Part shown: piece by piece, positions 1-64,000 of the stretch
Layout of the letters: each line of letters opens with the position of its first letter
How positions within the stretch are numbered: position 1 is the first letter of the stretch
Assembly (NCBI GenBank): GCA_963847445.1
Contig: CAWJZV010000024.1
Location: 64,001 to 128,000 of the forward strand
DNA: 64,000 nt
Reading direction: 5' to 3'
Source of the DNA: an uncultured delta proteobacterium
GTDB lineage: Bacteria > Desulfobacterota > Binatia > UBA9968
Translations under genes and position numbers: made by a program
The notes under the pieces: generated by a model
Told to the model about the DNA's origin: nothing
What the model saw: the letters and a program-made list of their open reading frames with translations, nothing else
Databases searched by the model: none

Positions 1-2
1 CC

Positions 3-665
3 AACCATTACACGATCTACACGCGCAAGGAGCTGGGCGCCAATAACGTCGAGAAACTGCGCGCCTTAAGCGGCATGCGCATCGGCGCCCAATCGGTGGG
101 TCATGTGTCCTACATCGCCGGGCGGCTTTTTGCCTATCTTTTCGGGTTAAAGCAGCCGCAGTTTATTGCCGGATACACGGCGCCGGAAGTCGACGCGGCG
201 CTCTTGCGCGGCGAGCTCGATGCGCGGGCGAACAACGCCGCGTCGGTGTTGCGGCGCAATCCGGATTGGCTCGATAAAGGGGACATGGATTTTCACTCCA
301 TCATGGAAGTGCCCAAGGGGATCAAGCATGCCAAGCTCGGCCATCTGCCGGAGATCGAGAGCTTCGCCAAGAACGACAAAGAAAAAAAGCTGGTCGCCAT
401 GTGGCGTGGGTTCCGGCTCGTCGGCTCGCCCTACATGCTGCCGCCGGGAACACCCAAAGATCGCGTCGACGTGCTGGAGGATGCCTTTCGCAAGACCTAT
501 CGAGATACGGAGTTTCGCAAAGACTTTCTGAAACTGGTCGGCGATGACGCCGAACCGATGATGCCTGAAGAACTCGCAAAGGTGATCCGCGAGATACCGC
601 GCGATGCTGAGGTCGTCGAATTATTGAGAAGTCTGGCCGGTGCGCGGCCGCTGCCGGCGCGGTGA
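3..665 (+). CDS. TctC/Bug-family tripartite tricarboxylate transporter substrate-binding protein (5' truncated by window edge)
   Basis: Frame open from base 3; RIGAQSVGH, GYTAPEVDAALLRGELDAR, PPGTPKDRV and the C-terminal PLPAR match the paralogs at 3105-7750; lies upstream of tctA/tctB. Confidence 0.85.
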   Translation, partial: NHYTIYTRKELGANNVEKLRALSGMRIGAQSVGHVSYIAGRLFAYLFGLKQPQFIAGYTAPEVDAALLRGELDARANNAASVLRRNPDWLDKGDMDFHSIMEVPKGIKHAKLGHLPEIESFAKNDKEKKLVAMWRGFRLVGSPYMLPPGTPKDRVDVLEDAFRKTYRDTEFRKDFLKLVGDDAEPMMPEELAKVIREIPRDAEVVELLRSLAGARPLPAR

Positions 666-939
666 AGCACCGAGTTCAAATCGTTCAACCGCGGCCCTGC
701 GATTGCCCTCATGGCGGTAAGGCTCTCGCCACCAGGCTCCGTTCAAACGTTTCGCACAGCGCACGGCACCCAAGTAGTTTGCGGGATTAAAAGCCCAATC
801 CCAGTTGCACGAACCGGCTGTGACACTGTATAAGTGCGCTGCAACTTCGCACGGTACGCCGGAGTTGGGGAATCAGCTAAAGACCGAAACGCATTAAATC
901 GCTGGACCGCGAACCACGGCAATTTCGCCACAAGGATCA

Positions 940-2475
940 TTGTTCATGGACAGTTCACTGTTCGACGCCGCCATCAAAGGTTTCTTAAACATTCTGCAGC
1001 TCAAAGTGTTCTTCGCCATGGCCATGGGCGTTGGCATTGGCACCTTCACCGCCGTGGCGCCGCAGGGACTGGGCATGCCGCTGGTTTATGCCATCGCATT
1101 GCCGGTGGTGATCAAATGGGAGCCGGTGACCGGCATCGCGTTTTTGATCGGCGCCAGCTCGGTGAGCGCCATCTGCGCCGCCTATCTGCCGATCCTATTC
1201 GGCATCCCCGGCGGCTCGGGCTCCCAAGCCACCGTGCTCGACGGTTATCCGATGGGTAAGAAAGGCGAAGGCCGGCGCGCTCTCGGCGCGTCCTTCATGG
1301 CCGGCGGCATGGGCGCCTTGATCGGGACACTGACTCTGATGGTCGCGATTCCGGCGGCCAAACCGTTAATTTATTTAATGGGCTCGCCGGAGCTGTTCGT
1401 CATCATGCTGTGGGGCTTGAGCATGGTCGCCGTGCTCGCCGGCAGCCGGCCGCTCAAGGGACTGATCGCCACCGCCTTGGGTCTGTTGCTCGCCACCGTC
1501 GGTCAGCAAGCGCAGAGCGGCGTCATGCGTTTCGTCTACGACCAACCCTACTTGCTCGACGGCATGTCGATCAGCATCATGGCCCTGGCTTTGTTCGGCG
1601 TGCCCTCCGCCCTCGATCTCGCCTTGACCAAGTTGGGCGTCGAGCAACAGCCGGTGCCGCTCAAAGGCAGTCTGTTCGACGGCGTCAGAGACGCGCTGCG
1701 CGAGTGGTGGCTGGTGTTGCGCTGTAGCTTCGTCGGCGTCTGGGTCGGCATCGTGCCCGGCTTGGGCTCGCAGGTGGTCGACTGGCTCGCCTATGGCCAT
1801 GCCGCGCAAACTTGCAAAGGCGGCCGGGAAACTTTCGGCACCGGCGATGTCCGCGGCGTGATCGCGCCGGAGAGCGCCAACGACGCCAAGGACGGCGGCG
1901 ATTTGGTGACGACCCTGCTCTTGGGCTTTCCCCAAGGCGTCGTCACGGCGCTGTTCATCGTCGCGCTGCTGGCCTGGGGATTCGTCCCCGGTCCTGAGAT
2001 GATCAAGAAAAATCCCGAAGTCATTTACAGCGTCGTCTGGCTTCAGGGCATCTCCGGCATCGTCGGCACCCTGGTCGGCTTTTGCCTGGCCAGCCAGCTC
2101 GCCAAGCTCGCCGAGGTGCGCTACACCTTCATGGTTCCGATCATGTTCATGTTCATCCTGATGGGCGCCTTCAGCGTCAACCGCGATCCGCTCGATCTCG
2201 TCGTGGTCGTCGGCTTCGGCATCCTCGGTTACTTCATGCGCCGCGCCGGCTATCCGCGCCCGGCGATGATCCTGGGTCTGGTGCTGGGCGATCTGATGGA
2301 AAAATATCTTTACCGCTCGGTGGCGAGCTACGGCTATAGTTGGCTCAGCCGTCCCGCCGTCATCGTGCTTTTCATCATCGCCGGCGGCTCGCTCTATCTG
2401 ACGCTGCGCGGCAAGACTAAAAGCGAGCAAGAAAGATTCCACGGCGACCTTCAGCGGCGCCATCGCGAGGTCTGA
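940..2475 (+). CDS. tctA: Tripartite tricarboxylate transporter permease TctA
   Basis: 511-aa multi-TM protein with ILFGIPG, ATVLDGYPMGKKGEGRRALG and GVIAPESANDA TctA motifs; start may be ATG 946. Confidence 0.93.
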   Translation: MFMDSSLFDAAIKGFLNILQLKVFFAMAMGVGIGTFTAVAPQGLGMPLVYAIALPVVIKWEPVTGIAFLIGASSVSAICAAYLPILFGIPGGSGSQATVLDGYPMGKKGEGRRALGASFMAGGMGALIGTLTLMVAIPAAKPLIYLMGSPELFVIMLWGLSMVAVLAGSRPLKGLIATALGLLLATVGQQAQSGVMRFVYDQPYLLDGMSISIMALALFGVPSALDLALTKLGVEQQPVPLKGSLFDGVRDALREWWLVLRCSFVGVWVGIVPGLGSQVVDWLAYGHAAQTCKGGRETFGTGDVRGVIAPESANDAKDGGDLVTTLLLGFPQGVVTALFIVALLAWGFVPGPEMIKKNPEVIYSVVWLQGISGIVGTLVGFCLASQLAKLAEVRYTFMVPIMFMFILMGAFSVNRDPLDLVVVVGFGILGYFMRRAGYPRPAMILGLVLGDLMEKYLYRSVASYGYSWLSRPAVIVLFIIAGGSLYLTLRGKTKSEQERFHGDLQRRHREV

Positions 2476-2477
2476 CA

Positions 2478-2945
2478 ATGAAGATTAATTTCGCGCTATT
2501 CTTACTCATTATCTTCGCCGTCGCCACGGTGTCCGGTTGGGGCTGGCCCGACATCGCCAAGATCATGCCGGTCTATGTCGCCGCCATGCCAGGGCTCGTG
2601 ATGATCATCGTCCAGATCTATCGCGAGGCCACCGGCTGGGAGACCAGCCGCAACGCCACCGGCATGGACATGGACGAGAGCGGCGAAAATCAGTTGGACG
2701 AAGCCACCGCACGCAAGCGCACGCTGGCGTTCTTTGCTTGGTTCATCGGCGGCGCATTGGGAATCTGGCTGATCGGCATCGTCTACGCTTTGCCGCTATT
2801 GGTTTTTCTCTACGCTCTGCTCCAAGGCAAGGAAAAGTTGCTCACATCGCTGATTATCGGCGGCTGCGCCTATTTACTGATCTGGGGTTTGTTTGAATAT
2901 ATGCTCGAGACCCGCTGGCCGTCCGGAATACTGTTCGGCTATTGA
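2478..2945 (+). CDS. tctB: TctB-family small membrane subunit
   Basis: 155 aa, about 4 TM segments, C-terminal LF-x6-WPSG motif, 2 nt after tctA. Confidence 0.85.
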   Translation: MKINFALFLLIIFAVATVSGWGWPDIAKIMPVYVAAMPGLVMIIVQIYREATGWETSRNATGMDMDESGENQLDEATARKRTLAFFAWFIGGALGIWLIGIVYALPLLVFLYALLQGKEKLLTSLIIGGCAYLLIWGLFEYMLETRWPSGILFGY

Positions 2946-2953
2946 TACTGGGG

Positions 2954-3087
2954 GTTCAAAACGTTCAATCCGTTCAACCGCTATCGTTCCGTCAAGCCCC
3001 CTCGCAGGCTCGATCCTCCCCCGTGACACGGGGGAGGACCAGAGGTGGGGGCTTGAAGCAGATTTGAACGACTTGAACGTTTTGAAC
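2954..3087. repeat. Composite palindromic intergenic element (GTTCAA x3-4 / GC-rich hairpin / TTGAAC x3)
   Basis: 9-nt-period GTTCAA repeats on the left, core CCTCCCCCGTG-A-CACGGGGGAGG, TTGAAC repeats on the right; near-copies at 4153 and 5363. Confidence 0.9.
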
Positions 3088-3104
3088 CTGTTTAGGAGTA
3101 GTTA

Positions 3105-4143
3105 ATGCTCAAGTGTTTCACTCTTGTCGCTTACATCTTACTTTCGCTGACTGCCGCGTCCGCCCAGACCCCGTATTTTCAGGGCAAGACGATCAAGATC
3201 GTTCGCGGCGGCGAGCCCGGCGGCACCGGTGACATGCAAGCGCGCGCAGTCATTCCCTTCTTGAAAAAACATATTCCCGGCAACCCGACGATCATCGTCG
3301 AAAACATGCCGGGTGCGGCGGGACGCAAAGCCGCCAACCATATTTACTCGACGGCGAAACCCGACGGGCTGTCGATCGGCGCGGTGGGCGCCGGCCTGGT
3401 CGCCGGTCAGATTCTTGAATTGGCCGGCTCGCAATACGACATCGAAAAGCTGATCTACTTGGGCTCCACCGAAAGCGGCGATCCCTACGTCTTCGTCGGC
3501 CGCAAGGACGCCGGTCTCGATACTCTCGATAAACTGCGCGCCGTCATCGGGGATCAGGATCGGCGCCCAAGCCGTGGGCCATCCGGTCTATGTCAGCGGC
3601 AGGCTGTTCGCCTATCTGCTCGGCTTGAAAGAACCGAGAATGGTGCTCGGTTACGGCGGTCCGGAAATGGACATTGCGATGGCGAAGGGAGAAATCGATG
3701 TGCGCGCCAATGGCGCGGATACGGTACTGCAGCGCAACAAAGAGCAGCTCGAAAAAGGCTTCTACCAATTTCACGCGTCGATCTCGATACCCAAGGGGCG
3801 CTACGCCGTCGGCCTGCCGAAAGCGCCGGAGTTGGAGAGCTTTGCCAAGAACGATCAAGAGCGCCAGCTGATCAATCTGTTTCGCACATTTCTCTATCCG
3901 CGCTGGCCCTATCTCTTGCCGCCGGCCACGCCCAAGGAAATCGTCGCGATCCTGCGCGGCGCCATGACCAAAGCGTTGAAAGATCCCGAGTTCCACAAAG
4001 AGTTCAAAAAACTCATGGCCACCGACGCCACGCCGCTCACCGGCGAGGAACTGGAAACCGCGATCAAAGAGCTGCCGCGCGATCCGGAAATCGTCGCGCT
4101 GTACAAAAAAATCGCCGATCAGGGGCCGCTTCCCGCGCGCTAA
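3105..4143 (+). CDS. TctC-family substrate-binding protein (frameshift near 3545-3555)
   Basis: Signal peptide plus AQTPYFQGKTI...GGTGD...ENMPGAAG in ORF 3105, continued by ORF 3574..4143 ending GPLPAR. Confidence 0.85.
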
Positions 4144-4152
4144 AACAGAGGA

Positions 4153-4282
4153 GTTCAAAACGTTCAAACCGTTCAACGCTACGCTCCGTTCAATCCCTTC
4201 AACGCTCATGTTCCTCCCCCGCGACGCGGGGGAGGATCGAGGAGGGGGCTTGAGCGATTTGAACGGCTTGAACGTTTTGAAC
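4153..4282. repeat. Composite palindromic intergenic element (GTTCAA/TTGAAC family)
   Basis: Same architecture as 2954-3087; core CCTCCCCCGCG-A-CGCGGGGGAGG. Confidence 0.9.
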
Positions 4283-4313
4283 GATACAGGCTTGATGTAA
4301 GAAGGAGGAGTTT

Positions 4314-5352
4314 ATGCTGAAACGCTTCACTCTCGTCGCTTACATTTTGTTCTCGGTAAATTCCGCGTCCGCCCAGACGCCCTTCTACCAGGGCAAAACC
4401 CTCACCATCGTTCAGGGCACGGAAGCGGGCGGCAGTTCCGACACTCAGACTCGCGCGCTGCTCCCCTATCTGAAAAAACATATTCCCGGCGAGCCCAACA
4501 TCGTCTCCGAGTACATGCCCGGTGGCGGCGGCATGAAAGCCGCCAATCATATTTTCAAGGGCGTCCGGCCCGATGGCTTGACCATCGGCCGCAGTCGGCG
4601 GCGGTCTGGTCGCCAATGCCGTCCTCGGCGAGAAGGGCGTGCTTGTACGATCTCAGCAAGTTTATTTATCTCGGTTCGCCGCACAGCACCTACCATTGGG
4701 TTTTCATCACGCGCAAAGAAGCGGGGCTGAAAAATATCGAAGCCCTGCGCTCGGCGACGGGAGTGAGAATCGGCGCGCAAACCGTCGGCCACTCAAACTA
4801 CTTCGTCGGCCGTTTGTTCGCGCATCTGATCGGCTTCAAAGATCCCAAAATGGTCGTCGGTTACTCCGGCACCGAGCTCGACATTGCGCTGATGAGCGGC
4901 GAGATCGACGGCCGGATCAACAATCCCGACACCTTGGCGATCCGCAACGCCGAGTGGCTCGCCAAAGGCATGATCGATATCCACGCGATCATGGAAGTGC
5001 CGCGCGGCCTCAAACAACCGGGCTTCGACCGCTTGCCCGAAATCGAAGAGTTCGCCAAATCGAGCGCGAGAAAAGGCTGCTGGCAATGGTGCGCGCTTTC
5101 CGGCAATTCGGCACGCCGTCATTCTTCCCGCCGGGCACGCCGCCGGAACCGGTAAAAATTCTTCGCGCCGCAACCGCGAAAATGTATAGCGATCCGGACT
5201 TTCACAAAGAGTACAAGAAACTGGTCGGTGAAGAGCCGACGCCGCTGTTGGGTGAAGATATGGAGCGCGTGATCAAAGAACTGCCACGCGACCCGGAGAC
5301 CGTCGAGCTGTTTAAGAAGCTCAACGCCGCCGGGCCAGTGCCGGCGCGCTAA
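4314..5352 (+). CDS. TctC-family substrate-binding protein (frameshifts near 4590-4640 and 5060)
   Basis: Three consecutive ORF pieces (4314, 4616, end of 4639) join into one TctC ending GPVPAR; AGGAGG RBS upstream. Confidence 0.82.
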
Positions 5353-5362
5353 CGCGCAAGCA

Positions 5363-5490
5363 GTTCAAAACGTTCAAGTCGTTCAACCGCTGCGCTCCGT
5401 TCAATCCCCCTCCTCCGATCCTCCCCCGTGACACGGGGGAGGATCAGAGGAGGGGGCTTGAGCGATTTGAACGGCTTGAACGATTTGAAC
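5363..5490. repeat. Composite palindromic intergenic element (GTTCAA/TTGAAC family)
   Basis: Near-perfect long hairpin CCCCCTCCTCCGATCCTCCCCCGTG-A-CACGGGGGAGGATCAGAGGAGGGGG flanked by GTTCAA and TTGAAC arrays. Confidence 0.92.
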
Positions 5491-5506
5491 GTGTTAAGGG
5501 GAAAAC

Positions 5507-6547
5507 ATGCTAAAGACATTCGCACTCGTAATTTTTATCTTATCGACGTTAAGCTCCGCCCACGCCCAGACGCCCTTTTATCAAGGCAAACATATTCTGC
5601 TCATCGTCGGCTCAGGCCCCGGCGGCATGGGCGACCTGCGCGCCAAGGCGCTGGCGGCGGGTTTGACGCGCCACATTCCCGGTAATCCGCCGATCGTTTT
5701 TCAGTACATGGGTGGCGCCGGCGGGCGCCGAGCGGCCAATCAAATCTACAATACCTCCAAGCCCGATGGGCTCACGCTGCTGCGCGTCACCAGCAGCATC
5801 ATTCCCTACGCCGTTCTCGGCGAGCCAGGTGTGCAGTACGACATCGATAAATTGAATTATCTCGGCGCCACCGAACATCAGTTGTATTATATGTTAGTCA
5901 CGCGCAAAGGCGCCGGCATCAATAGTTTGGAAAAACTCCGCAGCACACCCGGCATTCGCATCGGCAGCAGCCCGGTGGGCCACACCGGTTACTTGCAGAT
6001 CCGCATGCTCGCTTATCTGCTCGACATGAAAGATCCCAAAATCGTGCCCGGCTATGAAGGCAAAGATTTGGATGTCGCCATGGCCGCCGGCGAAGTCGAC
6101 GGTCGCATCGCTTCAACGGGGACGGTATCGCAAAACGACCTGTTATCGAAAAATCTCGCCGACTTTCACGTCGGCCTGGGAATACCGGCCAGCTACAAAG
6201 ACCCGCGCTTCGCACACCTGAAGCTGCCGGACCTCAGCAGCTTCGCCAAGTCGGAGAAGGAACGAAAACTCCTGACGATGGCGGAAGGCTTTCGCGTCGT
6301 CGGCACGATCCTCACCGCCCCGCCAGGGACGCCCAAAGAACGTCTCGACACTCTCAAAGAAGCCGTGCGCAAAACCTACGCCGATCCGCAGTTCGCCGCC
6401 GACTATAAACGCCTCACCGGCGGCGACGACCCATCGCCGCTACTGCCCGACGACCAAGCCAAAATCGTCCGCGGCATCCCGCGCGATCCGGAGATCATCG
6501 AGCTGTTCAAGAAATTCGCCTCGACGGCGGCGCTGCCGCCGCGCTGA
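5507..6547 (+). CDS. TctC-family substrate-binding protein
   Basis: Intact 346 aa; signal peptide, AQTPFYQGK, PGGMGD, KPDGLTL, APPGTP. Confidence 0.9.
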   Translation: MLKTFALVIFILSTLSSAHAQTPFYQGKHILLIVGSGPGGMGDLRAKALAAGLTRHIPGNPPIVFQYMGGAGGRRAANQIYNTSKPDGLTLLRVTSSIIPYAVLGEPGVQYDIDKLNYLGATEHQLYYMLVTRKGAGINSLEKLRSTPGIRIGSSPVGHTGYLQIRMLAYLLDMKDPKIVPGYEGKDLDVAMAAGEVDGRIASTGTVSQNDLLSKNLADFHVGLGIPASYKDPRFAHLKLPDLSSFAKSEKERKLLTMAEGFRVVGTILTAPPGTPKERLDTLKEAVRKTYADPQFAADYKRLTGGDDPSPLLPDDQAKIVRGIPRDPEIIELFKKFASTAALPPR

Positions 6548-6766
6548 GGTGGCAGTTCAACGTCAAGCAGTTCAAAACCGTTTGAACGGAGCGGAGCGTC
6601 GGAATCTAAAGTCTCGACTCAAGATGTCAAGGAGGTAATTCATGACGCGAGGCATAAGGAACTTGCCATGAAATTTGCAAGGTACACGCGGCTTAAAGGG
6701 TTTCTCGACCGCGTGCAGCGTTCTGCACGTTGAACTCTTGAACCCCTTGAACCTTGTCCGGGCGCC

Positions 6767-7750
6767 TTGGCGCAAGCGCCCTTCTACCAGGGTAAGACTA
6801 TTACCCTCATCGTCGGCTTGAGTCCGGGAGGCACTGGTGATTTGAGGATCAAAGCGACCTTGCCGTATCTGAGCAAGTATATTCCCGGCAATCCCAACAT
6901 CGTCGCGCAACATGTCGCCGGCGCTGGCGGCCGAACCGCGGCGAATCAGATGTACAAGCAGGTTAAGCCCGACGGTCTCACCATCGGCAATCCGGGCGCG
7001 TCGATGGTGACCAACGCCGTCCTCGGCGCCGCCGGGGTGGAATACGATGTCGATAAATTCATCTACCTCGGCTCCCCCGACACGATCGTCCACTGGGTGT
7101 TTGCGACCAGGAAAGAAGCCGGCCTCAACACAATCGAAAAACTCCGATCGGCGTCGGGCCTGAGGACCGGCGCTCAATCCATCGGCCATACGATCTACAT
7201 CACCGGCCGGCTTTTTGTCTGGATATTGGGAGTTAAAGAGCCGAAATTCGTCGTCGGCTATAGCGGCCCTGAGATCGACATCGCCCTATTGCGCGGCGAG
7301 GTCGATGCTCGAGCAAACTTAGCCGACACGCTCGTCCAGCGAAACGCCGATTGGTTGGACAAGGGTGTCGTCGACTTCCACAGTATTATCGATGTTCCCA
7401 AGGGAAATCGACACCCGCGTTTCGCCCACTTGCCTGAGCTCGAGGGATTTGCCAAATCGGATCGCGAGAGAAAAGTCCTGGCGATGCAGCGCGGCCTCAG
7501 ACAAGTAGGCTCACCTTACGTTTTCCCTCCCGGCGTGCCCAAGGATCGGGTAGAAATCTTGCGCAATGCGATGCGGAAAACTTTTGAGGACCCGGCGTTC
7601 CATAGCGATTTTAAAAAGCTCGCCGGTGAGCAGGCCACCCCGACCATGGCCGAAGAACAGGAGAAGGTCGTGCGGGAAATCCCGCGCGAGAGCGAGATCA
7701 TCGAGCTGTTCAAAAAAATTTCCGGCGAAGGACCGTTGCCGGGGCGATAG
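6767..7750 (+). CDS. TctC-family substrate-binding protein (signal-peptide region upstream, about 6668-6766, out of frame)
   Basis: AQAPFYQGKTITLIVG...PGGTGD...; upstream AGGAGG and ATGs at 6642/6668 suggest a frameshifted N-terminus. Confidence 0.85.
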   Translation: MAQAPFYQGKTITLIVGLSPGGTGDLRIKATLPYLSKYIPGNPNIVAQHVAGAGGRTAANQMYKQVKPDGLTIGNPGASMVTNAVLGAAGVEYDVDKFIYLGSPDTIVHWVFATRKEAGLNTIEKLRSASGLRTGAQSIGHTIYITGRLFVWILGVKEPKFVVGYSGPEIDIALLRGEVDARANLADTLVQRNADWLDKGVVDFHSIIDVPKGNRHPRFAHLPELEGFAKSDRERKVLAMQRGLRQVGSPYVFPPGVPKDRVEILRNAMRKTFEDPAFHSDFKKLAGEQATPTMAEEQEKVVREIPRESEIIELFKKISGEGPLPGR

Positions 7751-7997
7751 ATTGAACAGGTTCAAAACGTTCCCTTCGGCGGGCTCAAGGCCTGAGTTTA
7801 TCGAAGGCAAGTCGTTCAAGCGCCGCTCAGTTCAGGCTCTCCGTGCAAAGCGGTAAAGCTGCCATTGCTTTGCAGCAATGAATCGGCATTCACCTTGCAG
7901 CTGGCATTGGCAGACATTTATATCGCTAAAGGTAGGTCTTTTATGCATGTAGGTTATGCCGATAGACCCGAGATTTCCCATGGTGTAAAGTCGCTGC

Positions 7998-8279
7998 ATG
8001 GCACTCGATTTCGAGTGGGATCCGGCTAAGGCTGAAGCCAACCTGAAAGAACATGGAGTCTCTTTCGACGAAGCGACGACAATTTTCCGTGACACGCTTT
8101 CAATTACCATCTCGGACCCGGATCACTCCGATTCTGAAGATCGCTTTATCGATATCGGCATGTCTCATCGTATGCAATTGCTCGTGGTGTCGTACACAGA
8201 ACGCCAAGATAAGATTCGAATCATAAGTGCACGACAACCAACTCGGGCTGAACGGAGAAGCTATGAAGAAACAAACTAG
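7998..8279 (+). CDS. brnT: BrnT-family type II toxin (ribonuclease)
   Basis: FEWDPAKAEANLKEHGVSF...EDRF...IRIISAR signature. Confidence 0.92.
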   Translation: MALDFEWDPAKAEANLKEHGVSFDEATTIFRDTLSITISDPDHSDSEDRFIDIGMSHRMQLLVVSYTERQDKIRIISARQPTRAERRSYEETN

Positions 8280-8505
8280 ACGGAAGCCGTCGGCAAGCAG
8301 TGATACGATGCGTCCGGAATACGACTTCAGCAAAGGGGTGCGAGGTAAGCACGCCGCAAGTTACGCCGAAGGTACTAATGTGGTCGTTCTGGAAGCCGAC
8401 GTCGCACGCGAGTTCCGAACCACTGAGCAAGTGAACGAAACCCTGCGTGCAGTTTCAAAACTGCTTCAACTACGGCGAAAACCACCGCGCCGGACGACGG
8501 CCTAA
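8263..8505 (+). CDS. BrnA-like antitoxin
   Basis: Overlaps the brnT 3' end; MRPEYDFSKGVRGK...VVLEADVA...VNETLR is typical of antitoxins paired with BrnT. Confidence 0.8.
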   Translation: MKKQTRRKPSASSDTMRPEYDFSKGVRGKHAASYAEGTNVVVLEADVAREFRTTEQVNETLRAVSKLLQLRRKPPRRTTA

Positions 8506-8829
8506 CAAAGCGATGAATCCGGCGCCGCTGCCGAGCGCATCATGGGACTTCGCGTCGCATCTGCCATCATACTTGCGCTCTACTACCATATGGGGCTTAT
8601 GTTCTTTTTCGTCCCTCGTGATGCGAAACCGGCAGACTCGGCCAGCAAAGGGGTTCGCGACGTCTGACCCGCGGCTCAAGACTGATGTCGAAAGCGCTCG
8701 CCTTCCAGGCGCGCTTGTTCGCCACGGCTTAGCCGCATTGCGTTATCGATCCCATTCGCAAGCCCTGCTTGCATATTCCACCGCCCGCATCTCTACCCTC
8801 ATTCGCCGATAGATGATAGTTATCGCCTC

Positions 8830-10104
8830 ATGCGATTAGACCTTGGCTACATTCACATAAAGGACATTCGTTTCGGTGCGGGGACGTCGATTGAAAGCGG
8901 CGTACTGACAATCAACCGCGTGGAAATCATTTCTCTACTCGAACAAGAGCCGCTCTTCGAGCGCGTCGACATCGAACTCGCTCATCCCGGCGAATCCTGC
9001 CGAATCCTGCGCGTGCTCGACGTCCTCGAGCCGCGTTATCGCTTGAACGGTCCCAATTTTCCCGGCGCCCTCGACGGCAACGGTCTGGTCGGCGACGGCG
9101 CGACCCGCGCTTTGAAGAATGTCGCGGTGGTCGAAACCGATCAGACGGCGCCGCGCTCGCGCAACTTGATCGACATGAGCGGACCGGCGGCGGACTATTC
9201 GCCCATCGCCAATACCCACAACGTCGTCCTGCTGCCTTTTCCGAAAAAGGACGTCGATAAAAATGACTATCGTCTTGCCGTCAAGAAAGCCGGTCTCAAA
9301 ACTGCCGCCTATCTCGCCGCGGCGGCGAAGGATTTAAAACCTGACGAAACCCGGGTCTTCGAACTGCCGCCGGTGGCGGCGAATCAAGGGCCGAAGGATC
9401 TGCCGCGCATCGCCTACATCTTTCCGATGCACTCGCATCAGCATCCGACGCAGCAAAAAGAGACGGTCTTTTACGGCAGCAACATCCAGGGCTTCATGCC
9501 CACCGTGGTCCATCCCAATGAGATTCTCGACGGCGCGCTGATGTTTTCCTACTCGGCGTTTACCTGGTTTGCGCAGAATCATCCGGTGATCCTGGAGCTC
9601 TACCGCCGCCATGGCAAAGATCTCTGGTTCGCCGGCGTCGTCCTCACCGTCGCGCCCGCCGTGGTGTCTGAAAAGGAACGCAACGCTTTTCTCAATGCCC
9701 GGCTCGCCAAAGAAGTCTTGAACGCCGACGGCATCCTGTCGACGAAAATCGGCGGCGGCGCCGTCGACACCGATTTGATGATGACCTACACCCGCGCCGA
9801 GGAGATGGGCATGAAGGCCGCTCTGATCATCATGGAGCGCTACCCCGACACTGGCATCACTTTCGTGCCGGAGAATGTCAACGCGCTGATCACACCCGGC
9901 CTGACCCGCGACCCGATCACCCTGCCCGCCGTTGACCGCGTTATCGGCGGCGACACGCTGCACCTGGATAACTCGAACCCAGACAATACAAACCCCGGCC
10001 TTGTGCCGCTGCCGGCGAAGCAGGAGATTACCGTCTGGATGGGCGACCTGGTCGGCGCCATCAGTCAAACCGGCGCATCGCGACTGACGACGTATATGAG
10101 TTAA
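8830..10104 (+). CDS. Glycine/sarcosine/betaine reductase component B non-Sec subunit (GrdE/GrdG/GrdI family)
   Basis: MRLDLGYIHIKDIRFG, ELAHPGESCRI...DVLEPR, IDMSGPAADYSP, PTVVHPNEILDGA, QNHPVILELYRRHGKDL; directly upstream of the grdB-like gene. Confidence 0.88.
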   Translation: MRLDLGYIHIKDIRFGAGTSIESGVLTINRVEIISLLEQEPLFERVDIELAHPGESCRILRVLDVLEPRYRLNGPNFPGALDGNGLVGDGATRALKNVAVVETDQTAPRSRNLIDMSGPAADYSPIANTHNVVLLPFPKKDVDKNDYRLAVKKAGLKTAAYLAAAAKDLKPDETRVFELPPVAANQGPKDLPRIAYIFPMHSHQHPTQQKETVFYGSNIQGFMPTVVHPNEILDGALMFSYSAFTWFAQNHPVILELYRRHGKDLWFAGVVLTVAPAVVSEKERNAFLNARLAKEVLNADGILSTKIGGGAVDTDLMMTYTRAEEMGMKAALIIMERYPDTGITFVPENVNALITPGLTRDPITLPAVDRVIGGDTLHLDNSNPDNTNPGLVPLPAKQEITVWMGDLVGAISQTGASRLTTYMS

Positions 10105-10122
10105 GAAAATGCTTCGGATTGT

Positions 10123-10187
10123 TCTCGCGCCAAGCGCGCCAAGTTCGGAACTTTTTTCTTTGCGTCCTTTGCGGTCTTTGCGCGAGA
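10123..10187. repeat. CGCCAAG/CTTTGCG palindromic repeat between the reductase genes
   Basis: TCTCGCGCCAAG...CTTTGCGCGAGA inverted ends with 9-nt periodic CTTTGCG units. Confidence 0.75.
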
Positions 10188-10220
10188 TATTCCGGAATCC
10201 GTAGTTTGGGAGTCATTAAC

Positions 10221-11510
10221 ATGAGTACCAAGATCCGCGTCGTTCACTACTTGAATCAATTCTTCGCCCAGATCGGCGGCGAGGACAAAGGCGATGTCGG
10301 CCCAACCGTAAAAGCCGGGGTGATCGGCGCCGGCCGCGCGCTGCAGCAAGCGCTCGGCGAAGATGCCGAAGTGGTCGCGACGATTTATTGCGGCGACAAT
10401 TATTTCGCCGAGCATCAAAATCAGGTCGTCGCCGAACTGCTTCGGCGCACAGCGGAATTCACAGCCGATCTATTGATCGCCGGCCCGGCCTTCGAGAGCG
10501 GCCGCTACGGCGTGGCCTGCGGCGCTATTTGCCAAGCGGCGCAGCAAAAACTCGGTATCGCCAGCGTTGCCGGCATGGATGAAGACAACGTCGGCGCCGG
10601 CTTGTATCGCAAAAATATTTACATCGTCAACTCAGGCGCATCCATCGCGCGCATGGTGCCGACGCTGCAACGCATGGCAGCTTTGGGATTGAAACTGGCG
10701 CGCCGCGAAGCGATCGGCAAACCGGCGGACGAAGGCTACCTGTCACGCGGCATCAAGCGCAACGAATTCGCCGCCAAGCCGCCCGCCGAGCGCGCCGTCG
10801 ATATGTTGCTCGCCAAACTGGCCGGCAAAGAATTTCACTCCGAAATCGCCACGCCAAAATTCGCCGGTGGCAAACCGGCCGCGCCGCTGGGCGATTTGAA
10901 ATCAGCGGTGATCGCACTGGTCACCGACGGCGGGCTAGTGCTGGAAGGGAATCCGGATAAGATCGAGCCGGGACGGCCAACCCGCTTCACGACCATTCCG
11001 ATTCACAACGTCAACACGCTCGCCGCCGACAAGTACGACGCCGTCCATTCGGGCTACGACACCGCCAGCGCCAATCTAGACCCCAACCGACTGGTGCCGC
11101 TCGACACCATGCGCGAACTCGCCCGCGAGGGCGTCATCGGCAGCGTCCATGAATTCATTCACTCCACCGGCGGCGCCCACGCCGCGGTGGAGAACGCCGT
11201 GCAAATCGGCCGGCAGATCGCCGACCAGCTGAAAGCCGCCGGCGTCACCGGCGTGATCCTCACCTCCACTTGAGGCTCCAGCACTCGCTGCGGCGCAGCG
11301 ATCAGCAAGGAAATCGAAAAGCTGGAAATCCCGGTGACGCAGATCTGCACGATGATCCCGGTGGCCAAAGAAGTCGGCTCGCTGCGCGCCATCGCCGCCG
11401 GCGGCATCGTCAGCCCGACCGGCAATCCGGAACTATCGCCGGAAAAAGAAAAACAGTTCAGGCGGGACCTGGTGCTGCGCGCACTGGAGACACTGCAGCA
11501 AGAAGTGTGA
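10221..11510 (+). CDS. Glycine/betaine/sarcosine reductase-family selenoprotein B (GrdB-like), Sec at codon 351 (TGA 11271-11273), 429 aa
   Basis: VVHYLNQFFAQIGGEDK, CGDNYF, GPAFESGRYGVACG, DPNRLVPLD; in-frame TGA in ILTST-U-GSSTRCGAAISKEIEK, after which the frame continues 78 codons of GrdB-like C-terminus (PTGNPELSPEKEK...RALETLQQEV) to TGA 11508. Confidence 0.93.
11285..11301 (+). promoter_or_regulatory. Candidate bacterial SECIS element of the grdB-like gene
   Basis: Perfect 7-bp stem TCGCTGC/GCAGCGA with GGC loop, after an 11-nt spacer following the UGA. Confidence 0.75.
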
Positions 11511-11528
11511 TTAATCGTTGGGAGTATT

Positions 11529-11668
11529 TCTCGCAAAGGCGCCAAGACGCAAAGTTAAGTAAAGACATGTCATTGCGACCGAGGGGAGTAATCTCGCCCG
11601 AATCCGACAGGTCTCCTCCGGACTGACGGTCTTCGCCCGTCACTTTGCGCCTTAGCGCCTTTGCGAGA
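11529..11668. repeat. CGCAAAG/CTTTGCG palindromic element with internal GTCATT...GGGAG unit
   Basis: TCTCGCAAAGGCGCCAAGACGCAAAG ... CTTTGCGCCTTAGCGCCTTTGCGAGA; related copies at 16758 and 23270. Confidence 0.85.
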
Positions 11669-11711
11669 TCAATGTTCTCTCAGAATTCGACCATCGAACG
11701 TTGGAGTCACG

Positions 11712-12714
11712 ATGAACCTACCAACCCTGCTGCTCGTCATCGCGCTTAGTCTTAGCAGTCTACACTTCGCGCCTTCTTGCCGCCACCGTAGAAGACGATC
11801 ACATCGCCGGCGCCAAGAAAGAAGGCGCTCTCGTCCTCTATCTTTCCACCAATCTCGCCGATGCCAACGGTTTGGTCCAGCTCTACAAATCCAAGTATCC
11901 CTTCGTCAAGGTCGACATGTTCCGCGCCGACAACGAAAAACTGTTGAATCGCATCTTGACCGAATCGGCGGCCAACAAGTTCAACGGCGACGCGATTATG
12001 ATCAGCAGTTTCGAAGTCCGCGTGTTGTTGCAGAAAAAGCTCCTGCAACGCTACGTCTCGCCCCACGCCAAGTATTATCCAGAAGGATTCACCGACAAAG
12101 AAGGCTATTGGACCAGTGTCTACTCGATTCCCCGGGTTATCGCTTACAACACCAATCTCGCCAAGCCCGATGTCGCGCCGAAGAGTTGGGAAGACATCCT
12201 CCATCCGCGTTGGAGAGGCGGTTTTGGCCTGTCCGATAGCGCCACCCTCTGGTACACCGGCTTCATGAAATATCTCGGCGAAGAGAAAGGCCGCGACTTC
12301 ATGCGCAAGCTCGCCGCCCAGAAGCCGGCATTTCGCGACGGCGAAAGCATCGTCATGCAACTGCTCGCCGCCGGCGAGTTTCCTCTCGGCATGGTTTACT
12401 CGCACCAAGTGGCAACTCTGAAGCGGCGCGGCGCGCCAGTGGACTGGGTGCGCACCGCACAGCCCATCGTCACCGGCCTAAAACCTCTGGGCCTCAGTGC
12501 CAAGACGCAACATCCCAACGCGGCAAAATTATTCATCGACCTCACCCTCTCGAAGGAAGGCCAGGAGCTGATCAAGAGCTTCAACCGCATTCCCGACCGC
12601 GGCGACGTTACCTCCGAGCTAAAGGAAGGCCTCAAACTCTACCCTGCCGACCCGCGCTGGGGCGACAGCTATGCGAAACATGTGGAGGAATTTCGCGAGA
12701 TATTTTTCAAGTAA
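11712..12714 (+). CDS. ABC transporter extracellular solute-binding protein (Fe3+/thiamine-like, SBP_bac_6) (frameshift near 11770)
   Basis: Signal peptide from ATG 11712; AKKEGALVLY in the adjacent frame; IAYNTN, PKSWEDILHPRW, HPNAAKLFID. Confidence 0.85.
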
Positions 12715-12774
12715 GCGCTACGGTTCCGGGAACTCCTGACCCCTTACCCTTCACCCCTAACGTTTAATAAGCGA

Positions 12775-12811
12775 GTAGCAATCCTGCTACGCCGAGTAGC
12801 AAAACGACTAC
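12775..12811. promoter_or_regulatory. Tandem palindromic operator, candidate sigma54 enhancer (bEBP UAS)
   Basis: GTAGCA-atcc-TGCTAC and GTAGCA-aaac-GACTAC, 21 bp apart, about 100-135 bp upstream of a -24/-12 motif. Confidence 0.6.
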
Positions 12812-12908
12812 GCCTAGCCTTCGCCACGGCAATTTCCCCACCCTGCCGGAACGTCAAGTTTCTCCATAATTTCAGAACCTTTCATTCGATACCACGCTGC
12901 CGCTCCGC

Positions 12909-12924
12909 TGGCATAACCCTTGTA
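12909..12924 (+). promoter_or_regulatory. Candidate sigma54 -24/-12 promoter
   Basis: TGGCATAACCCTTGTA versus consensus TGGCACG-N4-TTGCW; correct spacing, T instead of C at -12. Confidence 0.55.
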
Positions 12925-13010
12925 ATGTAATTAGCAAGATCATCGTTGACAGGGAACCGCGATGATGGAACAAGATCGAGACAGTACGATCACAGCTTTT
13001 GGAGGAACCG

Positions 13011-13997
13011 ATGCTGGCAAAACTAACCGTGGCCATAGTCGCAGCTTTCGTTCTCACCCTCACCGCGTTCCCACCCAGCCAGGCGCAGCAGTTGGCAAAG
13101 ATGCCGAAGATTGGCTGGCTCGCGACCCGATCCGCCGCTTCTGGCACTGGGCTCGATAGATTGCGACGACATCTCCGGCCTCTGGGCTATATCGAGGGCA
13201 ATAACATCGACTTCGAGTATCGGTCGGCTGAGGATAACCTCGACCGGTTACCTGCACTCGCCGATGAATTAGTAAAACTTAAACTTGACGCGCTTGTCAC
13301 ACCATCGAGCGCTGAAACCCTAGCCGCAAAGAACGCTACCACGACGATCCCGATTATATGTTTGAACGTCGGGGATGCTGTTGCGCTGGGGCTGGTTGCG
13401 AGCTTCGCGAAGCCTGGCGGCAATATTACGGGCCTCACCAACTTCACAGATGTCCTCGCCGGCAAACGACTGGAGTTGCTCAAGGAAACTGTTCCCAAGC
13501 TGACCCGCGTTGCGGTGTTGTGGTATCCGCAAGATCCTGGTTCCACGCCGCAATGGAAAGAAAGCCAAGTGACTGCAGGAGAATTGGGCTTGCAACTCTA
13601 TTCTATGGAGGTCACCAGTAGCGACAAATACGAGAGCGCATTCAGAGACGCAATCAAGGCTCGAAGTGCTGCGGTCGCAGTTACGCCGGGACCGTTGAGC
13701 ATTTCTCACCAAAAACGGATTGCGGATCTCGCGATAAAAAATCGGTTGCCGATAATGACCCCTCGCGCGGATTTAGCCGAGAGCGGCGGCTTAATTTCAT
13801 ATGGACCCGACCGCGATGAACACTACAGGCGTGCTGCTTCGATGGTGGACAAAATTTTGAAGGGCTCAAAGCCCGCTGACCTACCTGTTGAACGGCCAAT
13901 GAAGTTTGAGTTTGTCGTCAATCTGAAAACCGCAAAGCAGATCGGTCTGACGATTCCGCCGAATGTGCTGGTGCGGGCTGATCGGGTGATTAAGTAG
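13011..13997 (+). CDS. ABC transporter substrate-binding protein (ABC_sub_bind family)
   Basis: PKIGWL, LGYIEGNNI, PGGNITG, GKRLELLKE, GSKPADLPVERPMKFEFVVNLKTAKQIGLTIPP; GGAGGA RBS. Confidence 0.92.
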   Translation: MLAKLTVAIVAAFVLTLTAFPPSQAQQLAKMPKIGWLATRSAASGTGLDRLRRHLRPLGYIEGNNIDFEYRSAEDNLDRLPALADELVKLKLDALVTPSSAETLAAKNATTTIPIICLNVGDAVALGLVASFAKPGGNITGLTNFTDVLAGKRLELLKETVPKLTRVAVLWYPQDPGSTPQWKESQVTAGELGLQLYSMEVTSSDKYESAFRDAIKARSAAVAVTPGPLSISHQKRIADLAIKNRLPIMTPRADLAESGGLISYGPDRDEHYRRAASMVDKILKGSKPADLPVERPMKFEFVVNLKTAKQIGLTIPPNVLVRADRVIK

Positions 13998-14089
13998 GGC
14001 AAAAGTAAAAGTGAAAAAGGCCACCGGGAAATTCTAAAATACGAAGAGACAATGCAGATAAACGAATAAGCGGTTAGGGTACGACGTCT

Positions 14090-14554
14090 TCAGCGCGAAA
14101 TAAATTCGGATGGGACGAGCACCTCGAAAGCGTCGATTTTCTTCAGACGCTTGTCATTGGTGATGAAAAGCGTCGCTTCGCCTCGGATCGCCGCGGCGAC
14201 TTGCAAAGCATCGGGCAGACGGATGCCGTGGCGCGCCCGCACCAGGGCCGCGGCTTCGGCAAGCTTCTCGTCAATGGCCAACATGGTGAGCGTGGAGAAA
14301 GATTTCAAGGTGAATTTGATTTCATCGACGAGGGCGTACTTTTTTTCCACCAGAGGTTTTGCCAAAATTTCCGCCAGCGTGATGGTTGATGTGACGGCGT
14401 GCAAGCGATGGTTGGCCAAAAGTTCGAACACGGGTTCGAGAAGATCCGCGTAGGGCGCAACATCTTCGATAAAATAGATCAACGGCGCGGTATCGAGCCC
14501 GACGATCCGATGCTTTTCTATAGTTCGGCGAAAGTTAAGCGCGTTGCCATTCAT
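14090..14554 (-). CDS. vapC: PIN-domain VapC toxin
   Basis: LDTAPLIY, TLAEIL, IRLPDALQVAAA, FITNDKRL PIN motifs. Confidence 0.9.
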   Translation of the reverse strand: MNGNALNFRRTIEKHRIVGLDTAPLIYFIEDVAPYADLLEPVFELLANHRLHAVTSTITLAEILAKPLVEKKYALVDEIKFTLKSFSTLTMLAIDEKLAEAAALVRARHGIRLPDALQVAAAIRGEATLFITNDKRLKKIDAFEVLVPSEFISR

Positions 14555-14789
14555 CGCGGAGTTTGTCGAGGTAGGCGTCGATCTTGGTGCGATCGCCCCA
14601 GGCGCCTTTACCGATACCGCGCAACCGGGCCGCCGGGTTCTTGGGTTTCGGCCGCAGGATTATTCTGTCGCTCTCTACCACCGCGGCTAATTGATCGCCG
14701 GGTTTTAGTCCCAAGGCCTGTCGCATCTGCTTGGAAATTACGATTTGTGACTTTTCGTTAAGTTTTAGCACTATTTCCATCTTTGTCAC
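14535..14789 (-). CDS. AbrB/MazE-family antitoxin
   Basis: KSQIVISKQMRQALGLKPGDQL swapped-hairpin motif; overlaps the vapC start. Confidence 0.88.
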   Translation of the reverse strand: MTKMEIVLKLNEKSQIVISKQMRQALGLKPGDQLAAVVESDRIILRPKPKNPAARLRGIGKGAWGDRTKIDAYLDKLRDEWQRA

Positions 14790-14888
14790 CCATTTTAATG
14801 GTTTCGGGTAAAATTAGCAGATATGGGCTACTTTAGCAATTTGTCAGCGGGAGAACGGTAAGGAGGCTCGTAGGTCCGAGAAGATTGG

Positions 14889-14936
14889 GTGGCGATTAAC
14901 TTGAAAACGACAAAGCAGATCGGCGTGGCGATCCTG
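14889..14936 (+). pseudogene. 3' fragment of an ABC_sub_bind gene
   Basis: Translates VAINLKTTKQIGVAIL, paralogous to VVNLKTAKQIGLTIP at about 13914-13958. Confidence 0.65.
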
Positions 14937-15053
14937 TTCCAGCGCAACTGACCGCGCCGGACTGAATTTAACAATTGCGCCGAGAACTTCGCCGCCGTAT
15001 AGTCGCGCTGTTCGTGTGGACCGGTCTTAGCATCCTATACATGAGGTGCGACA

Positions 15054-16742
15054 ATGTATGACTTGATTCTCAAAGGCGGGCGGATTTACGACGGCTCGGG
15101 GTTGCCGTCGTTCAATGGCGACGTGGCCATTCGCGACGGCAAAATTGCCGCCATCGGTAGAATCAACGAAGCAGCGGAGCGCGTGCTCGACGTTGGCGGC
15201 CTGGCGGTCGCGCCCGGGGTCATCGATTTTCACACTCACTTCGACGCCCAGCTTTGGTGGGACCCGCTCGCTTCATCATCGAATGAACATGGCGTCACCA
15301 CCGTGGTCACCGGCAACTGCGGCTTGACGCTGGCGCCGTGCAAACCGGAGAGCCGAGATGCCTTGATCGGCACTTTCGTGCGCGTCGAAGCGATGCCGCG
15401 GGCGAGCCTGCAAGCGGGCATTCCCTGGCAGTGGACGACACATGCGGAATATCTCAACGCGCTCGAGCGCCAGCCGCTCGGCTTGAACGTCGCGACGCTC
15501 ATCGGTCACTGCGCCGTGCGCCAACATGCCATGGGCGAAGCCAGCGTCGAGCGCGAAGCCAAGGACAGCGAAATCGCCGAGATGGAGGAATCGGTCCGCC
15601 AAGCTATGGCGGCTGGCGCCTTCGGGTTTTCGACGAACTCGAACCAAAGCCACTATCGCGAAGACGGCAAGCCGGTGGCAAGCCGATTCTCCAGCTTGGA
15701 AGAAATCGCCCGCCTGTGCCGCGTCGTCGGCGAGTCCCAGCGCGGCTTGGTGCAATTCACCCATGGCGCCTTCGCCACGCCGGAGCATGTCGCGCACATC
15801 AGCCAATGGTACGACACGATTTTACAGGAAACCCGCCGGCCGTTGATCGGTGAAAGCATCCGCCACCGTTGGAGCGAACCCGAGCTATGGCGCAAACAGT
15901 TGCACGACGTCGAAGCGCGTGCCCGTCAGGGCTACGCCGCCTACGCCATGACCAGCACGCGCCGATCAATGCGCCGCTGGACGCTCAAAGACGGCGCTCG
16001 TCTCGATATCATCCCGGCGTGGAAAAAACTTTCGGCGTTGCCGATCGCCAAACGAATGGAGAAACTGCGCGATGCCGCCGTGCGCGCGGAACTGGCGGAA
16101 GAAACCGTCGATGGAAAACCGATAGATTTCTCGCGCCGCTGGGATTTGATCGGCGTCAATAAAGCAGCGCGCAAAGAAAATCAAAGTCTCGAAGCCAAAA
16201 GCATCGCGGAGATCGCCACCGCGCAGCATAAGTCACCCATCGATGCCATGCTCGATCTCGCCCTGGCGGAAGACTTGGAAACCACTTTCGAAGATTCGAC
16301 GACCCAGGGCGACGAGCAAGCGGTCAAAGAAATCTTCTGCAACCCCAACGTCCTGCTCGGCCAGTCCGACGCCGGTGCCCATGTCGCCAGCGGCAATCCC
16401 GGTTTCGGTTACGCAACCTTGATGCTCGCCTATTGGGTGCGCGAGCGAAAGCTCATGACACTCGAAGACGCCATCAAGAAACTGACGTTCTTGCCGGCGT
16501 CGATCTTCGGCATCCACGACCGCGGCCTGCTGCGCCGCGGCCTTGCCGCCGACATATTTGTCTTCGATCCTGAGAGGATAGACTTAGCCACGCCGGCAAA
16601 AGTCAATGATCTCCCCGAAGGCGCGCCTCGTTTCGTTCAAGGCGCCAAGGGAATTCATTACACGATTGTTAACGGCAAAGTGCTCATGGATAACGGCGCT
16701 CACACTGGCGCCTATCCCGGAAGAGTACTGCGGAGTTCGTGA
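15054..16742 (+). CDS. N-acyl-D-amino-acid deacylase-like amidohydrolase (Amidohydro_3)
   Basis: YDLILKGGRIYDGSG, PGVIDFHTHFD, GVTTVVTGNCG, SDAGAH, DRGLLRRGLAADIFVFDP. Confidence 0.9.
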   Translation: MYDLILKGGRIYDGSGLPSFNGDVAIRDGKIAAIGRINEAAERVLDVGGLAVAPGVIDFHTHFDAQLWWDPLASSSNEHGVTTVVTGNCGLTLAPCKPESRDALIGTFVRVEAMPRASLQAGIPWQWTTHAEYLNALERQPLGLNVATLIGHCAVRQHAMGEASVEREAKDSEIAEMEESVRQAMAAGAFGFSTNSNQSHYREDGKPVASRFSSLEEIARLCRVVGESQRGLVQFTHGAFATPEHVAHISQWYDTILQETRRPLIGESIRHRWSEPELWRKQLHDVEARARQGYAAYAMTSTRRSMRRWTLKDGARLDIIPAWKKLSALPIAKRMEKLRDAAVRAELAEETVDGKPIDFSRRWDLIGVNKAARKENQSLEAKSIAEIATAQHKSPIDAMLDLALAEDLETTFEDSTTQGDEQAVKEIFCNPNVLLGQSDAGAHVASGNPGFGYATLMLAYWVRERKLMTLEDAIKKLTFLPASIFGIHDRGLLRRGLAADIFVFDPERIDLATPAKVNDLPEGAPRFVQGAKGIHYTIVNGKVLMDNGAHTGAYPGRVLRSS

Positions 16743-16757
16743 ACACGAATATAATTT

Positions 16758-16887
16758 TCTCGCAAAGGCGCAAAGACGCCAAGGCGACGGGCGATGCCCG
16801 TCATCCCGAGGGAACACGAGGGATCTAAGAAAGATTTCTCCCAGGGGTCGAAATGACAACAATTCCGAACTTAGCGCCTTTGCGAGA
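16758..16887. repeat. CGCAAAG-family palindrome with nested GTCATCCCGAG...CGAAATGAC unit
   Basis: Inverted ends TCTCGCAAAGGCG / CGCCTTTGCGAGA between convergent genes. Confidence 0.8.
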
Positions 16888-16921
16888 GACATTCCGAATT
16901 TCAGAATTTATCTAGATCTGC

Positions 16922-17923
16922 TCAGCGCAGCCCAAAAATCTCTTTCCACAACTTCTCATACTTCGGATAATCTTTGATGTCGTCTTCGCCCACCGGGTAA
17001 ACTTTCGCCGGCCGGGTTTTTTCCGTCGGCTCGACTTTCGGATGGGCCGGCAATCTGCCGCCAAGAGCGTAGATTTTTTGGCCTTCTTCGCTCGCCGACC
17101 AGCGGGCGAACAACAGTGCGGTATTGGGATGCGGTGCACTTTTCATAATCGCCGTGGCGTCGATGTCGCCGGTGCCCTCGGTCAGCATATAGTCCACCGG
17201 CGCGCCTTTGCGTTTGCGCACCGGATAATGGTGCGAATAGCAGGTCAAACAGGCGGCGGCCTGTCCGGCGACCAACAGTTCGGCCAACTGCGAATGGCCT
17301 TTGTGAAATTCCAGATTGTTGGCGGCGATGCGCTTGAGCAGCGCCACGGCCTTGTCGTCGTTTTTGTATTTGTGCTTGGCCAGGCCGAGCAGCAATTGGA
17401 AATCTCGCGGCTCGGCGATCAAACGATTTTTCCAACGCGGATCGGCGAAATCTTCGAACTGCTTGGGCTCTTCGTCTTTTTTTACCTTCGAGGTATTCCA
17501 AGCCGGCACGATGTAAATCAAGTCGGTGGCGAGCCACCCGGTGCCTTTGAGTTCATCCGGATAGGCAGCCGCTTCCGGGTAGAGTCGGTCGAGAAACAAT
17601 CCTTGGCCTTGGACCCGCATGAGGCCGTCCAGCAAAGTTTGAAAAACATCGGCGAGGATCCGTCCGCCGCGCGATTCCGCGATGATCCGCGTCGCCAACT
17701 GATCCGACGTCGCGTCCACATGGTTCACTTTGATACCGGGAAAACGCTTCTCGAACGCCGGCAAAATGATCTCGGCATTGACCTGCGCCAAGGTGGCGTA
17801 AAAATTCAGCGTGCCGCCTTCGGTGAGCGCCCGCTTATAAACTTCGTCGATAGTTTGCGCCTGAAGGGAGACCACACCGCACATTGACAGCGTTAAGGCT
17901 AAGAGAAACTTTCCACTTTTCAT
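16922..17923 (-). CDS. ABC transporter extracellular solute-binding protein (SBP_bac_6-like)
   Basis: Signal peptide; EGGTLNFY, PAWNTSKV, DPRWK, APHPNTALLFARW. Confidence 0.88.
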   Translation of the reverse strand: MKSGKFLLALTLSMCGVVSLQAQTIDEVYKRALTEGGTLNFYATLAQVNAEIILPAFEKRFPGIKVNHVDATSDQLATRIIAESRGGRILADVFQTLLDGLMRVQGQGLFLDRLYPEAAAYPDELKGTGWLATDLIYIVPAWNTSKVKKDEEPKQFEDFADPRWKNRLIAEPRDFQLLLGLAKHKYKNDDKAVALLKRIAANNLEFHKGHSQLAELLVAGQAAACLTCYSHHYPVRKRKGAPVDYMLTEGTGDIDATAIMKSAPHPNTALLFARWSASEEGQKIYALGGRLPAHPKVEPTEKTRPAKVYPVGEDDIKDYPKYEKLWKEIFGLR

Positions 17924-18072
17924 CGCAATCCTCCTGTTAAGGCATCCCGTGTTAGATTGAGCGGTGGCCGAACTCTATGAGAGCTGATGCGTACAGCCGA
18001 TGTAGCAGGTGAAATCATCGATCGTCAAGCTGGCAAGACCCCTTGTTTTCAACCTCACGACACCATGGACTC

Positions 18073-18159
18073 GTTCAAAAGTTCAAGGTTCAAAAGTTCA
18101 ATCGGAAGTCCGCCTCCGCCTCCGGCACAGTTGAACTATTGAACCCTTGAACCTTGAAC
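18073..18159. repeat. GTTCAA/TTGAAC palindromic element
   Basis: GTTCAA x4 ... TTGAAC x4. Confidence 0.8.
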
Positions 18160-18166
18160 GAATAAT

Positions 18167-19612
18167 TCACGCCCAATACGTCGTCCGATCGATGGGGATA
18201 TGCTGCAAGACTTCTCCCGGCACGAAGTCTTCCAGCTTGATTCGCGCCATCGCTTCGTCGGGGCATTTCGACACCGGCGAGAACGGCCGGTCGAGCGGCT
18301 TGGTGGCGTCGACGATCATGCAGGAAGTCTTGATCTCGTCGTCGAGCGACGGATCGAGCATGTTGCCGCGGAAGATCGGCGGCGTGATCGAGATTTGCAG
18401 GTGCGGTTGCACGCGGGTCGCGATCGCCCACAAGACATCGGTCGGATTGAAAACGTCAATATCGTCGTCGAAGACGAAAACATTTTTCGCGTGATCGAAG
18501 GTCAGCGCCGCCGCCGCGGCCCGGCCCGGATCGCCTTCGGACATTTTTTTCATGGCAATGAAAATATTGTAGTTCGCCTGCCGGCCGAGCTTGCACACCG
18601 CCGTGACGCCCGGCACCGCCTCGCGGCAGCGCCGCAAATACGCGCCCTCGCGCGGCAGATCCATCCACGGCTTGTCGCCTTCCGGCGTGATGACCGACTG
18701 GTACATGGCGCCCTTGCGATAATTAATCGCCCGCACTTCGTACTCGACACAACGGACATAGCGCTGCGGGCCGAGATAACCGGGCGCTTCGCCGAACGGC
18801 CCTTCGACGACCCGCTTGCCGGGAATCAACGCGCCTTCGATGACGATCTCGGCATCGGCGGGAATCAGCAAGTCGTCGCCCCAGGTCTCCGATGGCGTCA
18901 GCCGCAGCGGCTCTTGCAGATAGCCGCCGATGATATCGAACTCGCTGACCTCGAACGGTCCGGTGTAGCAAGCGCCGATGTGATAGGCCGGATGATGGCC
19001 CATCACCGTGGCCACCGGACATTCCATATTCTGCTCTTCGTAGTCGCGGTACATGCGCCAGAGATGGCGCGGCGAGGCGTACAGCGCGGTGCGGTTCGGT
19101 GACTTGATCTCCATGCGGTGGTACGAGCAGTTGTAAATACCGCTCTTGCGGTCTTTGGTGATGGTCGACAGCGTGCTATAGGGACCGCCGTCCATCTCGT
19201 AGTGGCGCATGAACGGCAACTGAAACAGATCGACATCGGCGCCGCGCTTGATGTTCTGCTTCACCGGCGCGTCTTTCTTGTCGATGACGATCGGCGGAAT
19301 CGGCTTGGCTTCCCGCGCCAGGCAGGCCTCAGCCATCTCACTGCGCGTCAGGCTGCGCGGCATGCCGAGAGCGATCTGGGTCTTTCGCTGCGAAATCTCG
19401 CAATTGAGCACAAGCGGGAAGTCACTCACCTGGCCGTGCAAATTGAGCGGCTTGTCGAAGATCGCGATGGGAAACTTTTTCTGCGCGCCGAGGTGCTTGA
19501 TGATCGCCGTCGCGTCATAATGCGCCGGATCGATGGTCTTGCCGATGTGAACGACTTCGTTAGGAATCTCGCGGCGGCACTCTTCGAGAAACGTGCTCAA
19601 GCTCTTCGGCAT
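18167..19612 (-). CDS. UbiD-family (prFMN-dependent) decarboxylase
   Basis: DGGPY, YNCSYHRM, IPADAEIVIEG, EGPFGE, DDDIDVFNPTDVLWAIATR, LDPS...IVDATKP. Confidence 0.92.
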   Translation of the reverse strand: MPKSLSTFLEECRREIPNEVVHIGKTIDPAHYDATAIIKHLGAQKKFPIAIFDKPLNLHGQVSDFPLVLNCEISQRKTQIALGMPRSLTRSEMAEACLAREAKPIPPIVIDKKDAPVKQNIKRGADVDLFQLPFMRHYEMDGGPYSTLSTITKDRKSGIYNCSYHRMEIKSPNRTALYASPRHLWRMYRDYEEQNMECPVATVMGHHPAYHIGACYTGPFEVSEFDIIGGYLQEPLRLTPSETWGDDLLIPADAEIVIEGALIPGKRVVEGPFGEAPGYLGPQRYVRCVEYEVRAINYRKGAMYQSVITPEGDKPWMDLPREGAYLRRCREAVPGVTAVCKLGRQANYNIFIAMKKMSEGDPGRAAAAALTFDHAKNVFVFDDDIDVFNPTDVLWAIATRVQPHLQISITPPIFRGNMLDPSLDDEIKTSCMIVDATKPLDRPFSPVSKCPDEAMARIKLEDFVPGEVLQHIPIDRTTYWA

Positions 19613-19642
19613 GGGATCTCCAGGGGACTAATGAATCATGGT

Positions 19643-19865
19643 TTCACCACGAAGGCACGAAGGACACGAAGGTTCGGATAGAATAAGGGCGGGTTTAAAA
19701 CCCGCCCCTACGAAAACCTCGTGCTCTTCATGTCATTCGTGGTGATCTGCCCTTTCCGATTTTTGCGTTCTTTGCGCCCTTTGCGGTCAATTATCCGATT
19801 CCGAATCTTTCTTTCGGTTGAGGTACCGGTCTTCCGTTTGCGAACTTTGCGTTCTTTGCGGCCAA
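19643..19865. repeat. CACGAAG-family palindrome (uninterrupted left end) with nested GGGCGGGTTTAAAACCCGCCC REP, then CTTTGCG units
   Basis: TTCACCACGAAGGCACGAAGGACACGAAG ... TTCGTGGTGA; REP at 19686-19711. Confidence 0.85.
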
Positions 19866-19877
19866 TCTTCAGGTGCT

Positions 19878-20890
19878 CTACTTCGCCGGATAGCGCTTGG
19901 CCATTTCGTTGAAGAAGCCTTCCTTTTCCAGCTCCTGCAAGAAGCTCAGGTCGACGAACTGTTCCGGTTTCGCCGTCTTGGCCTGGGGCATCTGCGGCGC
20001 CAGGCGGTCGAGCAGAAACTGCAAACCCTTCAGCGTCGGGTAAGGTTTCTTTGGCGTCGTGGTGACGTAAGCTTGGTAAGAAGTCTCCAGCACCTCGGCA
20101 TCGTTGGTGCGCATGTATTTGCCGAAGACTTTGAGCGCGCCGGCTTTATTATAAAATATCGAGTGAATGCCTTCGATGTAGCCTTTGAGCGCCGACTTGA
20201 CGACGTCGCGGTTGCTCTTGATATAAGCCCGCGTCGTCGCCATGCCGTTGCCTTGGACTTCGACTTTAAGATCGGGAATTCGTCACCAACTCGACCAGCC
20301 CCATGCGCTTGGCGATGGGCAACGTCGAAGAGTTAAAGACCCCGGCATCGATCTTATTCGCCGACATGGCGGCGATACGCTCCGCGTCGGGACCGCCGGG
20401 AATGAGCTGCCAATCCTTGTCAGGGTCGAGCTTGAGATGATTCGCCAGAATGATCGCGGCAAAATGCGTCGCCGCGCCGTAGCCGCTGATGCCGATGCGT
20501 TTTCCTTTCAGTTGTTCGAGACGGGTAATTTCCGGGCGGGCGAAAACGGTCGAATCGTAGTAAATCTCCACGCCGCCGATCAGCACCAGATCATGGCCGG
20601 CCAACGACGCTTGGACCACCTGGCCGATGCTCATGAGCGGCGGATCGCCGCTCGCCAGGGCTTGAATCGCCATCTGCCCGCCACGGAGAAAAATCGGCTC
20701 GACATCGAGCCCGTACTTTTTGAAAAACCCCTCGTCCTTCGCCACCCAAATATGGCCCTGGCGAAAACCCGAGGGAGGGATAACCGAAGCGAACTTTTTT
20801 CAGCTCTTGGGCAACGACGGCTGCCGCCATGCTCAATTGAAGACCGAGAATCAAAGCAACAATGAAAAGCTTTTTACCATTCGGTTCCAT
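19878..20890 (-). CDS. NMT1/SsuA-like ABC substrate-binding protein (frameshifts near 20770 and 20275)
   Basis: Signal peptide in the frame from 20890; AKDEGFFKKYGLDVE, LKGKRIGIS; C-terminal FVDLSFLQELEKEGFF. Confidence 0.83.
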
Positions 20891-21030
20891 CACCGACTCC
20901 TCCGCAAACCTCAACTATTCACTGCTCCGTCGCATGTGAATGCTAACATTGCGCCCCTCTTGCCTCGCCCGCATCGCGGGCTGGAGCGATGCGTCGAAGG
21001 CTCTGTGACGCGTCCAATCATCAAGCTCTT

Positions 21031-22058
21031 CTAATAGTCCAAAAATCTCCCGGAACTCTTTGATCGATGGCGTTGAACTGGGCGCCGGTTTCCACCGGAT
21101 TGGTGACCAGTTTCAATTTCGATTGCTCCATGCGCGGCGAGAACGGTTCGATATCCGGCCGCGCCGGGATGCGCCGCAGCGTGCGCAAGCCGCTGCTGGG
21201 CCGGTCTCGACAAGAGAAAGTCGACGAACAAGCGGGCGACGTTGGGATGTTGCGGTTTGTTGCTGATTCCCGCCGAGTTGAGGGTGACCACCAAGGGGTT
21301 CACCGTATTCACCCACTCGATCGGCGCGCCGCGGGTTTTCATCTCTTCGGTGCGGTGCGCATAGACCACGCCGAGCGGGAACTCGCCGGCGGACATCAGC
21401 TGGGCGATCAAGGTATGCCCCTTGCGCCATTGAATGTCCTGTTTAGCGATCGCCCGCATATATTTCTGCGCCCGTTCGCGCCCCCAGGCTTTGTGCAGAG
21501 TGCCGAACCAGGAGTACTGCTCTTGGTCGATGGAAATCTTACCTTTCCATTTCGCATCGAGCAGATCTTCCCACTGCTTGGGCGCTTCCTTCTCGCTCAC
21601 CAGTTTGGTGTTGTAGCCGATGGTCGCGTAGTTGACATAGACGGCGGTCCAATAACCGTTGGCATCTTTGAATTCCGGAATATAACGTCCTGGCTTCCGG
21701 CGAACGGTAAGTCATGAGCAACTTGGCATCGGTGAGCGCATCCACTTCGCTGATCGTCACGACATCGAAATCCCAGCGGCCGGCCCGGCCTTCGGTGACG
21801 ATCCGGTTCAGCGTCTTCTCGCCGCTGGCGCGAATGATCTCGCCTTTGATGCCGTAGGCCTTTTCGAAATCGTCGAGCAGCGGTTTCGACTCGGTGATGT
21901 TAGTCGACGTGTACCAAACCAGTTTGCCTTCCTTCTTCGCCGCCTCGACCATCTTCGCGCGCTCGTCGCTCTGGCTCCACGCCAAGCTCGCCGCATACCA
22001 ACAGGATAATTGCCGCTAGGCCGATCTGCAAAAACCTGCTGCCAGTTACTGTCATCAT
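21031..22058 (-). CDS. ABC extracellular solute-binding protein (SBP_bac_6-like), several frameshifts
   Basis: AKKEGKLVWYTS (ORF 21539..21985) plus PKQWEDLLDAKWKG and HPNVARLFVDFLLS (ORF 21031..21600). Confidence 0.8.
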
Positions 22059-22254
22059 ATATTCTCCCTTCCTTAGATGGTTCGCCGATTTGCGCCCACT
22101 GGCGCAAGCTGCGGCGAAGTATAAGGCAAGGATTGCGAAGTCAATTTGGTCAGTGGCAGGGTTGCCAAAGCGACTTGGGTTAGAAACTTTCCGGGCGGCT
22201 CATGCCTGCAGCTTCAAATCCTGGCAAAATCAAGCGCGTGGCGACGACGCTGAT

Positions 22255-23241
22255 TCAGGATAGATAGCCCAGCTCGCGCCAGAAACGCCTCCGCCGCGGC
22301 GATGGAGCGGCACTTCAAGATGGCCTTCGGCGCTGTCGCGAACCATTTGCGCCATCGGCAGCGGCTCGGCTTTGGCCCAGGGAATCAGCGCTTTGCTTTC
22401 TTCCAGCGCACGGCAGAAGTCGCGCACCAAGCCATCGGGCGTGGAGGCGAGGGTGTAGATCGGCCAGCCGCTGAAATCGAGAGTCGGCACATCGGCGCTG
22501 AGTTTGGGAAAGCTCTTTTTTTCAATCAAGCCGCGCCGCAATCCGACCGCTTCCAAGCGTTGCAAAAGCGCTTCCGGCAACGACAGAAAATGTCATGCCC
22601 AAATCCAGGGCCATATTGCCCCAGGCGCTGGCGCCTTCATCGAAGATCGCGTCGATCTCGCCGCGATGCACCGCGCCGATGCGGTTCTGGCCATAGGGCA
22701 TGCCGGCGTCGAATTGCACCTCGCCGCCCCAGGAGACGATATCGTCGAGAGTAAAGCCGGCGGCGGCGCAGACATGGTTGATGATGACCTGCAAGGAGTG
22801 GTCGGGCTGGCCGCGCAGCGAAAGCTTGAGGGGAAACTTGCGGTCGCGAATGTCGGCGATCGATCTCAAACCGGTCGCTTGTTTGACGGCGAAGACCATT
22901 TGATCCAACGCCGGCAGCACGGCGATGATTCGCAGCGGAATCGGCGCTCTGAACGGCGCGCTGCCCAGAGCCGCCAGTTTGAGAATCATGCCCGGATTGA
23001 TCATGGCGAATTGGACCTTGCCCGCGGCCACTTCATGGATCGTCGCCGGGCTGTCGCTGCCGAACAGAGTCAGCGGCCAGTCGTCCGACCCTTGCTCGCG
23101 CAAACTGACGCGCGCCTGGAGCAGCGGCCAATCGCGCCGGTTGACCAGCGCCGAAGCGACCTCCAGCATCAAGCGCGAGCGCGTCGTATGCGGATGGGTC
23201 AGCATCCGCGTCGGCTTCAAAGTAAATTCGTTATCGCTCAT
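22255..23241 (-). CDS. TAXI-type TRAP/NMT1_3 solute-binding protein (frameshifts near 22590 and 22295)
   Basis: PLRIIAVLP, GLRSIADI, GEIDAIFDE, C-terminal VPLH...LGYLS; no obvious signal peptide. Confidence 0.65.
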
Positions 23242-23269
23242 ATGGGTTCTACCAAGACTCGGAGATTCC

Positions 23270-23460
23270 TCCCGCAAAGGCGCAAAGACGCCAAGTTCGG
23301 AATCGTTGTCATTTCGACCTCGCAATCGGCGACTCCGGAAGATCTCTCGCTAGATCCCTCGCCTCGCTCGGGATAACGGAGATCCCGTCACCTTTGCGCC
23401 TTCGCGCCTTTGCGGAAATAATCTGAATCTATTTTGCGGACTTTGCGTTCTTTGCGGCTA
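23270..23460. repeat. CGCAAAG-family palindrome with nested GTCATTTCGACC unit
   Basis: CCGCAAAGGCGCAAAGACGCCAAG ... CTTTGCGCCTTCGCGCCTTTGCGG. Confidence 0.8.
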
Positions 23461-23467
23461 ATTCCCG

Positions 23468-24490
23468 TCACTTCCCCTTCAACTCGCGATAGACTTCTCG
23501 CGCCAAGCTGAAATCCGCCACCCGCGAGATCGGCACGGATTGTTTGCTGTTGGAAAGTCTCAAACTTTCTTCGATGCCCATTTGCAGCGCCTGGTCCGAG
23601 GAGATGCCGTTGTCCGACCAAGTCTTGATCGTCAGTTCGAAGGCTTTCTCGGCCACCTCTCGTTCGAGTTTCCACTTCGACGCGATCAGCGCGATGGATT
23701 CCTGGCGCTGGGCGCGGGCATGGGCCATGCCGCGAAAAGCCACGGCGATCATTTTCTTAATCTGATCGGGCCGTTGTTGCAGCCAGCGGTCGGAAACGCC
23801 GTAGCCGCCGTTGATGCTCTCCAAAGTGTCGCCCATGAACGCCAGTCTTCTCAGCCCCGTGCGCTCGGCGTGGATATCCACCGGCGTCGTCAGCGTGGTG
23901 GCGTCCACCGCGCCGGCGCGCAGCGCCTGAAAGCGATCCGGAGTATTGCCGATGACCCGCAACGTCATCTCTTTGTCGGCATCGATGCCGGCATCTTTGA
24001 GCAAGCCGGCGCGACAAAAACGATTCTCCCGATGTCAGGGTCGCGACTCCCAACACTTTGCCTTTGAGCTCCTTGATCGAGCGAATATCCGGCACGCGAC
24101 ATCAAGGAAAACAACGGCCGGTCGTTGTAAACCATCACCAGCTTGACCGGCAGACCGCGCACCGCCGCGTTGAGCGTGGTGCCGGCGAAGATCACGTATT
24201 GAATGTCGCCCGAGATCAACGCCGTCACCGCGATGGTCGGCGGAATATTGATCAGCTCGACGTCGAGGCCGGCCTGCTCGAAGAAGCGGTTCTCCTTGGC
24301 GACGATCAATGGGAACGGAATCAGCCCGCCCACCGAGTAGCCGATGCGCACTCGCTCCAAGTCTCGGCGTCGCCGCGTCGGCAAGCGCCGGGACGCCGCA
24401 AAACAAGGCAAGAATCAGCAGTATGGATCGGACCGATCGATCTAATCCGGTTGATCCGTCCGATCCCATCTTAAAAAGATCCTTCATCAT
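23468..24490 (-). CDS. NMT1/SsuA-like ABC substrate-binding protein (several frameshifts)
   Basis: VAKENRFFEQAGLDVELI, ELKGKVLGV, RFQALRAGAVDA, VADFSLAREV over four ORF pieces; start overlaps the upstream stop (TGATG). Confidence 0.8.
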
Positions 24491-25203
24491 CACGGCCACC
24501 GGTTTCGCTGCTGCGGCCGCTTGGCCCAGTAGTCTTCGAACGCTTTCGGCCCGGCGCGCTGGTAGACGCGCCGATGGGTCGCTTGATCGGCTTCGTGCGC
24601 CACCACCCGCTCGGAGTATTGCAAGTGCACCACTCGGCCAGCGGCAACGGCTTGTTCCGCCGCGACCATATCTTCCAGGAATTGGCGCAGCTCACGGTGA
24701 TTCGCCATGTTGCTGCGAAAAACCAACCGGCCGTCTTTGTGAATCACGAACAGCGCGTTGGGCCAAACGCCGTAGGCACGGTGAATCCGGCCATCGAGGT
24801 GATCGACGATGATCGGAAAATGAATATCCTCCAGCCGCTGCAACTCACGGGCATAGGAAAGTTTTTGCTCGAAGCTCCTGTGCGCGCCGTAATTCTCCGC
24901 CGGGTGCGACTCGCGCGTGTAAAGCAAGAAAAACGCCACGCCTTGGGCGGCGAAGTCAGTTTGCAGTCGGTTGAACTCCGGCACCTCGAAGGCGCACATC
25001 GGGCTGGTCACAGCGCCGGTCATCATCACCACATGACTGCGGCCGCGAAAGTCGCTCAGCCGGACGATCTTGCCGTCCAGCGCCGTCGCTTCGAACTCCG
25101 GCGCGGCGACACCGACCTGTGCCGGCAGAGTCTCGCCCGGATTGGTGACGCTCGCCCCGGCGGCGAATTCTGTTAGGTTATAAGCGCGTTCTTGTTCGTT
25201 CAT
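24490..25203 (-). CDS. Iodothyronine-deiodinase-like / AhpC-TSA thioredoxin-fold protein
   Basis: APEFEATALDGKIVRLSDFRG, GAVTSPMC, FFLLYTRESHP, IIVDHLDG, AYGVWPN resemble the deiodinase fold (GSxT[U/C]P, YxxEAH, xxDxM, YGxxP). Confidence 0.72.
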   Translation of the reverse strand: MNEQERAYNLTEFAAGASVTNPGETLPAQVGVAAPEFEATALDGKIVRLSDFRGRSHVVMMTGAVTSPMCAFEVPEFNRLQTDFAAQGVAFFLLYTRESHPAENYGAHRSFEQKLSYARELQRLEDIHFPIIVDHLDGRIHRAYGVWPNALFVIHKDGRLVFRSNMANHRELRQFLEDMVAAEQAVAAGRVVHLQYSERVVAHEADQATHRRVYQRAGPKAFEDYWAKRPQQRNRWP

Positions 25204-25218
25204 CGGCGCCGTCGACTT

Positions 25219-26236
25219 TCACCGGCTCTGCTCGCGGTACACGCCGATCGCTTCGTGCAGCGGCCGGTCGGTGGTGGAAAACAACACCGCGGGCGCGGCC
25301 GAAGTATTCTTGTGGCGGTGCCACGACCAGTTGGGCACGACGAAAAAGTCGCCCGCTTCCCAGACGAGCTTCTCGCCTTCCACCTCGCAGACGCCGCTGC
25401 CTTCCACTGCGTAGTAAAGTTGGTTCGAGGTATGGCGGTGCTCGGCGGTCTGTTGATTAGCGTCGAGCATTTGGATCCAGCAGGAAAAAGTCGGGAAAGT
25501 CGCACCGCCGGTGACCGGATTGCGATACTCCAGACAGCGGCCGTCGAATGGGCTGGCGCTGTCGGCGAGCATTTCCGCCAGCGCGCGCCGGGTCTCAGTC
25601 CATTTGTACACCAGCGATTTCAACGGCTGTCCGGGCGGCGCGAGCAAGCCGGGATTGCGCAGCGTGGTGTCCGCCGGGCTGTTGTAAAGCCGCACATCTT
25701 CGGCCGGATGGGGTTCCTGAAACATCGTCCGCAACATGCGCATCAGGCCCGAGTCCAGGCCGTCGATCCAGATCGCGTCGCGCTCGGTTTCATTGATGTG
25801 ATTATGCCAACCCCAGCTCGGCTGAATCACCAGGTCGCCGCGCTCCATGACACACTTCTCGCCGTTGGTGATGGTGTAGACGTTGGCGCCGCCGTCGATG
25901 ACGAAGCGCATGGCGGCGTTGGTATGGCGATGGGAGTAGACCGCTTCGCCGGCTTTGACCAGCTGCACCGCCAGGTTGAGCGTATGGCTGGTGCTCTCGT
26001 TCATGTTCGGATGAACCAGACTGATGGCCCGGCGCGCGCCTTTGTAGTTGGTCGTGATCAGTTGCCCGGCCGCTTCAAGACCGGCGCGAATCTTTGCCCA
26101 CTTCCAAAGAATCGGCTTGCCGAAGGGCGCCGGCTCGCGCCGAATCGATTCCTCGCGCGCCCACAGGCCGCGCAAATTATCCTTCGCCAGTTCGTCGTCG
26201 AGATTTTTCAGATCGTTGGATTTGCGCTGTAGTCAC
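25219..26236 (-). CDS. Gentisate 1,2-dioxygenase-like bicupin (1-bp indel near the GTG start)
   Basis: LRGLW, ILWKW, RRAISLVHP, HRHTNAAMRF, PSWGWHNH, YRNPVTGG, HRHTS, GDFFVVPNWSWH; AAGGAG RBS before GTG 26236. Confidence 0.88.
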
Positions 26237-26366
26237 AATCGCTCCTTGGTTCACCGAAACTCATGAACCGTCTACGAAGCATCTCGATGCGACCACCCAG
26301 TATCGACAGAACATGCAGCGGCGCGCCGATTGTTGGGTCATTTCGACCGCAGGGAGAAATCTGCTC

Positions 26367-27558
26367 TTAGCCATCGGCCAAGTGAAAATACTTCACCGCG
26401 TTGCCCACGGTCATTTTCCAGATCTCGTCTTCGCCGACGCCGGCGAAGTTTTCCGCGAGCACGCGGCGCGAGTTGGGCCAGTCCGATTCGAGATGGGGAA
26501 AGTCGCTGGCCCACATCACTTTGTCCACGCCCAACTCCTGGCGCGCGATGCGCACGCCGATGGGATTGCGATTGAAACCCCAGTGGACATACTCGCGGCC
26601 ATACTCGCTGGGCATGCGTTTCAAACGCGGCAAACCGAGCACGCGCTCGGCCCAATATTGCTGGCGGCCATATTCATTGTCCATCTGGTCGAGCCAATTG
26701 GGCACCCAGCCGATCTGCACTTCGGCGACATAAATATTCAGCTTCGGGAAACGATCGAACACGCCGCCCCAGATCATCTGGACGACTTGTTTACTGCCGC
26801 GAAAACCATATTTGTTGAATCGCTCGATCACGTCCGGCACATGGTGTTCGGGATCGGTTTGCTTGGCGTACTTGAATGCAGGCGCCGCCACCGCCGGCTG
26901 GCCGCGGCCGCGGCGCGGAAAACCGAACTCGACGTGAATCGTCAGCGCCATTTGTAGATCGACCACCGCGGCCCAGAAGGGATCGTCCGCCGGCCGTCGG
27001 CTGGCGGTTGCCGGCGGGAAAGTTGTCGATCGCCACCGCCTTGAGACCGATGCGCTTGCAGTGCTGCAACTCGGCGACGGCATCGCCGATGTTGGTGATC
27101 GGAATCACGCCGACGCCGATCAAGCGCTCAGGGGAAAAGGAGCAATACTCCTCGGCGAGCCAATCGTTGTAGGCGCGCACCACCGACTTGTAGGCATCGT
27201 CGTTGCGAATGCCGCGCCAGAAGCCGGGACCGACGTTGCCGGGAAACAACACTTCGGCGTCGACACCGTCCTGGTCCTGCTCGCGCAAACGCTGCTCGGG
27301 CGAGCCGGTGCCGGGGGAGCTTTCATAATTTTCACCGGGAAGCGGATCGAAGGGGCGCCGTTCTTCATAGGGCAGGCCGCAGGAGATGTTGGAGATCAAA
27401 CGCTCCAACGGCTGGCCTTCCTGCAGCACCGCCAGAGTGCCGTCTTCGAGAGTGATCACCTTGGGCGCGCGGTCGCGAAACTTCTCCGGCACACGCTTGG
27501 CGTAACGGTCGGGACGTATTTCTAGGTGGGAGTCGGCGGAAATGCAGTGATACTTCAT
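26367..27558 (-). CDS. Amidohydrolase_2-family protein (frameshift near 26990)
   Basis: ISADSH, DQDGVDAEVLFP, AYNDWLAEEYC, DPFWAA, GVFDRFPKL, MWASDFPH. Confidence 0.88.
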
Positions 27559-27807
27559 AAATCCTCGCGTCAGTCGGTCAGCGCCCGGATTACACCGGCG
27601 CACCGGGGTTGTCAACGTGCGCCGGCAAGGCGGCGACCGTAAATCTGTCATTTCGAGCGCAGCGAGAAATCTTTCTTGCTCACCGCAGCCGAGCCGAAAT
27701 CGAACTGACCTGACCCGGCAAATCCCCTGCCGGCCCTGCGACTTGAATTCCGCCGCGATTGGAGAGTATGTAATTTTTACTTCACCCGCGCGCGAAAGGA
27801 TTTGCCA

Positions 27808-28846
27808 ATGTTGACCCCGATGTTAACCATAGACGCCGACGCCCATGTCCTGGAGACCGAACAGACCTGGGAGTATATGGACGGAGCCGATAAGAAATAT
27901 CGGCCCAAACTCGTCGGCGCCACGGACGGAGACTCCAAGGACGAATACTGGCTGGTCGACGGCACGTTGCGCTTGAAGTCCGGCAACGTCGGCCGCAACA
28001 CGCCGCAGGCGTCGCGTGAGATGCGCGACGTGCCGACGCGCATCAGAACATATGGACGAGTTGGGCGTGCGCATTCAAGTGCTCTACCCGACGTTGTTTC
28101 TCATACCGCTCACGCCGCGCCCGGAAGTCGAGCTGGCGCTCTGCCGCAGCTACAATCGCTGGCTCGCCGATATCTGGAAGCAAGAACCAGAACGATTGCG
28201 CTGGGCCGCCGTCGTGCCGCTGATGTCGATGGAGCAAACCCTCGCCGAGGCGCGCTTCGCCAAGGAAAACGGCGCCTGCGCGATTTTCATGCGCGGCACC
28301 GAGGGCGACCGGCTGTTGAGCGATCCGTATTTCTTCCCGCTCTACGAAGAGGCCCAGCGCTTGGACATCGCCATCGGCGTCCACGCCGCCAACGGCAGCG
28401 CGACGCTGTATAACTATTATAAATACGAAAGCGTCGGCTTCTCTAAGTTCAAGCTCAATTGCGTCGGCGGCTTTCACTCCATGGTGATGGACCGCATCCC
28501 CGACCGCTTCCCCAAGCTGCGCATCGGTTTCTTGGAAATCAGCGCCGAGTGGCTGCCCTACACCTTCACCGATTTGAAAAAACGCTTCCGCCTGAAGAAT
28601 CAAGAACTCCATGCCGACTTCTTGAAGCACGACCGCATCTTCGTCGCCTGCGAGACCACCGACGATATTCCCTACATCGTCAGCAAGTTGGGCGAAGACA
28701 ATATCGTCATCGGCTCCGACTATGCCCACGCCGACAGCGCCACCGAGTTGATGGCGATCCACAATCTCAGCGCCGACCCGCGCCTGACGCCCGCGCTGGC
28801 GAAAAAGATCGTCAGCGATAACGCCAGGGCGCTGTACGGGCTGTAG
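27808..28846 (+). CDS. Amidohydrolase_2-family protein (frameshift near 28045)
   Basis: IDADAHVLE, MDELGVRIQVLYPT, YNRWLAD, DRFPKLR, GSDYAHAD. Confidence 0.88.
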
Positions 28847-28931
28847 TAGAAGAAATGAAATCGGCAGATTGGCGCAATGAACCTAGCGCGGCACAGCCGC
28901 AACCAAATGGGAAAGAGTTTTTACCACGAAG

Positions 28932-29118
28932 TGAATCATGATCTTACGCACGCCCACAGATAATGAAAATACCGGAAGCCATTCCTTAGACTCGTCATGC
29001 CGGCGCAGGCCGGCATCTAGGGGCGGGAAGGGGATGGATAACGGCCTGCGCCGGTATGACGGAACAGAGAGTCGTTATCGATGCGCAGATCATCGCTGCA
29101 CGTGTATTTTCGAAGGAG
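28932..29118 (+). mobile_element. Non-coding site-specific inserted element, copy A (187 bp)
   Basis: Begins TGAATCATGATCTTACGC right after CCACGAAG, ends GTATTTTCGAAGGAG right before CTCACGAAG; nearly identical to 41532-41710. Confidence 0.75.
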
Positions 29119-29347
29119 CTCACGAAGGACACGAAGGGTTCGGAGAATTATTTCTCCGAACTTCGTGCTCTTCGTGTTCTTCTTGGTGAGATGAATTTTT
29201 CCTATTGAGCGCGACTACTTACGGACACCGATCCGGAAAATTTGCGCAAGCTGCGCAAACTGTTAGGTATTGCAGTGCAGAGAACACAAAAAATGAATTC
29301 CGAAATTTAGGGACGGGATTAAAACCCGCCCTTTTCGGTTTGCGACG

Positions 29348-29479
29348 GTCAGGACCATTCTCGAAGGCATGGAGAAACTTCCTGGCGCCAAAGGCGCCGA
29401 TCCACGCGGTTTCGTCGACTTCACGATATTGGATGAGTTGGAGAAAGAAGGCTTCGTCAAAAATCTATACAAGAACTAA
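29348..29479 (+). pseudogene. 3' remnant of an NMT1/SsuA-like SBP gene
   Basis: VRTILEGMEKLPGAKGADPRGFVDFTILDELEKEGFVKNLYKN-stop, no start; abuts the REP at 29308-29332. Confidence 0.75.
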
Positions 29480-29573
29480 ATCTGCTTCGGTGGTCATTCC
29501 GAGGCGCAGCCGAGGTAGCTCGACCGCGAACTGCGACAAGCCAAGCCGCCTGGGCCAGTAAGGAGATAACATC

Positions 29574-30564
29574 ATGCGCAATTTTTTATATCGCGCGCCA
29601 TTCTCGCTCATCGCCGCGCTGCTGTGCGCCGGCTCTGCCTCTAGCCCAGACCATCAAAGTCCCCTACGTCTCGATCTCCGGCTTTCAAGCGCCGCTCTAT
29701 CTCGGCGAACGCGCCGGACTATTCAAGAAAAATCAGCTCGACGCCCAGTTGATCTACATGCCGGGCGGTTCGCTGATCGTGCAGACCTTGCTGTCCGGAG
29801 ATGTCGGCGTCGCCAGCCTCGCGCCGCCGTCCGCGGTAAGCGCCTGGGCCAAAGGCGCCGAGCTCGCCATCGTCGCCGGCGGCATCGAGCGGGTGCTGAA
29901 CGTGCTGATGGTCAATCCGAAAATAAAAAGAGTCGACGAACTCAAAGGCAAACGCGTGGCGATAAGCCGCTTTGGCTCGCTCTCAGATACCTCCCTGCGC
30001 GACGCGCTGGCCCACCACAAGCTCAAAACCCAGGATATTTCCATCGTCCAGATGGGCGGCCTGGGCGAACGCATGGTGGCGCTCACCTCCGGCATCGTCG
30101 ACGGCGCGGTGTTAAACGTCGACCAATTGTACCAAGCGGAGAAGCTGGGCTTTCACGTGCTCATCGACATGCGCAAGCTGCCGCTCAACTATTCGACCCA
30201 AGGCATCGTCGTCAGCCGCGAGTTTCTTCGCGTTCAGCGCGCCGTTGTCAAACGATTTTTAAGAGTTTATATCGAAGGCATCAAGATTTTTAAGACCGAT
30301 AAGGAATTTTCCATCGAAACTTTGGGCCGCTACATCAAGACCAACGACCGCGAAGTATTGGCCAAGACCTATGACTTCTACCGCGAGGCGTGGGAGAGCG
30401 TACCGACCGTCAGACGCGAAGGCATTCAGCAAGCGTTGGACAGCATCCCCGAAGGCAAGAATCCTAAGTTGAACCTCGATAGCCTGATCGACAATTCGCT
30501 GATCCAAGAACTGGACAAGGAAGATTTCCTGAAAGCGCTCTATCCCGAAGGGCTCAAGCGCTAA
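29574..30564 (+). CDS. NMT1/SsuA-like ABC substrate-binding protein (frameshift near 29640)
   Basis: Signal peptide from 29574; LKGKRVAISRFGSLSD, DNSLIQELDKEDF. Confidence 0.85.
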
Positions 30565-30655
30565 CGCGGCACTAGGCGCCACCTCAGCACCATTTGACAG
30601 CGCACCGCTGCAAACGTTAATTGAATCTGGCAGCTCATCCACAGAGGAGAAATCC

Positions 30656-31492
30656 ATGCTCAAAACCATCGGCTTGATCGAGGGTCACTATGAATGTCGT
30701 TCGCTGGATGAAACCCTGCCGGTGTTCACCGACCTGCTGGCCATGGAGATCGTCGAGCGCAAAGCGGGTCAAGCCACGATCAAACATCCCAACACCGATT
30801 GGCGCCTGATCGTCCACGAAGGCGGCCCCGGCGCGCCGGAGAAAACCTTCGACAACCACTACGGCTTTCGCGTCGCCACGCACACTGAGGTCGAAGCCGC
30901 ATGGGAATATGTCGAAGCGCACAAAGACAAGTATCGCATCAGCAAGATTACCAAACCGCAGAGCGCCCACTTCGCCTACTCGATTTATTTCCACGAGCCC
31001 GGCGGCAATCATTTGGAGATCGAATATTACAATCCCGGCGGCGCGCTGCACGGGCGCTCGCATACGGCGGGCCATTGGGACAACACTTTGAACAGCGAGC
31101 GATTCCCTGGCCGCGGCTACGTGCCGCAGGCTTTTACCCACGGCACGCTGCAGTGCGACGACATCGAGCGCAGCCGGCGTTTTTACGTCGAAGTGCTCGG
31201 GCTGGAAATCGCCGCCGGTTTCAATACCGCCCAATACATCAAACATCCAGCGACGCCGTGGTATCTCGTCGTCCTGCAACGCAGCCCGCGTCAATACTTG
31301 GCGCCGGTCAATCGTTTCACCTTGCAACTCGGCACGGCGGCGGAAGTCGAACAGGCGCACCGCGAGTTTGTGTCGAATAAGAAGTCGCTGGGCCTAAACG
31401 AAATCACCGACATAGACCGCGCCGACGGCACAGTCAATTTCATCTTCAGCGATCTCGACAAAAATTGGTGGGAACTCACAGCCAATGGTTAA
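30656..31492 (+). CDS. Two-domain VOC/glyoxalase-family protein
   Basis: NHYGFRV, SIYFHEPGGNHLEIE, HGTLQCDDIERSRRFYVEVLGLE, FSDLDKNWWE. Confidence 0.85.
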   Translation: MLKTIGLIEGHYECRSLDETLPVFTDLLAMEIVERKAGQATIKHPNTDWRLIVHEGGPGAPEKTFDNHYGFRVATHTEVEAAWEYVEAHKDKYRISKITKPQSAHFAYSIYFHEPGGNHLEIEYYNPGGALHGRSHTAGHWDNTLNSERFPGRGYVPQAFTHGTLQCDDIERSRRFYVEVLGLEIAAGFNTAQYIKHPATPWYLVVLQRSPRQYLAPVNRFTLQLGTAAEVEQAHREFVSNKKSLGLNEITDIDRADGTVNFIFSDLDKNWWELTANG

Positions 31493-32546
31493 CCCCATGA
31501 TGAAACTTGCACAGCTGACCTGTTGTCTATTGGTTGTCTGCGTCGCCGCCGGCGCACAAGCCCAAGCGCCGTTTTACGAAGGAAAAAATATCCTCTTAGT
31601 CAGCGGCACCGACGCCGGCGGCGCCGGCGACCTGCGCACGCGAGCGCTCCTCGCACCGCTGAAGAAACATATTCCCGGCCAGCCCAATATCGTCATGCAA
31701 TACATGCCCGGCGCCGGCGGCCGGAGAGCAGCCAATTATCTTTACAAGTCGGTGAAACCCGACGGCTTGACCATGGGTGCCATGATTACCGGCATGATTC
31801 AGGGCACGCTGTTCGGCGAAAGCGACGTGCTCTACGACATCGACAAGTTCATCTATCTCGGCTCCCACGCGCGCTACGCGCCCTACGGCTTCATCAGCCG
31901 CAAAGGCGCCGGTTTCACGACCAAGGAAAAACTCGCCGCCGCCACTGGAGTGCGCATCGGCGCTCCCTCCGTCGGTCACAGCCTGTACACCATGGCGCGG
32001 CTGTTCGCTTACATGTTCGAGCTAAAAGAGCCGCGCTTCGTCACCGGCTACACGCCGCGGGAGATCGACTTCGCCTTGGAGCGCAACGAGATCGACGCCC
32101 GAGTGAGCATCCTGGACAGCTTGCTGACGCGTAATGCCCATTGGCTCGATAAAGATATGGTGGACATTAACGCCACCATGGACATCCCCAAAGATATCAG
32201 TTTCAGCCATCCGCGGCTGGCTAAACTTATCGAGATCGAAGCCCTGGCTAGGTCTAATCAGGAACGCCGATTGATCGCCCTATTTCGCGGCGCGCGCGCC
32301 ACCGGCCAACCGTTTGTCCTCCCGCCCGCTACACCGCCTGACCGAGTAAAGATTTTACGCGAAGCCATGCGCAATGCCTTCGCCGACCCCGATTACGTCA
32401 AGAGCTACGAGAAACTCACCGCCGAGCCGGCCATGTCGATCGCCCCGGAAGAGTTCGAAAAACAGCTGCGCGAAATCCCCCGTGAACCGGAGATTATCGA
32501 TCTATTCAAAAAGCTATCCGGCCCGGGGCCGCTGCCGAAGCGCTAG
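31485..32546 (+). CDS. TctC-family substrate-binding protein
   Basis: AQAPFYEGK, GGAGD, QYMPGAGG, KPDGLT, GPLPKR. Confidence 0.9.
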   Translation: MVNPMMKLAQLTCCLLVVCVAAGAQAQAPFYEGKNILLVSGTDAGGAGDLRTRALLAPLKKHIPGQPNIVMQYMPGAGGRRAANYLYKSVKPDGLTMGAMITGMIQGTLFGESDVLYDIDKFIYLGSHARYAPYGFISRKGAGFTTKEKLAAATGVRIGAPSVGHSLYTMARLFAYMFELKEPRFVTGYTPREIDFALERNEIDARVSILDSLLTRNAHWLDKDMVDINATMDIPKDISFSHPRLAKLIEIEALARSNQERRLIALFRGARATGQPFVLPPATPPDRVKILREAMRNAFADPDYVKSYEKLTAEPAMSIAPEEFEKQLREIPREPEIIDLFKKLSGPGPLPKR

Positions 32547-32565
32547 CCGCTAACATCACATCGTT

Positions 32566-32849
32566 ACCCATAAGTTTCGGCTGGACACGGCGGGTGCGGG
32601 AGAGTCTACGAATTATCGTAAAGCACTCAAGCCGCGGCGGGTTTTCCGGTCCCCCTCTTTGGAAAAGAGGGGCTAGGGGAGATTTGTCGCGCCTACGCAG
32701 CTCCATTTATAGAACTGGAATGCCGCGCTGGTGCTAAAGAAACCGCCCCACGCCACAACCAAATCCCTCTCAATCCCCCTTTTCCAAAGGGGGAAGGGGT
32801 AACTATGAGGCCTCTGCTTCAACCCCCGTGTCCAGCCAACAAGTTGGGT
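32566..32849. mobile_element. MITE-like element with about 24-bp imperfect terminal inverted repeats and an internal REP-like pair
   Basis: ACCCA..GGCTGGACACGG / CCGTGTCCAGCC..TGGGT ends; internal hairpins CCCCTCTTTGGAAAAGAGGGG and CCCCCTTTTCCAAAGGGGG. Confidence 0.6.
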
Positions 32850-32879
32850 CCGCATGATCAGGGTAGTAGGCGAGATATC

Positions 32880-33194
32880 TCAAGGCAGCCGCAGTAACAG
32901 AATCCCAGCGACGACCAGCGCGACGCCGCCAAGCATTCGTGCATTGAGTTGCTCGGCGAATAGGAAGTAGCCAGCGATTACCGCGAGCAGCGCCTCAAGC
33001 CCGAGCACGACGACGTAACTCGATCCGAGCGCTTCCTGTTTCATCGCCCAGGCCTGGATCAGCGCGCCGGCGCCGAAGAGCGCGACCAGCGCCAGCGCCG
33101 GCAACCAGCGCGTCAGTCCGGCGGAATGTTTCATGAACACGCCGCCGGCGACGTACAAAGCCGCGGCGAGAGCATAGAGCGCCAGCGCTTTCAT
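32880..33194 (-). CDS. SMR/DMT-family small multidrug transporter
   Basis: 104 aa, 4 TM segments, MKHSAGLT, LGSSYVVVLGLE, LFAEQL; lacks the TM1 Glu of EmrE. Confidence 0.8.
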   Translation of the reverse strand: MKALALYALAAALYVAGGVFMKHSAGLTRWLPALALVALFGAGALIQAWAMKQEALGSSYVVVLGLEALLAVIAGYFLFAEQLNARMLGGVALVVAGILLLRLP

Positions 33195-33246
33195 TTGAGT
33201 TTGCCGTAAAGCGAAGAACTAAGTTCGTCTGGCTGGCAAGCTTGGC

Positions 33247-34866
33247 CTAGGCGCCGATCAACTTGAGTTTGTTCTTGGCGTTCTTGCCAATCTTGTTGCG
33301 CGGGAATTTCTCCGCGACATGTTCGAGCAGATCGATGCCCAAACCGCGTTCTTGGCCGGCCCGTTCGACCAGGCTGAAACCCAGGGCAAAAAGATCTTCC
33401 GGCGCCAGGCTTTTTTCTTTTCTCAAAGTTTCAAAAACCGGATAGGCGGAGCCGCGATAAAGACCGGTCAAGAGCTCCACGGCTGGATGTTGGCGATTGG
33501 TCGCCAGCGTGTGCGCATGCAGTTTCAACTGCGCCAGTGCCAACGCATAGCGATGCTCAGCTTTGAACTCGCTAAAATCTTTGAGCGGAGTCAAGAATCC
33601 CAGCGCTTCTTTGTATTTCTTGGTCTTAAGCAGTTTGACGCCCTGGTCCGCCAGCCGGTCGTAGACCAACGCCACATCGGCGCTTTTGAGGACATGCAGA
33701 AACGCCGTCTGAATCCGCTCTTCGCCGGCGATCGCTTGGTGCAACCGTTTCCACAGGCCGTCGAGCGTGTCTTGGCGCCACTTGCCTTCGAAGGACGGCA
33801 GCAGCTCGGCGATGCTCCACGCCTTGCTTGGATCTTGGCAAGCGGCGAGATCTTTGAGCAAAACATTTCGCGCTTCGGGAATCCTGCGCAGCGAACTCGC
33901 CGCCACGTCGCGCTTGCGATAGTCCGGATCGCCGAGCTCCTCGACTAAGGTGCGAATGCTCGCCGGCGTGGCGACGTCGCCCATTTTGCGCAGGGCGAAT
34001 TTTTGCAGATCCGAGTGCGGGCTTTGCATCAGTTTGGCCAAGAGCGAGCGGGAATCCTCGGGCAATTCATGGGCGTCGAGCAGATCGATGACCAGCCGCG
34101 TCACCTCGGAGTATTCGGCTTCTTCAAGTATCGGCAGCAGTTTGGCGTACTCGTCTTTGCGCAGCTCTTGCTCGCGCAGGCAACGGAGCAAGCCAACCAA
34201 AGCATGGGCGCGCACCGCCGGATGGTGCTCGGCGCCGATGTATTTGAAAAGCCAGCGGCGCGCTTGCGGCCGGCCCAGTTGGCCGAGCAGCCGCATGGTT
34301 GAAACCGCCGCCGGCCGTTGCTGTTTGACATCGAGCTTGGCCGCAAAGGCTTCGACTTCATCGTAGAAGCCATCGAGTTCCTTAGTCTCCATCTCGCGCA
34401 GCGCCGGCGTCATCAAGTCGCATATGACTTTGTTGGTCTCGTCCGTGCCGGCGCTGAGCATCTGCAGCAGCCCCTTCAGCGCCGCCTTACCGCGCACCGC
34501 GGCGAGCACTCGCGCACCGTTCAACTGCCAGGTCCGCGAAGCCTCCTTCGACTGCTGGACTAACAACGGCACCGCCGCTTGGCCGATGCCGGTGAGCGAA
34601 CGCACGGCGCGCTCCTGCATCTCTTTGTCACCGTCGTCGAGCATCTTGAGCAGTTGCGCGGTATTGCTCTTCGGCTGCACTTCTTCAAAATAGCGCAGCG
34701 CATAATCCTTGAGCACCGGATTGGCGCTGTCGAGCATGGTGCCGACAAGTTTTGCCGTCGCCGCGTTGCTGATTTTCAATGCACCCAACACGAGCAACGC
34801 CGCGCAGCGTTGCTCGACGGTGCCCTTTTCCACGAGGGCCAGAAGGTCTTGAAGCGTGTTGTCCAT
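33247..34866 (-). CDS. HEAT/ARM-repeat protein of unknown function
   Basis: Repeated helical units (EQRCAALLVLG, QERAVRSLTGIG, VRAHALVGL, KRDVAASSL); TPR-like C-terminus. Confidence 0.75.
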   Translation of the reverse strand: MDNTLQDLLALVEKGTVEQRCAALLVLGALKISNAATAKLVGTMLDSANPVLKDYALRYFEEVQPKSNTAQLLKMLDDGDKEMQERAVRSLTGIGQAAVPLLVQQSKEASRTWQLNGARVLAAVRGKAALKGLLQMLSAGTDETNKVICDLMTPALREMETKELDGFYDEVEAFAAKLDVKQQRPAAVSTMRLLGQLGRPQARRWLFKYIGAEHHPAVRAHALVGLLRCLREQELRKDEYAKLLPILEEAEYSEVTRLVIDLLDAHELPEDSRSLLAKLMQSPHSDLQKFALRKMGDVATPASIRTLVEELGDPDYRKRDVAASSLRRIPEARNVLLKDLAACQDPSKAWSIAELLPSFEGKWRQDTLDGLWKRLHQAIAGEERIQTAFLHVLKSADVALVYDRLADQGVKLLKTKKYKEALGFLTPLKDFSEFKAEHRYALALAQLKLHAHTLATNRQHPAVELLTGLYRGSAYPVFETLRKEKSLAPEDLFALGFSLVERAGQERGLGIDLLEHVAEKFPRNKIGKNAKNKLKLIGA

Positions 34867-34920
34867 ATGCTTATCTCAATCGTAAATCCACGGTAAAAGT
34901 CAAGGCGCGCCGCTGCGGCC

Positions 34921-34983
34921 GTTACGGGTTACGGGTTTCGAGTTTTGGGTTCAACTCGAAACCCATAACGCGAGACCCGAAAC
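34921..34983. repeat. 7-nt periodic GTTTCGA/TCGAAAC palindromic repeat
   Basis: GTTACGG GTTACGG GTTTCGA GTTTTGG ... CTCGAAA CCCATAA CGCGAGA CCCGAAA; same family at 43899-44118. Confidence 0.75.
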
Positions 34984-35046
34984 TTTTCGGATTGCTTGAC
35001 TCTGAAACAGATTGCCGATACGAACGGCGAAGTCCAAGGAGAACAT

Positions 35047-36205
35047 ATGTTTTATCCAGATCTTTCCCCGTTCGGCGTCGACATGGAGCGTTTGAAACGC
35101 GACCGTTTAACCCGGCTGCAAGGCGAGATGAAGCGGCAAGGCCTCGGCGCGCTCTTGCTGACCGATTTTTTGAATATCCGCTATGCGACCAATACCGTCA
35201 TGATGTTGGGCCTGCGCGCCACCGGCATTCAACGCTTCGCCCTGATCCCCGTCGCGGGCGAGCCGATCGTCTGCCAGCGCGAGCTGTCGCGCAAGAGCGA
35301 CTATCGCAGCGCGCGCTTCGATGCCTACATGTTCGCCATGCGCCCGCCCGTCGCCACCGAAGACTTTGTCGATCAGGCGATCGCCGGCCTGAAGGAACTG
35401 GGCGTTGCCGGCGAGCCTGTCGGCGTCGATTATCTGAACTTGACGGCGATAGACGGATTGAAAGCCAAAGGCGTGAACCTGGTCGACGGCTGCCAGGCCG
35501 TGCACCAGGCGCGCGTCGTCAAGACAGTCGATGAATTGCAACTGATCCGCTGGACGACCCAAGCCAAGGCCAAGGGGTACGATCTGGTGCGCGGCGCGCT
35601 GCGTAAAGCCGATCCGCCGGAAGATCAGTTGAGCCGCATCATGCTCGATTATTTAATGGATCAAGGCTTCGAAGCCGGCAGCGAATTTATTTCAATCTAC
35701 GATTCCTCGACCATCGACTCGCGGCCGCACAACGAGCCGATGGGCGCCGATCTGGTGGTCAAAGAAGGCGATCTTAGTCATCTGCGACGCCACCGTCGCC
35801 GGCCCCGGCGGCTACTACAGCGACTTCTGCCGCACCTTTAGCCGCGGCGCGCCGACGGCCGAAACTAAACAGCGCTACAAAGAAGCCTATGGTTCGCTGC
35901 AGCAAGCGATCCAGTTCGTCCGCCCAGGCTCCTGCGCCGAGGCGTTCAAATCCTTCGGCAAAGGCGCCAGCGCCCGCCTGCCCGGCTTCGACGGCTTTCA
36001 CGGCGTCGGTTTGTGTATTTATGAATCGCCCTGGCTGCGCGGCGGCGATCCGGAAAAGTACATGATCTCGCTGGAAGAAAACATGATCGTCGCCTGCGAG
36101 ATCAACCACTACCCGGTCAAGCTCGAACATCTGATGCGAGTGACCAAAGACGGCGGCGAGATCCTGTCAGAGTATCCGGTCGACCCGGAACTGGTTCCGG
36201 CCTAA
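35047..36205 (+). CDS. M24 (Xaa-Pro aminopeptidase/creatinase-like) peptidase (frameshift near 35775)
   Basis: NIRYAT N-domain, ARVVKTVDEL; second frame CDAT...GGYYSDFCRT, HGVGLCIYESP, CEINH...LEH supplies the D,D,H,E,E ligands. Confidence 0.85.
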
Positions 36206-36214
36206 GAAAGATTT

Positions 36215-36385
36215 GCCGCAAAGAACGCAAAGTTCGCAAAAAAGAAGGGGCGCAGCATGCTGCGCCGCTAAGAATCCGATGTTCCTTTTTGCGCCCATTT
36301 GCGCTCTTTGCGGTTAATCGAATCCGCATTCGCGAATCCTCTTGCTGCGCTTTCACTTCGTGACCTTTGTGCTCTTTGTGGTTAA
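36215..36385. repeat. CGCAAAG/CTTTGCG-family composite repeat
   Basis: CCGCAAAGAACGCAAAGTTCGCAAA, hairpin GGCGCAGCATGCTGCGCC, CTTTGCGG, and CTTCGTG-type units. Confidence 0.7.
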
Positions 36386-36394
36386 ATCATCCGA

Positions 36395-37236
36395 TCAATC
36401 GAAGAACGCCAGCGTGCGCATCTCGATACTCTCGCGCGCCGGCGCGATTGACCGGGACTGTTGGGATCGTCGAACGCGGCATGGGCGGACCAGCGCGCGC
36501 GGCCGTCTTTCATCGAATCGTAGCACTTGAAGACGATCGCTTCGTCAGTCTGCATGTTGGGAAAGTAGAACCAGCGATGGTTGGGATTGTGGGTGAGATG
36601 ATAGATCTCGCCGACGCGGTCTGGATAGCGCCTTTCGGTGCCGATCAAATCTTTAGCGGCGATGCTTTGCGAATCGGCGATCGCCAGCGGCGCGGAAACC
36701 ACCGGGTTACGCACCGGCCGCCACACTTGAATCACGCTGAAACGTTTTTGCATCAACGCCTCAGCTTCTTCCTGCGGCAATAGATCGCGCACCCGCTGCG
36801 GCCCCGACCATTCCGTATAGTCGTTGTGCACGCTGCGCACCGGCCGGCTGGCGAATTTTTCTTCGCGCACTGCGTCATTCTCCGCGCGCAGCGTATGATC
36901 GAAAACCAAGACCCGCGCCGCCCCGGTCGCCCGCTTTACCAGTTGTTCGATCTCCGGATAGTAAACCCGCTTCACTTCGTCGTCGTTGTAGAAATCCTTC
37001 ATCTTGGTTTCATGTTTGACCAAGAGGAAGCCTTCCTTGTCGAGGGAGAATCCACTCGCCAGCCGGCCGTTGCGGATCGTCACCGCATGCGCCTGGTAGT
37101 TTCCGGTATTGCTGGTGACCCGCACTGCGCCCGGCAAGTTGGACTCGGTCACCGGTTTCTCACCGCCTGGAATGATGTAATTCAACGTCGATTGCACCGA
37201 CTCTATTTGTGAATTCTGTTCACCGGCCTGCAACAT
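36395..37236 (-). CDS. CmcJ/NvfI-family oxidoreductase (frameshift near 36450)
   Basis: FSLDKEGF, YYPEIEQLVK, VFDHTLR, VHNDYT, VWRP, PLAIAD, HRWFYFPNM, HAAF, RESIEMR. Confidence 0.85.
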
Positions 37237-37272
37237 GAGAGACCTCCGTCGATTACTGTTGGTTCTGACGCC

Positions 37273-37306
37273 TTGAACGTTTTGAACTATTTGAACGGTT
37301 TGAACG
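37273..37306. repeat. TTGAAC x4 half-element
   Basis: 9-nt periodic TTGAAC. Confidence 0.7.
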
Positions 37307-37318
37307 AGTCCATCCCAA

Positions 37319-38374
37319 TCATGATTTTCGCCCGAGCTCGCGCAACGCCTTCTGCCACTTGGTCGCTTCCCGGTCGTACTGATCCGTAGTCAAGCCCGCC
37401 TCGGGATACCAACGCTTGAAGCCAAAGTCTTTCGACGGGCTGCCGAACTGCAAGTCTTCGAGAATTTTCTGTCCTTCCGGGCTGAGAATGAAATCCGCCA
37501 TCAGCACCGCGGCATGGGGATGAGGCGCCTGATAGACGATCGAAGTCGCGCCGGCATTGGTCGGCACACCTTCCATCGCCACCCAATCGATCGGCGCGCC
37601 TTTGAGCTTTGACTCCATGGCATGATCGCGAAAGATCGACGGCGAGATCGGCACTTCGCCGGAGATCGCCAGGTCGGCCATGGCCCGCCCGGATACGGAA
37701 TGCAGACTGATATCTTGCGCTTTTAGTTTGCTAGCGAACGCGTCCCCTTTGAACTTCAGAATCGCGCCCATCATGCGCACACCCGTGTCGCTGGTCGTCA
37801 TACCCAATTTGCCCTTGAGCTGCGGGTTGAGCAAGCCGGCGAAGTTTTTCGGCACCGCGCCGGCGGGAATCGCGTTGGGATTATAGCCGACACCGATGAA
37901 GCTCTCGCGATTGACGCCCCAGTAGTAAAGTCCATTGCCGGCTTTTTCCTTGGCATGGGCCGGATATTTTTGCAGATGCGGTGAAGTATAAACCGCCAGG
38001 AGCCCATCTTCGCGCAAGCTCTTGAGCAGAGGCAAAGTCGTTTCAATGGTGTCGACCAAATACTGCCGCGCCTTCGCCTCCGCAGTGATGCGCGCCATCA
38101 AATCGTTACTCGCCGCCCGGTAGACATCGACTTTGACGCCGTATTTTTTCTCGAACCCCTGGGCCAGTTCTTTGTAGGAGCTGCCGGCCAGCGAGGTGTA
38201 CCAGGTGACTTTCCCCTCCGCCTTGGCGCCGGCGACGAGAATCTTCTCCCGATCCGCACCGCTATAGGCCACCAGTTCAGACAGCGTGCGAGGCGGCTTG
38301 GTTTGCGCCGATACCACGCCGAATGAAGTGCCTAAGATGAATAAAATCGTGATCCCATGTCGTAAGCATGCCAC
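37319..38374 (-). CDS. ABC extracellular solute-binding protein (SBP_bac_6-like)
   Basis: GAKAEGKVTWYTS, GYNPN, APHPHAAVLMADFILSPEGQ. Confidence 0.88.
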   Translation of the reverse strand: MACLRHGITILFILGTSFGVVSAQTKPPRTLSELVAYSGADREKILVAGAKAEGKVTWYTSLAGSSYKELAQGFEKKYGVKVDVYRAASNDLMARITAEAKARQYLVDTIETTLPLLKSLREDGLLAVYTSPHLQKYPAHAKEKAGNGLYYWGVNRESFIGVGYNPNAIPAGAVPKNFAGLLNPQLKGKLGMTTSDTGVRMMGAILKFKGDAFASKLKAQDISLHSVSGRAMADLAISGEVPISPSIFRDHAMESKLKGAPIDWVAMEGVPTNAGATSIVYQAPHPHAAVLMADFILSPEGQKILEDLQFGSPSKDFGFKRWYPEAGLTTDQYDREATKWQKALRELGRKS

Positions 38375-38638
38375 GGCTGTCCCACAACCTCCGGTTAGCT
38401 GAAAAGTGCTTGAACCTACCGCAAATCAGCACTTCGTACAAATCAACTTTCCGGATTGCGGCGCGGGAAAATCAGGGGGGCCGTGAATTCCCCCAGGTCG
38501 TTTCCGTCTAATCCGTATGAGCTATTGTGCGGTTGAGAATCGACCGGTCATCGTATAAGCGAAGAAGCTGACATTGCGACGCCCGGACGCAGGCAACATC
38601 GATTTGCGGTCCAAAACAATACTGTCACGGAGGCGCCT

Positions 38639-38974
38639 ATGAATAAAATGAGTTATGCAGCCGTTGTCATTCTGAGCCTGCTGATCATCGGCTGTGGCTC
38701 CAGTAACAATGGGGCTTTCGCCGCGCGCAGCGGGCGAGAAGCGCAACAAAATGAACGGGCGGCGATCGTGGAGCGTTTGATTCCCGAGGAAGGTGCGCTG
38801 CCGGAAAATCGCTTGAAGGACGTGCTCGCTGCGATTTCCACGGTCGACAAGGCGTTCGAGATGGAGAATCCCACGCGGGAAAGAGTCCGCCGTCACCTGC
38901 TAGACCGAGAAGTTACGACGCTGCGTCGCATCGAGACAAACGTCCGAGCCATCGAAAGGAAACGCAGGGACTAG
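38639..38974 (+). CDS. Hypothetical lipoprotein
   Basis: GGAGG RBS; MNKMSYAAVVILSLLIIG-C lipobox; helical body. Confidence 0.6.
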   Translation: MNKMSYAAVVILSLLIIGCGSSNNGAFAARSGREAQQNERAAIVERLIPEEGALPENRLKDVLAAISTVDKAFEMENPTRERVRRHLLDREVTTLRRIETNVRAIERKRRD

Positions 38975-39077
38975 ACTTACGCGAATTTTACATGCCGCGC
39001 CCCGCATTGTCATATTCAGCGCTCTGCCGGGTCGTTGACAATGCACGCTAACCGTTCGCGAGAGCAACGCCGGCTGC

Positions 39078-41314
39078 TTATTGTTGTTGGACTCGCAACG
39101 CGCGATAAATCGTCTCGGCACTTACCGGCAGATTAAACAGCCGCACGCCAACCGCGTCGGCGATCGCGTTGGCGATGGCCGCCGGCGGCGCGTTGTTGGC
39201 GAACTCGCCGATGGGCTTGGCGTTGTGCGGGCCGACGCCGCCGCCGGAGGTGACTAGAACGGTTTTCAACTCGAACAGATCGGCGATGGACGGCAATTTG
39301 TAATCGCCGAGATTATTGTTGGTCACTTTGCCTTGATCGATGACGATCTCTTCCATGAGTCCCTGGCCGACGCCCATCACCGCCGCGCCGTCGATCTGCC
39401 CCTGATGCGTCAACGGATTGATGATCGTGCCGACATCGTGGGCGGTGACGAAGCGATGGAGTTTCACCGCGCCGGTCTCGGGATCGACTTCGACCTCGGC
39501 GACCTGTGCGCAGATGTACGAAAACTCGTCGGGTGCGCGATAGTCTTCATAGACGGTAACGAGCAGCGGTTCCGCCGTTTGAGCGACAACCCGGCGCAGC
39601 AATACTTGTTGGCCCCGGATCTTGGCGCAGCGAAAACTTGCCGCCGTCGAAGTCGATGTCTTCGGCGCGGCATTCCAACATGCGCGCGGCTTGGGCGAGT
39701 AATTTTTCGCGCAGCTCGTCGCAGGCTTTGATCATGGCATTGCCGGCGACGTAAGTCATGCGGCTGGCGCGCATGCCGCCGTCACGCGGCGCCGTGTCGG
39801 TGTCGCCGATGACAACACGCACATGGTCAATGCCGATTTTCATCCGATCGGCGACCAACTGGCGCAAGATCGTGTGCGTGCCCGAGCCTTGATCGATGCT
39901 CGGGCTGACGATTAAGTAGCCGCCGTCCGCTTCGGCGCTGAGAATCACGCCGGTGTCGCCGCCGCTGATATGGCGGCCCGAAAGCGCGATGCCGCGCCCA
40001 TGATTGGCTTTCTTCGGTTTCTTCCAACCGGCGGCGTCCAGTGCGCCTTGGAGCACTTCACGAAAGCGCACGTCTTTCAACTCTTGACCGACCGCGTCGG
40101 CTTCTCCGTCGCTAAGAAAGTTCTTCAGGCGAAACTCAGCGGCATCTATAGCCAGTTCTTTGGCGATGATGTCGGTGTGGCAGTCCACCGCGAATGCCGT
40201 CGCCACCGCGCCGGGACTGCGGTAGTAACCGCCAGGGACGGTGTTGGTATAGATCTGCATGAACTCAATGTCGGCGTGCTCGATGCTGATACTGGCCCCC
40301 GGCATAGTGCCAGGTCGCCAACGACGTATTGGACTTGAGCGCGCCGTATCCGCCGCTGGCATGGACGGCGCGCATTTGCCGCGCGACCAGCCGGCCGTCG
40401 CGCATTACCCCGCTCTTGATCGTGATCACCGTCGGATGCGCCGGATTGCTCGCCGACAGCTCTTCGGCGTAGGTCATGATGAACTTCACCGGCCGCCCGG
40501 TTTTCTGCGCAAGAAAATAAAGGATCGGCAAGTCGACACCGTCACCCTTGCCACCGAACTCGCCGCCGACGTTGACCACGTTCATGCGGATGCGCTCTTC
40601 GGCCAAACCCAGGCATTTGGATAACTGGCTGCGCACTCCGAAGGGATTTTTCACTCCGGCCCAAACTTGCACGCGGCCGTCCGGCTCAATCGCAACGGTC
40701 GCCGCGTGCGGTTCGAGGTAGCCTTGATGGCGCGCCGGTACATTGAAAGTGTGTTCGAATACCAGATCGGCGTCGCGGAAGCCTTGCTCGACATCGCCTT
40801 TCTTCCACGCTAATCGCGTGAGACCGTTGCGCAGGTCGGCGGCGAGAATATTCTTCGGCGCGCCATCGTACTCGGCGACATTGTCATGGAGCTGCGGCGC
40901 GTCCGGCGCCATCGCTTGCAGCGGATCGAACACCGCGGCAAGAATTTCGTAATCGACGTCGATCAATTGAATGGCTTCCTCGGCGGCATCCACGGTCTCC
41001 GCCGCCACCGCCGCCACCCGGTCGCCGATGAAACGCACTTTGTCCCAGCACAGCACCGGCAAGTCGCGAATCTGCTTGCCGATAAGCAGCCCGCGCACAT
41101 CCGCGCCGGTGATAATCGCCTTCACCCCGGCAACTTTCTCCGCCTTGCTGGTATCGACGCGGACAATCCGCGCGTGCGGATGCGGACTGCGCAAGATTTT
41201 CGCCCACAGCAGCCCTGGCAGCTTCACATCGGCGGCATAGATCGACTGGCCGCTGACCTTGTCGCCCGCCTCCGCCCTCGGCACCGACGCCCCAATCGCT
41301 TTGAATTCAGCCAT
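39078..41314 (-). CDS. Xanthine dehydrogenase/CoxL-family molybdopterin-binding subunit (frameshifts near 40290 and 39605)
   Basis: LRSPHPHARI, YLEPH, VGGEFGGKG, DQGSGTHT, GDTD, AEVEVDPETG, DVGTIINP, GQIDG, KPIGE. Confidence 0.9.
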
Positions 41315-41531
41315 GGTGTTAGTTTCCTTAATCTATTTTTGCCAGCGCCGCTGGATAGTTAATCAACCTTCAGGGTAATTAGTACGCCAGAGCACCCAAG
41401 GTCAAGGTTGGATGGCAACAATGATGCGAAAGAAGACTTTGTATCTCAGATAAATTGCCAGAACATGAAGCGGTTGGACGCGAACTGGTGAGATTTATCG
41501 ATTGGATGAAAAATCCAATTTCACCACGAAG

Positions 41532-41710
41532 TGAATCATGATCTTACGCACGCCCACAGATAATGTAAAGTACCGGAAGCCATTCCTTAGACTCGTCATG
41601 CCGGCGCAGGCCGGCATCCAGCGGAAGGGATATACCGGCCTGCGCCGGTATGACGGAACAGAGAGTCGTATCGATGCCCAGTCATCGCTGCACGTGTATT
41701 TTCTAAGGAG
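41532..41710 (+). mobile_element. Non-coding site-specific inserted element, copy B (179 bp)
   Basis: Same ends and target as copy A: CACCACGAAG|TGAATC...GTATTTTCTAAGGAG|ATCACGAA. Confidence 0.75.
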
Positions 41711-41856
41711 ATCACGAAAGCCACGAGACTGAAGAGGACGGGTTTCAAACCCGCCCCTACAATTCCAGAATCTTATTTTGCGCCCTTTGCGGTTAAATAC
41801 TCCGGTTCTGAATGACTTCCTTGGTTACGGCTCAACTGAACTTTGCCATTAGTGCA

Positions 41857-42958
41857 TCACAGCCCATACAACGCCTTGGCATTGTCGCTGAGGATTTTCT
41901 GTTTCACTTCCGCTGACAGATCGGTGCGCTCTTTGAAAATTTTAATCGCGTCGACATCGCTCGAGGTATCCATGTGGCCGTAGTCGGTGCCGATGACCAG
42001 ACAGTCCGCGCCGCCGTTCTCGACCAGATAGGGCAAGTCGTCGGAGTTTTCACAGGTGACAAACATGCCGTAGTCGCGCGCGATGTTCTCCGACCAGGGC
42101 CGGTCCAAAGTCTCGAAAACGGTTCTTGGCTTCGTGCAGCACCCAGGGCAGCCACTGCGCGCTGGCTTCGATAAAACCCCAGCGTAGTTTGGGAAATAGT
42201 TGATGGACGTCGCTGAGCATCACATCGCTGAACGCCGCCACCGTCGGCACGCGGAAGCGATGCAACCCCGCCGCCTGCGACACCGGATGGCGATAGAGAT
42301 CGTTGAGCCAAGTGTTGCCGTTGGCGATATGCACCGCGATGGGAATGTCGAGCTTCTGCGCTTCGTCGTAAATCGGATAGAAGTACGGATCGGCGAGCAA
42401 GCGGCTGCCTTCGATGGGCCGCATTAAAACGGCGCAGGCGCCATGCTGCTTGGACCAGCGGATTTGGTCCAACGCGTCCGGCATGCTCAAGATCGGCGGC
42501 ATGCACGACCATAAGAGACGCCCCTTGCCATGTTCCCAGATATCGGCCAGCCATCGGTTCCAGCTTTTGCACAGCGCCACTTCCACCGCGGCCCGTTCGG
42601 TCACGCCCTCGATGAACATGGTGTTGTGCAGCACTTCGACATCGACGCCGGTCTGATCCATATGTTCCAAACGCATGTCGACATTGCCCATCTCGCGCGA
42701 CGCATCCATGTCGGCGAACTTGCGTCCCGCCTGTTTGGCGCGTTGTTCCAGCGCCTCAGGGGAGAAAGCCGGGAATCGCAAACCACGCACCTTGCCATCG
42801 ACGAGCCAAAACTGCTGCTTCACGCCGCCCTTCTCAGCGGTCTGCAACGGTGTCGGCCGGTACTGCCGCTCCGACGGATCCATGAACTCCCAAGTCCGCT
42901 CGCACTCGACAACATGCGCGTCCGCATCGATCACAATCGCCTGTCCATTGGTCGTCAT
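41857..42958 (-). CDS. Amidohydrolase_2-family protein (frameshift near 42110)
   Basis: IDADAHVVE, MDQTGVDVEVL, WNRWLAD, FPKLRWGFIEA, GTDYGHMD, ILSDNAKALYGL; paralog of 27808. Confidence 0.88.
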
Positions 42959-43048
42959 GTTTAAATCTCCTCTTCGGCCCGAGACTATTTGATCGTGCTG
43001 CATCCTGTCAATATTGCGGAGCGCGAGGAGTTTATTTTCACCACGAAG

Positions 43049-43256
43049 TGTCCATAACTTACGCTCGTCTACAGAATATGAAAATGGATGGACTCCCTCC
43101 ATAGGCGGTCTGCTTGAACGCGTCGTTCCCGCGCACGCGGGAATCCAGGTTTGGTCTGCGCCCAATTGGCCTGGATTCCCGCTTTCGCGGGTATGACGGA
43201 ACCCAGGTGACCTCTTCGTTGTGCAGACCCTCTCCTTGCACGTATTTTCTAAGGAG
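43049..43256 (+). mobile_element. Non-coding site-specific inserted element, copy C (208 bp)
   Basis: CACCACGAAG|TGTCCATAACTTACGCTCGTCTACAGAATATGAAAAT...GTATTTTCTAAGGAG. Confidence 0.72.
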
Positions 43257-43293
43257 GTTTCGTAGGGTGTGTTTCGCGTTCCAGGTTGCAAAG

Positions 43294-43319
43294 AGGGCGG
43301 GTTTCAAACCCGCCCCTAC
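43294..43319. repeat. GTAG-type REP palindrome GGGCGGGTTTCAAACCCGCCCCTAC
   Basis: Further copies at 19686, 29308, 41735, 45039, 45934 and 60741. Confidence 0.85.
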
Positions 43320-43442
43320 ATTTCGGAATTCTTTTTGCGTTCTTTGCGGCCAAACTCCAGATCCAATCCACGTCCTTCGTGGTGAAAGAGTCCGACCCAT
43401 CTCAGCCTCGACCGTCTAATTCAGTTCTGCTAGTCTCGCGTC

Positions 43443-43888
43443 ATGAATCTGGCAAGACAATCTTCTGACCACCACCGATGAGATCCGCGATCTAATCAAT
43501 ACAAACCAAACGGATCGCCGTCCTCGGCATCAAGACCGACGCTCAAGCCGACCAGCCGTCGGTGTACGTGCCGCAGTACATGCAACGCGCCGGCTTCGAG
43601 ATCATCCCAGTGCCGGTGTATTACCCGGACGCTACGAAAATCTTAGGTGAGACGGTTTATCGCCAGCTAACCGCCATCCCTGGCGACATCGACATGGTCG
43701 ACGTCTTCCGCCGCCCCAACGACATCGCCGGTCACATCGAAGACATCTTGGCGAAGCGACCCAAGTCCGTCTGGTTTCAATCCGGCATCCGCAACGACAA
43801 GGCGGCGGAGATATTCGCCAAGGCGGGGCTAAAAGTAGTCCAAGACCGCTGACTGATGGTCGACCACCGGCGGTTCGCCGGGAATTGA
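43443..43888 (+). CDS. YccU-like CoA-binding protein (CoA_binding_2), candidate selenoprotein (TGA 43850-43852); N-terminal indels near 43449 and 43501
   Basis: KRIAVLGIK...PSVYVPQYMQRAGFEIIPV, IDMVDVFRR, VWFQSGIRN, AGLKVVQDR-TGA-LMVDHRRFAGN-stop; family consensus is VVxDRCxxVEH. Confidence 0.82.
43867..43881 (+). promoter_or_regulatory. Candidate SECIS element of the CoA-binding protein gene
   Basis: 6-bp all-GC stem CCGGCG/CGCCGG with GTT loop; loop begins after 20 nt following the UGA. Confidence 0.65.
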
Positions 43889-43898
43889 GATCGTTTGG

Positions 43899-44118
43899 GG
43901 TTACGAGTTTCGGGTTTCGAGTTTTCGGACTGCCGCGGCGAATTCAGGCTGCTCGATATTTTGCGAATCTAGCAACTAACGATCCGTCATACCGGCGCAG
44001 GCCGGCATCCATCCCCTTTTTCCTCTTAGATTCCGGCCTGCGCCGGAATGACAGAAAACGGGGCGATTTGAACTGGGCTGACGGCTTCCACTGAACTCGA
44101 AACCCGAAACTCGAAACG
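43899..44118. repeat. 7-nt periodic palindrome enclosing a GTCATACCGGCGCAGGCCGG...CCGGCCTGCGCCGGAATGAC pair
   Basis: GTTACGA GTTTCGG GTTTCGA ... CTCGAAA CCCGAAA CTCGAAA; inner pair at 43987-44052. Confidence 0.8.
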
Positions 44119-44142
44119 CCGAATCGCGCGCAATGCGTACGC

Positions 44143-45006
44143 TCACGCCGCCAACTTTTTCGCCCGCAGTTGCTTGGCGATAAAATTCTTTACCATCTCA
44201 TGAGCCCGATCCGTCATCGGCCCCGGATCGTCAATCCACAGATGTTCGCAACCCGCGAATAATTCATACTGACAGTCGCCGCCCGCGGCGCGATAGGCGT
44301 TGGCGAATTTCTCCTGCACCGCCGGCCGCACGTTGTCGTCCAGCTCCCCTTGCATGATCAGCAGCGGCGGCAACGTGACTTTTTCGCCGCGGTCGAGAAT
44401 CTCCTGCGGATTGGCTTCGTGGATCGTTTCCCAGGGATTAAAATAGTTCTTGCTGTGCTGCATCATCTCGGCTCGCCCCAGCGACTCGGCATTCAAGTAC
44501 CGCGCATAGGGATTGCTCACCGGCGAGCGCGTCGCGACGTAGTTGACTCTGGCATCGAGGTTCGGCGCTGCGGCGAGCTTAAGCGCATTGTAGCGCGGGT
44601 CGTCCGGCCGCATCGCCAACAGCTCGACTTCATGGCCGCCGCTCGAACTGCCCAGCACACCGATCGTCGCAGCATCGCCGTTCCATTCCTGCGCTTTAGA
44701 TTTCAGCCAGCGCACGCCGTAGTTGGCATCCTGCACCGACGCCGGATAGGGCGCCTCGGACGCGCGAGTCAGGTCGATGGCGACGACGAGAATTCCGCTC
44801 CGCGCCAAACTCTCGTCCATGCTCGAGTTGGCAGTCCGGTCCTTGTTGTTCCACGCCCCGCCATGAAGATCGAGCAACACCGGAAACGGCCCCGCCCCCT
44901 GCGGCTGGTAAACCCGCGCCATCAACATCCGCGCCGCCGCCTTGCGAAACTCGACATCCCAACTCTTGATCTCGAACTTGTCCGAAGGATTGTATGCGGT
45001 CGCCAT
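44143..45006 (-). CDS. Alpha/beta-hydrolase (HSL-like esterase)
   Basis: LHGGAW oxyanion motif, YPASVQD, GSSSGGH nucleophile elbow, QGELDD, H in GCEH. Confidence 0.88.
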   Translation of the reverse strand: MATAYNPSDKFEIKSWDVEFRKAAARMLMARVYQPQGAGPFPVLLDLHGGAWNNKDRTANSSMDESLARSGILVVAIDLTRASEAPYPASVQDANYGVRWLKSKAQEWNGDAATIGVLGSSSGGHEVELLAMRPDDPRYNALKLAAAPNLDARVNYVATRSPVSNPYARYLNAESLGRAEMMQHSKNYFNPWETIHEANPQEILDRGEKVTLPPLLIMQGELDDNVRPAVQEKFANAYRAAGGDCQYELFAGCEHLWIDDPGPMTDRAHEMVKNFIAKQLRAKKLAA

Positions 45007-45163
45007 TTTTACGCCCTCCCTTACTATTGAAGCTATGAGAGCGGGTTTCAAACCCGCCCCTCCTGTAAATTATTTTTTGTGCCCTTTGCGTTTCCGATCG
45101 TCCTGAGCACCGTCGAAGGATGCGGCAAATCATCCGAATCCAAAACTTGTGGTTAACACTCTT

Positions 45164-45733
45164 TTACGGCATCGCCGGCGCTTCGCCGACTTGCCAAATA
45201 TACAACGTGCGCGAATCGGCATAGTCCGCGGTGCCATCGCTCGGCGGGGCGAGATGCTCGACGCGCGTCGGTTTCCAGTCGTCGATGTCGAAATCATGGG
45301 CGACCACGCGCGAACCGGGTTTGAGCTTTTGCAGCTTCGGCCGGAGCGCGTTGTTGAACCATTTGAACATGTACAGCGTCACCACCGTCGCTTCGGAGAT
45401 ATCGACGGTGAGTCCGTCCTGGGCGCGAAACTCGACCAGGTGGCTCACGCCTTCGCTCAGGGCGTTTTCCTTCGCCTTGGCGACCAGCTCGGGATTGAGA
45501 TCGATGCCGACGCCGCGGATACCGAACTTCTTCGCCGCTTCGATGACGATACGGCCGTCGCCGCTGCCCATGTCGTAAAGGATGTCGCCCTTCTTGATCT
45601 CGGCGACCTCGATCATCTTATGCACCACATACATCGGCGAGGGAACGTAAGGGATTGAATCTTGCGCCAGACTCACCTGGCGCATCAGCAGCACCAGTCC
45701 AAAAACCACCAACAGCTTAGCAACATTTCCCAT
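45164..45733 (-). CDS. Class I SAM-dependent methyltransferase with signal peptide
   Basis: PYVPSP, LYDMGSGDGRIVI, GIDLNPELV, ATVVTLYM, LKPGSRVVAHDF. Confidence 0.88.
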   Translation of the reverse strand: MGNVAKLLVVFGLVLLMRQVSLAQDSIPYVPSPMYVVHKMIEVAEIKKGDILYDMGSGDGRIVIEAAKKFGIRGVGIDLNPELVAKAKENALSEGVSHLVEFRAQDGLTVDISEATVVTLYMFKWFNNALRPKLQKLKPGSRVVAHDFDIDDWKPTRVEHLAPPSDGTADYADSRTLYIWQVGEAPAMP

Positions 45734-45842
45734 GATGGAGATCCTCCGCTAAAGCATTGAGCGTCGGCATCATATGCCGAGCACCACGATGGTTGTCAAT
45801 GGCAAATTGAACCGGCTGCGTCGCGCCAGGCACAAATCCATC

Positions 45843-45994
45843 TCACCACGAAGCCCATAGCGCGGCGAAGCCGCAACCGAAAAGAAGAATGGCCGCAAAG
45901 AACGCAAAGCGCGCAAAAAAAGAATCGGAAATCGTAGGGGCGGGTTTGAAACCCGCCCTCTTGGCTTCGTGATCTTCGTGTCCTTCGTGGTGAA
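45843..45994. repeat. Nested CACGAAG / TAGCGCGGC..GCCGCAACC / CGCAAAG / REP composite
   Basis: TCACCACGAAG ... CTTCGTGGTGAA ends enclosing three other repeat types. Confidence 0.8.
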
Positions 45995-46111
45995 AGCAAC
46001 TTTTCTATGTAATCGCGGATCGGCCGCGATATCCGCGATTTTTCGGGCTGGGCAAACTCTTTCGGCTGTGGTAGTAGCGGGGACTGACTGAAACAAATAG
46101 GAGCTAAGCCT

Positions 46112-47132
46112 ATGACCGGCAAACGAACATGGCTATTGGCTGCGGTACTCGTTGGAATATTCTTTTCCCGGCGCTACGGCTCGCGCCGCGGTGCCGACGC
46201 CGATGCTCGCCGCCTACGGCGGCCATAACGAAACCATGATCCCGATCTGGGTCGGGGCGGATAAGGGACTGTTCCGCAAGTACGGCGTCGATCTGCGCGC
46301 GCTACAGACCCGCAGCGGGCCGATCATGATGGCGACCCTCGCCTCCGGCGGCACGCCGCTCGTCTGGTCGGCGCCGAGCAGCGCGCTGAGCACCACGGCG
46401 AGCGGGCTCAAGCTCGGCTGCTTCGCCGTCGGCAACAACCAGGTGCCGCGGGAAGTCATCGTCAGAAAAGGCATCGAGTCGATCGAAGACCTGCGCGGCA
46501 AAAGCTTTGGCGTGCAGAGCATCGGCGGCGGCTTTTGGATCTCGACCATGGTGGTGCTCGACGCCCTGGGCATCGATCCGGACAAATACAAACTCAACAT
46601 GCGCGTCATCGGCGATACCGCCACCGTCACCCAAGCGCTGATCACCGGCAACGTCGACGCCATGGTCGTCCCCTATAGCTACGGCGATGTCGCCAAGCGC
46701 GCCGGCGCCAAGGCCCTGGCCGATGCCGGCAAGTTGAACGTCACCTATCAAGCCACCGTCATGTGCGCCCAGAAAGATTCCAGCGCGGTATCGAACGACA
46801 CCATGATCGCCATGACCAAGGGCATCGTCGATGCGCTGGCCTACATTCTCGAACCCGCCAACAAGCGCGAGGTCAGCGAGGTGCTCAAGAAAAACCTGCG
46901 CTTGAGCAAGGACGAAGATGTCGACGGGTCTTATCGAGTGTCGCGCTTGCAGATGCCCAACCTCGACATCGCGCCGAACCTGGAAGCCTGGCGCACGGTG
47001 AAACGGCTGGTCGCCAAAGTGAATCCCAAAGTCCAGGACGTCGACATAGAACAAGTGATCGTCACCGGCCCGGCGCAATTTTTGGAAACAAGCGGCTTCA
47101 TGGCGGAGATGCGGAAGAGACTGCCACGATGA
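46112..47132 (+). CDS. NMT1/SsuA-like ABC substrate-binding protein (frameshift in signal region near 46165)
   Basis: PIWVGADKGLFRKYGVD, DLRGKSFGVQSIGG, ALITGNVDA; AGGAG RBS before ATG 46112. Confidence 0.85.
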
Positions 47133-47219
47133 CGAGATTCTGTTCACCACGAAGGCACGAAGATCACGAAGGTAAGAGAAGACAGGAGATTTGTTTTCCG
47201 AACTTCGTGTACTTCGTGC

Positions 47220-47427
47220 CTCCTTCGAAAATACATGTGAGGGGATGATATGCACAACAAAGAGCCTGCGGGGCTCCGTCATACCCGCGAAAGCGGGTAT
47301 CCAGGCTAATTCGGCGCAGAACAAACCTGGATTCCCGCGTGTGCGGGAATGACGAATTGAGCGGGATCATGTTCTGGGAATACCAACCATTTTCATGTTC
47401 TGTAGACGAGCGTAAGCTCATGGAGCA
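47220..47427 (-). mobile_element. Non-coding site-specific inserted element, copy D (208 bp, inverted)
   Basis: CTTCGTGC|CTCCTTCGAAAATAC...ATTTTCATGTTCTGTAGACGAGCGTAAGCTCATGGAGCA|CTTCGTGGTG; reverse complement resembles copy C. Confidence 0.75.
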
Positions 47428-47514
47428 CTTCGTGGTGCAAAGCCGATAATCAACCTTGAACTTTTGAACTTTAAACATTGAACCGCGCTCATAGCGCACA
47501 GAAGGAGCCCCACC

Positions 47515-49227
47515 ATGCACGGCGGACAAGTAATGTTGAAGGCGGTCGAACGGAGCGGCATCGATTTTATTTTATCCTCGCCCGGCTCGGAGTGGCCGCC
47601 GATGTGGGAAGCGCTGGCGGAAGCGGCGGCGCGCGGCGCGCAGAAGCCCAAGTATATCAACTGCCGCCACGAAGCGGTCGCCGTCGCCATGGCGGCGGGC
47701 TACACCAAAGTGACCAATCGGCCACAGGTCGTCATGCTCCACGCCACCGCCGGGCCGCTTAATGCCGCGATGACTTTGCGCGCCGCGCTGCACGAGCGCA
47801 CGCCGATGGTGATCATCAGCGGTGAGATCGCCGCCTACGGCGAAAACACCAAAGTCGCCGATCCCGGCGGCCAGTGGCTCCATGACCTCACCGACTTGGG
47901 CGGTTCGCCGGATTTGCTGCGCGGCTGCGTCAAATGGGCCGACCGCATCTCGTCGGTGGAATTGTTGGGGCCGACCATCGAACGCGCCGTGCGCATCGCC
48001 ATGGAACCGCCCATGGGCCCGGTGCTGATCGGCATTCCGTTCGAATGCATGATGGAACAAGTCGATGACATCGACCACGGCAAGGCCAATGAAGTCGCCC
48101 GCGCCCACGCCGTCGACGACGCCAGCATCGACAAAGCGCTAAGCCTCATCGCCGCGGCGAAAAATCCCATCGCCTTGACCGAACATGTCGGCGGCGACCC
48201 GCGCGCCGTGGCGCGCTTCGTCGAGCTCTGCGAAATGTTCGGCATCCCGGTGATGGAAACCTACCGCCCCGCGTTCATGAATTTCCCGCGCACCCATCCA
48301 CTTTATTTGCATCACGATCCCAAGGCGGTCGATGCGGCGGATTTGATTCTAATGGTCGACGCGGTGACGCCTTGGTATCCGGCGAGCAAGCCGCCCAAGA
48401 ACGCCAAAGTGATTGCCATCGCCGATGAGTTTCCCAACTCACGCCTGCCCTACTGGGGCTACAACGTCGATCTGGCCTTGGTCGCAGCGCCGGCAACGAC
48501 TCTCGGACAACTGGTACAAAAAGCCAAAGCCTCCGAGCAAGTCGCCGCCAATCGCGCGAGCTACCAGCAACGCGCAGCGCGCACGGGCGAGCAGCACGGC
48601 AGTTATTTTGGCAAGCTTAAAGAAGAAGCGCAGAAGCACGCCGACGACAATCCAATTGATCCGCGCTGGGCGGTGCATGCGCTCGGGCAAGCGCTGCCGG
48701 CGAATGCAGTGATCTCGGAAGAGACCACGGTCTATCGCAGCTTGATCCAAGAAACCATGCCGCGCGACCAACCGCAGTCTTACTTCGCGCGCATCACCGG
48801 CGGACTCGGCGTCGGTTTGAGCTACGCCCTGGGCGTGAAGTTAGCGATGCCCGACCGGCCGGTCTTCGCGTTCATCGGCGACGGCGCGTTTCATTACAAC
48901 GCCGTGCCGTCATGCTTGGGCGTAGCGGAGGAATATGGCCTGCCGATCCACTGCGTGATTTTCAACAACGGCCGCTATCTGTCCATGGAAACCAGCTTGA
49001 TCAAATATTTCCCCGACGGCGCGGCGAAAACCACCGGCGTTCACTTCGGCGCCGAGATCGGCCCGCGTCCCGATTACCAGCACTACGCCAAAGCCCATGG
49101 CGGCGAAGGCTTCCGGGTCACCAACCCGAAGGACATCGCGAAGGCCGTCGAACAAGCGCTAAAGTGCGAGCAGGAAAAGAAACTAACGGTGATCGACCTG
49201 GTGCTGAGCGATTTGAATCCGCGCTAG
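47515..49227 (+). CDS. Thiamine-diphosphate-dependent enzyme (acetolactate synthase/benzoylformate decarboxylase-like)
   Basis: PGSE, RHEAVAVAMAAGY, GGLG, GDGAFHY...FNN ThDP-binding motif. Confidence 0.92.
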   Translation: MHGGQVMLKAVERSGIDFILSSPGSEWPPMWEALAEAAARGAQKPKYINCRHEAVAVAMAAGYTKVTNRPQVVMLHATAGPLNAAMTLRAALHERTPMVIISGEIAAYGENTKVADPGGQWLHDLTDLGGSPDLLRGCVKWADRISSVELLGPTIERAVRIAMEPPMGPVLIGIPFECMMEQVDDIDHGKANEVARAHAVDDASIDKALSLIAAAKNPIALTEHVGGDPRAVARFVELCEMFGIPVMETYRPAFMNFPRTHPLYLHHDPKAVDAADLILMVDAVTPWYPASKPPKNAKVIAIADEFPNSRLPYWGYNVDLALVAAPATTLGQLVQKAKASEQVAANRASYQQRAARTGEQHGSYFGKLKEEAQKHADDNPIDPRWAVHALGQALPANAVISEETTVYRSLIQETMPRDQPQSYFARITGGLGVGLSYALGVKLAMPDRPVFAFIGDGAFHYNAVPSCLGVAEEYGLPIHCVIFNNGRYLSMETSLIKYFPDGAAKTTGVHFGAEIGPRPDYQHYAKAHGGEGFRVTNPKDIAKAVEQALKCEQEKKLTVIDLVLSDLNPR

Positions 49228-49256
49228 ATCACGGCGTCGTTGAAAATAAATCGCGC

Positions 49257-50114
49257 TTACGCCGCGTCAGCGCTGGCAACCGTGATGTCGATCTCGGCGT
49301 GGAGTTCCGAGGTAATCGCGTTGCCGCGAAACGTGCCGCTCACGGGAGCCGCGAGCAGAGGATCCCCGGCTGCGGCAATGGCCACATGGCGATCGCTTAC
49401 AGCGAGACCCTGTCCGGGATCGTAGCCACGCCAACCGACGCCCGGTAGATAAACTTCGCCCCAGGAGTGCAGCGAGAGTCGATCTTTTGTGCCGCCGTCT
49501 TGGCAATAGCCGTTGACGAAACGAGCCGCGATGCCGACATAACGGCAGGCGTCGATGAATAAAACCGCCAGATCGCGGCTGGGTCCGGCTCGGCTCAAAA
49601 AAGTTTCTTCGGCGCTTCTCGGCGCCCCAACCCCCCGTTCTGTTTGTTGAAAGCTTTCGGAAATTTCCCGGGTGAGCATCGTCAGGAAACGCAAGGTTTT
49701 CCATTCAGTCCGATTGGCGATCTGACGGGCGAATTGTTCGACCAAGTGGCTCTCGTTCCGGCGCACGGTATAAGGGGCGAGGTACGCCTGAAGCGGATCC
49801 TGGTAGCTAACGGGCAGGCGGTCGGCCCGTTCGGCGAGAATATAATTGAACGGATTGCGGTATTGGGTGACTATTTTGGCGCGGCTGGCAACGATCAGTT
49901 TTTCCGTCAGACCTTGAAACCAAACATTCTCGACGATGTTGCCGTCGATATCGATCCCGTCCGTCGATCCGGCGGGACGCGGGTCGATTTTGGATTCGAA
50001 GTGCTGCACGTTTTGCACAGCATCGCAGCGCGGACGGATCCGCAGATGATGCAACTCCAGAAAAACCGGGCGGCTATAAGTGTAAGTAGTTTTGTGACTG
50101 ATTTCGAAGAACAT
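49257..50114 (-). CDS. Transglutaminase-like protein (Bact_transglu_N + core), catalytic Cys replaced by Ser
   Basis: ISHKTTYTY...LRIRPR N-domain; AGPSRDLAVL, AARFVNGY, HSWGEVYLPGVGWRGYDP. Confidence 0.88.
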   Translation of the reverse strand: MFFEISHKTTYTYSRPVFLELHHLRIRPRCDAVQNVQHFESKIDPRPAGSTDGIDIDGNIVENVWFQGLTEKLIVASRAKIVTQYRNPFNYILAERADRLPVSYQDPLQAYLAPYTVRRNESHLVEQFARQIANRTEWKTLRFLTMLTREISESFQQTERGVGAPRSAEETFLSRAGPSRDLAVLFIDACRYVGIAARFVNGYCQDGGTKDRLSLHSWGEVYLPGVGWRGYDPGQGLAVSDRHVAIAAAGDPLLAAPVSGTFRGNAITSELHAEIDITVASADAA

Positions 50115-50157
50115 GGTTATCCTTCCGCCCAATCTTGCCGCGCGATTGCCGCGCCGA

Positions 50158-51138
50158 TCACTGGCCGACTCGATCCGGCGGCGTCGAACCCACCGGGCGA
50201 AGCGCGAAAAAGGTGTCGAAGATGCATTGATCCACCAGATTCAACTTGGTCTGAAATCCGTCGAGAAACTCATGCAGGCCGCGGGCGACGATCTGCGGCG
50301 TGTCGGTATACGCCAATTCGGCGCGCAGCTGGCCCAAGCGCTGCTCGGCGGTATTGCGGTACATGCCGATCGGCGTGCCGGAGATCGCGTGGAGTGAATC
50401 GTTGGCGGTCGTCAGGCAGTAGTGAATCGAGCGGGGAAACTCATGGTCCAAGACCAGAAAGTTGATAATTTGCTCCGGCGCGATGTGGCCGTGGCGCTTG
50501 CGGTACATTTCTAAAGCGCTCGCCGATCGTAACACCGCGGCCCATTGGATATCGTCCAACGGGGTGCCCACGTCGGCGACCGACGGCAGCAGCATGAAAT
50601 ACTTGACATCGAGCAGCCGGGAGGTCTTATCGGCCCGTTCGAGCAGTCGTCCCAGGCTATAGAAGTGCCACACTTCCCCGTGCAACATGGTCGCGTCGGT
50701 GATGCCGTGAAACAGTTGGCTGGCCTTTTTTACTTCGCTGAAAAAGCTCGAAGACGACGTCCTCAGCCGTTCGTTTGCCGCCGCGGCGTTGACCATCAAA
50801 TAAAAAGTGTTGACCTGTTCCCACATCTCGGGCGAAATCGACTCGCGAATTGTCCGGGCGTTCTCCCGTGCGGCGCGCAAGCAAGACACGATCGAGCTTG
50901 GGTTGTCCTCGTCAAAGGTAAGAAACTTGATGACGTTGTCCCGCGTCGCCACCGGATAGTTCGAAGAGAACGCAGCGTCGCCGCCGGAGATGCTCACCAG
51001 GGGATGCCACTGTTCCGGAGAGCCGCTCGGCAAATCGAGCATCAATTGCAGGTTAACATCGATAAAGCGCGCGACGTTGTCGGCTCGCTCCATGTAGCGG
51101 CTCAACCAGTAGATCGAATTGGCGACTCGGCTTAGCAT
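50158..51138 (-). CDS. Alpha-E domain protein (DUF403)
   Basis: MLSRVANSIYWLSRYMERADNVAR, ARENAR, GRLLERADKTSR, FPRS. Confidence 0.93.
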   Translation of the reverse strand: MLSRVANSIYWLSRYMERADNVARFIDVNLQLMLDLPSGSPEQWHPLVSISGGDAAFSSNYPVATRDNVIKFLTFDEDNPSSIVSCLRAARENARTIRESISPEMWEQVNTFYLMVNAAAANERLRTSSSSFFSEVKKASQLFHGITDATMLHGEVWHFYSLGRLLERADKTSRLLDVKYFMLLPSVADVGTPLDDIQWAAVLRSASALEMYRKRHGHIAPEQIINFLVLDHEFPRSIHYCLTTANDSLHAISGTPIGMYRNTAEQRLGQLRAELAYTDTPQIVARGLHEFLDGFQTKLNLVDQCIFDTFFALRPVGSTPPDRVGQ

Positions 51139-51189
51139 TAGTCTAATTCACGATTGCGCCGCGCTATGAGCTGCTCAGGAGCGCGGCGT

Positions 51190-52620
51190 TTAAGCCTGTA
51201 ATACCCACGTGTCCTTGCTCCCTCCTCCCTGAGATGAGTTGACCACCAAGGAGCCGGGTTTGAGTGCGACGCGAGTCAGTCCGCCGGGTAACACGTAAAT
51301 GTCGCTGCCGTAGAGCACATAGGGACGCAAATCGACATGGCGCCCGACGACGCGGCCATCGGCGATCACCGGCACCCGCGATAGACCCAAGGTCGGCTGG
51401 GCGATATAGTTGCGCGGATTTTGTTGAATCCGTTGGGCAAACTCAGCACGTTCTGCTGGCGTCGCGTGCGGGCCCACGAGCATGCCGTAACCGCCCGATT
51501 CGTTGACCGCTTTGACGACTAGTTTGTTTAGGTTGGCAAGCACGTAGGAAAGTTCCTCGGGCTCGGCGCAAATATGCGTCGGCACGTTTGGGATGACAAT
51601 TTCTTCGCCCAGATAGTATTCGATGATCTTCGGCACATAGGCGTAGATCGACTTGTCGTCGGCGATGCCCGTGCCCGGCGCGTTGGCCAACGCCACGCGC
51701 CCTTTCTTATAAATCTCCATAAGCCCCGCCACCCCCAGTAATGAATCCGACCGGAAAGCTTGCGGGTCGAGAAAATCATCGTCGATGCGCCGATACAGCA
51801 CGTCAACCGGTTCGAAACCTTTGGTGGTGCGCATCATGATCCGGTTGTTGAGCGCCACCAGATCACGCCCCTCGACCAATTCGACGCCCATTTGTTGCGC
51901 CAAAAAAGAATGTTCATAGTAGGCCGAATTGTAAATGCCCGGAGTAAGCACGGCGACTTTGGGCGAGTCAACCGCCGGGAATAGCGATTGAAGAGTCGAC
52001 AGCAAGCGGCTGGGATATTCATCCACCGGCCGGACGCGCGACGCCTCGAAAACCTGGGGAAAGGTCCGCTTCATGATCCGGCGATTTTCGAGCACGTAAG
52101 ACACGCCGGAGGGACAGCGCAAGTTATCTTCCAAGACGTACATCTGGCCGTCGCGGTCGCGCACCAGATCGGTGCCGGTGATATGGCACCAGACCTTTTG
52201 CGGCGGATTGAGTCCGACGCATTCTTTCCTAAAAGAACGCGCCGATTGGATCAGATATTCCGGCACGACTTTGTCTTTGACGATTTTTTGTTGATGATAA
52301 ATATCGTCGATGAATAAATTGAGCGCGTAGACCCGCTGCTTCAATCCCTTCTCGATCCAATCCCACTCGGCGGCTTCGACGATCCGCGGTATGACATCGA
52401 ACGGGAATATTTTTTCGGTTGCCGCGCTGTCGCTATAAACGTTAAAAGTAATCCCGTTCTGCAACAGCAGGCTCTCGGCGGCCGCTTGGCGGGCGAAAAG
52501 CTCACCGTCCGGCAGCGACTCGATCCGCTCCTTTAGCAATCCTGCGCCAGAGCGTGGAGTGCTGTCAGAGACGAACATCTCGTCATAGAAATCAGTGGTT
52601 TCGTAAAGTTCAAATTTCAT
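51190..52620 (-). CDS. Circularly permuted type-2 ATP-grasp protein (DUF404/407)
   Basis: PFDVIPR, GTDLVRD, LEDNLRCPSGVSY, YRRIDDDFLDP, GGYGML, PGGLTRVAL, VVNSSQGGGSKDTWV. Confidence 0.93.
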   Translation of the reverse strand: MKFELYETTDFYDEMFVSDSTPRSGAGLLKERIESLPDGELFARQAAAESLLLQNGITFNVYSDSAATEKIFPFDVIPRIVEAAEWDWIEKGLKQRVYALNLFIDDIYHQQKIVKDKVVPEYLIQSARSFRKECVGLNPPQKVWCHITGTDLVRDRDGQMYVLEDNLRCPSGVSYVLENRRIMKRTFPQVFEASRVRPVDEYPSRLLSTLQSLFPAVDSPKVAVLTPGIYNSAYYEHSFLAQQMGVELVEGRDLVALNNRIMMRTTKGFEPVDVLYRRIDDDFLDPQAFRSDSLLGVAGLMEIYKKGRVALANAPGTGIADDKSIYAYVPKIIEYYLGEEIVIPNVPTHICAEPEELSYVLANLNKLVVKAVNESGGYGMLVGPHATPAERAEFAQRIQQNPRNYIAQPTLGLSRVPVIADGRVVGRHVDLRPYVLYGSDIYVLPGGLTRVALKPGSLVVNSSQGGGSKDTWVLQA

Positions 52621-52693
52621 GGCCGGTCCTAGAGTAATGCCAAAGCCGCCGTTACCCGCATAAGGTAACACGACCGCAGCACCCCTTGTCTAC

Positions 52694-52709
52694 CGCAACG
52701 AATATGCCA
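52694..52709 (-). promoter_or_regulatory. Candidate sigma54 -24/-12 promoter for the ATP-grasp/Alpha-E/TGase operon
   Basis: Minus strand reads TGGCATATTCGTTGCG (GG-N10-GC), 73 nt upstream of ATG 52620. Confidence 0.65.
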
Positions 52710-52917
52710 TTCAAGCACCCGCGATTTGCGCTAGTTAATTGCCTGGCTTTGTGGCGAACGACCATTTTTTGGGCAATGCGCTGCCTGAGCTTTGATCAAC
52801 GATTGTCGTTGACAAAGGGTATGAAATCCGCACTCGGTGTCGCGACCGCTCCTCGCTTGATCCCGGCAGGCTGATCTTCTAAATTGAGTCTCCGTCCAAT
52901 CGACCCAGTAAAGAATC

Positions 52918-55900
52918 ATGTCTATCCACGTTGCGCTTCATCACGTCACCCATTACCACTACGACCGGCGGATCACTCTTGGACCGCAGGTTTTGCGCCT
53001 GCGTCCGGCACCGCACTGCCGCACCCGCATCTTAAGCTATTCACTGAAGATCTTGCCCAAAGAGCATTTCATTAATTGGCAGCAGGACCCGCAGGCGAAC
53101 TATTCAGCGCGTCTGGTGTTTAACCAGACGACGACTGAATTTCGTATCGAGGTCGATCTGGTCGCTGAGATGGCGGTGATCAATCCCTTCGATTTTTTTC
53201 TTGAGCCCTATGCCGAGAATTATCCGTTCGAGTACGAGTCTTGGCAACAAAATGAGCTTGCGCCATACGTCAAGCGGGAGCCGGTTACGCCGCTTTTCGA
53301 GCGTTATCTGGGGGCAATTCCGCGCGAGCCCAAGCGCTGTGTGGATTTTCTCGTCAGCTTGAACGCGCAATTGGCGCGCGACGTGCAATATTTAATTCGC
53401 CTCGAACCGGGCGTGCAAACGCCCGAAGAAACCCTCGTCAAAGGTTCGGGCTCTTGCCGAGATTCTGCTTGGCTGCTCGTCCAACTGCTGCGCCATTTGG
53501 GACTGGCGGCGCGCTTTGTCTCGGGCTACTTGATTCAACTCACCGCCGATGTGAAGTCCCTCGACGGCCCTTCCGGTCCGGAAAAGGATTTCACCGATCT
53601 GCACGCCTGGGCCGAAGTTTATCTGCCGGGCGCGGGTTGGATCGGTCTCGACCCGACCTCTGGCTTGTTCGCCGGCGAAGGTCATTTGCCGCTCGCTTGC
53701 ACGCCCGAGCCGGGATCGGCCTCGCCGGTGACCGGCGTGATCGACGAATGCAAAGTAGATTTTTCCCATGAGATGTCGGTCGCCAGGATCTGGGAAGCGC
53801 CGCGCGTCACCAAGCCCTACACCGAGGAACAGTGGCAGGCCATCGATCGACTCGGTCATGCTGTCGATGTCGACCTGACGGCAAACGATGTCAGACTCAC
53901 CATGGGCGGTGAACCGACTTTTGTCTCGATGGACGACCCAGAGGGCGAAGAATGGAGTACGGCGGCGCTCGGACCGAACAAACGACGGCTCGCAGTGGAG
54001 GTTTATCAACGCCTGCGGGCTCACTACGGCGCTCACGGCCTGGTTCATTTCGGCCAGGGCAAGTGGTATCCCGGCGAGCAACTGCCGCGCTGGTCGCTCA
54101 ATTGCTATTGGCGCGCCGACGGCGAGCCCATCTGGCGCAATGATTCGCTGATCGCCGACGAGACCCAAGCCGGCAATGCAACCGCTGAACTCGCAAGTAA
54201 GTTTCTCCAAAACGTAGCCCACCGACTGGGCTTGGACGACCAAGATATTTTCCCCGCATACGAAGACCTGTTTTACTACCTCTGGCGCGAGCGCCGCTTG
54301 CCCGCCAACGTCGATCCCTTCGATTCCCGGCTCGAAGATCCGCTCGAACGCGAGCGGCTCATGCGCATTTTCACTCAAGGCCTAAAACAGGTTGTCGGTT
54401 ATGCTCTGCCGGTGGCGCGCGATCCGCGCACAGAACGTTGGCGCAGCGGCCAGTGGTTTTTGCGCGGCGAGCGCTGCTACCTCGTTCCCGGTGACTCGGC
54501 CATGGGCTATCGGCTGCCGTTAGACTCGTTGCCGTGGACCAGCGCCAACGACTACCCCTATATTTTTCCACCGGATCCCGCCCAGCCGCTGCCGCCGCTT
54601 GCGACTCACGGGCAAATTCGCTTTCAGATTGACGCAAGTAAGCCAGTCGATAGCACCGCATTGAGGCTTGACAGCAGTGGCGCGGGGCAGCGCACTAATA
54701 CCGAGCGCGTTCCCGGCCAAGCATGAGAGCGCGCCATGGATCTCGCGCACGGCAATCTGCGCTGAAGCGAGAAGCGGCGTGCTTTACATCTTCATGCCGC
54801 CGACCGCCGCCCTGGAAGATTATCTCGAACTCGTTGCCGCCGTGGAAGCGACCGCGGAAGCGCTCAATCAGCCGGTTCTATTTGAAGGCTACGAGCCGCC
54901 GCGCGATCCGCGCCTGCCGCACTTTCGCATCACTCCCGACCCGGGCGTGATCGAGGTCAATATTCATCCTTCGTCGAGTTGGGCCGAGTCAAGCGAACAG
55001 ACGGCGTTTCTCTACGAGGCGGCGCGCCAGTCGCGTCTATCGACGGAAAAATTCATGATCGACGGCCGCCACACCGGCACCGGAGGCGGCAACCACTTCG
55101 CGCTCGGCGGCGCCACGCCGGCGGATTCGCCCTGGCTCCGGCGGCCGGATCTCTTGCGCAGCTTTCTAAGCTATTGGCATAATCATCCGTCGCTGTCTTA
55201 TCTTTTTAGCGGGCTGTTCATCGGCCCGACCTCGCAAGCACCGCGCATCGACGAAGCGCGCAACGATTCGGTCAGGGAAATTGAAGTGGCGTTCCGCGAG
55301 CTGGAGCGGCGCTTGGCTGCAAACCGCGGCGATTGCCCGCCCTGGCTGATCGACCGGCTCCTGCGCCATCTGCTCATCGACGTCACCGGCAATACCCACC
55401 GGGCCGAGTTCTGCATCGACAAACTCTACTCTCCCGACAGCGCCACCGGACGCTTGGGCTTGCTGGAGATGCGCGCCTTTGAGATGCCGCCGCACGCGCG
55501 CATGAGCCTGACGCAACAGTTGTTGATTCGAGCGCTGATCGCGCGCTTCTGGAAAACCCCATACGCGCCGCCGCGATTAGCCCGCTTGGGCATGGAACTG
55601 CACGATCGCTTTCTGCTGCCGCATTTCATTTGGCTCGATTTTACCGATGTGATCGCCGAGTTGAATCAAGCCGGTTACGGCTTCGATGCCGGCTGGTTTG
55701 CGCCGCACTTCGAATTCCGCTTTCCCAAGTACGGCGACTTTGCCGTTCGCGGTATCGAGCTGGAATTGCGCGCGGCGCTAGAACCTTGGCATGTGCTGGG
55801 CGAAGAGGGCGCCCCTGGCGGCACGGCGCGCTACGTCGACTCGTCGCTGGAAAGAGTCCAAGTCAAAGTGACTGGGCTGCCGCCCGATCGCTATACGATC

Positions 55901-56260
55901 ACCTGCAATGAAGCGGCGCTGCCGCTGCAATCGACGGGGACCGTCGGCGAATTCGTCGCCGGCGTGCGTTACCGCGCCTGGCAACCGCCATCGGCCTTGC
56001 ATCCGACCATCGGCGTGCACACGCCGCTCACCTTCGATATCGTCGACCGCTGGATGAATCGCAGCCTCGGCGGCTGTCAATATCATGTCATGCACCCTGG
56101 CGGGCGCAGCTATGAAGTCTTTCCCGTCAACGCCTTCGAAGCCGAGAGCCGCCGTCTCGAACGGTTCTTCCGCGTCGGTCACACGCCGGGGATCATGGAA
56201 ATCAGCGAGAAGCGCATCGACCCGGAGTTTCCCTTCACCCTCGATTTGCGTAAAATTTAA
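52918..56260 (+). CDS. Transglutaminase + DUF2126 (putative amidoligase) fusion protein (frameshift near 54700)
   Basis: [42 protein letters not shown]; second frame [42 protein letters not shown]. Confidence 0.92.
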
Positions 56261-56376
56261 TCTGGCGCAGGTAAAGTCAACGAGTTATTCTGTGCTGGCA
56301 ATTGGTTATTCTAGGCCTTCGGATGGCACTGCTTGATTCAACCGATTGCCGATCCAGACAGCACCATTTCTGAGTC

Positions 56377-58902
56377 ATGGCCCGTGCACGAGCATTTATG
56401 AATTACCCGCTGAACCCCGATCGTTACGATGAAGTTTTCGCAGCCCAAGGTCGGCCGCGCGGCCATTGGGCACGTTTGGCCCAAGCGGCAACGCGGGCCG
56501 GCCGCACGGCATTGTCGCACCGCGCCAGCACGATTCGCCGCGCCGTCGAGCAGGACGGCGTTACCTACAATGTCTATGGCGATCCCAAGGGAACCGACCG
56601 GCCGTGGGAAGTGGATCTATTGCCGTTCGTGATCTCGGCGCAGGAATGGCAGTTTCTTGCCAAAGGCGTAGCCCAGCGCGCGCAGTCTGCTGAATCTCGT
56701 GCTCGCCGACTTATACGGCGCTAACCGCCTGCTCGCCGAAGGGCTGATCCCGCCGGCGATTATTCACGGTCATCACAATTACCTATGGCCCTGCCGCGGC
56801 ATCGAGCCGCCGGGCGGAACTTTCCTGCACCTTTATGCTTGCGATCTCGCGCGCTCGCCCGATGGCCGTTGGTGGGTCATGGGCGATCGCACCCAAGGCC
56901 CCTCGGGGGCGGGTTATGCGGTGCAAAACCGGCTCATCGTAACGCCCTTGTACGAAAATATCTTTCGCTCCCTGGGCGTGCAAAGGTTGGCTAATTTTTT
57001 TCGCACGCTGCAGCAACAACTCGCTGCGCTCGCGCCCACCGATGGGGAAGAGCCGCTGGTCGCCCTGTTGACGGCGGGGCCGTACAACGAAACCTATTTT
57101 GAGCATGTTTTTCTGGCGCGCTATCTGGGCTTCCCGCTGGTCGAAGGATCGGATCTGACGGTGCGCGACAACCGGGTCTATCTGAAAACATTGCAAGGAT
57201 TGAAGCTCGTCCACGGGCTCTTGCGCCGTCTCGACGACGAGTACTGCGATCCGGCCACCTTGCGCACCGACTCGGCCCTCGGCGTCGCCGGCCTGATCTC
57301 GGCAGCGCGCGCGGGCAATGTGCTGATCGCCAATGCGCTGGGCTCCGGCGTTCTCGAATCGCCGGGGTTGCTCGGCTTTTTGCCGGCGATTTGCGAGAGC
57401 CTGCTCGGCGAGCGGCTGGCCTTGCCGTCGGTGGCGACCTGGTGGTGCGGCGAAGCGCCGGCGCTCAAGCACGCGATCGACCATCTCCCCGAGCTGGTCA
57501 TCAAGCCGGTCTTCCCTTCGATGAAAATCGAACCGACTTTCGGCCACGACCTCGATAGCGCCGCGCGCGCAGCCATGGTGGAGCGGCTGCGCGCCACGCC
57601 CCACGCATTCGTCGCTCAGGAATGGGTGCAGGCTCTCCCAGGCACCCACCTGGTCGAACGAGACTCAGCAGTTCGAACCGCAGGGTCGTCGGCTTGCGCC
57701 TTTATGCGACCGCCAAAGGCGATGGCTATGAAGTCATGCCCGGCGGGCTCGCCCGCGTCGCTCCCGAATCGGCCGTCGAAGTCGTTACCATACAGCGCGG
57801 CGGTTCGAGCAAAGACGTCTGGGTACTCGGCGACGACGCTACGCCGTGGCAATCGCTGCTGGTGCCGCGGCTCGGCGCCCGCAATATTGTCCGCGGCGGT
57901 TTTTATTCGCCTTCGCGAGCGGTGGAAAATCTGTTTTGGATGGGGCGCTACACGGAGCGTGTGGAAAACGTCGGACGCTTGTTGCGCGCCGTCGGTCAAC
58001 GACTCGCCGAAAGCGATCCCGCGCATTTGGCGACGCTCAAAGTGCTGACTCGGTTGTCGGACAAAGCGCGCTTGCGCGAACCGAGTGAAAACGCGAGTTC
58101 GTTAACACCGGCCGCAAAAAAATTGCCGGTCAGCTTAGGCCCGGAGTGGGTGATTGCCGCGACCGGGGACCCCAAGGTTCTCAACGGCGTCCCGGCCAAC
58201 ACCGCGCGCCTGCTCTTCTGCGCGACCCAACTGCGGGAACGCATGTCGCTCGATCATTGGCGCACCGTACAGCGGCTCGCTCATGTCCACGAGCCTACGC
58301 CGCAAAGCCTGGAAGCATCGTTGGCGATTCTCGACCGGATCATTCCCGCCTGCACGGCTCTGGCGGGCTACGCCCTTGACGATATGACCCGGGATGACGC
58401 CTGGCGCTTTCTGGTGATAGGACGAGATTTGGAGCGCATGGCATTTCTCAGCTCGGCGGCGATGCAGGTGCTCGGGCTGCCGGACGAAGATAGCGATACC
58501 GTGCTCGGCGCGTTATTGGAAATCGGCAACGTCAGCATGACCTACCGGGCGCGCTACCAGCGCCATCCCGAATTGATACCGGTACTCGATCTGTTGGTGC
58601 TCGACGAATCGAACCCGCACTCGGTCTGTTTTCAGTTGGCGGCGCTCTACAACCATCTGAATCAAATCTGGGCACAGCTGGGATTCCGGCCGGTCAACGA
58701 TCCCGCGTCGCTGCTGCAGGCGCTCAGAGAATTCGATCTGGTTGAGTTGGAAGGTCAGCGCATGTCCCAAGATAAACCGGGCGAACCGCTCGCCGCTCTG
58801 CTGACCGCTTGCGAAAGCTGCGTCTACGGCCTGTCCGATGAGCTTACCCAACGTTTTTTTATTCACGCCGGCGAGCACCCGCAGACGAGCGTGGCGGCAT
58901 GA
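56377..58902 (+). CDS. Circularly permuted ATP-grasp + Alpha-E fusion protein (frameshifts near 56685 and 57635-57680)
   Basis: GVTYNVY, RPWEVDLLP, DRTQGPSGAGY, RRLDDEYCDP, MPGGLARV, SKDVWV, SRAVENLFWMGRYTER, GRDLER. Confidence 0.9.
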
Positions 58903-59871
58903 GTCAAAACAGCGCGCGCCGTTATCGAGTCGAACACCACACCGCCTACCGGTACTCGGAGCCTGTGATGCTGTCGCACCAGCAGCTCCACTTGACGCCG
59001 CGGGCCTTGGACTACCAACCGATCCAGGCCCATGAAGTCGTCATCAAACCAGCGCCGACACAACAGCGCAAAATAATCGATGCCTTTGGCAATCCGGTGA
59101 TCGAGATCGCCATCGAAGCGGCGCACGCCAGCTTGGATGTCATCGCCCACTCCACCGTCACCGTCACCAAACGGCCTTTTATCGATCCAGAGGAAACGCC
59201 CTCCTGGGAGACCGTTCACGACGCCCTCGCTTATCGCGCTGCTCTGGCATCCTGAGCCGGCGATCCTCGAAGCCACACAGTTTCTCTTCGAATCCGCCTA
59301 CGCCCGGGTGAAACGCACTCTCAGGGCCTATGCCGGCGATTGTTTTGAACCGGGCCGGCCGATTTTAGCGGCCGCGGCGGCACTGATGGCGAAAATTCAC
59401 GGCGAGTTTAAATTCGATGCGGCAGCGACCAACGTGACGACACCGGTGATGGAATTTTTCGAACAGAAGCGCGGTGTCTGCCAAGACTTTACCCATTTGA
59501 TGATCTCGTGTTTGCGTTCAACCGGGCTGGCGGCGCGTTACGTGAGCGGCTACTTGCTCACGCGCCCGGCGCCCGGCAAGCCGCGACGCGTCGGCGCCGA
59601 CGTTTCCCACGCGTGGGTATCTCTATGCATCCCTGGCGTCGGTTGGGTTGACCTCGACCCGACCAACAATATTATGCCGTCGTTGGAGCATATTACGCTC
59701 GGATGGGGCCGCGACTTCGCCGACGTGACGCCATTGCGCGGCGTGATCAACGGCGGCGGCGAGCCAACCTTGGAAGTTAAGGTGACCGTCGAGCCCGTCG
59801 TAGGGGCGCAATTCATTGCGTCCAACTCGGGGCGCGCAGCTTCACTGGTCGCCGCTTGGTTACACCGCTAA
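58899..59871 (+). CDS. Transglutaminase-like protein (frameshift near 59240)
   Basis: YRVEHHTAYRY, DAFGN; GVCQDFTH, ARYVSGY, SHAWVS, DPTNN, GRDFADVTPLRG. Confidence 0.9.
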
Positions 59872-59877
59872 TCCGCT

Positions 59878-60627
59878 CTATGCGGTTAACGTCAGCAGAA
59901 CATCCGCATACCAGGCGCAGTTGAGATTCAACCGCTCGTCCTCATCAATATCGCGGTTGGCCACGTCCATGCGCGCCGAGTGGACGCCAAGCAGCGTCCA
60001 GGCGAGGTCGCCGCGACCGGAACGGTCAGTGGTAACGCGGGTGACCACCGGCGCGCCGCTGGTGCCGCGATGCATCCTGGCATCGGTCAGAAAATAGCCT
60101 TGTCCCTGAAAACGAATGCCGAACGCCGAGGCGATGCCCGCGTGGCGCGCCACCGGCAGGTGATGCAAATTGTCGTGAAACCCCAATGGGAAGCCGACGA
60201 TCAGCACCGGAGTGCCCACTTCGATCTGATCCAACTCAGCGACCAGATGCTCGGGTGTAAACGGCGCGAGAAGGACCGTCTCAGGGAGAGCCGGTCGGTG
60301 AATTTCCACAGCGACGACGTCAACACTGCCGCCGGAATCGACGCCTTGGCGCCACAGCGCTTGGGTTCCTCCATAAAGCGGAATCGACCACTGAATCACA
60401 TTGCCAATGTTTTGCTCATCGACGTGAAGCTCGATGGTAAGCCGGTCCGGCCGGTGATTACTGGCTTCCTCGATCACGACGTGCCGGCTGGTCACTAAAA
60501 ATAACCGGCTATCGCGCTCGAAAAAAAATCCGGTGGCGCCGGTGAGCGGCTGGTCACCCGACATCGTCGAAACCCGAGTTACCGCCAATAGCAAAGATTC
60601 AATCAAGTTGCGCTCCCGAAAACTCAA
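59878..60627 (-). CDS. Trypsin-like serine protease (Trypsin_2)
   Basis: ATGFF, LVTSRHVV (His), VDVVAV (Asp), GFPLG, HRGTSGAPV (Ser). Confidence 0.85.
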   Translation of the reverse strand: MSFRERNLIESLLLAVTRVSTMSGDQPLTGATGFFFERDSRLFLVTSRHVVIEEASNHRPDRLTIELHVDEQNIGNVIQWSIPLYGGTQALWRQGVDSGGSVDVVAVEIHRPALPETVLLAPFTPEHLVAELDQIEVGTPVLIVGFPLGFHDNLHHLPVARHAGIASAFGIRFQGQGYFLTDARMHRGTSGAPVVTRVTTDRSGRGDLAWTLLGVHSARMDVANRDIDEDERLNLNCAWYADVLLTLTA

Positions 60628-60666
60628 TAGGCGGAGGTGAATATTCCCATCAATGGCCGGTAAAAC

Positions 60667-60732
60667 CTATTCCTTGTACACCGCGTCGATGAAGGCGCTT
60701 TTTTCCAATTCGTCAACCAGCGATCCATCCAC
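60667..60732 (-). pseudogene. 3' remnant of an NMT1/SsuA-like SBP gene
   Basis: VDGSLVDELEKSAFIDAVYKE-stop, no start; abuts the REP at 60741-60766. Confidence 0.7.
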
Positions 60733-60843
60733 CAACCAAGAGGGCGGGTTTCAAACCCGCCCCTACGACTCCCGAATTTTTTTTTGCGTCCTTTGCGTTC
60801 TTTGCGGCCATTCTTCTTTTCGGTTCGTGGTGATGCGTAAAAC

Positions 60844-61839
60844 TCACTGCAAGCGCGCGAAGAAGCCGCTATCTTCTAATTTTTTGCACAGACTCATGTC
60901 GGCGATATCTTCCGGCTTGAGCTCCGCGGCTTTCGGGTTGATGCCATGTTGGGCCATCAGTTTTAACACCGAGGCGATACCCGCAAGGCTCGGGCATGGT
61001 TTGCGCGGAATAACTTCTGCGATGGCGCGATAGGCGCTCTCCAAGCGGTCAGGCCGATCGAGCCGCAAATTGCGCGCGATGCTATCGACGACGGCCTTTT
61101 TATTCGCCGGATTTTGCACGAACGCCACACCCTCGACGACCGCCTTGGCGAGATTTTCCACGATCAGCGGATGGCTGCGCAGGTATTTACGGGAGGTCAC
61201 CAAACCCGATGCCTGGTACGGCACGTTCGCCTTGCCAAGATCGAACAACATTGGAAAACCCTGCTGAAGCACGACCTGCTCGACCTCAGGATTGAAAAAC
61301 GCCGCGTCGATAGCGCCGGCAAACAGCGAGCTCATGCGCTCGGGAGTGCTGCCGGTATTCAACAGCGTGATGCGGTCGCGCCGCGGCACCAATCCCAGAT
61401 GGTCCAGGCCAACGTAGGTGGCCATCGCCAGCGATCCAGAAGGTGTGCCGATGCCAACCTTCTTGCCCTTCAGATCTTCGGCGCTCTTGATGCCCGGACG
61501 CACGTTCAAAAAGTAATTCAGTTTGTCTTCCATGCCGAGCAGCATCGTCATATCGCCGCCCGCGGTAACGGCATTGGTCACGTGAGAGGCGCCGAGCAGA
61601 CCGAACTGAATATCGCCGGCGATCATCGACTGCATCGCCCGGCCGGCGATGATGAAAATCAACTGCGGATCGAGATTGTACTTGCGAAAGATCCCTTGCT
61701 CCTTGGCAATCCACAGCGGCATCGCATTGCCGCCGATGGCGCCGTAAGCGAAGAGAAATTTAACCGGCGGCTCCGCCGCATGGACGGCGCCGGCTATCAG
61801 AAACGAAAGCAAAATCATCGTCGACTTGAGTTGTTTCAT
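60844..61839 (-). CDS. NMT1/SsuA-like ABC substrate-binding protein
   Basis: PLWIAKEQGIFRKYNLD, DLKGKKVGIG, LEDSGFF. Confidence 0.9.
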   Translation of the reverse strand: MKQLKSTMILLSFLIAGAVHAAEPPVKFLFAYGAIGGNAMPLWIAKEQGIFRKYNLDPQLIFIIAGRAMQSMIAGDIQFGLLGASHVTNAVTAGGDMTMLLGMEDKLNYFLNVRPGIKSAEDLKGKKVGIGTPSGSLAMATYVGLDHLGLVPRRDRITLLNTGSTPERMSSLFAGAIDAAFFNPEVEQVVLQQGFPMLFDLGKANVPYQASGLVTSRKYLRSHPLIVENLAKAVVEGVAFVQNPANKKAVVDSIARNLRLDRPDRLESAYRAIAEVIPRKPCPSLAGIASVLKLMAQHGINPKAAELKPEDIADMSLCKKLEDSGFFARLQ

Positions 61840-61864
61840 TGACGCACTCCGAATCCGAAACGGC

Positions 61865-61898
61865 TTGAACTTTTTGAACGACTGGAACGGCTTGAACG
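61865..61898. repeat. TTGAAC x4 half-element
   Basis: 9-nt periodic TTGAAC/TGGAAC. Confidence 0.7.
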
Positions 61899-61902
61899 AG
61901 TT

Positions 61903-62601
61903 TTAGGCTTTCTTCCGCCGGCCCTGGCCAAACAAAATTTTCTTGCCTTCCTCGGTCATGCCCGCCGAGCCGACGTTGATTGTCTTGGCGATCTCGTAGG
62001 CGCGCACCACCGCGGGGCGTTTTTGAATCGTCTCAAACCAGCGCTTCAAGTTGGCGAAGTCGTTCAAGTCCTGCCCCTGGCGCTCGTGCAAAACGATCCA
62101 AGGATAACAAGCGATGTCGGCGATGGAATAAGCGCCGGCGACGAATTCACGATCTTCCAGGCGCTCATCGAGCACGCCGTAGAGCCGCTCGGTTTCTTTG
62201 GTATAGCGCTCGATGGCGTAAGCGATTTTCTCGGCCGAATAACCGCGAAAATGATGATTCTGGCCGAGCATCGGCCCGAGCCCGCCCATTTGCCAAAACA
62301 ACCACTGCATCACCTCGGCGCGCCCACGCACATCGCGCGGTAGATATTTGCCGCACTTGTCCGCGAGATATTCGAGAATCGCCCCGGACTCGAAAATACT
62401 CAGAGGCCCGCCGCCGCCCGTCGGCTCATGATCGACCATCGCCGGAATCCGATTGTTCGGCGAGATTTTTAAGAACTCGGGCGCGAATTGCTCGCCCTTG
62501 CCGATATTGATCGGTTTAATCGAGTAAGGCAGCCCCGTCTCTTCCAAAAAAATTGTAATCTTGTGTCCATTCGGGGTCGTCCAGTAGTAGAGATCGATCA
62601 T
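61903..62601 (-). CDS. yfcG: Glutathione S-transferase, YfcG/Nu class (GSH-dependent disulfide reductase)
   Basis: MIDLYYWTTPNGHKI, ISPNNRIPA, FESGAIL, QWLFWQMGGLGPMLGQNHHF. Confidence 0.88.
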   Translation of the reverse strand: MIDLYYWTTPNGHKITIFLEETGLPYSIKPINIGKGEQFAPEFLKISPNNRIPAMVDHEPTGGGGPLSIFESGAILEYLADKCGKYLPRDVRGRAEVMQWLFWQMGGLGPMLGQNHHFRGYSAEKIAYAIERYTKETERLYGVLDERLEDREFVAGAYSIADIACYPWIVLHERQGQDLNDFANLKRWFETIQKRPAVVRAYEIAKTINVGSAGMTEEGKKILFGQGRRKKA

Positions 62602-62640
62602 TGAAACCTCCAAAGGGATGTGCAGCTTGGTGCTCCTCGC

Positions 62641-63648
62641 CTACTTTCCATATACCCGGTCGATGAATCCTTCTTTTTCGAGCTCGCGCACGACGCTGTC
62701 GTCGATCAAACTGTCAACGGTAACTTTGCTGCCGGGCGTTTGCTTCAAGGCGTCGTCGAGCTGAATCTTCATGCCCTCGCGACTCGTGTAGGGCACGCGT
62801 TCGAGGATCTTCGCTGTGGAATCGTAGGAGCTGTCGAGATATGCCTTGTTGGCGGTGCGCTGATATTTGGCGACGATCTTCTGCGCGCCCTCCTTGTTGG
62901 TCTTGAAGTAATGCGATCCTTCGATCAGCGCCATCATCACTCTTTTCACGATCGGCCGGTTCTTCGCCAGGTAGCTTTTAGTTGTCACCGCGCAGATGAA
63001 CGGCAATGGGTACGGTTTCTTCAGATCCGCCATGTTGGCAAGGATGCGATAGGGAACGCCAGAGGGAGTAAGATGCACGTTGCCCGGAGGCGATGGAAAT
63101 CCCGCGATCACTCCGCGGCTGAACCCTGCGGCCCGCTCCGCCGCCCCGCCGACCTGCAATATTTTTACATCGTCCATCGGCCGCAGCCCCATTCCTCTCA
63201 GCAACTCCCGCGCGGCGACGTCGGAAACGCTGCCGAAACGGCTGATGCCGATGGATTTTCCCTTGAGGTCTTCCGGCGACTTGATGCTGTCGAGTACAAC
63301 CAACTCGTAAGCCAAAACATTGATCATGCAACCGACGCTGACCGTATCGGCGCCGCGCACGTTGGCATTGGCCACACCGCTGCCGGCCGCGTTGCCGATC
63401 GAGATATCCTGAGCCACGATCGCCGAGATACCGACCGTCGTGCTGCCGATATAAACCATGTCGACATCGAGTCCGTTCTTTTTGTAGAACCCGGTCTCAA
63501 GTGGAATCGTCCACAATTGATTCAGCGTATCCGTGGAACTGTAGGCGATCCGAATCTTATCCTGCGCCTGCGCAGCACTGGCCGAGATCATCAGCAGGAC
63601 CGAAAGAGAATAAAAAATATTGCGCCAGCGACAACTGAAATCGTTCAT
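62641..63648 (-). CDS. NMT1/SsuA-like ABC substrate-binding protein
   Basis: GFYKKNGLDVD, DLKGKSIGISRFGSVSD, DDSVVRELEKEGFID. Confidence 0.9.
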   Translation of the reverse strand: MNDFSCRWRNIFYSLSVLLMISASAAQAQDKIRIAYSSTDTLNQLWTIPLETGFYKKNGLDVDMVYIGSTTVGISAIVAQDISIGNAAGSGVANANVRGADTVSVGCMINVLAYELVVLDSIKSPEDLKGKSIGISRFGSVSDVAARELLRGMGLRPMDDVKILQVGGAAERAAGFSRGVIAGFPSPPGNVHLTPSGVPYRILANMADLKKPYPLPFICAVTTKSYLAKNRPIVKRVMMALIEGSHYFKTNKEGAQKIVAKYQRTANKAYLDSSYDSTAKILERVPYTSREGMKIQLDDALKQTPGSKVTVDSLIDDSVVRELEKEGFIDRVYGK

Positions 63649-63696
63649 AGTCCCTCCGTTATTTCCCTGTCATACTCACGCCTCTCGCCTCAAGCC

Positions 63697-64000
63697 TCAC
63701 GCCTTCCCGTGCAGCGCCGCATAGACTTTTTCCGCCGTCACCGGTGTGTCGAATATCCGCACGCCGCAGGCATCCTGCACGGCGTTGGCAATCGCCGCCG
63801 GCGGCGTCACGTTGGCGTGTTCGCCGATCCCCTTCGCTTCGTAGGGCCCGGGGCCGTTTTTGCCTTTGACCAGCACGGTTTTGAATTTCGGAATATCGAG
63901 AATATTGGGAATCTTGTACTCACCCAAGTTGGTGGTCGTCACCTTGCCTTGATCGTGGGTGAGCTCCTCCATCAGGCCGCTGCCGATCGCCATGATCGCC
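63697..64000 (-). CDS. Xanthine dehydrogenase-family Mo-binding subunit, C-terminal part (truncated by window)
   Basis: GLMEE, GEYKIP, GPYEAKGIGE, PAAIANAV, PVTAEKV. Confidence 0.88.
   Translation of the reverse strand, partial: AIMAIGSGLMEELTHDQGKVTTTNLGEYKIPNILDIPKFKTVLVKGKNGPGPYEAKGIGEHANVTPPAAIANAVQDACGVRIFDTPVTAEKVYAALHGKA

What the first reader, a model, noticed from the sequence alone, without database searches (positions are those of the whole stretch)
10221..11510. Hidden GrdB-like selenoprotein with atypical U-x-x-S-x-x-C active site
Seen: TGA at codon 351 in TST-U-GSSTRCGA, an intact 78-codon C-terminal extension, and a perfect 7-bp hairpin after an 11-nt spacer. Known: clostridial GrdB/GrdF/GrdH carry STUGTCTRCG (UxxCxxC) near residue 350. 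Here the first Cys is Ser (AGC). Inference: different Sec resolution/protection chemistry and probably a different substrate from the Stickland enzymes.
Basis: partly seen in the sequence, partly recalled or inferred. Interest (0 to 1): 0.75.

Follow-up and report, generated by a model that had tools for sequence, protein, structure and literature searches.

The report
Hidden GrdB-type selenoprotein, Ser-variant clade
This is a real selenocysteine-containing relative of the glycine-reductase B subunit that databases cut short at its UGA codon; it belongs to an uncharacterised soil-bacterial branch whose active-site motif and partner subunit both lack the cysteines of the classical clostridial enzymes, so it probably reduces a different, still unknown substrate.

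Summary
Window 10221-11510 (+) is one 429-codon gene of the GrdB family. Codon 351 is an in-frame TGA (11271-11273) in TST-U-GSSTRCGA, followed by 78 codons under purifying selection.

- **SECIS:** a hairpin 11 nt downstream is the family-wide SECIS. It shows compensatory changes in 4 of its 7 pairs across 99 loci.
- **Sec machinery:** the genome has tRNA-Sec, selA, selB, selD, GrdA (with Sec) and GrdC.
- **Motif:** UGSSTRC is invariant in all 12 same-genus orthologs, so it is not a sequencing error. Every one of the 120 closest database proteins listed stops at or near the UGA.
- **Clade:** Ser at +3 marks a whole clade (UGSSTRC, UGTSTRC, UGTSTRS) found in "delta"/Binatia-labelled, Chloroflexota and Methylomirabilota MAGs. 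It is separate from the canonical UGTCTRC GrdB clade.
- **Partner:** the upstream GrdE-like subunit (8830-10104) lacks the Asn-Cys...Cys pyruvoyl-forming site. The link is complete in this sample: 54/54 pairs with Cys at +3 have the site and 30/30 without Cys lack it.

My reading is a non-pyruvoyl, substrate-specific "protein B", as in GrdHI and FarBE, that passes its product to GrdA and GrdC. The substrate is unknown and the chemistry is inferred. I rate it a new variant of a known kind.

The parts
8830..10104 (+). GrdE-family partner subunit (424 aa), non-pyruvoyl type. The canonical GN-C-VSA-C-DK cleavage site is replaced by MFSYSA plus a 6-residue deletion. The protein has a single Cys, near residue 57.
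   Evidence: Pfam PF09338 at 6.5e-96. NCBIfam GrdG 259 bits and FarE 240 bits, both far below their cut-offs. Alignment of 85 partners. Adjacent to the GrdB-type gene in 6 of 6 ortholog loci with long flanks.
10221..11510 (+). GrdB-family selenoprotein gene: 429 codons, with Sec at codon 351.
   Evidence: AlphaFold2 model with mean pLDDT 91.4.
11271..11273 (+). In-frame UGA read as selenocysteine (U351).
   Evidence: A TGA is kept at this position in every homologous locus examined. tRNA-Sec, selA, selB and selD are present in the genome.
11280..11291 (+). Codons 354-357 (S-T-R-C). Ser354 (AGC) stands where the canonical enzymes have the first Cys. Cys357 (TGC) is the retained second Cys, and its first base lies in the SECIS stem.
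11285..11301 (+). SECIS hairpin: stem 11285-11291 pairs with 11295-11301, loop GGC, 11 nt after the UGA.
   Evidence: Best Rfam match here is SECIS_4 (RF01990) at 11281-11302: 20.3 bits, E 0.039, below the gathering score of 38.

Best explanation

**Shown**
- UGA-351 is recoded as Sec by the hairpin 11 nt downstream, using the organism's SelA/SelB/SelD and tRNA-Sec.

**Inferred from family and synteny**
- The product pairs with the GrdE-like protein encoded just upstream.

**Inferred from the missing Asn-Cys...Cys site and from the GrdI and FarE precedents**
- This partner is not processed to a pyruvoyl enzyme. The substrate is therefore not activated as a Schiff base.
- Instead, the selenolate of U351 sits at the N-terminal cap of helix 352-366. 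It attacks the alpha-carbon of a carboxylate that already carries a good leaving group, such as an onium group or a halide. This forms a Se-alkyl (carboxymethyl-type) intermediate.
- That group is handed to the Sec of GrdA and processed with GrdC. Both are encoded elsewhere in the genome, and oxidised GrdA would be re-reduced by thioredoxin.
- With Ser at +3, Sec cannot be parked in the one-turn Se-S bond proposed for UxxC. Only Cys357, two turns away, remains as a possible internal thiol.

The substrate is unknown.
For: **A real, translated selenoprotein gene**
- Searches show the conserved frame, the invariant motif and purifying selection after the UGA.
- One case is T(11289):A(11297) here against A:T in the UGTSTRS paralogs, so the Cys/Ser codon change is compensated by a synonymous Ala codon change.

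**Family and clade**
- Family membership is shown.
- The Ser(+3) clade has SH-aLRT 100 in the 98-row quick tree and 82/99 in the 49-row careful tree. UGSSTRC itself is 100/100 and the canonical clade 100/99.
- Nine of 9 Ser-clade representatives score 414-552 bits against the GrdB equivalog (cut-off 602.2). Twenty-one of 22 representatives with Cys at +3 score above it.

**Partner and downstream components**
- In 84 GrdE/GrdB pairs with both parts readable, 54 of 54 with Cys at +3 have both partner cysteines and 30 of 30 without Cys at +3 have neither.
- Other Ser-clade members are physically linked to the downstream system. The order is grdC-grdA-grdE-grdB in G029 and grdE-grdB-grdC-thioredoxin in L061 and L067.
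- GrdA is over its cut-off in 34 of 41 genomes of the order.

**Structure and literature**
- The model puts strand 344-349, then U351, then helix 352-366.
- Passages of PMC10838667 report that FarB lacks the CxxC and that FarE, like GrdI, lacks the processing cysteines.

**Weak hint of expression**
- Contigs from RNA-labelled libraries bridge the UGA: X19 at 11052-11306, X20 at 11149-11358 and X16 at 10870-11307.
Against: - No biochemical data exist for any member of the clade.
- Sec insertion, complex formation, lack of processing and transfer to GrdA are all inferred.
- The link between +3 Cys and the partner's cysteines may reflect a single ancient split, so it is not independent evidence of coupling. 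GrdH with GrdI breaks the rule according to the literature: PMC6778437 lists UxxCxxC for GrdB/F/H, and PMC10838667 says GrdI lacks the processing cysteines (passages).
- Ser242, or Ser240 in another alignment, is invariant at the aligned cleavage position in 11 of 11 orthologous partners and in L106. A serine-derived pyruvoyl group is therefore not excluded.
- GrdD (NF040747) is over its cut-off in 0 of 41 genomes of the order. The downstream route cannot be the textbook GrdCD route to acetyl phosphate.
- No grdA, grdC or thioredoxin gene lies next to this particular pair.
- Gene neighbours are not conserved beyond close kin, so they give no clue to the substrate.
- The genome has at least three haem-copper oxidase loci, an odd setting for an oxygen-sensitive selenol that lacks the proposed protective cysteine.
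- The RNA-library contigs may be DNA carry-over.
Confidence: 0.6

Rival explanations
1. It is an ordinary glycine (or sarcosine) reductase protein B whose motif has drifted. The substrate is still bound as a Schiff base, perhaps to a serine-derived pyruvoyl group formed at Ser242 or Ser240 of the partner.
For: The best NCBIfam scores are GrdF at 475 bits and GrdB at 417 bits. Some JGI records name close relatives 'glycine reductase'. A Ser is invariant at the aligned cleavage column in 11 of 11 orthologous partners and in L106. Most classical pyruvoyl enzymes form the group from Ser (abstract of PMC3689656 in the listing).
Against: Scores are far below the equivalog cut-offs of 602 and 800. 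The partner has a 6-residue deletion that removes the second Cys, and it lacks the Asn before the cleavage site. The sister lineages have E, P, Y, H or N in that column. The clade is separate from canonical GrdB.
Confidence: 0.12
2. It is a functional betaine-type reductase like GrdH/GrdI. It would cleave glycine betaine or another quaternary ammonium or sulfonium acetate, releasing the amine or sulfide.
For: The partner lacks the processing cysteines, as GrdI does (PMC10838667, passages). Several JGI records name close relatives 'betaine reductase'. Such substrates need no Schiff base.
Against: The GrdH model gives 415 bits against a cut-off of 775, which is not the best hit. GrdH keeps UxxCxxC (PMC6778437, passage). 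No betaine-type transporter family was among the Pfam hits of the neighbouring ORFs scanned. This rival is a special case of the best explanation rather than a true alternative.
Confidence: 0.15
3. It is a GrdA-independent reductase that works like D-proline reductase. Sec351 forms the selenoether, and Cys357 (or an external thiol) resolves it directly. The product is a reduced acid and no acetyl phosphate is formed.
For: No grdA, grdC or trx gene lies beside this pair in 6 of 6 ortholog loci. GrdD was not found in the order. One internal Cys is retained at +6 in this subclade. One genome, G021 (95% complete), has the ortholog but no GrdA hit.
Against: The UGTSTRS sister subclade has no Cys at +3 or +6, yet sits next to grdA and grdC. 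GrdA is found in 34 of 41 genomes of the order. The PrdB model gives only 78 bits against a cut-off of 300.
Confidence: 0.1
4. The TGA is a true stop. The 350-residue product is the protein, or the gene is decaying, and the downstream frame and hairpin are relics.
For: All public gene calls stop at or near the TGA. This assembly carries many frameshifts.
Against: The downstream 78 codons are under purifying selection: 1438 synonymous against 474 non-synonymous differences, with variation concentrated at third positions. The motif and frame are kept in 12 of 12 orthologs. The SECIS shows covariation. A full Sec machinery is present.
Confidence: 0.02

Closest known systems
Glycine reductase protein B, GrdB with GrdE (Clostridia and relatives; NCBIfam TIGR01917, Pfam PF07355 and PF09338)
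   Same: The two-gene architecture (grdE-type then grdB-type) and the length are the same. The Sec sits at the same position after the conserved ILTST strand. The SECIS hairpin has the same placement. GrdA and GrdC are present in the genome.
   Different: The motif is UGSSTRC instead of UGTCTRC. The score is 417 bits against a cut-off of 602. The partner lacks the Asn-Cys...Cys pyruvoyl site. No grdA lies between grdE and grdB. GrdD was not found. The host has aerobic oxidases.
Betaine reductase GrdH with GrdI (Peptoclostridium acidaminophilum and others; NF040795)
   Same: The partner subunit lacks the processing cysteines, which implies no Schiff-base activation (PMC10838667, passage).
   Different: GrdH keeps UxxCxxC (PMC6778437, passage). 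The score is 415 bits against a cut-off of 775. No GrdH or GrdI reference sequence was placed in my trees.
Fluoroacetate reductase FarB with FarE (Cloacibacillus porcorum MFA1; NF053623 for FarE)
   Same: It is a GrdB-type selenoprotein reported to lack the CxxC, with a partner that is not a proprotein (PMC10838667, passages). It is the only printed precedent I found for a functional B component without the motif.
   Different: P0002 scores 240 bits against the FarE cut-off of 675. This protein keeps the +6 Cys. No radical-SAM (farC-like) or antiporter (farA-like) gene was seen among the neighbours scanned. No FarB sequence was available here for direct comparison.
D-proline reductase PrdB with PrdA (TIGR04483)
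   Same: Same superfamily. A Sec nucleophile acts on an alpha-carbon.
   Different: Only the C-terminal half matches (residues 224-404, 78 bits against a cut-off of 300). PrdA is a pyruvoyl proprotein and the system uses no GrdA. The short orphan 'PrdB-like' selenoproteins that this scan noted in other genomes belong to that branch, not to this one.

Membership tests
GrdB/F/H/PrdB umbrella family of reductase selenoprotein B (TIGR01918, PF07355) | Profile score above the curated cut-off over the full length | tested here: met
   TIGR01918 gives 462.7 bits against 65.45 over residues 6-429. PF07355 gives 422 bits against 22.
GrdB/F/H/PrdB umbrella family of reductase selenoprotein B (TIGR01918, PF07355) | Sec (UGA) at the conserved position after the ILTST strand, with a SECIS downstream | tested here: met
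GrdB/F/H/PrdB umbrella family of reductase selenoprotein B (TIGR01918, PF07355) | Adjacent GrdE-family (PF09338) partner gene | tested here: met
   (6 of 6 ortholog loci).
Glycine reductase GrdB (equivalog TIGR01917) | Score at or above the equivalog cut-off of 602.2 bits | tested here: not met
   417.1 bits. All 9 Ser-clade representatives score 414-552, while 21 of 22 representatives with Cys at +3 score above 602.
Glycine reductase GrdB (equivalog TIGR01917) | UxxCxxC motif | tested here: not met
   The motif here is UGSSTRC. The canonical UGTCTRC is in 61 of 79 readable loci.
Glycine reductase GrdB (equivalog TIGR01917) | Partner GrdE is a proprotein with the Asn-Cys cleavage site that yields a pyruvoyl group | tested here: not met
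   The site is absent and the 424-aa partner has a single Cys, near residue 57. Processing itself cannot be tested with these tools.
Glycine reductase GrdB (equivalog TIGR01917) | Works with GrdA, GrdC, GrdD and thioredoxin | tested here: inconclusive
   GrdA and GrdC are present at C4:214-216 kb. GrdD was not found: 0 of 41 genomes over the cut-off.
Sarcosine reductase GrdF (NF040794) | Score at or above 800 bits | tested here: not met
   475.5 bits.
Betaine reductase GrdH (NF040795) | Score at or above 775 bits | tested here: not met
   415.3 bits.
Betaine reductase GrdH (NF040795) | Partner (GrdI) without processing cysteines | tested here: met
   The GrdI property is taken from a passage of PMC10838667.
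Fluoroacetate reductase FarB/FarE | Partner scores at or above the FarE cut-off of 675 bits (NF053623) | tested here: not met
   240.1 bits.
Fluoroacetate reductase FarB/FarE | farA antiporter and farC radical-SAM genes in the operon | tested here: not met
   No such Pfam families were found among 21 neighbouring ORFs of window 940-21717.
D-proline reductase PrdB (TIGR04483) | Score at or above 300 bits | tested here: not met
   78.2 bits.
Bacterial SECIS element | Conserved hairpin about 11 nt after the UGA, supported by covariation | tested here: met
Bacterial SECIS element | Reaches the gathering score of an Rfam SECIS family | tested here: not met
   SECIS_4 gives 20.3 bits against 38.

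The most novel reading that the evidence does not exclude
The Ser(+3) clade (UGSSTRC, UGTSTRC and UGTSTRS) would be a widespread family of selenium-dependent C-X bond reductases in soil and sediment bacteria that can also respire oxygen. These enzymes would use neither a pyruvoyl cofactor nor the 'obligatory' CxxC guard, and would run with GrdA and GrdC but without GrdD. They would act on substrates other than glycine, sarcosine, betaine, proline or fluoroacetate, and would deliver the acyl group by a route other than GrdD-dependent acetyl-phosphate formation.
Probability: 0.35. Interest if true: 0.75.

Novelty: new variant of a known kind. Interest (0 to 1): 0.55.

Why it matters
- **A working assumption fails.** The UxxCxxC motif has been treated as required for selenoprotein B. 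One genome paper called a B component without it a likely pseudogene (PMC6778437, passage). Here whole clades keep the Sec, the SECIS and strong purifying selection while lacking one or both cysteines, so that criterion would wrongly discard real genes.
- **Annotation.** Every close relative in the public protein sets is truncated at or near the UGA. The active site of an abundant soil protein family is therefore missing from databases.
- **Enzymology.** The pairing of "no Cys at +3" with "no pyruvoyl site in the partner" points to a second mechanistic class of protein B. This class is not confined to anaerobic fermenters, and its substrate can now be sought by expression and screening.
- **Protein C.** The apparent absence of GrdD in 41 related genomes raises a separate, testable question about how the acyl group leaves the system.

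Tried and rejected
- **Solved structures:** phmmer of both subunits against PDB sequences found nothing at E <= 0.01. Foldseek of the model against the PDB gave only generic two-domain alpha/beta hits with TM <= 0.22. No solved relative could be used to place residues 351, 354 and 357 relative to the partner.
- **Folding energy:** the 70-nt stretch after the UGA folds no better than shuffles (z = -0.12). It was dropped as evidence.
- **Rfam:** only a sub-threshold SECIS_4 match.
- **Neighbourhood as a substrate clue:** TctABC and TctC-like binding proteins, other solute-binding proteins and an Amidohydro_3 gene flank the pair here and in the closest relatives. The more distant orthologs have unrelated neighbours: a Zn ABC transporter and sigma-54 in G008, a restriction-modification system in G015, a luciferase-like gene in L054, and Amidohydro_2 with glyoxalase in L106. 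I draw no substrate inference from these.
- **ORF 8447-8812:** no family hit, and found only in G004. Not part of the system.
- **Representative-library search:** nearly all hits stop at the Sec, so it could not map motifs. It gave four longer or C-terminal sequences read and several fused forms.
- **Earlier notes of this scan:** nothing at this place. The word search returned only short orphan PrdB-like selenoproteins in other genomes, a different branch.
- **Literature:** searches for Binatota with glycine reductase (0 papers) and for UxxSxxC or UxxSxxS (0 papers with either term) found no description of this variant. One search was swamped by an unrelated acronym.
- **Sequencing runs:** DNA runs holding about half of the sampled words come from soil and sediment metagenomes. 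Small-share rows were used only after laying them. Parts of the stretch without RNA-library cover are not interpreted.
- **Complex prediction:** not run. Binding of the two subunits is already the textbook expectation, and a score would not have located the active site.
Full report
**Observation.** Window 10221-11510 (+) translates as one 429-residue protein if the TGA at 11271-11273 (codon 351) is read through. The local sequence is ...GVILTST-U-GSSTRCGAAISKEIE..., with AGC (Ser) at codon 354 and TGC (Cys) at codon 357. Seventy-eight sense codons follow before the stop at 11508-11510. After an 11-nt spacer, TCGCTGC (11285-11291) and GCAGCGA (11295-11301) form a perfect 7-bp stem around GGC.

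**Is it more than chance?**
- A six-frame search of 40 related genomes found 12 orthologs of 77-96% identity, each with one TGA at this position. All 12 carry the identical TST-U-GSSTRCGAAISKEIE and an open frame behind it. L016 belongs to the unpublished genome G005; no claim depends on it alone.
- In 11 full-length orthologs (L013 was dropped for a 3' frameshift), codons 352-429 vary mostly at third positions (23/10/66). They show 1438 synonymous against 474 non-synonymous pairwise codon differences. That is at least as constrained as codons 1-350 (149/119/319; 6239 against 3989).
- The folding energy of the hairpin region is unremarkable (z = -0.12), but the pairing is conserved. In 33 sequences from this order, 95.4% of cells pair and 2 of 7 pairs change on both sides. 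In 99 sequences from the whole family, 92.4% pair, 4 of 7 pairs show compensatory changes (61 cells), and 0 of 500 shuffles reach the observed covariation. The outermost pair is often open (41 of 94 rows), so the core is 6 bp.
- One compensatory change is instructive. The T of the Cys357 codon pairs with the A of GCA (Ala359). In paralogs with Ser at +6 the codons are AGC and GCT. The active-site motif and the SECIS are thus written in the same nucleotides.
- The best Rfam match on this spot is SECIS_4, below threshold (20.3 against 38 bits).

**Selenium machinery.** The window's genome is 7.19 Mb in 48 contigs, 91.8% complete and 6.9% contaminated.
- It has a tRNA-Sec at C2:139122-139203.
- It has a selA-selB-selD cluster at C14:191-196 kb. 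selB is broken into frames by assembly frameshifts, and selD has its own TGA.
- It has one GrdA gene with a UGA (NF040748, 180 bits against 130) next to GrdC (NF040746, in two frameshifted pieces of 397 and 122 bits) at C4:214-216 kb.

**Family placement.**
- Pfam GRDB matches residues 4-350 (2.5e-126). The umbrella NCBIfam model TIGR01918 matches residues 6-429 (463 bits, cut-off 65). The equivalog models for GrdB (417 against 602), GrdF (475 against 800) and GrdH (415 against 775) are all missed.
- The 120 closest clusters listed from the 5.8-billion-protein set (79-99% identity) are 347-393 residues long and cover about 81% of the query, so they stop at or near the UGA. The gene is truncated throughout the public protein sets. 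Where sources name them, the names are glycine or betaine reductase, or the umbrella family.

**The motif across the family.**
- A scan of one genome per species returned 80 loci. Seventy-nine have a readable motif: UGTCTRC 61, UGTSTRC 8, UGSSTRC 5, UGTGTRC 2, UGSCTRC 2, UGTSTRS 1.
- The canonical form is found in records titled Bacillota, Synergistota and a few other phyla. The Ser(+3) forms are found in records titled Deltaproteobacteria or 'delta proteobacterium', Dehalococcoidales, Anaerolineales, Rokuibacteriota and Methylomirabilia. NCBI labels two close relatives of this protein Deltaproteobacteria and 'Candidatus Binat...'.
- In a 98-row quick tree, the Ser(+3) sequences form one group (SH-aLRT 100) of three subclades, and the canonical ones form another (97). 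In a 49-row careful tree the supports are 82/99 for the Ser(+3) group, 100/100 for UGSSTRC, 100/100 for UGTSTRS, 99/91 for UGTSTRC and 100/99 for the canonical clade. Both trees used LG+G4 without the mixture model. The long-branched paralog L003 sits near the midpoint root, so the rooting is unknown.
- Twenty-one of 22 representatives with Cys at +3 reach the GrdB equivalog cut-off. None of the 9 Ser-clade representatives does.
- The same genome holds further paralogs with UGTSTRS, UGTGTRS and UGTCSRS.

**The partner subunit.**
- The gene just upstream (8830-10104) is a GrdE-family protein (PF09338, 6.5e-96). Its best NCBIfam scores are far below cut-off: GrdG 259 bits and FarE 240 bits. It is adjacent to the GrdB-type gene in all 6 ortholog loci fetched with long flanks.
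- Canonical partners carry ...SGN-C-VSA-C-DKN.... In C. difficile GrdE, the peptide starting at residue 242 bears the cysteine-derived pyruvoyl group (PMC9908766, passages).
- The partner here reads ...LMFSYSA------FTW.... It has a six-residue deletion and no cysteine in the region; the only Cys of the protein is near residue 57.
- Across the 84 GrdE/GrdB pairs where both could be read, 54 of 54 with Cys at +3 have both partner cysteines and 30 of 30 without Cys at +3 have neither. On the tree this may be a single ancient split, so it is not independent evidence of coupling. Betaine reductase is reported to combine UxxCxxC in GrdH with a GrdI lacking the cysteines (PMC6778437 and PMC10838667, passages).

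**Links to the downstream system.**
- Other Ser-clade members sit beside the common components. The order is grdC-grdA-grdE-grdB (UGTSTRS) in G029 and grdE-grdB(UGTSTRC)-grdC-thioredoxin in L061 and L067.
- GrdA is over its cut-off in 34 of 41 genomes of the order, always with a TGA.
- GrdD (NF040747) is over its cut-off in 0 of 41, with a best score of 29 bits. PF02504 finds nothing in the window's genome.

**Structure.** An AlphaFold2 model built on a 39-sequence alignment has mean pLDDT 91.4. It puts strand 344-349, then Thr350-Sec351, at the N-terminal cap of helix 352-366. Residues 354 and 357 therefore lie in the first two turns of that helix. By ordinary helix geometry (my inference; no distances were measured) +3 is the close neighbour of Sec and +6 is one turn further. 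No solved structure of the family was found by sequence or by fold.

**How it most likely works.** My reading is a second mechanistic class of protein B, with these steps.
- No pyruvoyl group is formed, so the substrate is not activated as a Schiff base.
- The helix-capped selenolate attacks directly an alpha-carbon that already carries a leaving group.
- The alkyl group is transferred to the Sec of GrdA, and further steps go through GrdC.
- Ser354 cannot form the one-turn selenenyl-sulfide that the +3 Cys is proposed to provide as protection. The protective role is stated in passages of PMC6778437 and PMC10838667.

The steps shown are gene integrity, recoding signals, family and clade membership, and absence of the cleavage site. 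The steps inferred are complex formation, lack of processing, the nucleophilic mechanism, the use of GrdA and any statement about the substrate. UxxS is a recognised redox-motif type in other selenoprotein families (PMC1976440, passage). I found no paper using UxxSxxC or UxxSxxS.

**Evidence against, and open points.**
- A Ser is invariant at the aligned cleavage column, so a serine-derived pyruvoyl group cannot be excluded.
- No grdA, grdC or trx gene lies next to this pair.
- GrdD is missing.
- The genome encodes several haem-copper oxidases, so the organism is not a strict fermenter.
- Neighbours beyond close kin are not conserved, so the Tct-type transporter genes and the amidohydrolase near the gene say nothing reliable about the substrate.
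- Contigs from RNA-labelled libraries of two studies bridge the UGA (X19 and X20; X16 is only guessed to be RNA), but DNA carry-over is possible.

**Comparison with what is known.** The protein is a member of the umbrella family, but not of GrdB, GrdF, GrdH or PrdB by their curated cut-offs, and its partner is not FarE. In how it works, it most resembles GrdHI and FarBE. FarB is the one printed case of a working GrdB relative without the CxxC (PMC10838667, passages). The earlier notes of this scan concern short, stand-alone PrdB-like selenoproteins in other genomes, a different branch.

**Verdict.** I class it as a new variant of a known kind, with interest 0.55.

**Papers.** For every paper cited I saw only the search listing and the passages returned by paper reading 'find'. 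Wagner 1999, Andreesen 2004 and Bednarski 2001 are known to me only through those passages and reference lists. I opened no supplements.

Noticed in passing
window 11525-11672 and 16759-16890; partial copy near 10176: An inverted-repeat (MITE- or REP-like) element of about 145 bp lies directly after the GrdB-type stop codon, and another after the amidohydrolase gene. Its end motif occurs 50 times in the genome against about 0.4 expected.
   Followed up: partly
G000 and 40 related genomes: GrdA (34 of 41 genomes) and GrdC are present, but GrdD (NF040747) is over its cut-off in 0 of 41. In the window's genus, grdC-grdA sits beside a HAD phosphatase, a solute-binding protein and a soluble transhydrogenase. 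The textbook acetyl-phosphate-forming half of protein C seems to be missing.
   Followed up: partly
G000:C17:213424-214695, C32:4416-5690, C42:220513-221787, C4:67002-68298, C25:1932-3205: There are five further GrdB-type loci with an in-frame TGA and other motif variants (UGTSTRS, UGTGTRS, UGTCSRS). C32 and C42 are near-identical copies and C17 and C25 are close copies, which fits the 6.9% contamination or strain mixing. Several are frameshifted.
   Followed up: partly
G000:C14:192903-194790 (selB), C4:215-216 kb (grdC), window 3105-5352: Many genes are split by frameshifts (selB into four pieces, grdC into two, TctC-like genes in the window). This points to indel errors in the assembly rather than to pseudogenes.
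   Followed up: no
window 7998-8505: A BrnT-family toxin gene and the overlapping small ORF (a likely antitoxin) lie between the TctC-like genes and the GrdE-like gene. They are 100% identical at protein level in G004 and absent from the other ortholog loci, so this looks like a recently inserted cassette.
   Followed up: no
L059:1732-4053; proteins P0145, P0154, P0167, P0204: Fused GrdE-GrdB open reading frames of 774-798 residues up to the Sec codon exist in a Rokuibacteriota-titled MAG and in the representative library.
   Followed up: no
proteins P0200 and P0268: There are family members with Cys (TSTCGTGTRCGA) or Thr (TATTGTGTRSGA) at the Sec position. P0128 and P0221 show C there, but it cannot be told whether that is a Cys or a converted U.
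   Followed up: no
G000:C14:194887-195726: SelD itself has an in-frame TGA, so it is probably a selenoprotein form of selenophosphate synthetase.
   Followed up: no
L133:13440-14402 (G029): An ArsS-like radical SAM (seleno)protein gene (TIGR04167, 449 bits) lies about 1 kb downstream of the grdC-grdA-grdE-grdB cluster.
   Followed up: no

Follow-up and report, generated by a model that had tools for sequence, protein, structure and literature searches.

A high-copy MITE-like repeat family in an uncultured soil bacterium, probably derived from an IS110-family element

How do short repeats without genes come to lie at exactly the same point of a host palindrome, and what could have moved them there? 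The question is raised by four non-coding copies described in the initial annotation of a 64,000-nt stretch of DNA (the window). Reading of the window confirmed all four, at 179–208 nt and located between genes: copy A (28932..29118, plus strand, 187 nt), copy B (41532..41710, plus strand, 179 nt), copy C (43049..43256, plus strand, 208 nt) and copy D (47220..47427, minus strand, 208 nt), the last of which is inverted and sits in the right arm of its palindrome. Their boundaries are as uniform as had been claimed, with TG immediately 3' of CCACGAAG and AAGGAG at the end in 4/4 copies; the next host unit follows A, B and D as N1-2 plus CACGAA and is degenerate after C, and AG is the sole sequence repeated at both junctions. 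The division into two subfamilies also holds: the ends are kept, while the interior hairpins differ in type (GTCATGCCGGCG in A and B, GTCATTCCCGCG in C and D). The subterminal inverted repeat GAAAATAC (28965)/GTATTTTC (29104) was found in A and B, and is reduced to GAAAAT/ATTTTC in C and D. Copy A shares up to 98.4% identity with other copies in the genome and is spanned by an 83-aa ORF, for which no family match was obtained.

Around copy A the palindrome consists of a left target unit TACCACGAAG (28922..28931, plus strand) and, 3' of the element, of CACGAAG units, a loop and CTTCGTG units (29119..29188). At copy D, the left arm with an empty target, the loop and the inner right arm occupy 47145..47219 up to the element, and the outer right-arm unit CTTCGTGGTG (47428..47437, minus strand), which is the reverse complement of CACCACGAAG, flanks the start of the copy. 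The two empty targets CACCACGAAG-GCACGAAG reported at 19645 and 47145 (here and below, hyphens mark junctions) are both real; taken over 19645..19671 on the plus strand, the first reads CACCACGAAG-GCACGAAGGACACGAAG, and a further empty target, CTTCGTGATCTTCGTGTC-CT-TCGTGGTG, lies at 45965..45992 (minus strand). The window contains CACGAAG 29 times, compared to 9.9±3.2 in shuffled sequence, where a count of 29 was reached in 0/100 shuffles. Genome-wide, there are 303 exact CACCACGAAG sites, 62 with the element and most of the rest being empty palindromes. At one paralogous empty site with the flanks of copy A (G000:C4:58756), the difference is exactly TG...GGAG. In the intergenic regions several repeat modules are joined into mosaics, which are replaced wholesale between species.

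Across the genome we found 50 full copies, 159–267 nt long, with conserved ends (TG..CTTACGCWCGYCYACAGA on the left and GTATTTTCKAAGGAG on the right) and a variable interior. The left flank CACGAAG is exact in 43/50 copies, has one mismatch in 5/50 and is absent in 2/50; the initial TG is present in 46/50, the final GGAG in 44/50, and a CACGAAG-like unit lies within 0–3 nt 3' of the element in 37/50. Left, interior and right parts have been recombined between subfamilies, and interiors have been swapped for unrelated sequence, leaving the ends alone conserved; by our own reading of the sequence, type A copies have lost a GAGC-TTAC-GCTC hairpin. A search of the 50 short copies for internal CACGAAG or CGAAGGAG found neither in any of them. 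With no recombinase or guides in the copies and a fixed CACGAAG target, the earlier description of a non-autonomous, sequence-targeted element stands. In classical MITEs the ends are terminal inverted repeats, and a DDE transposase leaves a target-site duplication. The window element resembles such MITEs (for example, Correia elements) in being short, non-coding, high-copy and intergenic and in its long-hairpin fold, but it is strictly sequence-specific, lacks a staggered-cut duplication and has no terminal inverted repeats, its ends being TG...CATGA and ...AAGGAG with only a 6–8 bp subterminal GAAAAT(AC)/(GT)ATTTTC. Because terminal inverted repeats are missing, we refer to it as MITE-like.

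Whole copies form a long hairpin and fold far better than shuffled sequences (z of -4.7 and -5.7), which, together with the AAGGAG at the right end and the intergenic location, could mean that the host has put them to use, either as a structured small RNA or in regulation. We regard this explanation, which is compatible with a mobile origin, as improbable: unrelated sequence can take the place of the interior and conservation is confined to the ends, a scan of copy A found neither a sigma-70-like promoter nor a terminator, the 83-aa ORF has no family, and an Rfam scan of the window gave no match at gathering score. The possibility of a promoter in the conserved ~41-nt left end was likewise dropped, as no sigma-70-like site was found in copy A.

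Filled and empty orthologous loci were compared, as the initial annotation had proposed, and empty alleles were seen at sites D and B. Site D is empty in four related species (G004, G035, G036 and G014), which read CTTCGTGC-CT-TCGTGGTG, and this genome (G000) has the element plus a second CT. At site B in the sister species G035 the left arm is empty, and a different copy lies inverted in the right arm. For copy C, the syntenic match in G004 runs through the position and holds the left-end motif there, so that this insertion looks old, and at the locus of copy A the entire repeat complex is missing from G004 and G035, making a clean empty site unreadable. Among public sequencing runs, 20 contain at most half of the sampled words, in every case as assembled contigs, and a search for RNA runs gave none; in the four runs examined the contigs break at the repeats. 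Joints in public runs that skip 187–188 nt have sides of 18–42 nt (under 30 nt for a skip of 187 nt) and are compatible with paralogous empty palindromes. A lack of empty alleles at orthologous loci had been named in advance as grounds for giving up the idea of an inserted element, and since such alleles exist, the idea is not refuted. The orthologous loci show that the element has been mobile.

The same loci bear on whether the element is immobile in itself, a module of a composite REP/BIME-like repeat in which recombination or gene conversion spreads and reshuffles module and CACGAAG palindrome jointly. Such a process would fit the intergenic module mosaics with their wholesale turnover between species, as well as the recombination of left, interior and right parts across subfamilies. 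However, intact empty palindromes in four species differ by exactly the element and one CT, two sister species differ in which copy one and the same palindrome carries, in which arm and in which orientation, and the boundaries are exact to the base, as the 46/50 and 44/50 counts for TG and GGAG illustrate. We therefore consider spread as part of a composite repeat unlikely.

In relatives of the same genus and family we found a long element of 1537–1555 bp with the same ends and the same insertion point. The first ~41 nt (blast matches of 41–52) and at least the last 13 nt, ATTTTC(G/T)AAGGAG, are common to the short and the autonomous elements, and beyond the latter motif the similarity of the right ends is weak. 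Both kinds of element insert alike at CACGA-AG-N. At G009:C456 the locus reads TTTTCACCACGAAG-TGTGTCATGAGCTTACGCTCGTCCACAGAAGATGAAAATGG..., followed by a 421-aa ORF and ...AAATTTTCGAAGGAG-GACACGAAGAGCACGAAGG; one weak promoter-like site, facing outward, is also present at this locus. The ORF contains the domains DEDD_Tnp_IS110 (PF01548, 1.3e-32) and Transposase_20 (PF02371, 2.7e-18) and resembles the transposase of IS621 (8wt6, E 4.5e-11). Four of its stretches, GLDVH, MESTG, KTDMKDA and HESAG, align with GIDTA, IEATG, KTDTVDA and YESGS of IS621, and it is in these that we place the putative counterparts of the catalytic residues named in the IS621 literature. The 12 loci of the autonomous element that were examined come from 8 genomes in 6 genera, one locus being in the unpublished G005. 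CACGAAG or a near variant (CACAGAG, TACGGAG) precedes the element at 12/12 loci, that in G054 included; 9/12 loci are full length (1537–1552 bp) and keep the end ...TTTTC(G/T/A)AAGGAG, and 3/12 are truncated or deleted. A second subfamily, with 51% aa identity, is inserted at CGCAAAG-TA, its target being a palindrome of CGCAAAG heptamers.

The suggestion that an IS110-like recombinase is involved is thus supported by an element with the same ends and the same target that encodes both domains. The initial annotation had named an HUH enzyme as the other candidate, and a single-strand transposase of this kind (IS200/IS605-type TnpA or RAYT), inserting the element 3' of CACGAAG without duplication, would account for the missing terminal inverted repeats, for insertion always directly after a fixed word and for the hairpin-rich interior; REP-like palindromes are a further likeness to IS200/IS605-derived and REP/RAYT systems. 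The genome has four Y1_Tnp matches, including two intact genes of 275 and 307 aa. However, none of the four carries the element's ends, no CACGAAG occurs in the 7-kb stretches searched around the intact genes, and the two weaker matches have one each, none in an array. We saw no pair of similar hairpins conserved at the two ends of one strand, and the host palindrome is the target here and not the mobile unit. Among long elements, those that have the ends and the target in question all encode a recombinase of the IS110 family and not a Y1/HUH enzyme, and we judge movement by an HUH transposase to be very improbable. Group I/II introns, IS91/Helitron-like elements, an IS607 serine recombinase and IS630-type TA elements, all weighed on the basis of the junction sequences, were set aside after the IS110 partner had been found.

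The long, ORF-carrying copy that had been looked for thus exists in relatives; in this assembly (91.8% complete, 48 contigs) there is none, and a truncated left-end relic at C24:185459-185556 is all that was found. A tblastn search of the assembly gave no recombinase of this lineage at E <= 1e-3, a blast search with the autonomous element matched left-end nucleotides in the short copies and nothing of the interior, and pairing of left and right ends in this genome gave a longest distance of 263 nt. An IS110 match on C15 was rejected as the helper, since it belongs to another IS110 element that is truncated and has an apparent IS3-type ORF running into it. In the copy-rich relatives G014, G003 and G004, with 41, 12 and 7 left-end motifs, the autonomous element was absent at E <= 1e-40. 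Left-end motifs without a nearby right end (15 sites in G014 and 4 stretches in G003 and G015) yielded no gene-carrying copy, and such right ends as were found at these sites lie 126–546 nt off, save for one chance motif match within unrelated sequence of G015. A 2.5-kb 'long copy' in G018 proved to be a short element split by IS3- and IS30-type insertions. The helper in this genome is either unassembled or lost, and if it is lost, the copies are recent fossils.

We conclude that the four repeats very probably belong to a MITE-like, non-autonomous derivative of an IS110-family element, present in at least 50 copies per genome and moved in trans by the recombinase and bridge RNA of its autonomous relative. 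The autonomous element encodes a DEDD/serine 'bridge' recombinase, and RNA from its ~245-nt left end would carry guides matching the first CACGAAG unit of the REP-like palindrome and the joined element ends. The miniatures keep only what would form the donor site (~41 nt on the left and at least 13 nt on the right), with unrelated and exchangeable hairpin DNA in between. A short copy would be excised as a circle and, with recombinase and bridge RNA supplied in trans, would be inserted at the AG core (CT on the other strand) of CACCACGA-AG-N. We infer both the circular intermediate and the trans-mobilisation, the latter because short elements without recombinase and guides must be moved by something supplied from outside.

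An IS110-derived MITE-like element is already published, so the window family adds to a known kind. This is MITEPpu9, a MITE-like companion of ISPpu9 from the IS110 family; it carries the sRNA gene ssr9 and has 8 copies, 5 of them directly downstream of the transposase gene (PMC12288879). Here, in contrast, we see a large family in an uncultured soil bacterium: its copies, at least 50 per genome, are dispersed, their hairpin interiors can be exchanged, and the assembly contains no autonomous copy; further reports of this kind may exist. The family would represent a natural high-copy case of gene-less DNA moved by an RNA-guided bridge recombinase from elsewhere, and would explain much of the intergenic repeat mosaic in this uncultured lineage. 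Its varied interiors and kept ends would mark the natural donor requirement of the lineage, which is longer on one side than the 22-bp donor that suffices for IS621 with bridge RNA in trans (PMC11208160).

With IS621 of E. coli and with other IS110-group bridge recombinase elements (ISPpu9 and ISPpu10 in Pseudomonas putida), the autonomous relative shares both recombinase domains. It further resembles IS621 (PMC11208160, PMC11208158) in its long non-coding left end and short right end, its fixed insertion point within REP-like palindromes, where a 2-nt core is all that is duplicated, and the segments of its left end that match target and donor. Differences are the remote protein similarity noted above, the core on the sense strand (CT in IS621, AG here), and the window elements, which have neither recombinase nor guides.

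The left end of the autonomous element is non-coding and contains segments identical to the left target plus AG and to the right end plus AG. At position ~115 it reads CACGAAG+UG; in a G060 copy with the target CCACAGAG the same position holds CACAGAG+UG, and in the second subfamily, with its target CGCAAAG-TA, the segment is GCAAAG+UA. The target-matching segment changes with the target in both the variant copy and the second subfamily, as would be expected of bridge-RNA guides. At ~170–185 the subfamilies have CGAAGGAG (first) and CAUAAGAG (second), in either case the subfamily's right end plus AG. In the second, UUUGCGUCU is present as well and, as the reverse complement of AG+ACGCAAA, matches the right target in 9/9 positions. 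The putative target loop of the first subfamily has a 5' strand (GUAAGUGANU) that does not match the right target, and no guide was found for the left-end half of the donor. Individual guide matches are modestly above chance, being reached by 0–98 of 1000 shuffles. Folded as single sequences, left ends do no better than shuffles (z of -0.62, -0.29 and +0.14), RNAalifold shows compensatory changes in 4/70 pairs, and Rfam gave chance-level matches alone on the autonomous element, with no matching family. We infer from the guide-like segments that a left-end transcript acts as bridge RNA.

The sense-identical guides lie 3' of the hairpins in the autonomous relative and 5' of them in IS621, and the geometry, read from sequence, looks mirrored. 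It is possible, although we hold it doubtful, that the lineage uses a bridge RNA mirroring that of IS621, with an AG sense core and, 3' of the hairpin, a long target guide that is extended by 2 nt in a handshake-like manner; the guide of the main subfamily would match one target half, and the left donor half would be read via the ~41 conserved nt and GAAAAT/ATTTTC in place of a short guide. In that case the lineage would represent a naturally occurring 'half-match' bridge system that has given rise to a family with arbitrary cargo, with ~15 miniature copies per autonomous one in the genomes scanned. Should the guides be read correctly, a change of CGAAGGAG to CATAAGAG at ~185 would shift donor preference. 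Guide rules could be worked out on two related elements whose natural targets differ, being palindromes of CACGAAG and of CGCAAAG heptamers. Public records with the element are mostly labelled as Candidatus Binatia or Deltaproteobacteria MAGs.

The four short, gene-less copies in the window lie at 28932-29118 (copy A), 41532-41710 (B), 43049-43256 (C) and, inverted, 47220-47427 (D), in agreement with the positions proposed in the initial annotation, and align with each other end to end over their full length. Each starts with TG directly behind CCACGAAG and ends with AAGGAG. Their target unit, CACCACGAAG, belongs to a REP-like palindrome built of CACGAAG heptamers, which are enriched in the window (29 occurrences vs 9.9±3.2 in shuffled sequences). 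Empty targets, CACCACGAAG/GCACGAAG..., are present at 19645 and 47145, as had been claimed, and on the opposite strand near 45990. All copies in the window are intergenic, with neighbouring genes carrying amidohydrolase, NMT1-like, molybdopterin-binding and TPP-enzyme domains. An 83-aa ORF (28938-29189) spanning copy A and the palindrome gave no match in a family search and is most likely spurious.

A motif search revealed 50 full copies of 159-267 nt in the genome holding the window (G000; 7.19 Mb in 48 contigs, 57% GC; the window is C24:64001-128000). The left flank is an exact CACGAAG in 43 of the 50, has one mismatch in five and lacks the heptamer in two; 46 copies start with TG, 44 end with GGAG, 37 are followed within 0-3 nt by a further CACGAAG-like unit, and the first base past the element is G in 34. 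An element lies behind 62 of the 303 exact CACCACGAAG sites, and the others are mostly intact palindromes in which a loop separates three CACGAAG units from three CTTCGTG units. At one empty site (C4:58756) the flanks are the same as those of copy A and the sole difference is exactly TG...GGAG; the junction ambiguity is therefore limited to AG, which agrees with the earlier proposal that only this dinucleotide is repeated at both junctions.

Synteny around copies B-D was followed in five relatives with an 8-kb query. In four of these (G004, G035, G036 and G014) the same palindrome at site D is empty and reads ...CTTCGTGC/CT/TCGTGGTG..., where G000 has ...CTTCGTGC/CT/element/CT/TCGTGGTG.... At site B, the left arm is empty in G035 (CACCACGAAG/GCACGAGG...), and a different, inverted copy occupies the right arm of the palindrome. 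The syntenic match of G004 spans site C and has a left-end motif there in an unaligned stretch, so that this insertion looks old. Variable junctions or a lack of empty orthologous alleles had been named as grounds for abandoning mobility; neither was observed, and sites D and B both provide empty alleles. Such precise alleles speak against the reading that the element is carried passively as part of a composite repeat, which is very improbable.

Conservation among the 50 short copies is confined to the element ends. The variable interiors hold hairpins of the GTCATTCCCGCG type (32/50) or the GTCATGCCGGCG type (16/50), or unrelated sequence (2/50); subfamilies exchange left, middle and right parts, and some carry nested inserts. 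Nearest-neighbour identity ranges from 72.5 to 98.4% and is at least 96% in ten copies. That the host has adopted the copies as an RNA is hardly likely, given that the interior is replaceable and that no promoter-like site was found in copy A. Two short copies form a head-to-tail tandem at G000:C18:8986-9354, joined as ...AAGGAG/TGCTTCATGAG....

Pairing of left and right ends in G000 gave no element longer than 263 nt with both ends. A 2.5-kb pseudo-long copy in a relative (L016, G018:C33:77500-82500) proved to be a short copy broken by IS3-type-like (two ORFs) and IS30-type-like elements, names read off ORF translations and not from a family search. The left end (positions 6-41) had a blast match in G009, a genome of the same genus, with an IS110-family match following shortly downstream. 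The order at this locus is host TTTTCACCACGAAG, TGTGTCATGAGCTTACGCTCGTCCACAGAAGATGAAAATGG..., ~245 ORF-free nt, an ORF of 421 aa, ...AAATTTTCGAAGGAG and host GACACGAAGAGCACGAAGG. The protein contains DEDD_Tnp_IS110 (1.3e-32) and Transposase_20 (2.7e-18) domains. Its match to the solved transposase of IS621 (8wt6) has an E value of 4.5e-11, and the stretches GLDVH, MESTG, KTDMKDA and HESAG align with IS621 GIDTA, IEATG, KTDTVDA and YESGS. The catalytic residues named in passages of PMC11208158 can be placed in these four stretches, by alignment and not by residue numbering. Of the two mobilisers suggested initially, the IS110-like recombinase is thus supported by a same-ended element, while an HUH enzyme is extremely unlikely, as none of the Y1 genes of G000 has the element's ends or lies inside a CACGAAG array. 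Two intact Y1_Tnp (IS200-like) genes with long C-terminal extensions, G000:C2:49258-50181 (307 aa) and G000:C7:137856-138683 (275 aa), have no adjoining CACGAAG repeats.

When 90 genomes of the family were searched at the protein level, the autonomous element turned up in nine at E≤1e-40, G000 not among them. We examined 12 loci from eight genomes of six genera (one locus in the unpublished G005, on which none of the conclusions depends): nine, of 1537-1552 bp, are full-length with the ...TTTTC(G/T/A)AAGGAG end preserved, and three are truncated or deleted. Eleven of the 12 lie directly behind CACGAAG or one of the close variants CACAGAG and TACGGAG, as does the copy in G054, allowing a one-base shift of the cut. 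In a tandem in G054 (L075, G054:C779), a short copy stands directly behind an autonomous one. A scan across species (one genome each, 25-nt left-end pattern) returned 93 stretches, 80 of which were read, with 80 unique left-end sites. The right end was located for 53: 48 elements of 141-297 nt, two of 513 and 580 nt, and three of 1552-1555 nt. Recombinase matches occurred at five loci, two of them partial or frameshifted, and short copies outnumbered autonomous ones by ~15 to 1 in the stretches read. Candidatus Binatia and Deltaproteobacteria MAGs account for most of the record labels. A contig of 587 kb with the label 'uncultured Actinomycetes bacterium' holds a full autonomous copy (L168), and single matches carry Chloroflexota, Acidobacteria, Nitrospira and Verrucomicrobiia labels; these could reflect horizontal transfer, mis-binning or mislabelling.

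According to passages of PMC11208160 and PMC11208158, the IS621 bridge RNA is derived from the left end and forms two loops, each with a pair of guides: the 5' one repeats the top-strand sequence up to and including the core, and the 3' one is complementary to the top strand beginning at the core and running to the right, with two 'handshake' bases behind it. Eight left ends were aligned for the present element. Its candidate guides are a segment at ~115, equal to the left target plus AG and the element's first two bases, and one at ~170-185, equal to the right end plus AG. In the first subfamily, inserted behind CACGAAG and starting with TG, these read CACGAAG+UG and CGAAGGAG; the G060 copy, inserted at CCACAGAG, has CACAGAG+UG and CGAAGGAG, its own right end being CAAAGGAG. 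The second subfamily (two copies in G051, 51% aa identity to the first) is inserted at CGCGCAAAG, then TAATTCATG, with right end GTATTTTCATAAGAG followed by (A/G)CGCAAAG, and carries GCAAAG+UA and CAUAAGAG; at position 81 it has UUUGCGUCU, whose reverse complement is precisely AG+ACGCAAA, which in one of the copies is the right target. Single matches are modest (equalled by 0 to 98 of 1000 shuffles), and the weight of the case for putative guides lies in the same positions covarying with the target in three states. Single-sequence folds of the left ends were no better than shuffles, RNAalifold showed compensatory changes in only 4/70 pairs, and Rfam held no family matching the autonomous element. 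In the first subfamily, GUAAGUGANU, which would form the 5' strand of the target loop, has no match to the right target, and no guide for the donor's left-end half was found.

The dinucleotide common to the junctions is AG on the recombinase-sense strand and CT on the other, and the candidate guides identical to the sense strand are placed 3' of the predicted hairpins, whereas IS621, in the published passages, has its CT core on the sense strand and sense-identical guides 5'. Most simply, this would mean that the orientation of the genes is reversed with respect to the core; the conserved CT would then be kept, and CACGAAG+UG would represent a right-target guide plus handshake bases. Only this apparently mirrored order of guides and the guides that lack a match might go beyond existing knowledge.

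The short copies retain little of the autonomous element. In a blast of the 1537-bp element against G000, only the first 41-52 nt matched in short copies and nothing in the interior. The right end ATTTTC(G/T)AAGGAG is common to both, with weak similarity further inward, and guide-like segments were found in 0/50 copies. The subterminal repeat noticed initially, GAAAAT.../...ATTTTC, recurs in autonomous elements of both subfamilies. Most likely, a short copy is recognised by the recombinase and bridge RNA supplied by an autonomous copy, its joined ends forming the donor and the first CACGAAG unit the target. For IS621, a 22-bp donor is reported to be enough with RNA in trans (PMC11208160). Excision is ascribed to the same complex in the abstract of PMC13626964, or alternatively to mainly donor-arm recognition in the abstract of bioRxiv 10.64898/2026.08.31.748434.

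The autonomous recombinase was absent from G000 by tblastn (E≤1e-3), the sole IS110 match being a separate, truncated element. A left-end relic of ~125 nt lies outside the window at C24:185459-185556, directly behind ACCACAGAG, and ends just before the target guide. The element was also absent at E≤1e-40 from the copy-rich G014, G003 and G004 (41, 12 and 7 left-end motifs). The helper is therefore either unassembled (G000 is 91.8% complete) or lost; if lost, the copies are fossils, and recent ones because some are 98% alike.

REP-targeting IS110-family elements are well known. The present family joins the IS110-derived MITE-like elements, a kind already described, and other reports may exist; compared with MITEPpu9, the derivative of ISPpu9 described in passages of PMC12288879, it is a larger, dispersed family whose interiors are interchangeable, and it belongs to an uncultured lineage.

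REP/BIME-like CACGAAG palindromes (three units, loop, three inverted units) lie at window positions 19645-19745, 29119-29188, 45965-45992 and 47145-47219 and throughout G000, where CACGAAG occurs 1724 times vs roughly 940 expected from base composition. Further repeat modules adjoin the target unit (28880-28921, 45853-45925), one being CTAGCGCGGCACAGCCGCAACCAAATGGGAAAGAGTTTT and another arrays of CGCAAAG, the heptamer targeted by the second IS110 subfamily in G051. The hairpin pair GTCATTCCCGCG.../GTCATGCCGGCG... also stands alone, e.g. at 43983-44052 (C24:107983-108052), and is present in a further family of the order; its exact words number 68 and 61 genome-wide, 26 and 19 of them within the 50 copies, and it could represent an independent small repeat that nests within the elements. 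A G+C-rich hairpin, GGGCGGGTTT(C/G/A)AAACCCGCCC, lies beside palindromes at 19687-19710, 41735-41760, 43297-43320 and 45938-45958, and represents either another repeat family or terminator-like stems.

Follow-up and report, generated by a model that had tools for sequence, protein, structure and literature searches.

Does the TGA at positions 43850–43852 (+ strand) of a stretch of Binatia DNA end a small CoA-binding protein, or is it read as selenocysteine (Sec)? The question arose from an original prediction made for the 64,000-nucleotide stretch analyzed here (the window), which noted that an open reading frame ending ..VVQDR at TGA 43850 continues in frame through LMVDHRRFAGN to a second stop codon; direct reading of the sequence confirmed this. 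The source organisms are soil Binatia bacteria. Sec insertion is costly, and in most known selenoproteins Sec sits at a chemically active position. The gene (43443–43888, + strand) is of the YccU/YneT/TT1466 type, a family that occurs across bacteria and archaea and is structurally solved, and for which we know of no function so far. Public annotation cuts the protein at the TGA, to 135 amino acids (aa). Read as Sec, the TGA would give a product of 147 aa, with Sec at residue 136 in the numbering of intact relatives.

A UGA codon in the cysteine column of a CoA_binding_2 protein

Evidence for the family assignment came from Pfam, the PDB and orthologs. The read-through protein matched Pfam CoA_binding_2 (PF13380), its sole Pfam domain, with 115.3 bits (cut-off 22.8) over model positions 1–115 of 116, and in a six-frame search of the genome with the same model (107 bits) the alignment passed straight across the TGA. 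A search of NCBIfam with the protein gave 0 matches. In the PDB, the protein matched TT1466 with an E value of 6.7e-25 over aligned residues 1–123. Intact orthologs of 146–148 aa start with M-[NTS]-W-Q at the ATG equivalent to 43443. Orthologs overall are 146–153 aa long, a size that fits stand-alone single-domain members of the family, the solved relatives being mostly 138–149 aa (122 aa for 3ff4). The protein also has the conserved C-terminal D-[RL]-C motif of the family, its Cys column being occupied by UGA.

The closest structural parallels are TT1466 of Thermus thermophilus (1iuk/1iul), PH1109 (2d59/2d5a) and 2duw, which are likewise single-domain CoA_binding_2 proteins of similar length, with a D-R-C-L-M-V-E-H motif in TT1466. 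Unlike the Binatia protein, all three have Cys in the column of the UGA (TT1466 ‘..vvadrClmvehkrl’, 2duw ‘..vvmdrCpaie’, PH1109 ‘..ivanrCmmreherl’), and none has an assigned function. Together with the Pfam alignment through the TGA, these structures uphold the placement of the TGA on the conserved Cys of the family.

If the TGA is decoded as Sec, relatives would be expected to carry either TGA or a Cys codon at this position. An ortholog was found in 35 of 61 related genomes, with one in-frame TGA in 23 and none (TGC or TGT) in 12. At the 30 orthologous loci where the codon was read, it was TGA in 20, TGC or TGT in 10, and a codon for another residue in 0; two further TGA forms were read beyond this set. 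Among the best 80 public loci, the same codon was TGA in 6, TGC in 52 and TGT in 22. The TGA is not private to the source genome, since 23 of the 35 ortholog-bearing genomes have it and 98 of the 120 best public clusters end there.

A more trivial explanation would be an error of base calling or assembly, with TGC or TGT as the true codon. Indel errors do occur nearby in the assembly. However, the same TGA is found in 22 other related genomes, and the 98 public clusters ending at this point imply a TGA. Moreover, contigs from two independent metagenome runs (X2 and X3) cover 43850–43852 unchanged and differ from the assembly at neighboring third positions, so that independent sequence also reads TGA rather than TGC. 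A base error thus has next to no chance of being correct. None of the sequencing runs searched contained at least half of the words of the stretch, and the single RNA-library contig over the locus, which spans 43866–43960 only, gives no evidence that the gene is transcribed.

Additional evidence for decoding as Sec came from the codons that follow. The eleven codons at 43853–43885 (+ strand; CTG ATG GTC GAC CAC CGG CGG TTC GCC GGG AAT) would complete the motif D-R-[U/C]-L-M-V-[D/E]-H-R, and they are followed at 43886–43888 (+ strand) by the putative true stop, which is TGA here and TAA or TAG in most relatives. In an alignment of 28 orthologs, the L, M, V, H and R that follow the Sec/Cys column never vary, and they are homologous to the post-Cys residues of TT1466 and PH1109. 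All TGA forms read keep an open frame for 10–14 codons past the TGA, up to the point at which the Cys forms stop. Among 18 species, synonymous change was seen in only 1 of 8 degenerate codons at +1 to +9, as compared with 42 of 44 upstream, and the sequence becomes variable again at +10. Hence the downstream peptide, like the hairpin described below, is conserved in all TGA forms.

A short SECIS-like hairpin downstream of the UGA

The original prediction included a 6-bp G+C hairpin with a G-U-U loop starting 20 nt after the TGA, and the sequence bears this out. The SECIS-like hairpin (43867–43881, + strand) begins after a 14 nt spacer and consists of CCGGCG (43867–43872), a GTT loop (43873–43875) and CGCCGG (43876–43881). 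Published criteria for bacterial SECIS elements (bSECIS; PMC13188914) are a loop of 3–9 nt, a stem of 4–16 bp, a G among the first two loop nucleotides, a spacing of 16–37 nt and an energy of −7.5 kcal/mol or lower; the hairpin, at −11.0 kcal/mol, lies within all of these limits. It resembles the canonical bacterial SECIS element (E. coli fdhF type, consensus) in position, loop size, a loop that starts with G-U, stem length and energy. It differs in being very short, a 15-nt minihelix with a triloop, in which no conserved lower stem was seen.

All 19 distinct TGA forms of the main hairpin type carry this structure, with a GUU loop in 18 and GUC in one. In the main genus the stem is invariant, with one change from G-C to G-U and no compensatory changes; it overlaps the R-R-F-A-G codons. 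In a second genus, all 4 TGA forms share a different hairpin, GGUCGCC/GGC/GGCGACC. Overall, 21 of 21 distinct TGA forms have a hairpin with an energy of −9.8 kcal/mol or lower, and its triloop always starts with G. The same energy is reached by 14 of 82 distinct Cys forms (medians −11.7 kcal/mol for TGA versus −5.1 for Cys), so such hairpins are not exclusive to TGA forms. One Cys form of the same genus, in genome G027, retains the stem with a CUU loop. For the 61 nt after the UGA, the folding energy is not significant alone (z = −0.96), and the significance of the candidate element, as judged from the aligned sequences, is in its conservation and not in its folding energy.

These data also bear on the possibility that the TGA is a real stop. 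In that case the product would have 135 aa and end VVQDR, and the 33 conserved nt beyond it would serve as a terminator, a stabilizer or some other non-coding RNA element. Public gene calls do end at the TGA (98 of the 120 best clusters cover 90% of the query, and the 5 examined end VVQDR), and the hairpin might serve as an RNA element by itself. Nevertheless, a stop at this position would delete the most conserved motif of the family, in which C, L, M, V, H and R are invariant. A non-coding element would also leave several features unexplained: the 14-nt spacer outside the stem is likewise frozen, and in frame; the frames of TGA forms end where those of Cys forms do; there is no T-run after the hairpin; and two lineages have hit the exact Cys codon, with different hairpins at the same distance. 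A real stop is therefore very improbable. The sequence comparisons argue instead that the gene at 43443–43888 very probably encodes a genuine selenoprotein, in which the only invariant Cys of the family is replaced by Sec.

Frame breaks in the assembled copy

One complication, missed in the original prediction, is that the frame from ATG 43443 is not continuous as assembled, and reading the N-terminal 22 codons takes three frames. The first break is an extra T at 43448 (+ strand), just after the ATG AA start, and the second is an extra A at 43501 (+ strand); both positions are gaps in 5 of 5 same-genus relatives. An X2 contig continues as TGGCAAGAC after 43448, and two X2 contigs (~98% identical) omit one letter at 43500/43501. 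A public protein, P0002 (98% identical), has an unbroken N-terminus.

It could be argued that the family is a selenoprotein family but that the copy in this genome is a decaying pseudogene, with real frame breaks at 43448 and 43501. The need for three frames in the N-terminal 22 codons as assembled fits this reading, and no contig at least 99% alike spanned the two positions. On the other hand, the breaks are missing not only from the five relatives but also from the nearly identical X2 contigs and P0002, and no damage is seen in the remainder of the gene, which is under the same constraint. Similar breaks affect further genes in the assembly (selB, selA and an adjoining split amidohydrolase), which points to assembly quality. 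Gene decay is thus improbable. Since relatives and near-identical contigs are without both bases, the two extra bases are likely to be errors in the sequence.

Sec machinery and an internal control

For the UGA to be decoded, the organism would need the machinery for Sec insertion. The predicted selA, selB and selD genes are present in the genome, clustered on one contig (C14, 191492–195726), with selA matched at 569.8 bits and selD carrying an in-frame TGA of its own. As assembled, selB lies in 4 pieces and selA has a TAG and a frameshift. A complete tRNA-Sec gene (selC) was not found in the assembly, which is 91.8% complete, the sel cluster included; a 24-nt 3′ fragment of tRNA-Sec is present on contig C12. 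Two apparent candidates were discarded: ARAGORN identifies the best Rfam tRNA-Sec hits (45 bits, cut-off 47) as tRNA-Ser, and the tRNA-SeC that it calls on contig C2 had no Rfam support at E values up to 1. Across the order, selA was found in 56 of 61 genomes, so the TGA-bearing genomes do not belong to a selA-less group, and 45 of 61 had a tRNA-Sec model match above the cut-off, a few of these matches being second, weaker hits that are perhaps other tRNAs.

The window also contains an internal control. The original prediction pointed to a grdB-like Sec gene in the same window, and this gene (10221–11510, Sec TGA at 11271–11273) is real, and its orthologs retain the TGA. It has the same design, with a 7-bp stem and a GGC triloop 18 nt after the UGA.

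Loss of the Sec trait was considered for G027, the same-genus genome with the Cys form, where searches for selA, selD, tRNA-Sec and the wing domain of selB found none of them. This was rejected on the evidence of 5 grdB-like genes in that genome, each with an in-frame TGA; it is more likely that the Sec machinery of G027 was left unassembled than that it was lost.

Origin and distribution of the Sec form

A gene tree of 101 rows calls for 3 changes of the Sec label, and well-supported branches force at least 2 of them. On this tree, Sec appears to have been gained twice within Binatia, with its own hairpin each time, and to have reverted to Cys once. The distribution searches were samples rather than a census, and took in 61 related genomes, a phylum-wide sample of 401, 80 loci and 270 protein clusters. 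Among the 401 phylum-wide genomes, TGA was found only in the source genome. Of the best 150 representatives at 50% identity, none stops at the Sec column apart from the Binatia-type cluster and two fragments.

The Sec form was also sought in existing catalogs. Table 1 of a 2026 review in AEM lists 119 prokaryotic selenoprotein families, with no entry for PF13380, CoA-binding or YccU; the candidate is thus a new family with respect to those cataloged in 2026, as the original prediction had proposed. The main text of BSepDB makes no mention of ‘CoA’. A literature search found nothing on CoA-binding selenoproteins, selenocysteine in Binatia, the function of YccU, TT1466 or PH1109, or CoA_binding_2/PF13380.

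A possible selenium–sulfur partnership with CoA

What might Sec do in this protein? Genomic context gave no hint of redox function. The neighborhood (XDH-like, amidohydrolase, alpha/beta hydrolase and methyltransferase genes, all on the opposite strand) is kept only within the genus, and the commonest shared neighbor across the 80 loci is acyl-CoA dehydrogenase, at 12 of 80, with none above 12. A direct observation came from Bacillus subtilis. A study of spores (PMC8127865) gives YneT as CoA-modified, through a disulfide, at Cys126 of TVIMDLC(126)IK. YneT is a 135-aa putative CoA-binding protein and, judged by motif, its Cys126 occupies the same position in V-x-x-D-x-C; it differs in being a Cys form, and in coming from a Firmicute. 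It is reasonable, by analogy, to regard the family Cys as chemically active. The earlier suggestion that this Cys is catalytic therefore stands as far as chemical activity is concerned, strengthened by the CoA–Cys disulfide reported for YneT; redox and acyl transfer are its two proposed roles.

A precedent for Sec at a Cys that bonds with CoA is provided by CoA-disulfide reductase, whose Sec form (TIGR03385, motif UGxP) is among the known selenoprotein families (AEM 2026 review, Table 1). That enzyme has an unrelated flavoprotein fold, whereas the Binatia protein is without FAD or NAD(P) domains, so the likeness would be in proposed chemistry and not in membership. The redox center of CoA-disulfide reductase is Cys-S-S-CoA, and the likeness lies in this mixed bond.

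A further comparison is with the CoA-binding domain of succinyl-CoA synthetase alpha (SCS-alpha) and ADP-forming acyl-CoA synthetase (ACD), enzymes with further catalytic domains, whose GPNC Cys (Cys123-alpha in E. coli numbering) corresponds to the Sec column by motif and profile register. Counted back from where the shared Pfam model ends, the Sec column and the Cys of GPNC in an ACD-like paralog are equally far, and the GPNC of this paralog aligns by BLASTP with that of SucD of the genome. A direct profile comparison from a shallow alignment (Neff 1.5) gave probabilities of 0.3% for SucD and 2% for the ACD-like paralog, and no alignment reached the Cys.

In the mechanism that we propose, the UGA at 43850–43852 is very probably decoded by Sec-tRNA(Sec) brought by SelB. 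SelB would be recruited by the small hairpin that starts 14 nt downstream, and the eleven further codons would then be translated. The chemistry is more tentative. CoA would be held non-covalently in the Rossmann pocket of the protein, with Sec placed where the last strand ends, beside the CoA thiol. Because the equivalent Cys of YneT is disulfide-linked to CoA in spores, Sec plausibly forms a Se–S bond with bound CoA. It may alternate between a selenolate and this Se–S bond, in which case Sec and the bound cofactor would make up a two-part redox center, acting for example on CoA disulfides or CoAlated proteins. By analogy with YneT, this arrangement of pocket, adjacent thiol and selenolate/Se–S-CoA cycle is quite conceivable, although we consider it somewhat doubtful in its particulars.

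Alternatively, the Sec could be real and have another role: as a selenoester acceptor of acyl groups from acyl-CoA, in binding a metal or sulfane sulfur, or in pairing with a thiol of a partner protein. Such roles draw some support from the frequency of acyl-CoA dehydrogenase among the neighbors, and from the equivalent GPNC cysteine of SCS-alpha, whose part in catalysis was reportedly studied by Hidber et al. in 2007. Against them, this residue has been observed directly once in the family, as a disulfide with CoA in YneT (PMC8127865), and a likeness to thiol oxidoreductases, or a redox motif, is seen in many of the known selenoproteins (AEM 2026 review). In addition, Sec would be the only Cys or Sec of the protein, with no second conserved Cys for pairing. 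These other roles are thus unlikely as a group, and a Se–S partnership with CoA is preferred.

A more speculative extension, which we consider rather unlikely, is that the whole YccU/YneT/TT1466 family consists of CoA-dependent thiol-disulfide oxidoreductases, or ‘CoA-redoxins’, that take CoA off CoAlated proteins or CoA disulfide, or pass it on from them. In a CoA-redoxin, the bound CoA would supply the thiol that completes the active site.

Implications for the family

Taken as a whole, the explanation that combines a selenoprotein, the proposed Se–S/CoA chemistry and frame breaks that are sequence errors accounts best for the locus, and we hold it with considerable confidence. Current annotation shortens such genes, as in 98 of the 120 best public clusters. 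The catalog of selenoproteins would gain a family, and an unusually small SECIS minihelix would be recorded in Binatia. With Sec placed twice, and independently, on a single invariant Cys, the residue that does chemistry would be identified in a widespread family. Joined to the CoA–Cys disulfide given for YneT, the Sec findings yield a testable proposal of a redox pair between protein and cofactor, Se–S in one form and S–S in the other. We know of no dedicated bacterial enzyme for reversing protein CoAlation, a process on which the proposal bears. Should the CoA-redoxin idea prove true, the two independent replacements of Cys by Sec in Binatia would amount to a natural experiment that exposes the catalytic residue.

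A TGA codon on the conserved cysteine of a CoA_binding_2 protein

The gene at 43443-43888 (+) encodes a small CoA-binding protein of the YccU/YneT/TT1466 type, and was originally predicted to be a selenoprotein gene in which a TGA at 43850-52 (+) falls on the conserved family Cys and encodes selenocysteine (Sec). Direct reading of the sequence confirmed that this TGA is followed in the same frame by eleven sense codons, LMVDHRRFAGN, and then by a second TGA at 43886-88 (+). The predicted hairpin, CCGGCG/GTT/CGCCGG at 43867-81 (+), was also recovered by RNAfold; its stem is 6 bp of G+C, and its GUU loop begins 20 nt past the first TGA. The alignment to Pfam CoA_binding_2 (PF13380) runs across the TGA (model positions 1-115 of 116; score 115.3 bits, cut-off 22.8), and the placement on the family Cys held: the nearest solved structures, TT1466 (1iuk; E 6.7e-25), 2duw and PH1109 (2d59), have Cys at exactly the TGA column, followed by the helix start L/M-M-V/R-E-H, as after the TGA here. 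The residue at the TGA is the only Cys/Sec of the protein, and no other Cys is conserved among 28 aligned orthologs. Taking all lines of evidence together, TGA 43850-52 is very probably read as Sec.

Sec and Cys forms among relatives

Evidence for recoding came from this assembly and 60 relatives within its order, 61 genomes in all. The TGA is not private to this genome: an ortholog was found in 35 of the 61, with one in-frame TGA in 23 and none in 12, although these genomes are kin and the counts are not independent trials. At the Sec/Cys column, 30 loci read had 20 TGA and 10 TGC/TGT codons and no other, and four further loci had 2 TGA and 2 Cys codons. TGA is present in 19 of 20 orthologs of the window's genus (the main genus) and in 4 of 13 orthologs of a second genus, and Cys forms occur in two other genera of the taxonomic family. 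In every TGA form the frame past the TGA stays open for 10-14 codons and ends where the Cys forms end, and the residues L, M, V, H and R that follow the column do not vary among the 28 aligned orthologs. Contigs from two independent soil runs, X2 and X3, cover 43850-52 and keep TGA, while third-codon positions nearby (43834-43846) differ. The fourth residue past the column is Asp in all main-genus TGA forms (L-M-V-D-H-R) and Glu in close Cys forms.

Sampling was also extended beyond the order. The best 80 loci of a species-genome scan had 6 TGA, 52 TGC and 22 TGT codons, a tally that leans towards Cys forms because Cys was present in one of the two search patterns, and in which 8 loci duplicate earlier ones. 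The record titles of all six TGA loci read Candidatus Binatia bacterium, uncultured delta proteobacterium or a like name, and the TGC/TGT loci are mostly from Pyrinomonadaceae and other Acidobacteriota. An even sample of 401 genomes across the phylum yielded 28 with an ortholog (E up to 1e-25), of which the present genome alone has TGA. As far as sampled, the Sec form is confined to Binatia.

A conserved SECIS-like hairpin

Synonymous variation was compared across 18 TGA-bearing species of the main genus (17 without locus L039, from a genome flagged unpublished, which is included in the 30 loci read, the hairpin counts and the tree as well as here; the other counts are unchanged without it, and its protein is identical to that of L065, from a public record). 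Codons -45 to -1 from the TGA vary synonymously at 42 of 44 degenerate codons, and codons +1 to +9 at 1 of 8; free variation resumes at codon +10, directly beyond the stem. The sole variable codon in the frozen stretch is the GAC/GAT of the main-genus Asp, for which a SECIS-spacer constraint and protein chemistry are both conceivable. A hairpin of -9.8 kcal/mol or lower with a G-first triloop (GUU in 18, GUC in 1, GGC in 2) is present in all 21 distinct TGA forms; that energy is reached by 14 of 82 distinct Cys forms, and the medians are -11.7 (TGA) versus -5.1 kcal/mol (Cys). The published bacterial SECIS model (PMC13188914, Fig. 2 legend) calls for 3-9 nt in the apical loop, 4-16 bp in the stem, a G within the first two loop positions, and a position 16-37 nt from the UGA with an energy of -7.5 kcal/mol or lower. 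The hairpin at 43867-81 agrees with the model on all four points.

Within the main genus, stem changes amount to one G-C to G-U pair and loop changes to one U to C; since the stem is invariant there, it supplies no compensatory evidence. In the second genus, all four TGA forms carry a different hairpin, GGUCGCC/GGC/GGCGACC, 23 nt past the UGA, which codes for other residues (S-P-A-A-T). This second hairpin is independent evidence for a predicted RNA element overlapping the codons after the TGA.

Two gains and a reversion

The history of the Sec codon was examined on a likelihood tree built from 101 distinct sequences after masking the Sec/Cys column. The main-genus TGA forms make one clade (SH-aLRT 99), within which a Cys form, L038 of genome G027, is nested. 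The second-genus TGA forms, two of which were included, sit among Cys forms (clade support 98). The Sec/Cys label requires three changes on this tree, at least two of them forced by well-supported branches, and the simplest reading is that Sec was gained twice, on each occasion with a separate hairpin, and reverted to Cys once. L038 keeps the 6-bp stem after its Cys codon, with the loop CUU versus GUU, and seems to be a fossil SECIS whose loop G disappeared after the reversion. Searches of G027 (92% completeness) did not find selA, the selB wing domain, selD or tRNA-Sec. The idea that this lineage lost Sec was nonetheless withdrawn because all five grdB-like genes of G027 contain an in-frame TGA.

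Selenocysteine machinery and other selenoprotein genes

The expectation that the genome encodes the Sec machinery was borne out for selA (569.8 bits), selB and selD, clustered on contig C14 (191492-195726); selD itself contains an in-frame TGA. For selC, no whole tRNA-Sec was found in the 91.8%-complete assembly using Rfam, ARAGORN or a search with a relative's tRNA-Sec. The best matches to the Rfam tRNA-Sec model are tRNA-Ser. An 82-nt ARAGORN tRNA-SeC (tca) on contig C2 (139122-139203), with its anticodon at position 30, has no Rfam match (E up to 1) and is probably a false call. On contig C12, 77579-77602 (-) matches the last 24 nt of the relative's tRNA-Sec, followed by GCCA, with no 5' part. 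This piece resembles a duplicated attachment site left by a selC-integrated element, and the intact gene would then lie in an unassembled part of the genome. In the order as a whole, selA is present in 56 of 61 genomes and a tRNA-Sec match above the Rfam cut-off in 45 of 61, most scoring 73-78 bits; G035, flagged unpublished, enters only these two tallies.

The window also contains, as predicted, a grdB-like selenoprotein gene at 10221-11510 (+; Pfam GRDB, 422 bits). Its Sec TGA at 11271-73 (+) lies in the context T-S-T-U-G-S-S-T-R-C, with the true stop at 11508-10. Its hairpin, 18 nt past the UGA, combines a 7-bp stem and a GGC triloop and shares the design of the CoA_binding_2 hairpin. There are about six further loci of this family in the genome, and 1 to 6 copies in five related genomes, each copy with an in-frame TGA. 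The GrdB-like selenoproteins are thus an expanded family in Binatia.

Frame breaks and repeats around the gene

One feature missed by the original prediction is that three frames are needed from ATG 43443 in this assembly. Nucleotide alignment with five same-genus relatives placed extra bases at 43448 (T) and 43501 (A), both on the forward strand and both absent from near-identical X2 contigs: one continues after 43448 as TGGCAAGAC, and two omit one letter at 43500/43501. The N-terminus is intact in P0002, a 98%-identical public protein, and without both bases the gene has 147 codons, as in relatives. Other genes are likewise broken: selB is in four pieces, selA contains an internal TAG as well as a frame shift, and the amidohydrolase upstream is split (41857-42108/42050-43291). 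Many frame-broken genes in the C14 sel cluster and at 40265-43291 fit a general assembly indel problem. Given these broken genes and the intact X2, relative and P0002 sequences, the breaks at 43448 and 43501 are likely assembly errors.

An intergenic repeat, GTTACGAGTTTCGGGTTTCGAGTTTTCGG, directly follows the gene (43888-43926). Unrelated soil runs show very high summed contig depth at 43900-43919 (72 in X1, 285 in X3), and similar TTTCGAG/TTTCGGG runs occur 3' of the gene in relatives; the repeat appears to represent a short, widespread family. The palindromic units rich in G+C at 43300-43319 and 43985-44050 are probably repeats as well.

A possible redox centre with CoA

Searches of the literature, as far as the sources were accessible, found no publication on the function of the YccU/TT1466/PH1109/CoA_binding_2 (PF13380) family. 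In a study of B. subtilis spores, YneT, which belongs to this family, is one of four proteins covalently modified by CoA, at Cys126 of the peptide TVIMDLC(126)IK (PMC8127865). This Cys is at the V-x-x-D-x-C position, the motif position that Sec would occupy in the Binatia protein; D-L-C and D-M-C variants also occur in the same subfamily in the 80-locus scan. The Sec lies five residues from the end of the Pfam match, as does the G-P-N-C Cys of an ACD-like paralog in the genome, which aligns with the G-P-N-C of its succinyl-CoA synthetase alpha subunit. In the E. coli enzyme, the Cys at this position, Cys123-alpha, adjoins the CoA thiol and has reportedly been studied for a possible part in catalysis. 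The predicted placement of Sec relative to CoA draws on homology and on the YneT modification.

As the protein has a sole Cys/Sec and no other conserved Cys, any Se-S bond would need an outside thiol, for which bound CoA is the obvious candidate. The redox centre of CoA-disulfide reductase is Cys-S-S-CoA. A Sec form of that enzyme is catalogued in a 2026 review, and it is a precedent in working, although not in fold, for Sec acting with CoA. On these grounds, a redox centre made up of two parts, Sec and the thiol of the bound CoA, is tentatively proposed. Other roles for the Sec, namely acyl transfer, binding of a metal or sulfane sulfur, or pairing with a partner protein, are together somewhat less likely. 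Gene context gives no clue: the gene is alone on its strand between opposite-strand genes, its neighbourhood is conserved within the genus only, and the commonest neighbour, acyl-CoA dehydrogenase, occurs at 12 of 80 loci.

An apparently uncatalogued selenoprotein family

The suggestion of a new or little-known family agrees with the catalogues. Table 1 of the 2026 review (119 prokaryotic families/subfamilies) has no CoA-binding, PF13380 or YccU entry, "CoA" is absent from the main text of the BSepDB paper (111 families), and no NCBIfam model matches this protein; the supplementary lists of BSepDB and of deep-Sep may still hold the candidate. No paper with both "Binatia" and "selenocysteine" was found in the literature searched, and a 2026 groundwater-MAG study is said to report unvalidated candidates, which may include this one. 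Among the best 120 clusters of a public protein collection, 98 cover 90% of the query and five of five fetched end in ..VVQDR; the other 22 are full length, and three of three fetched carry Cys. Names, where given for the clusters listed, are CoA-binding, uncharacterized or hypothetical protein, and none is "selenoprotein". Of the best 150 representatives clustered at 50% identity, none stops at the Sec column apart from the Binatia-type cluster and two fragments. The Sec form of small CoA-binding proteins is a real and apparently uncatalogued selenoprotein family. Its recoding mechanism is ordinary; it is of interest for the light it may shed on a family without an assigned function, and for its connection with protein CoAlation.
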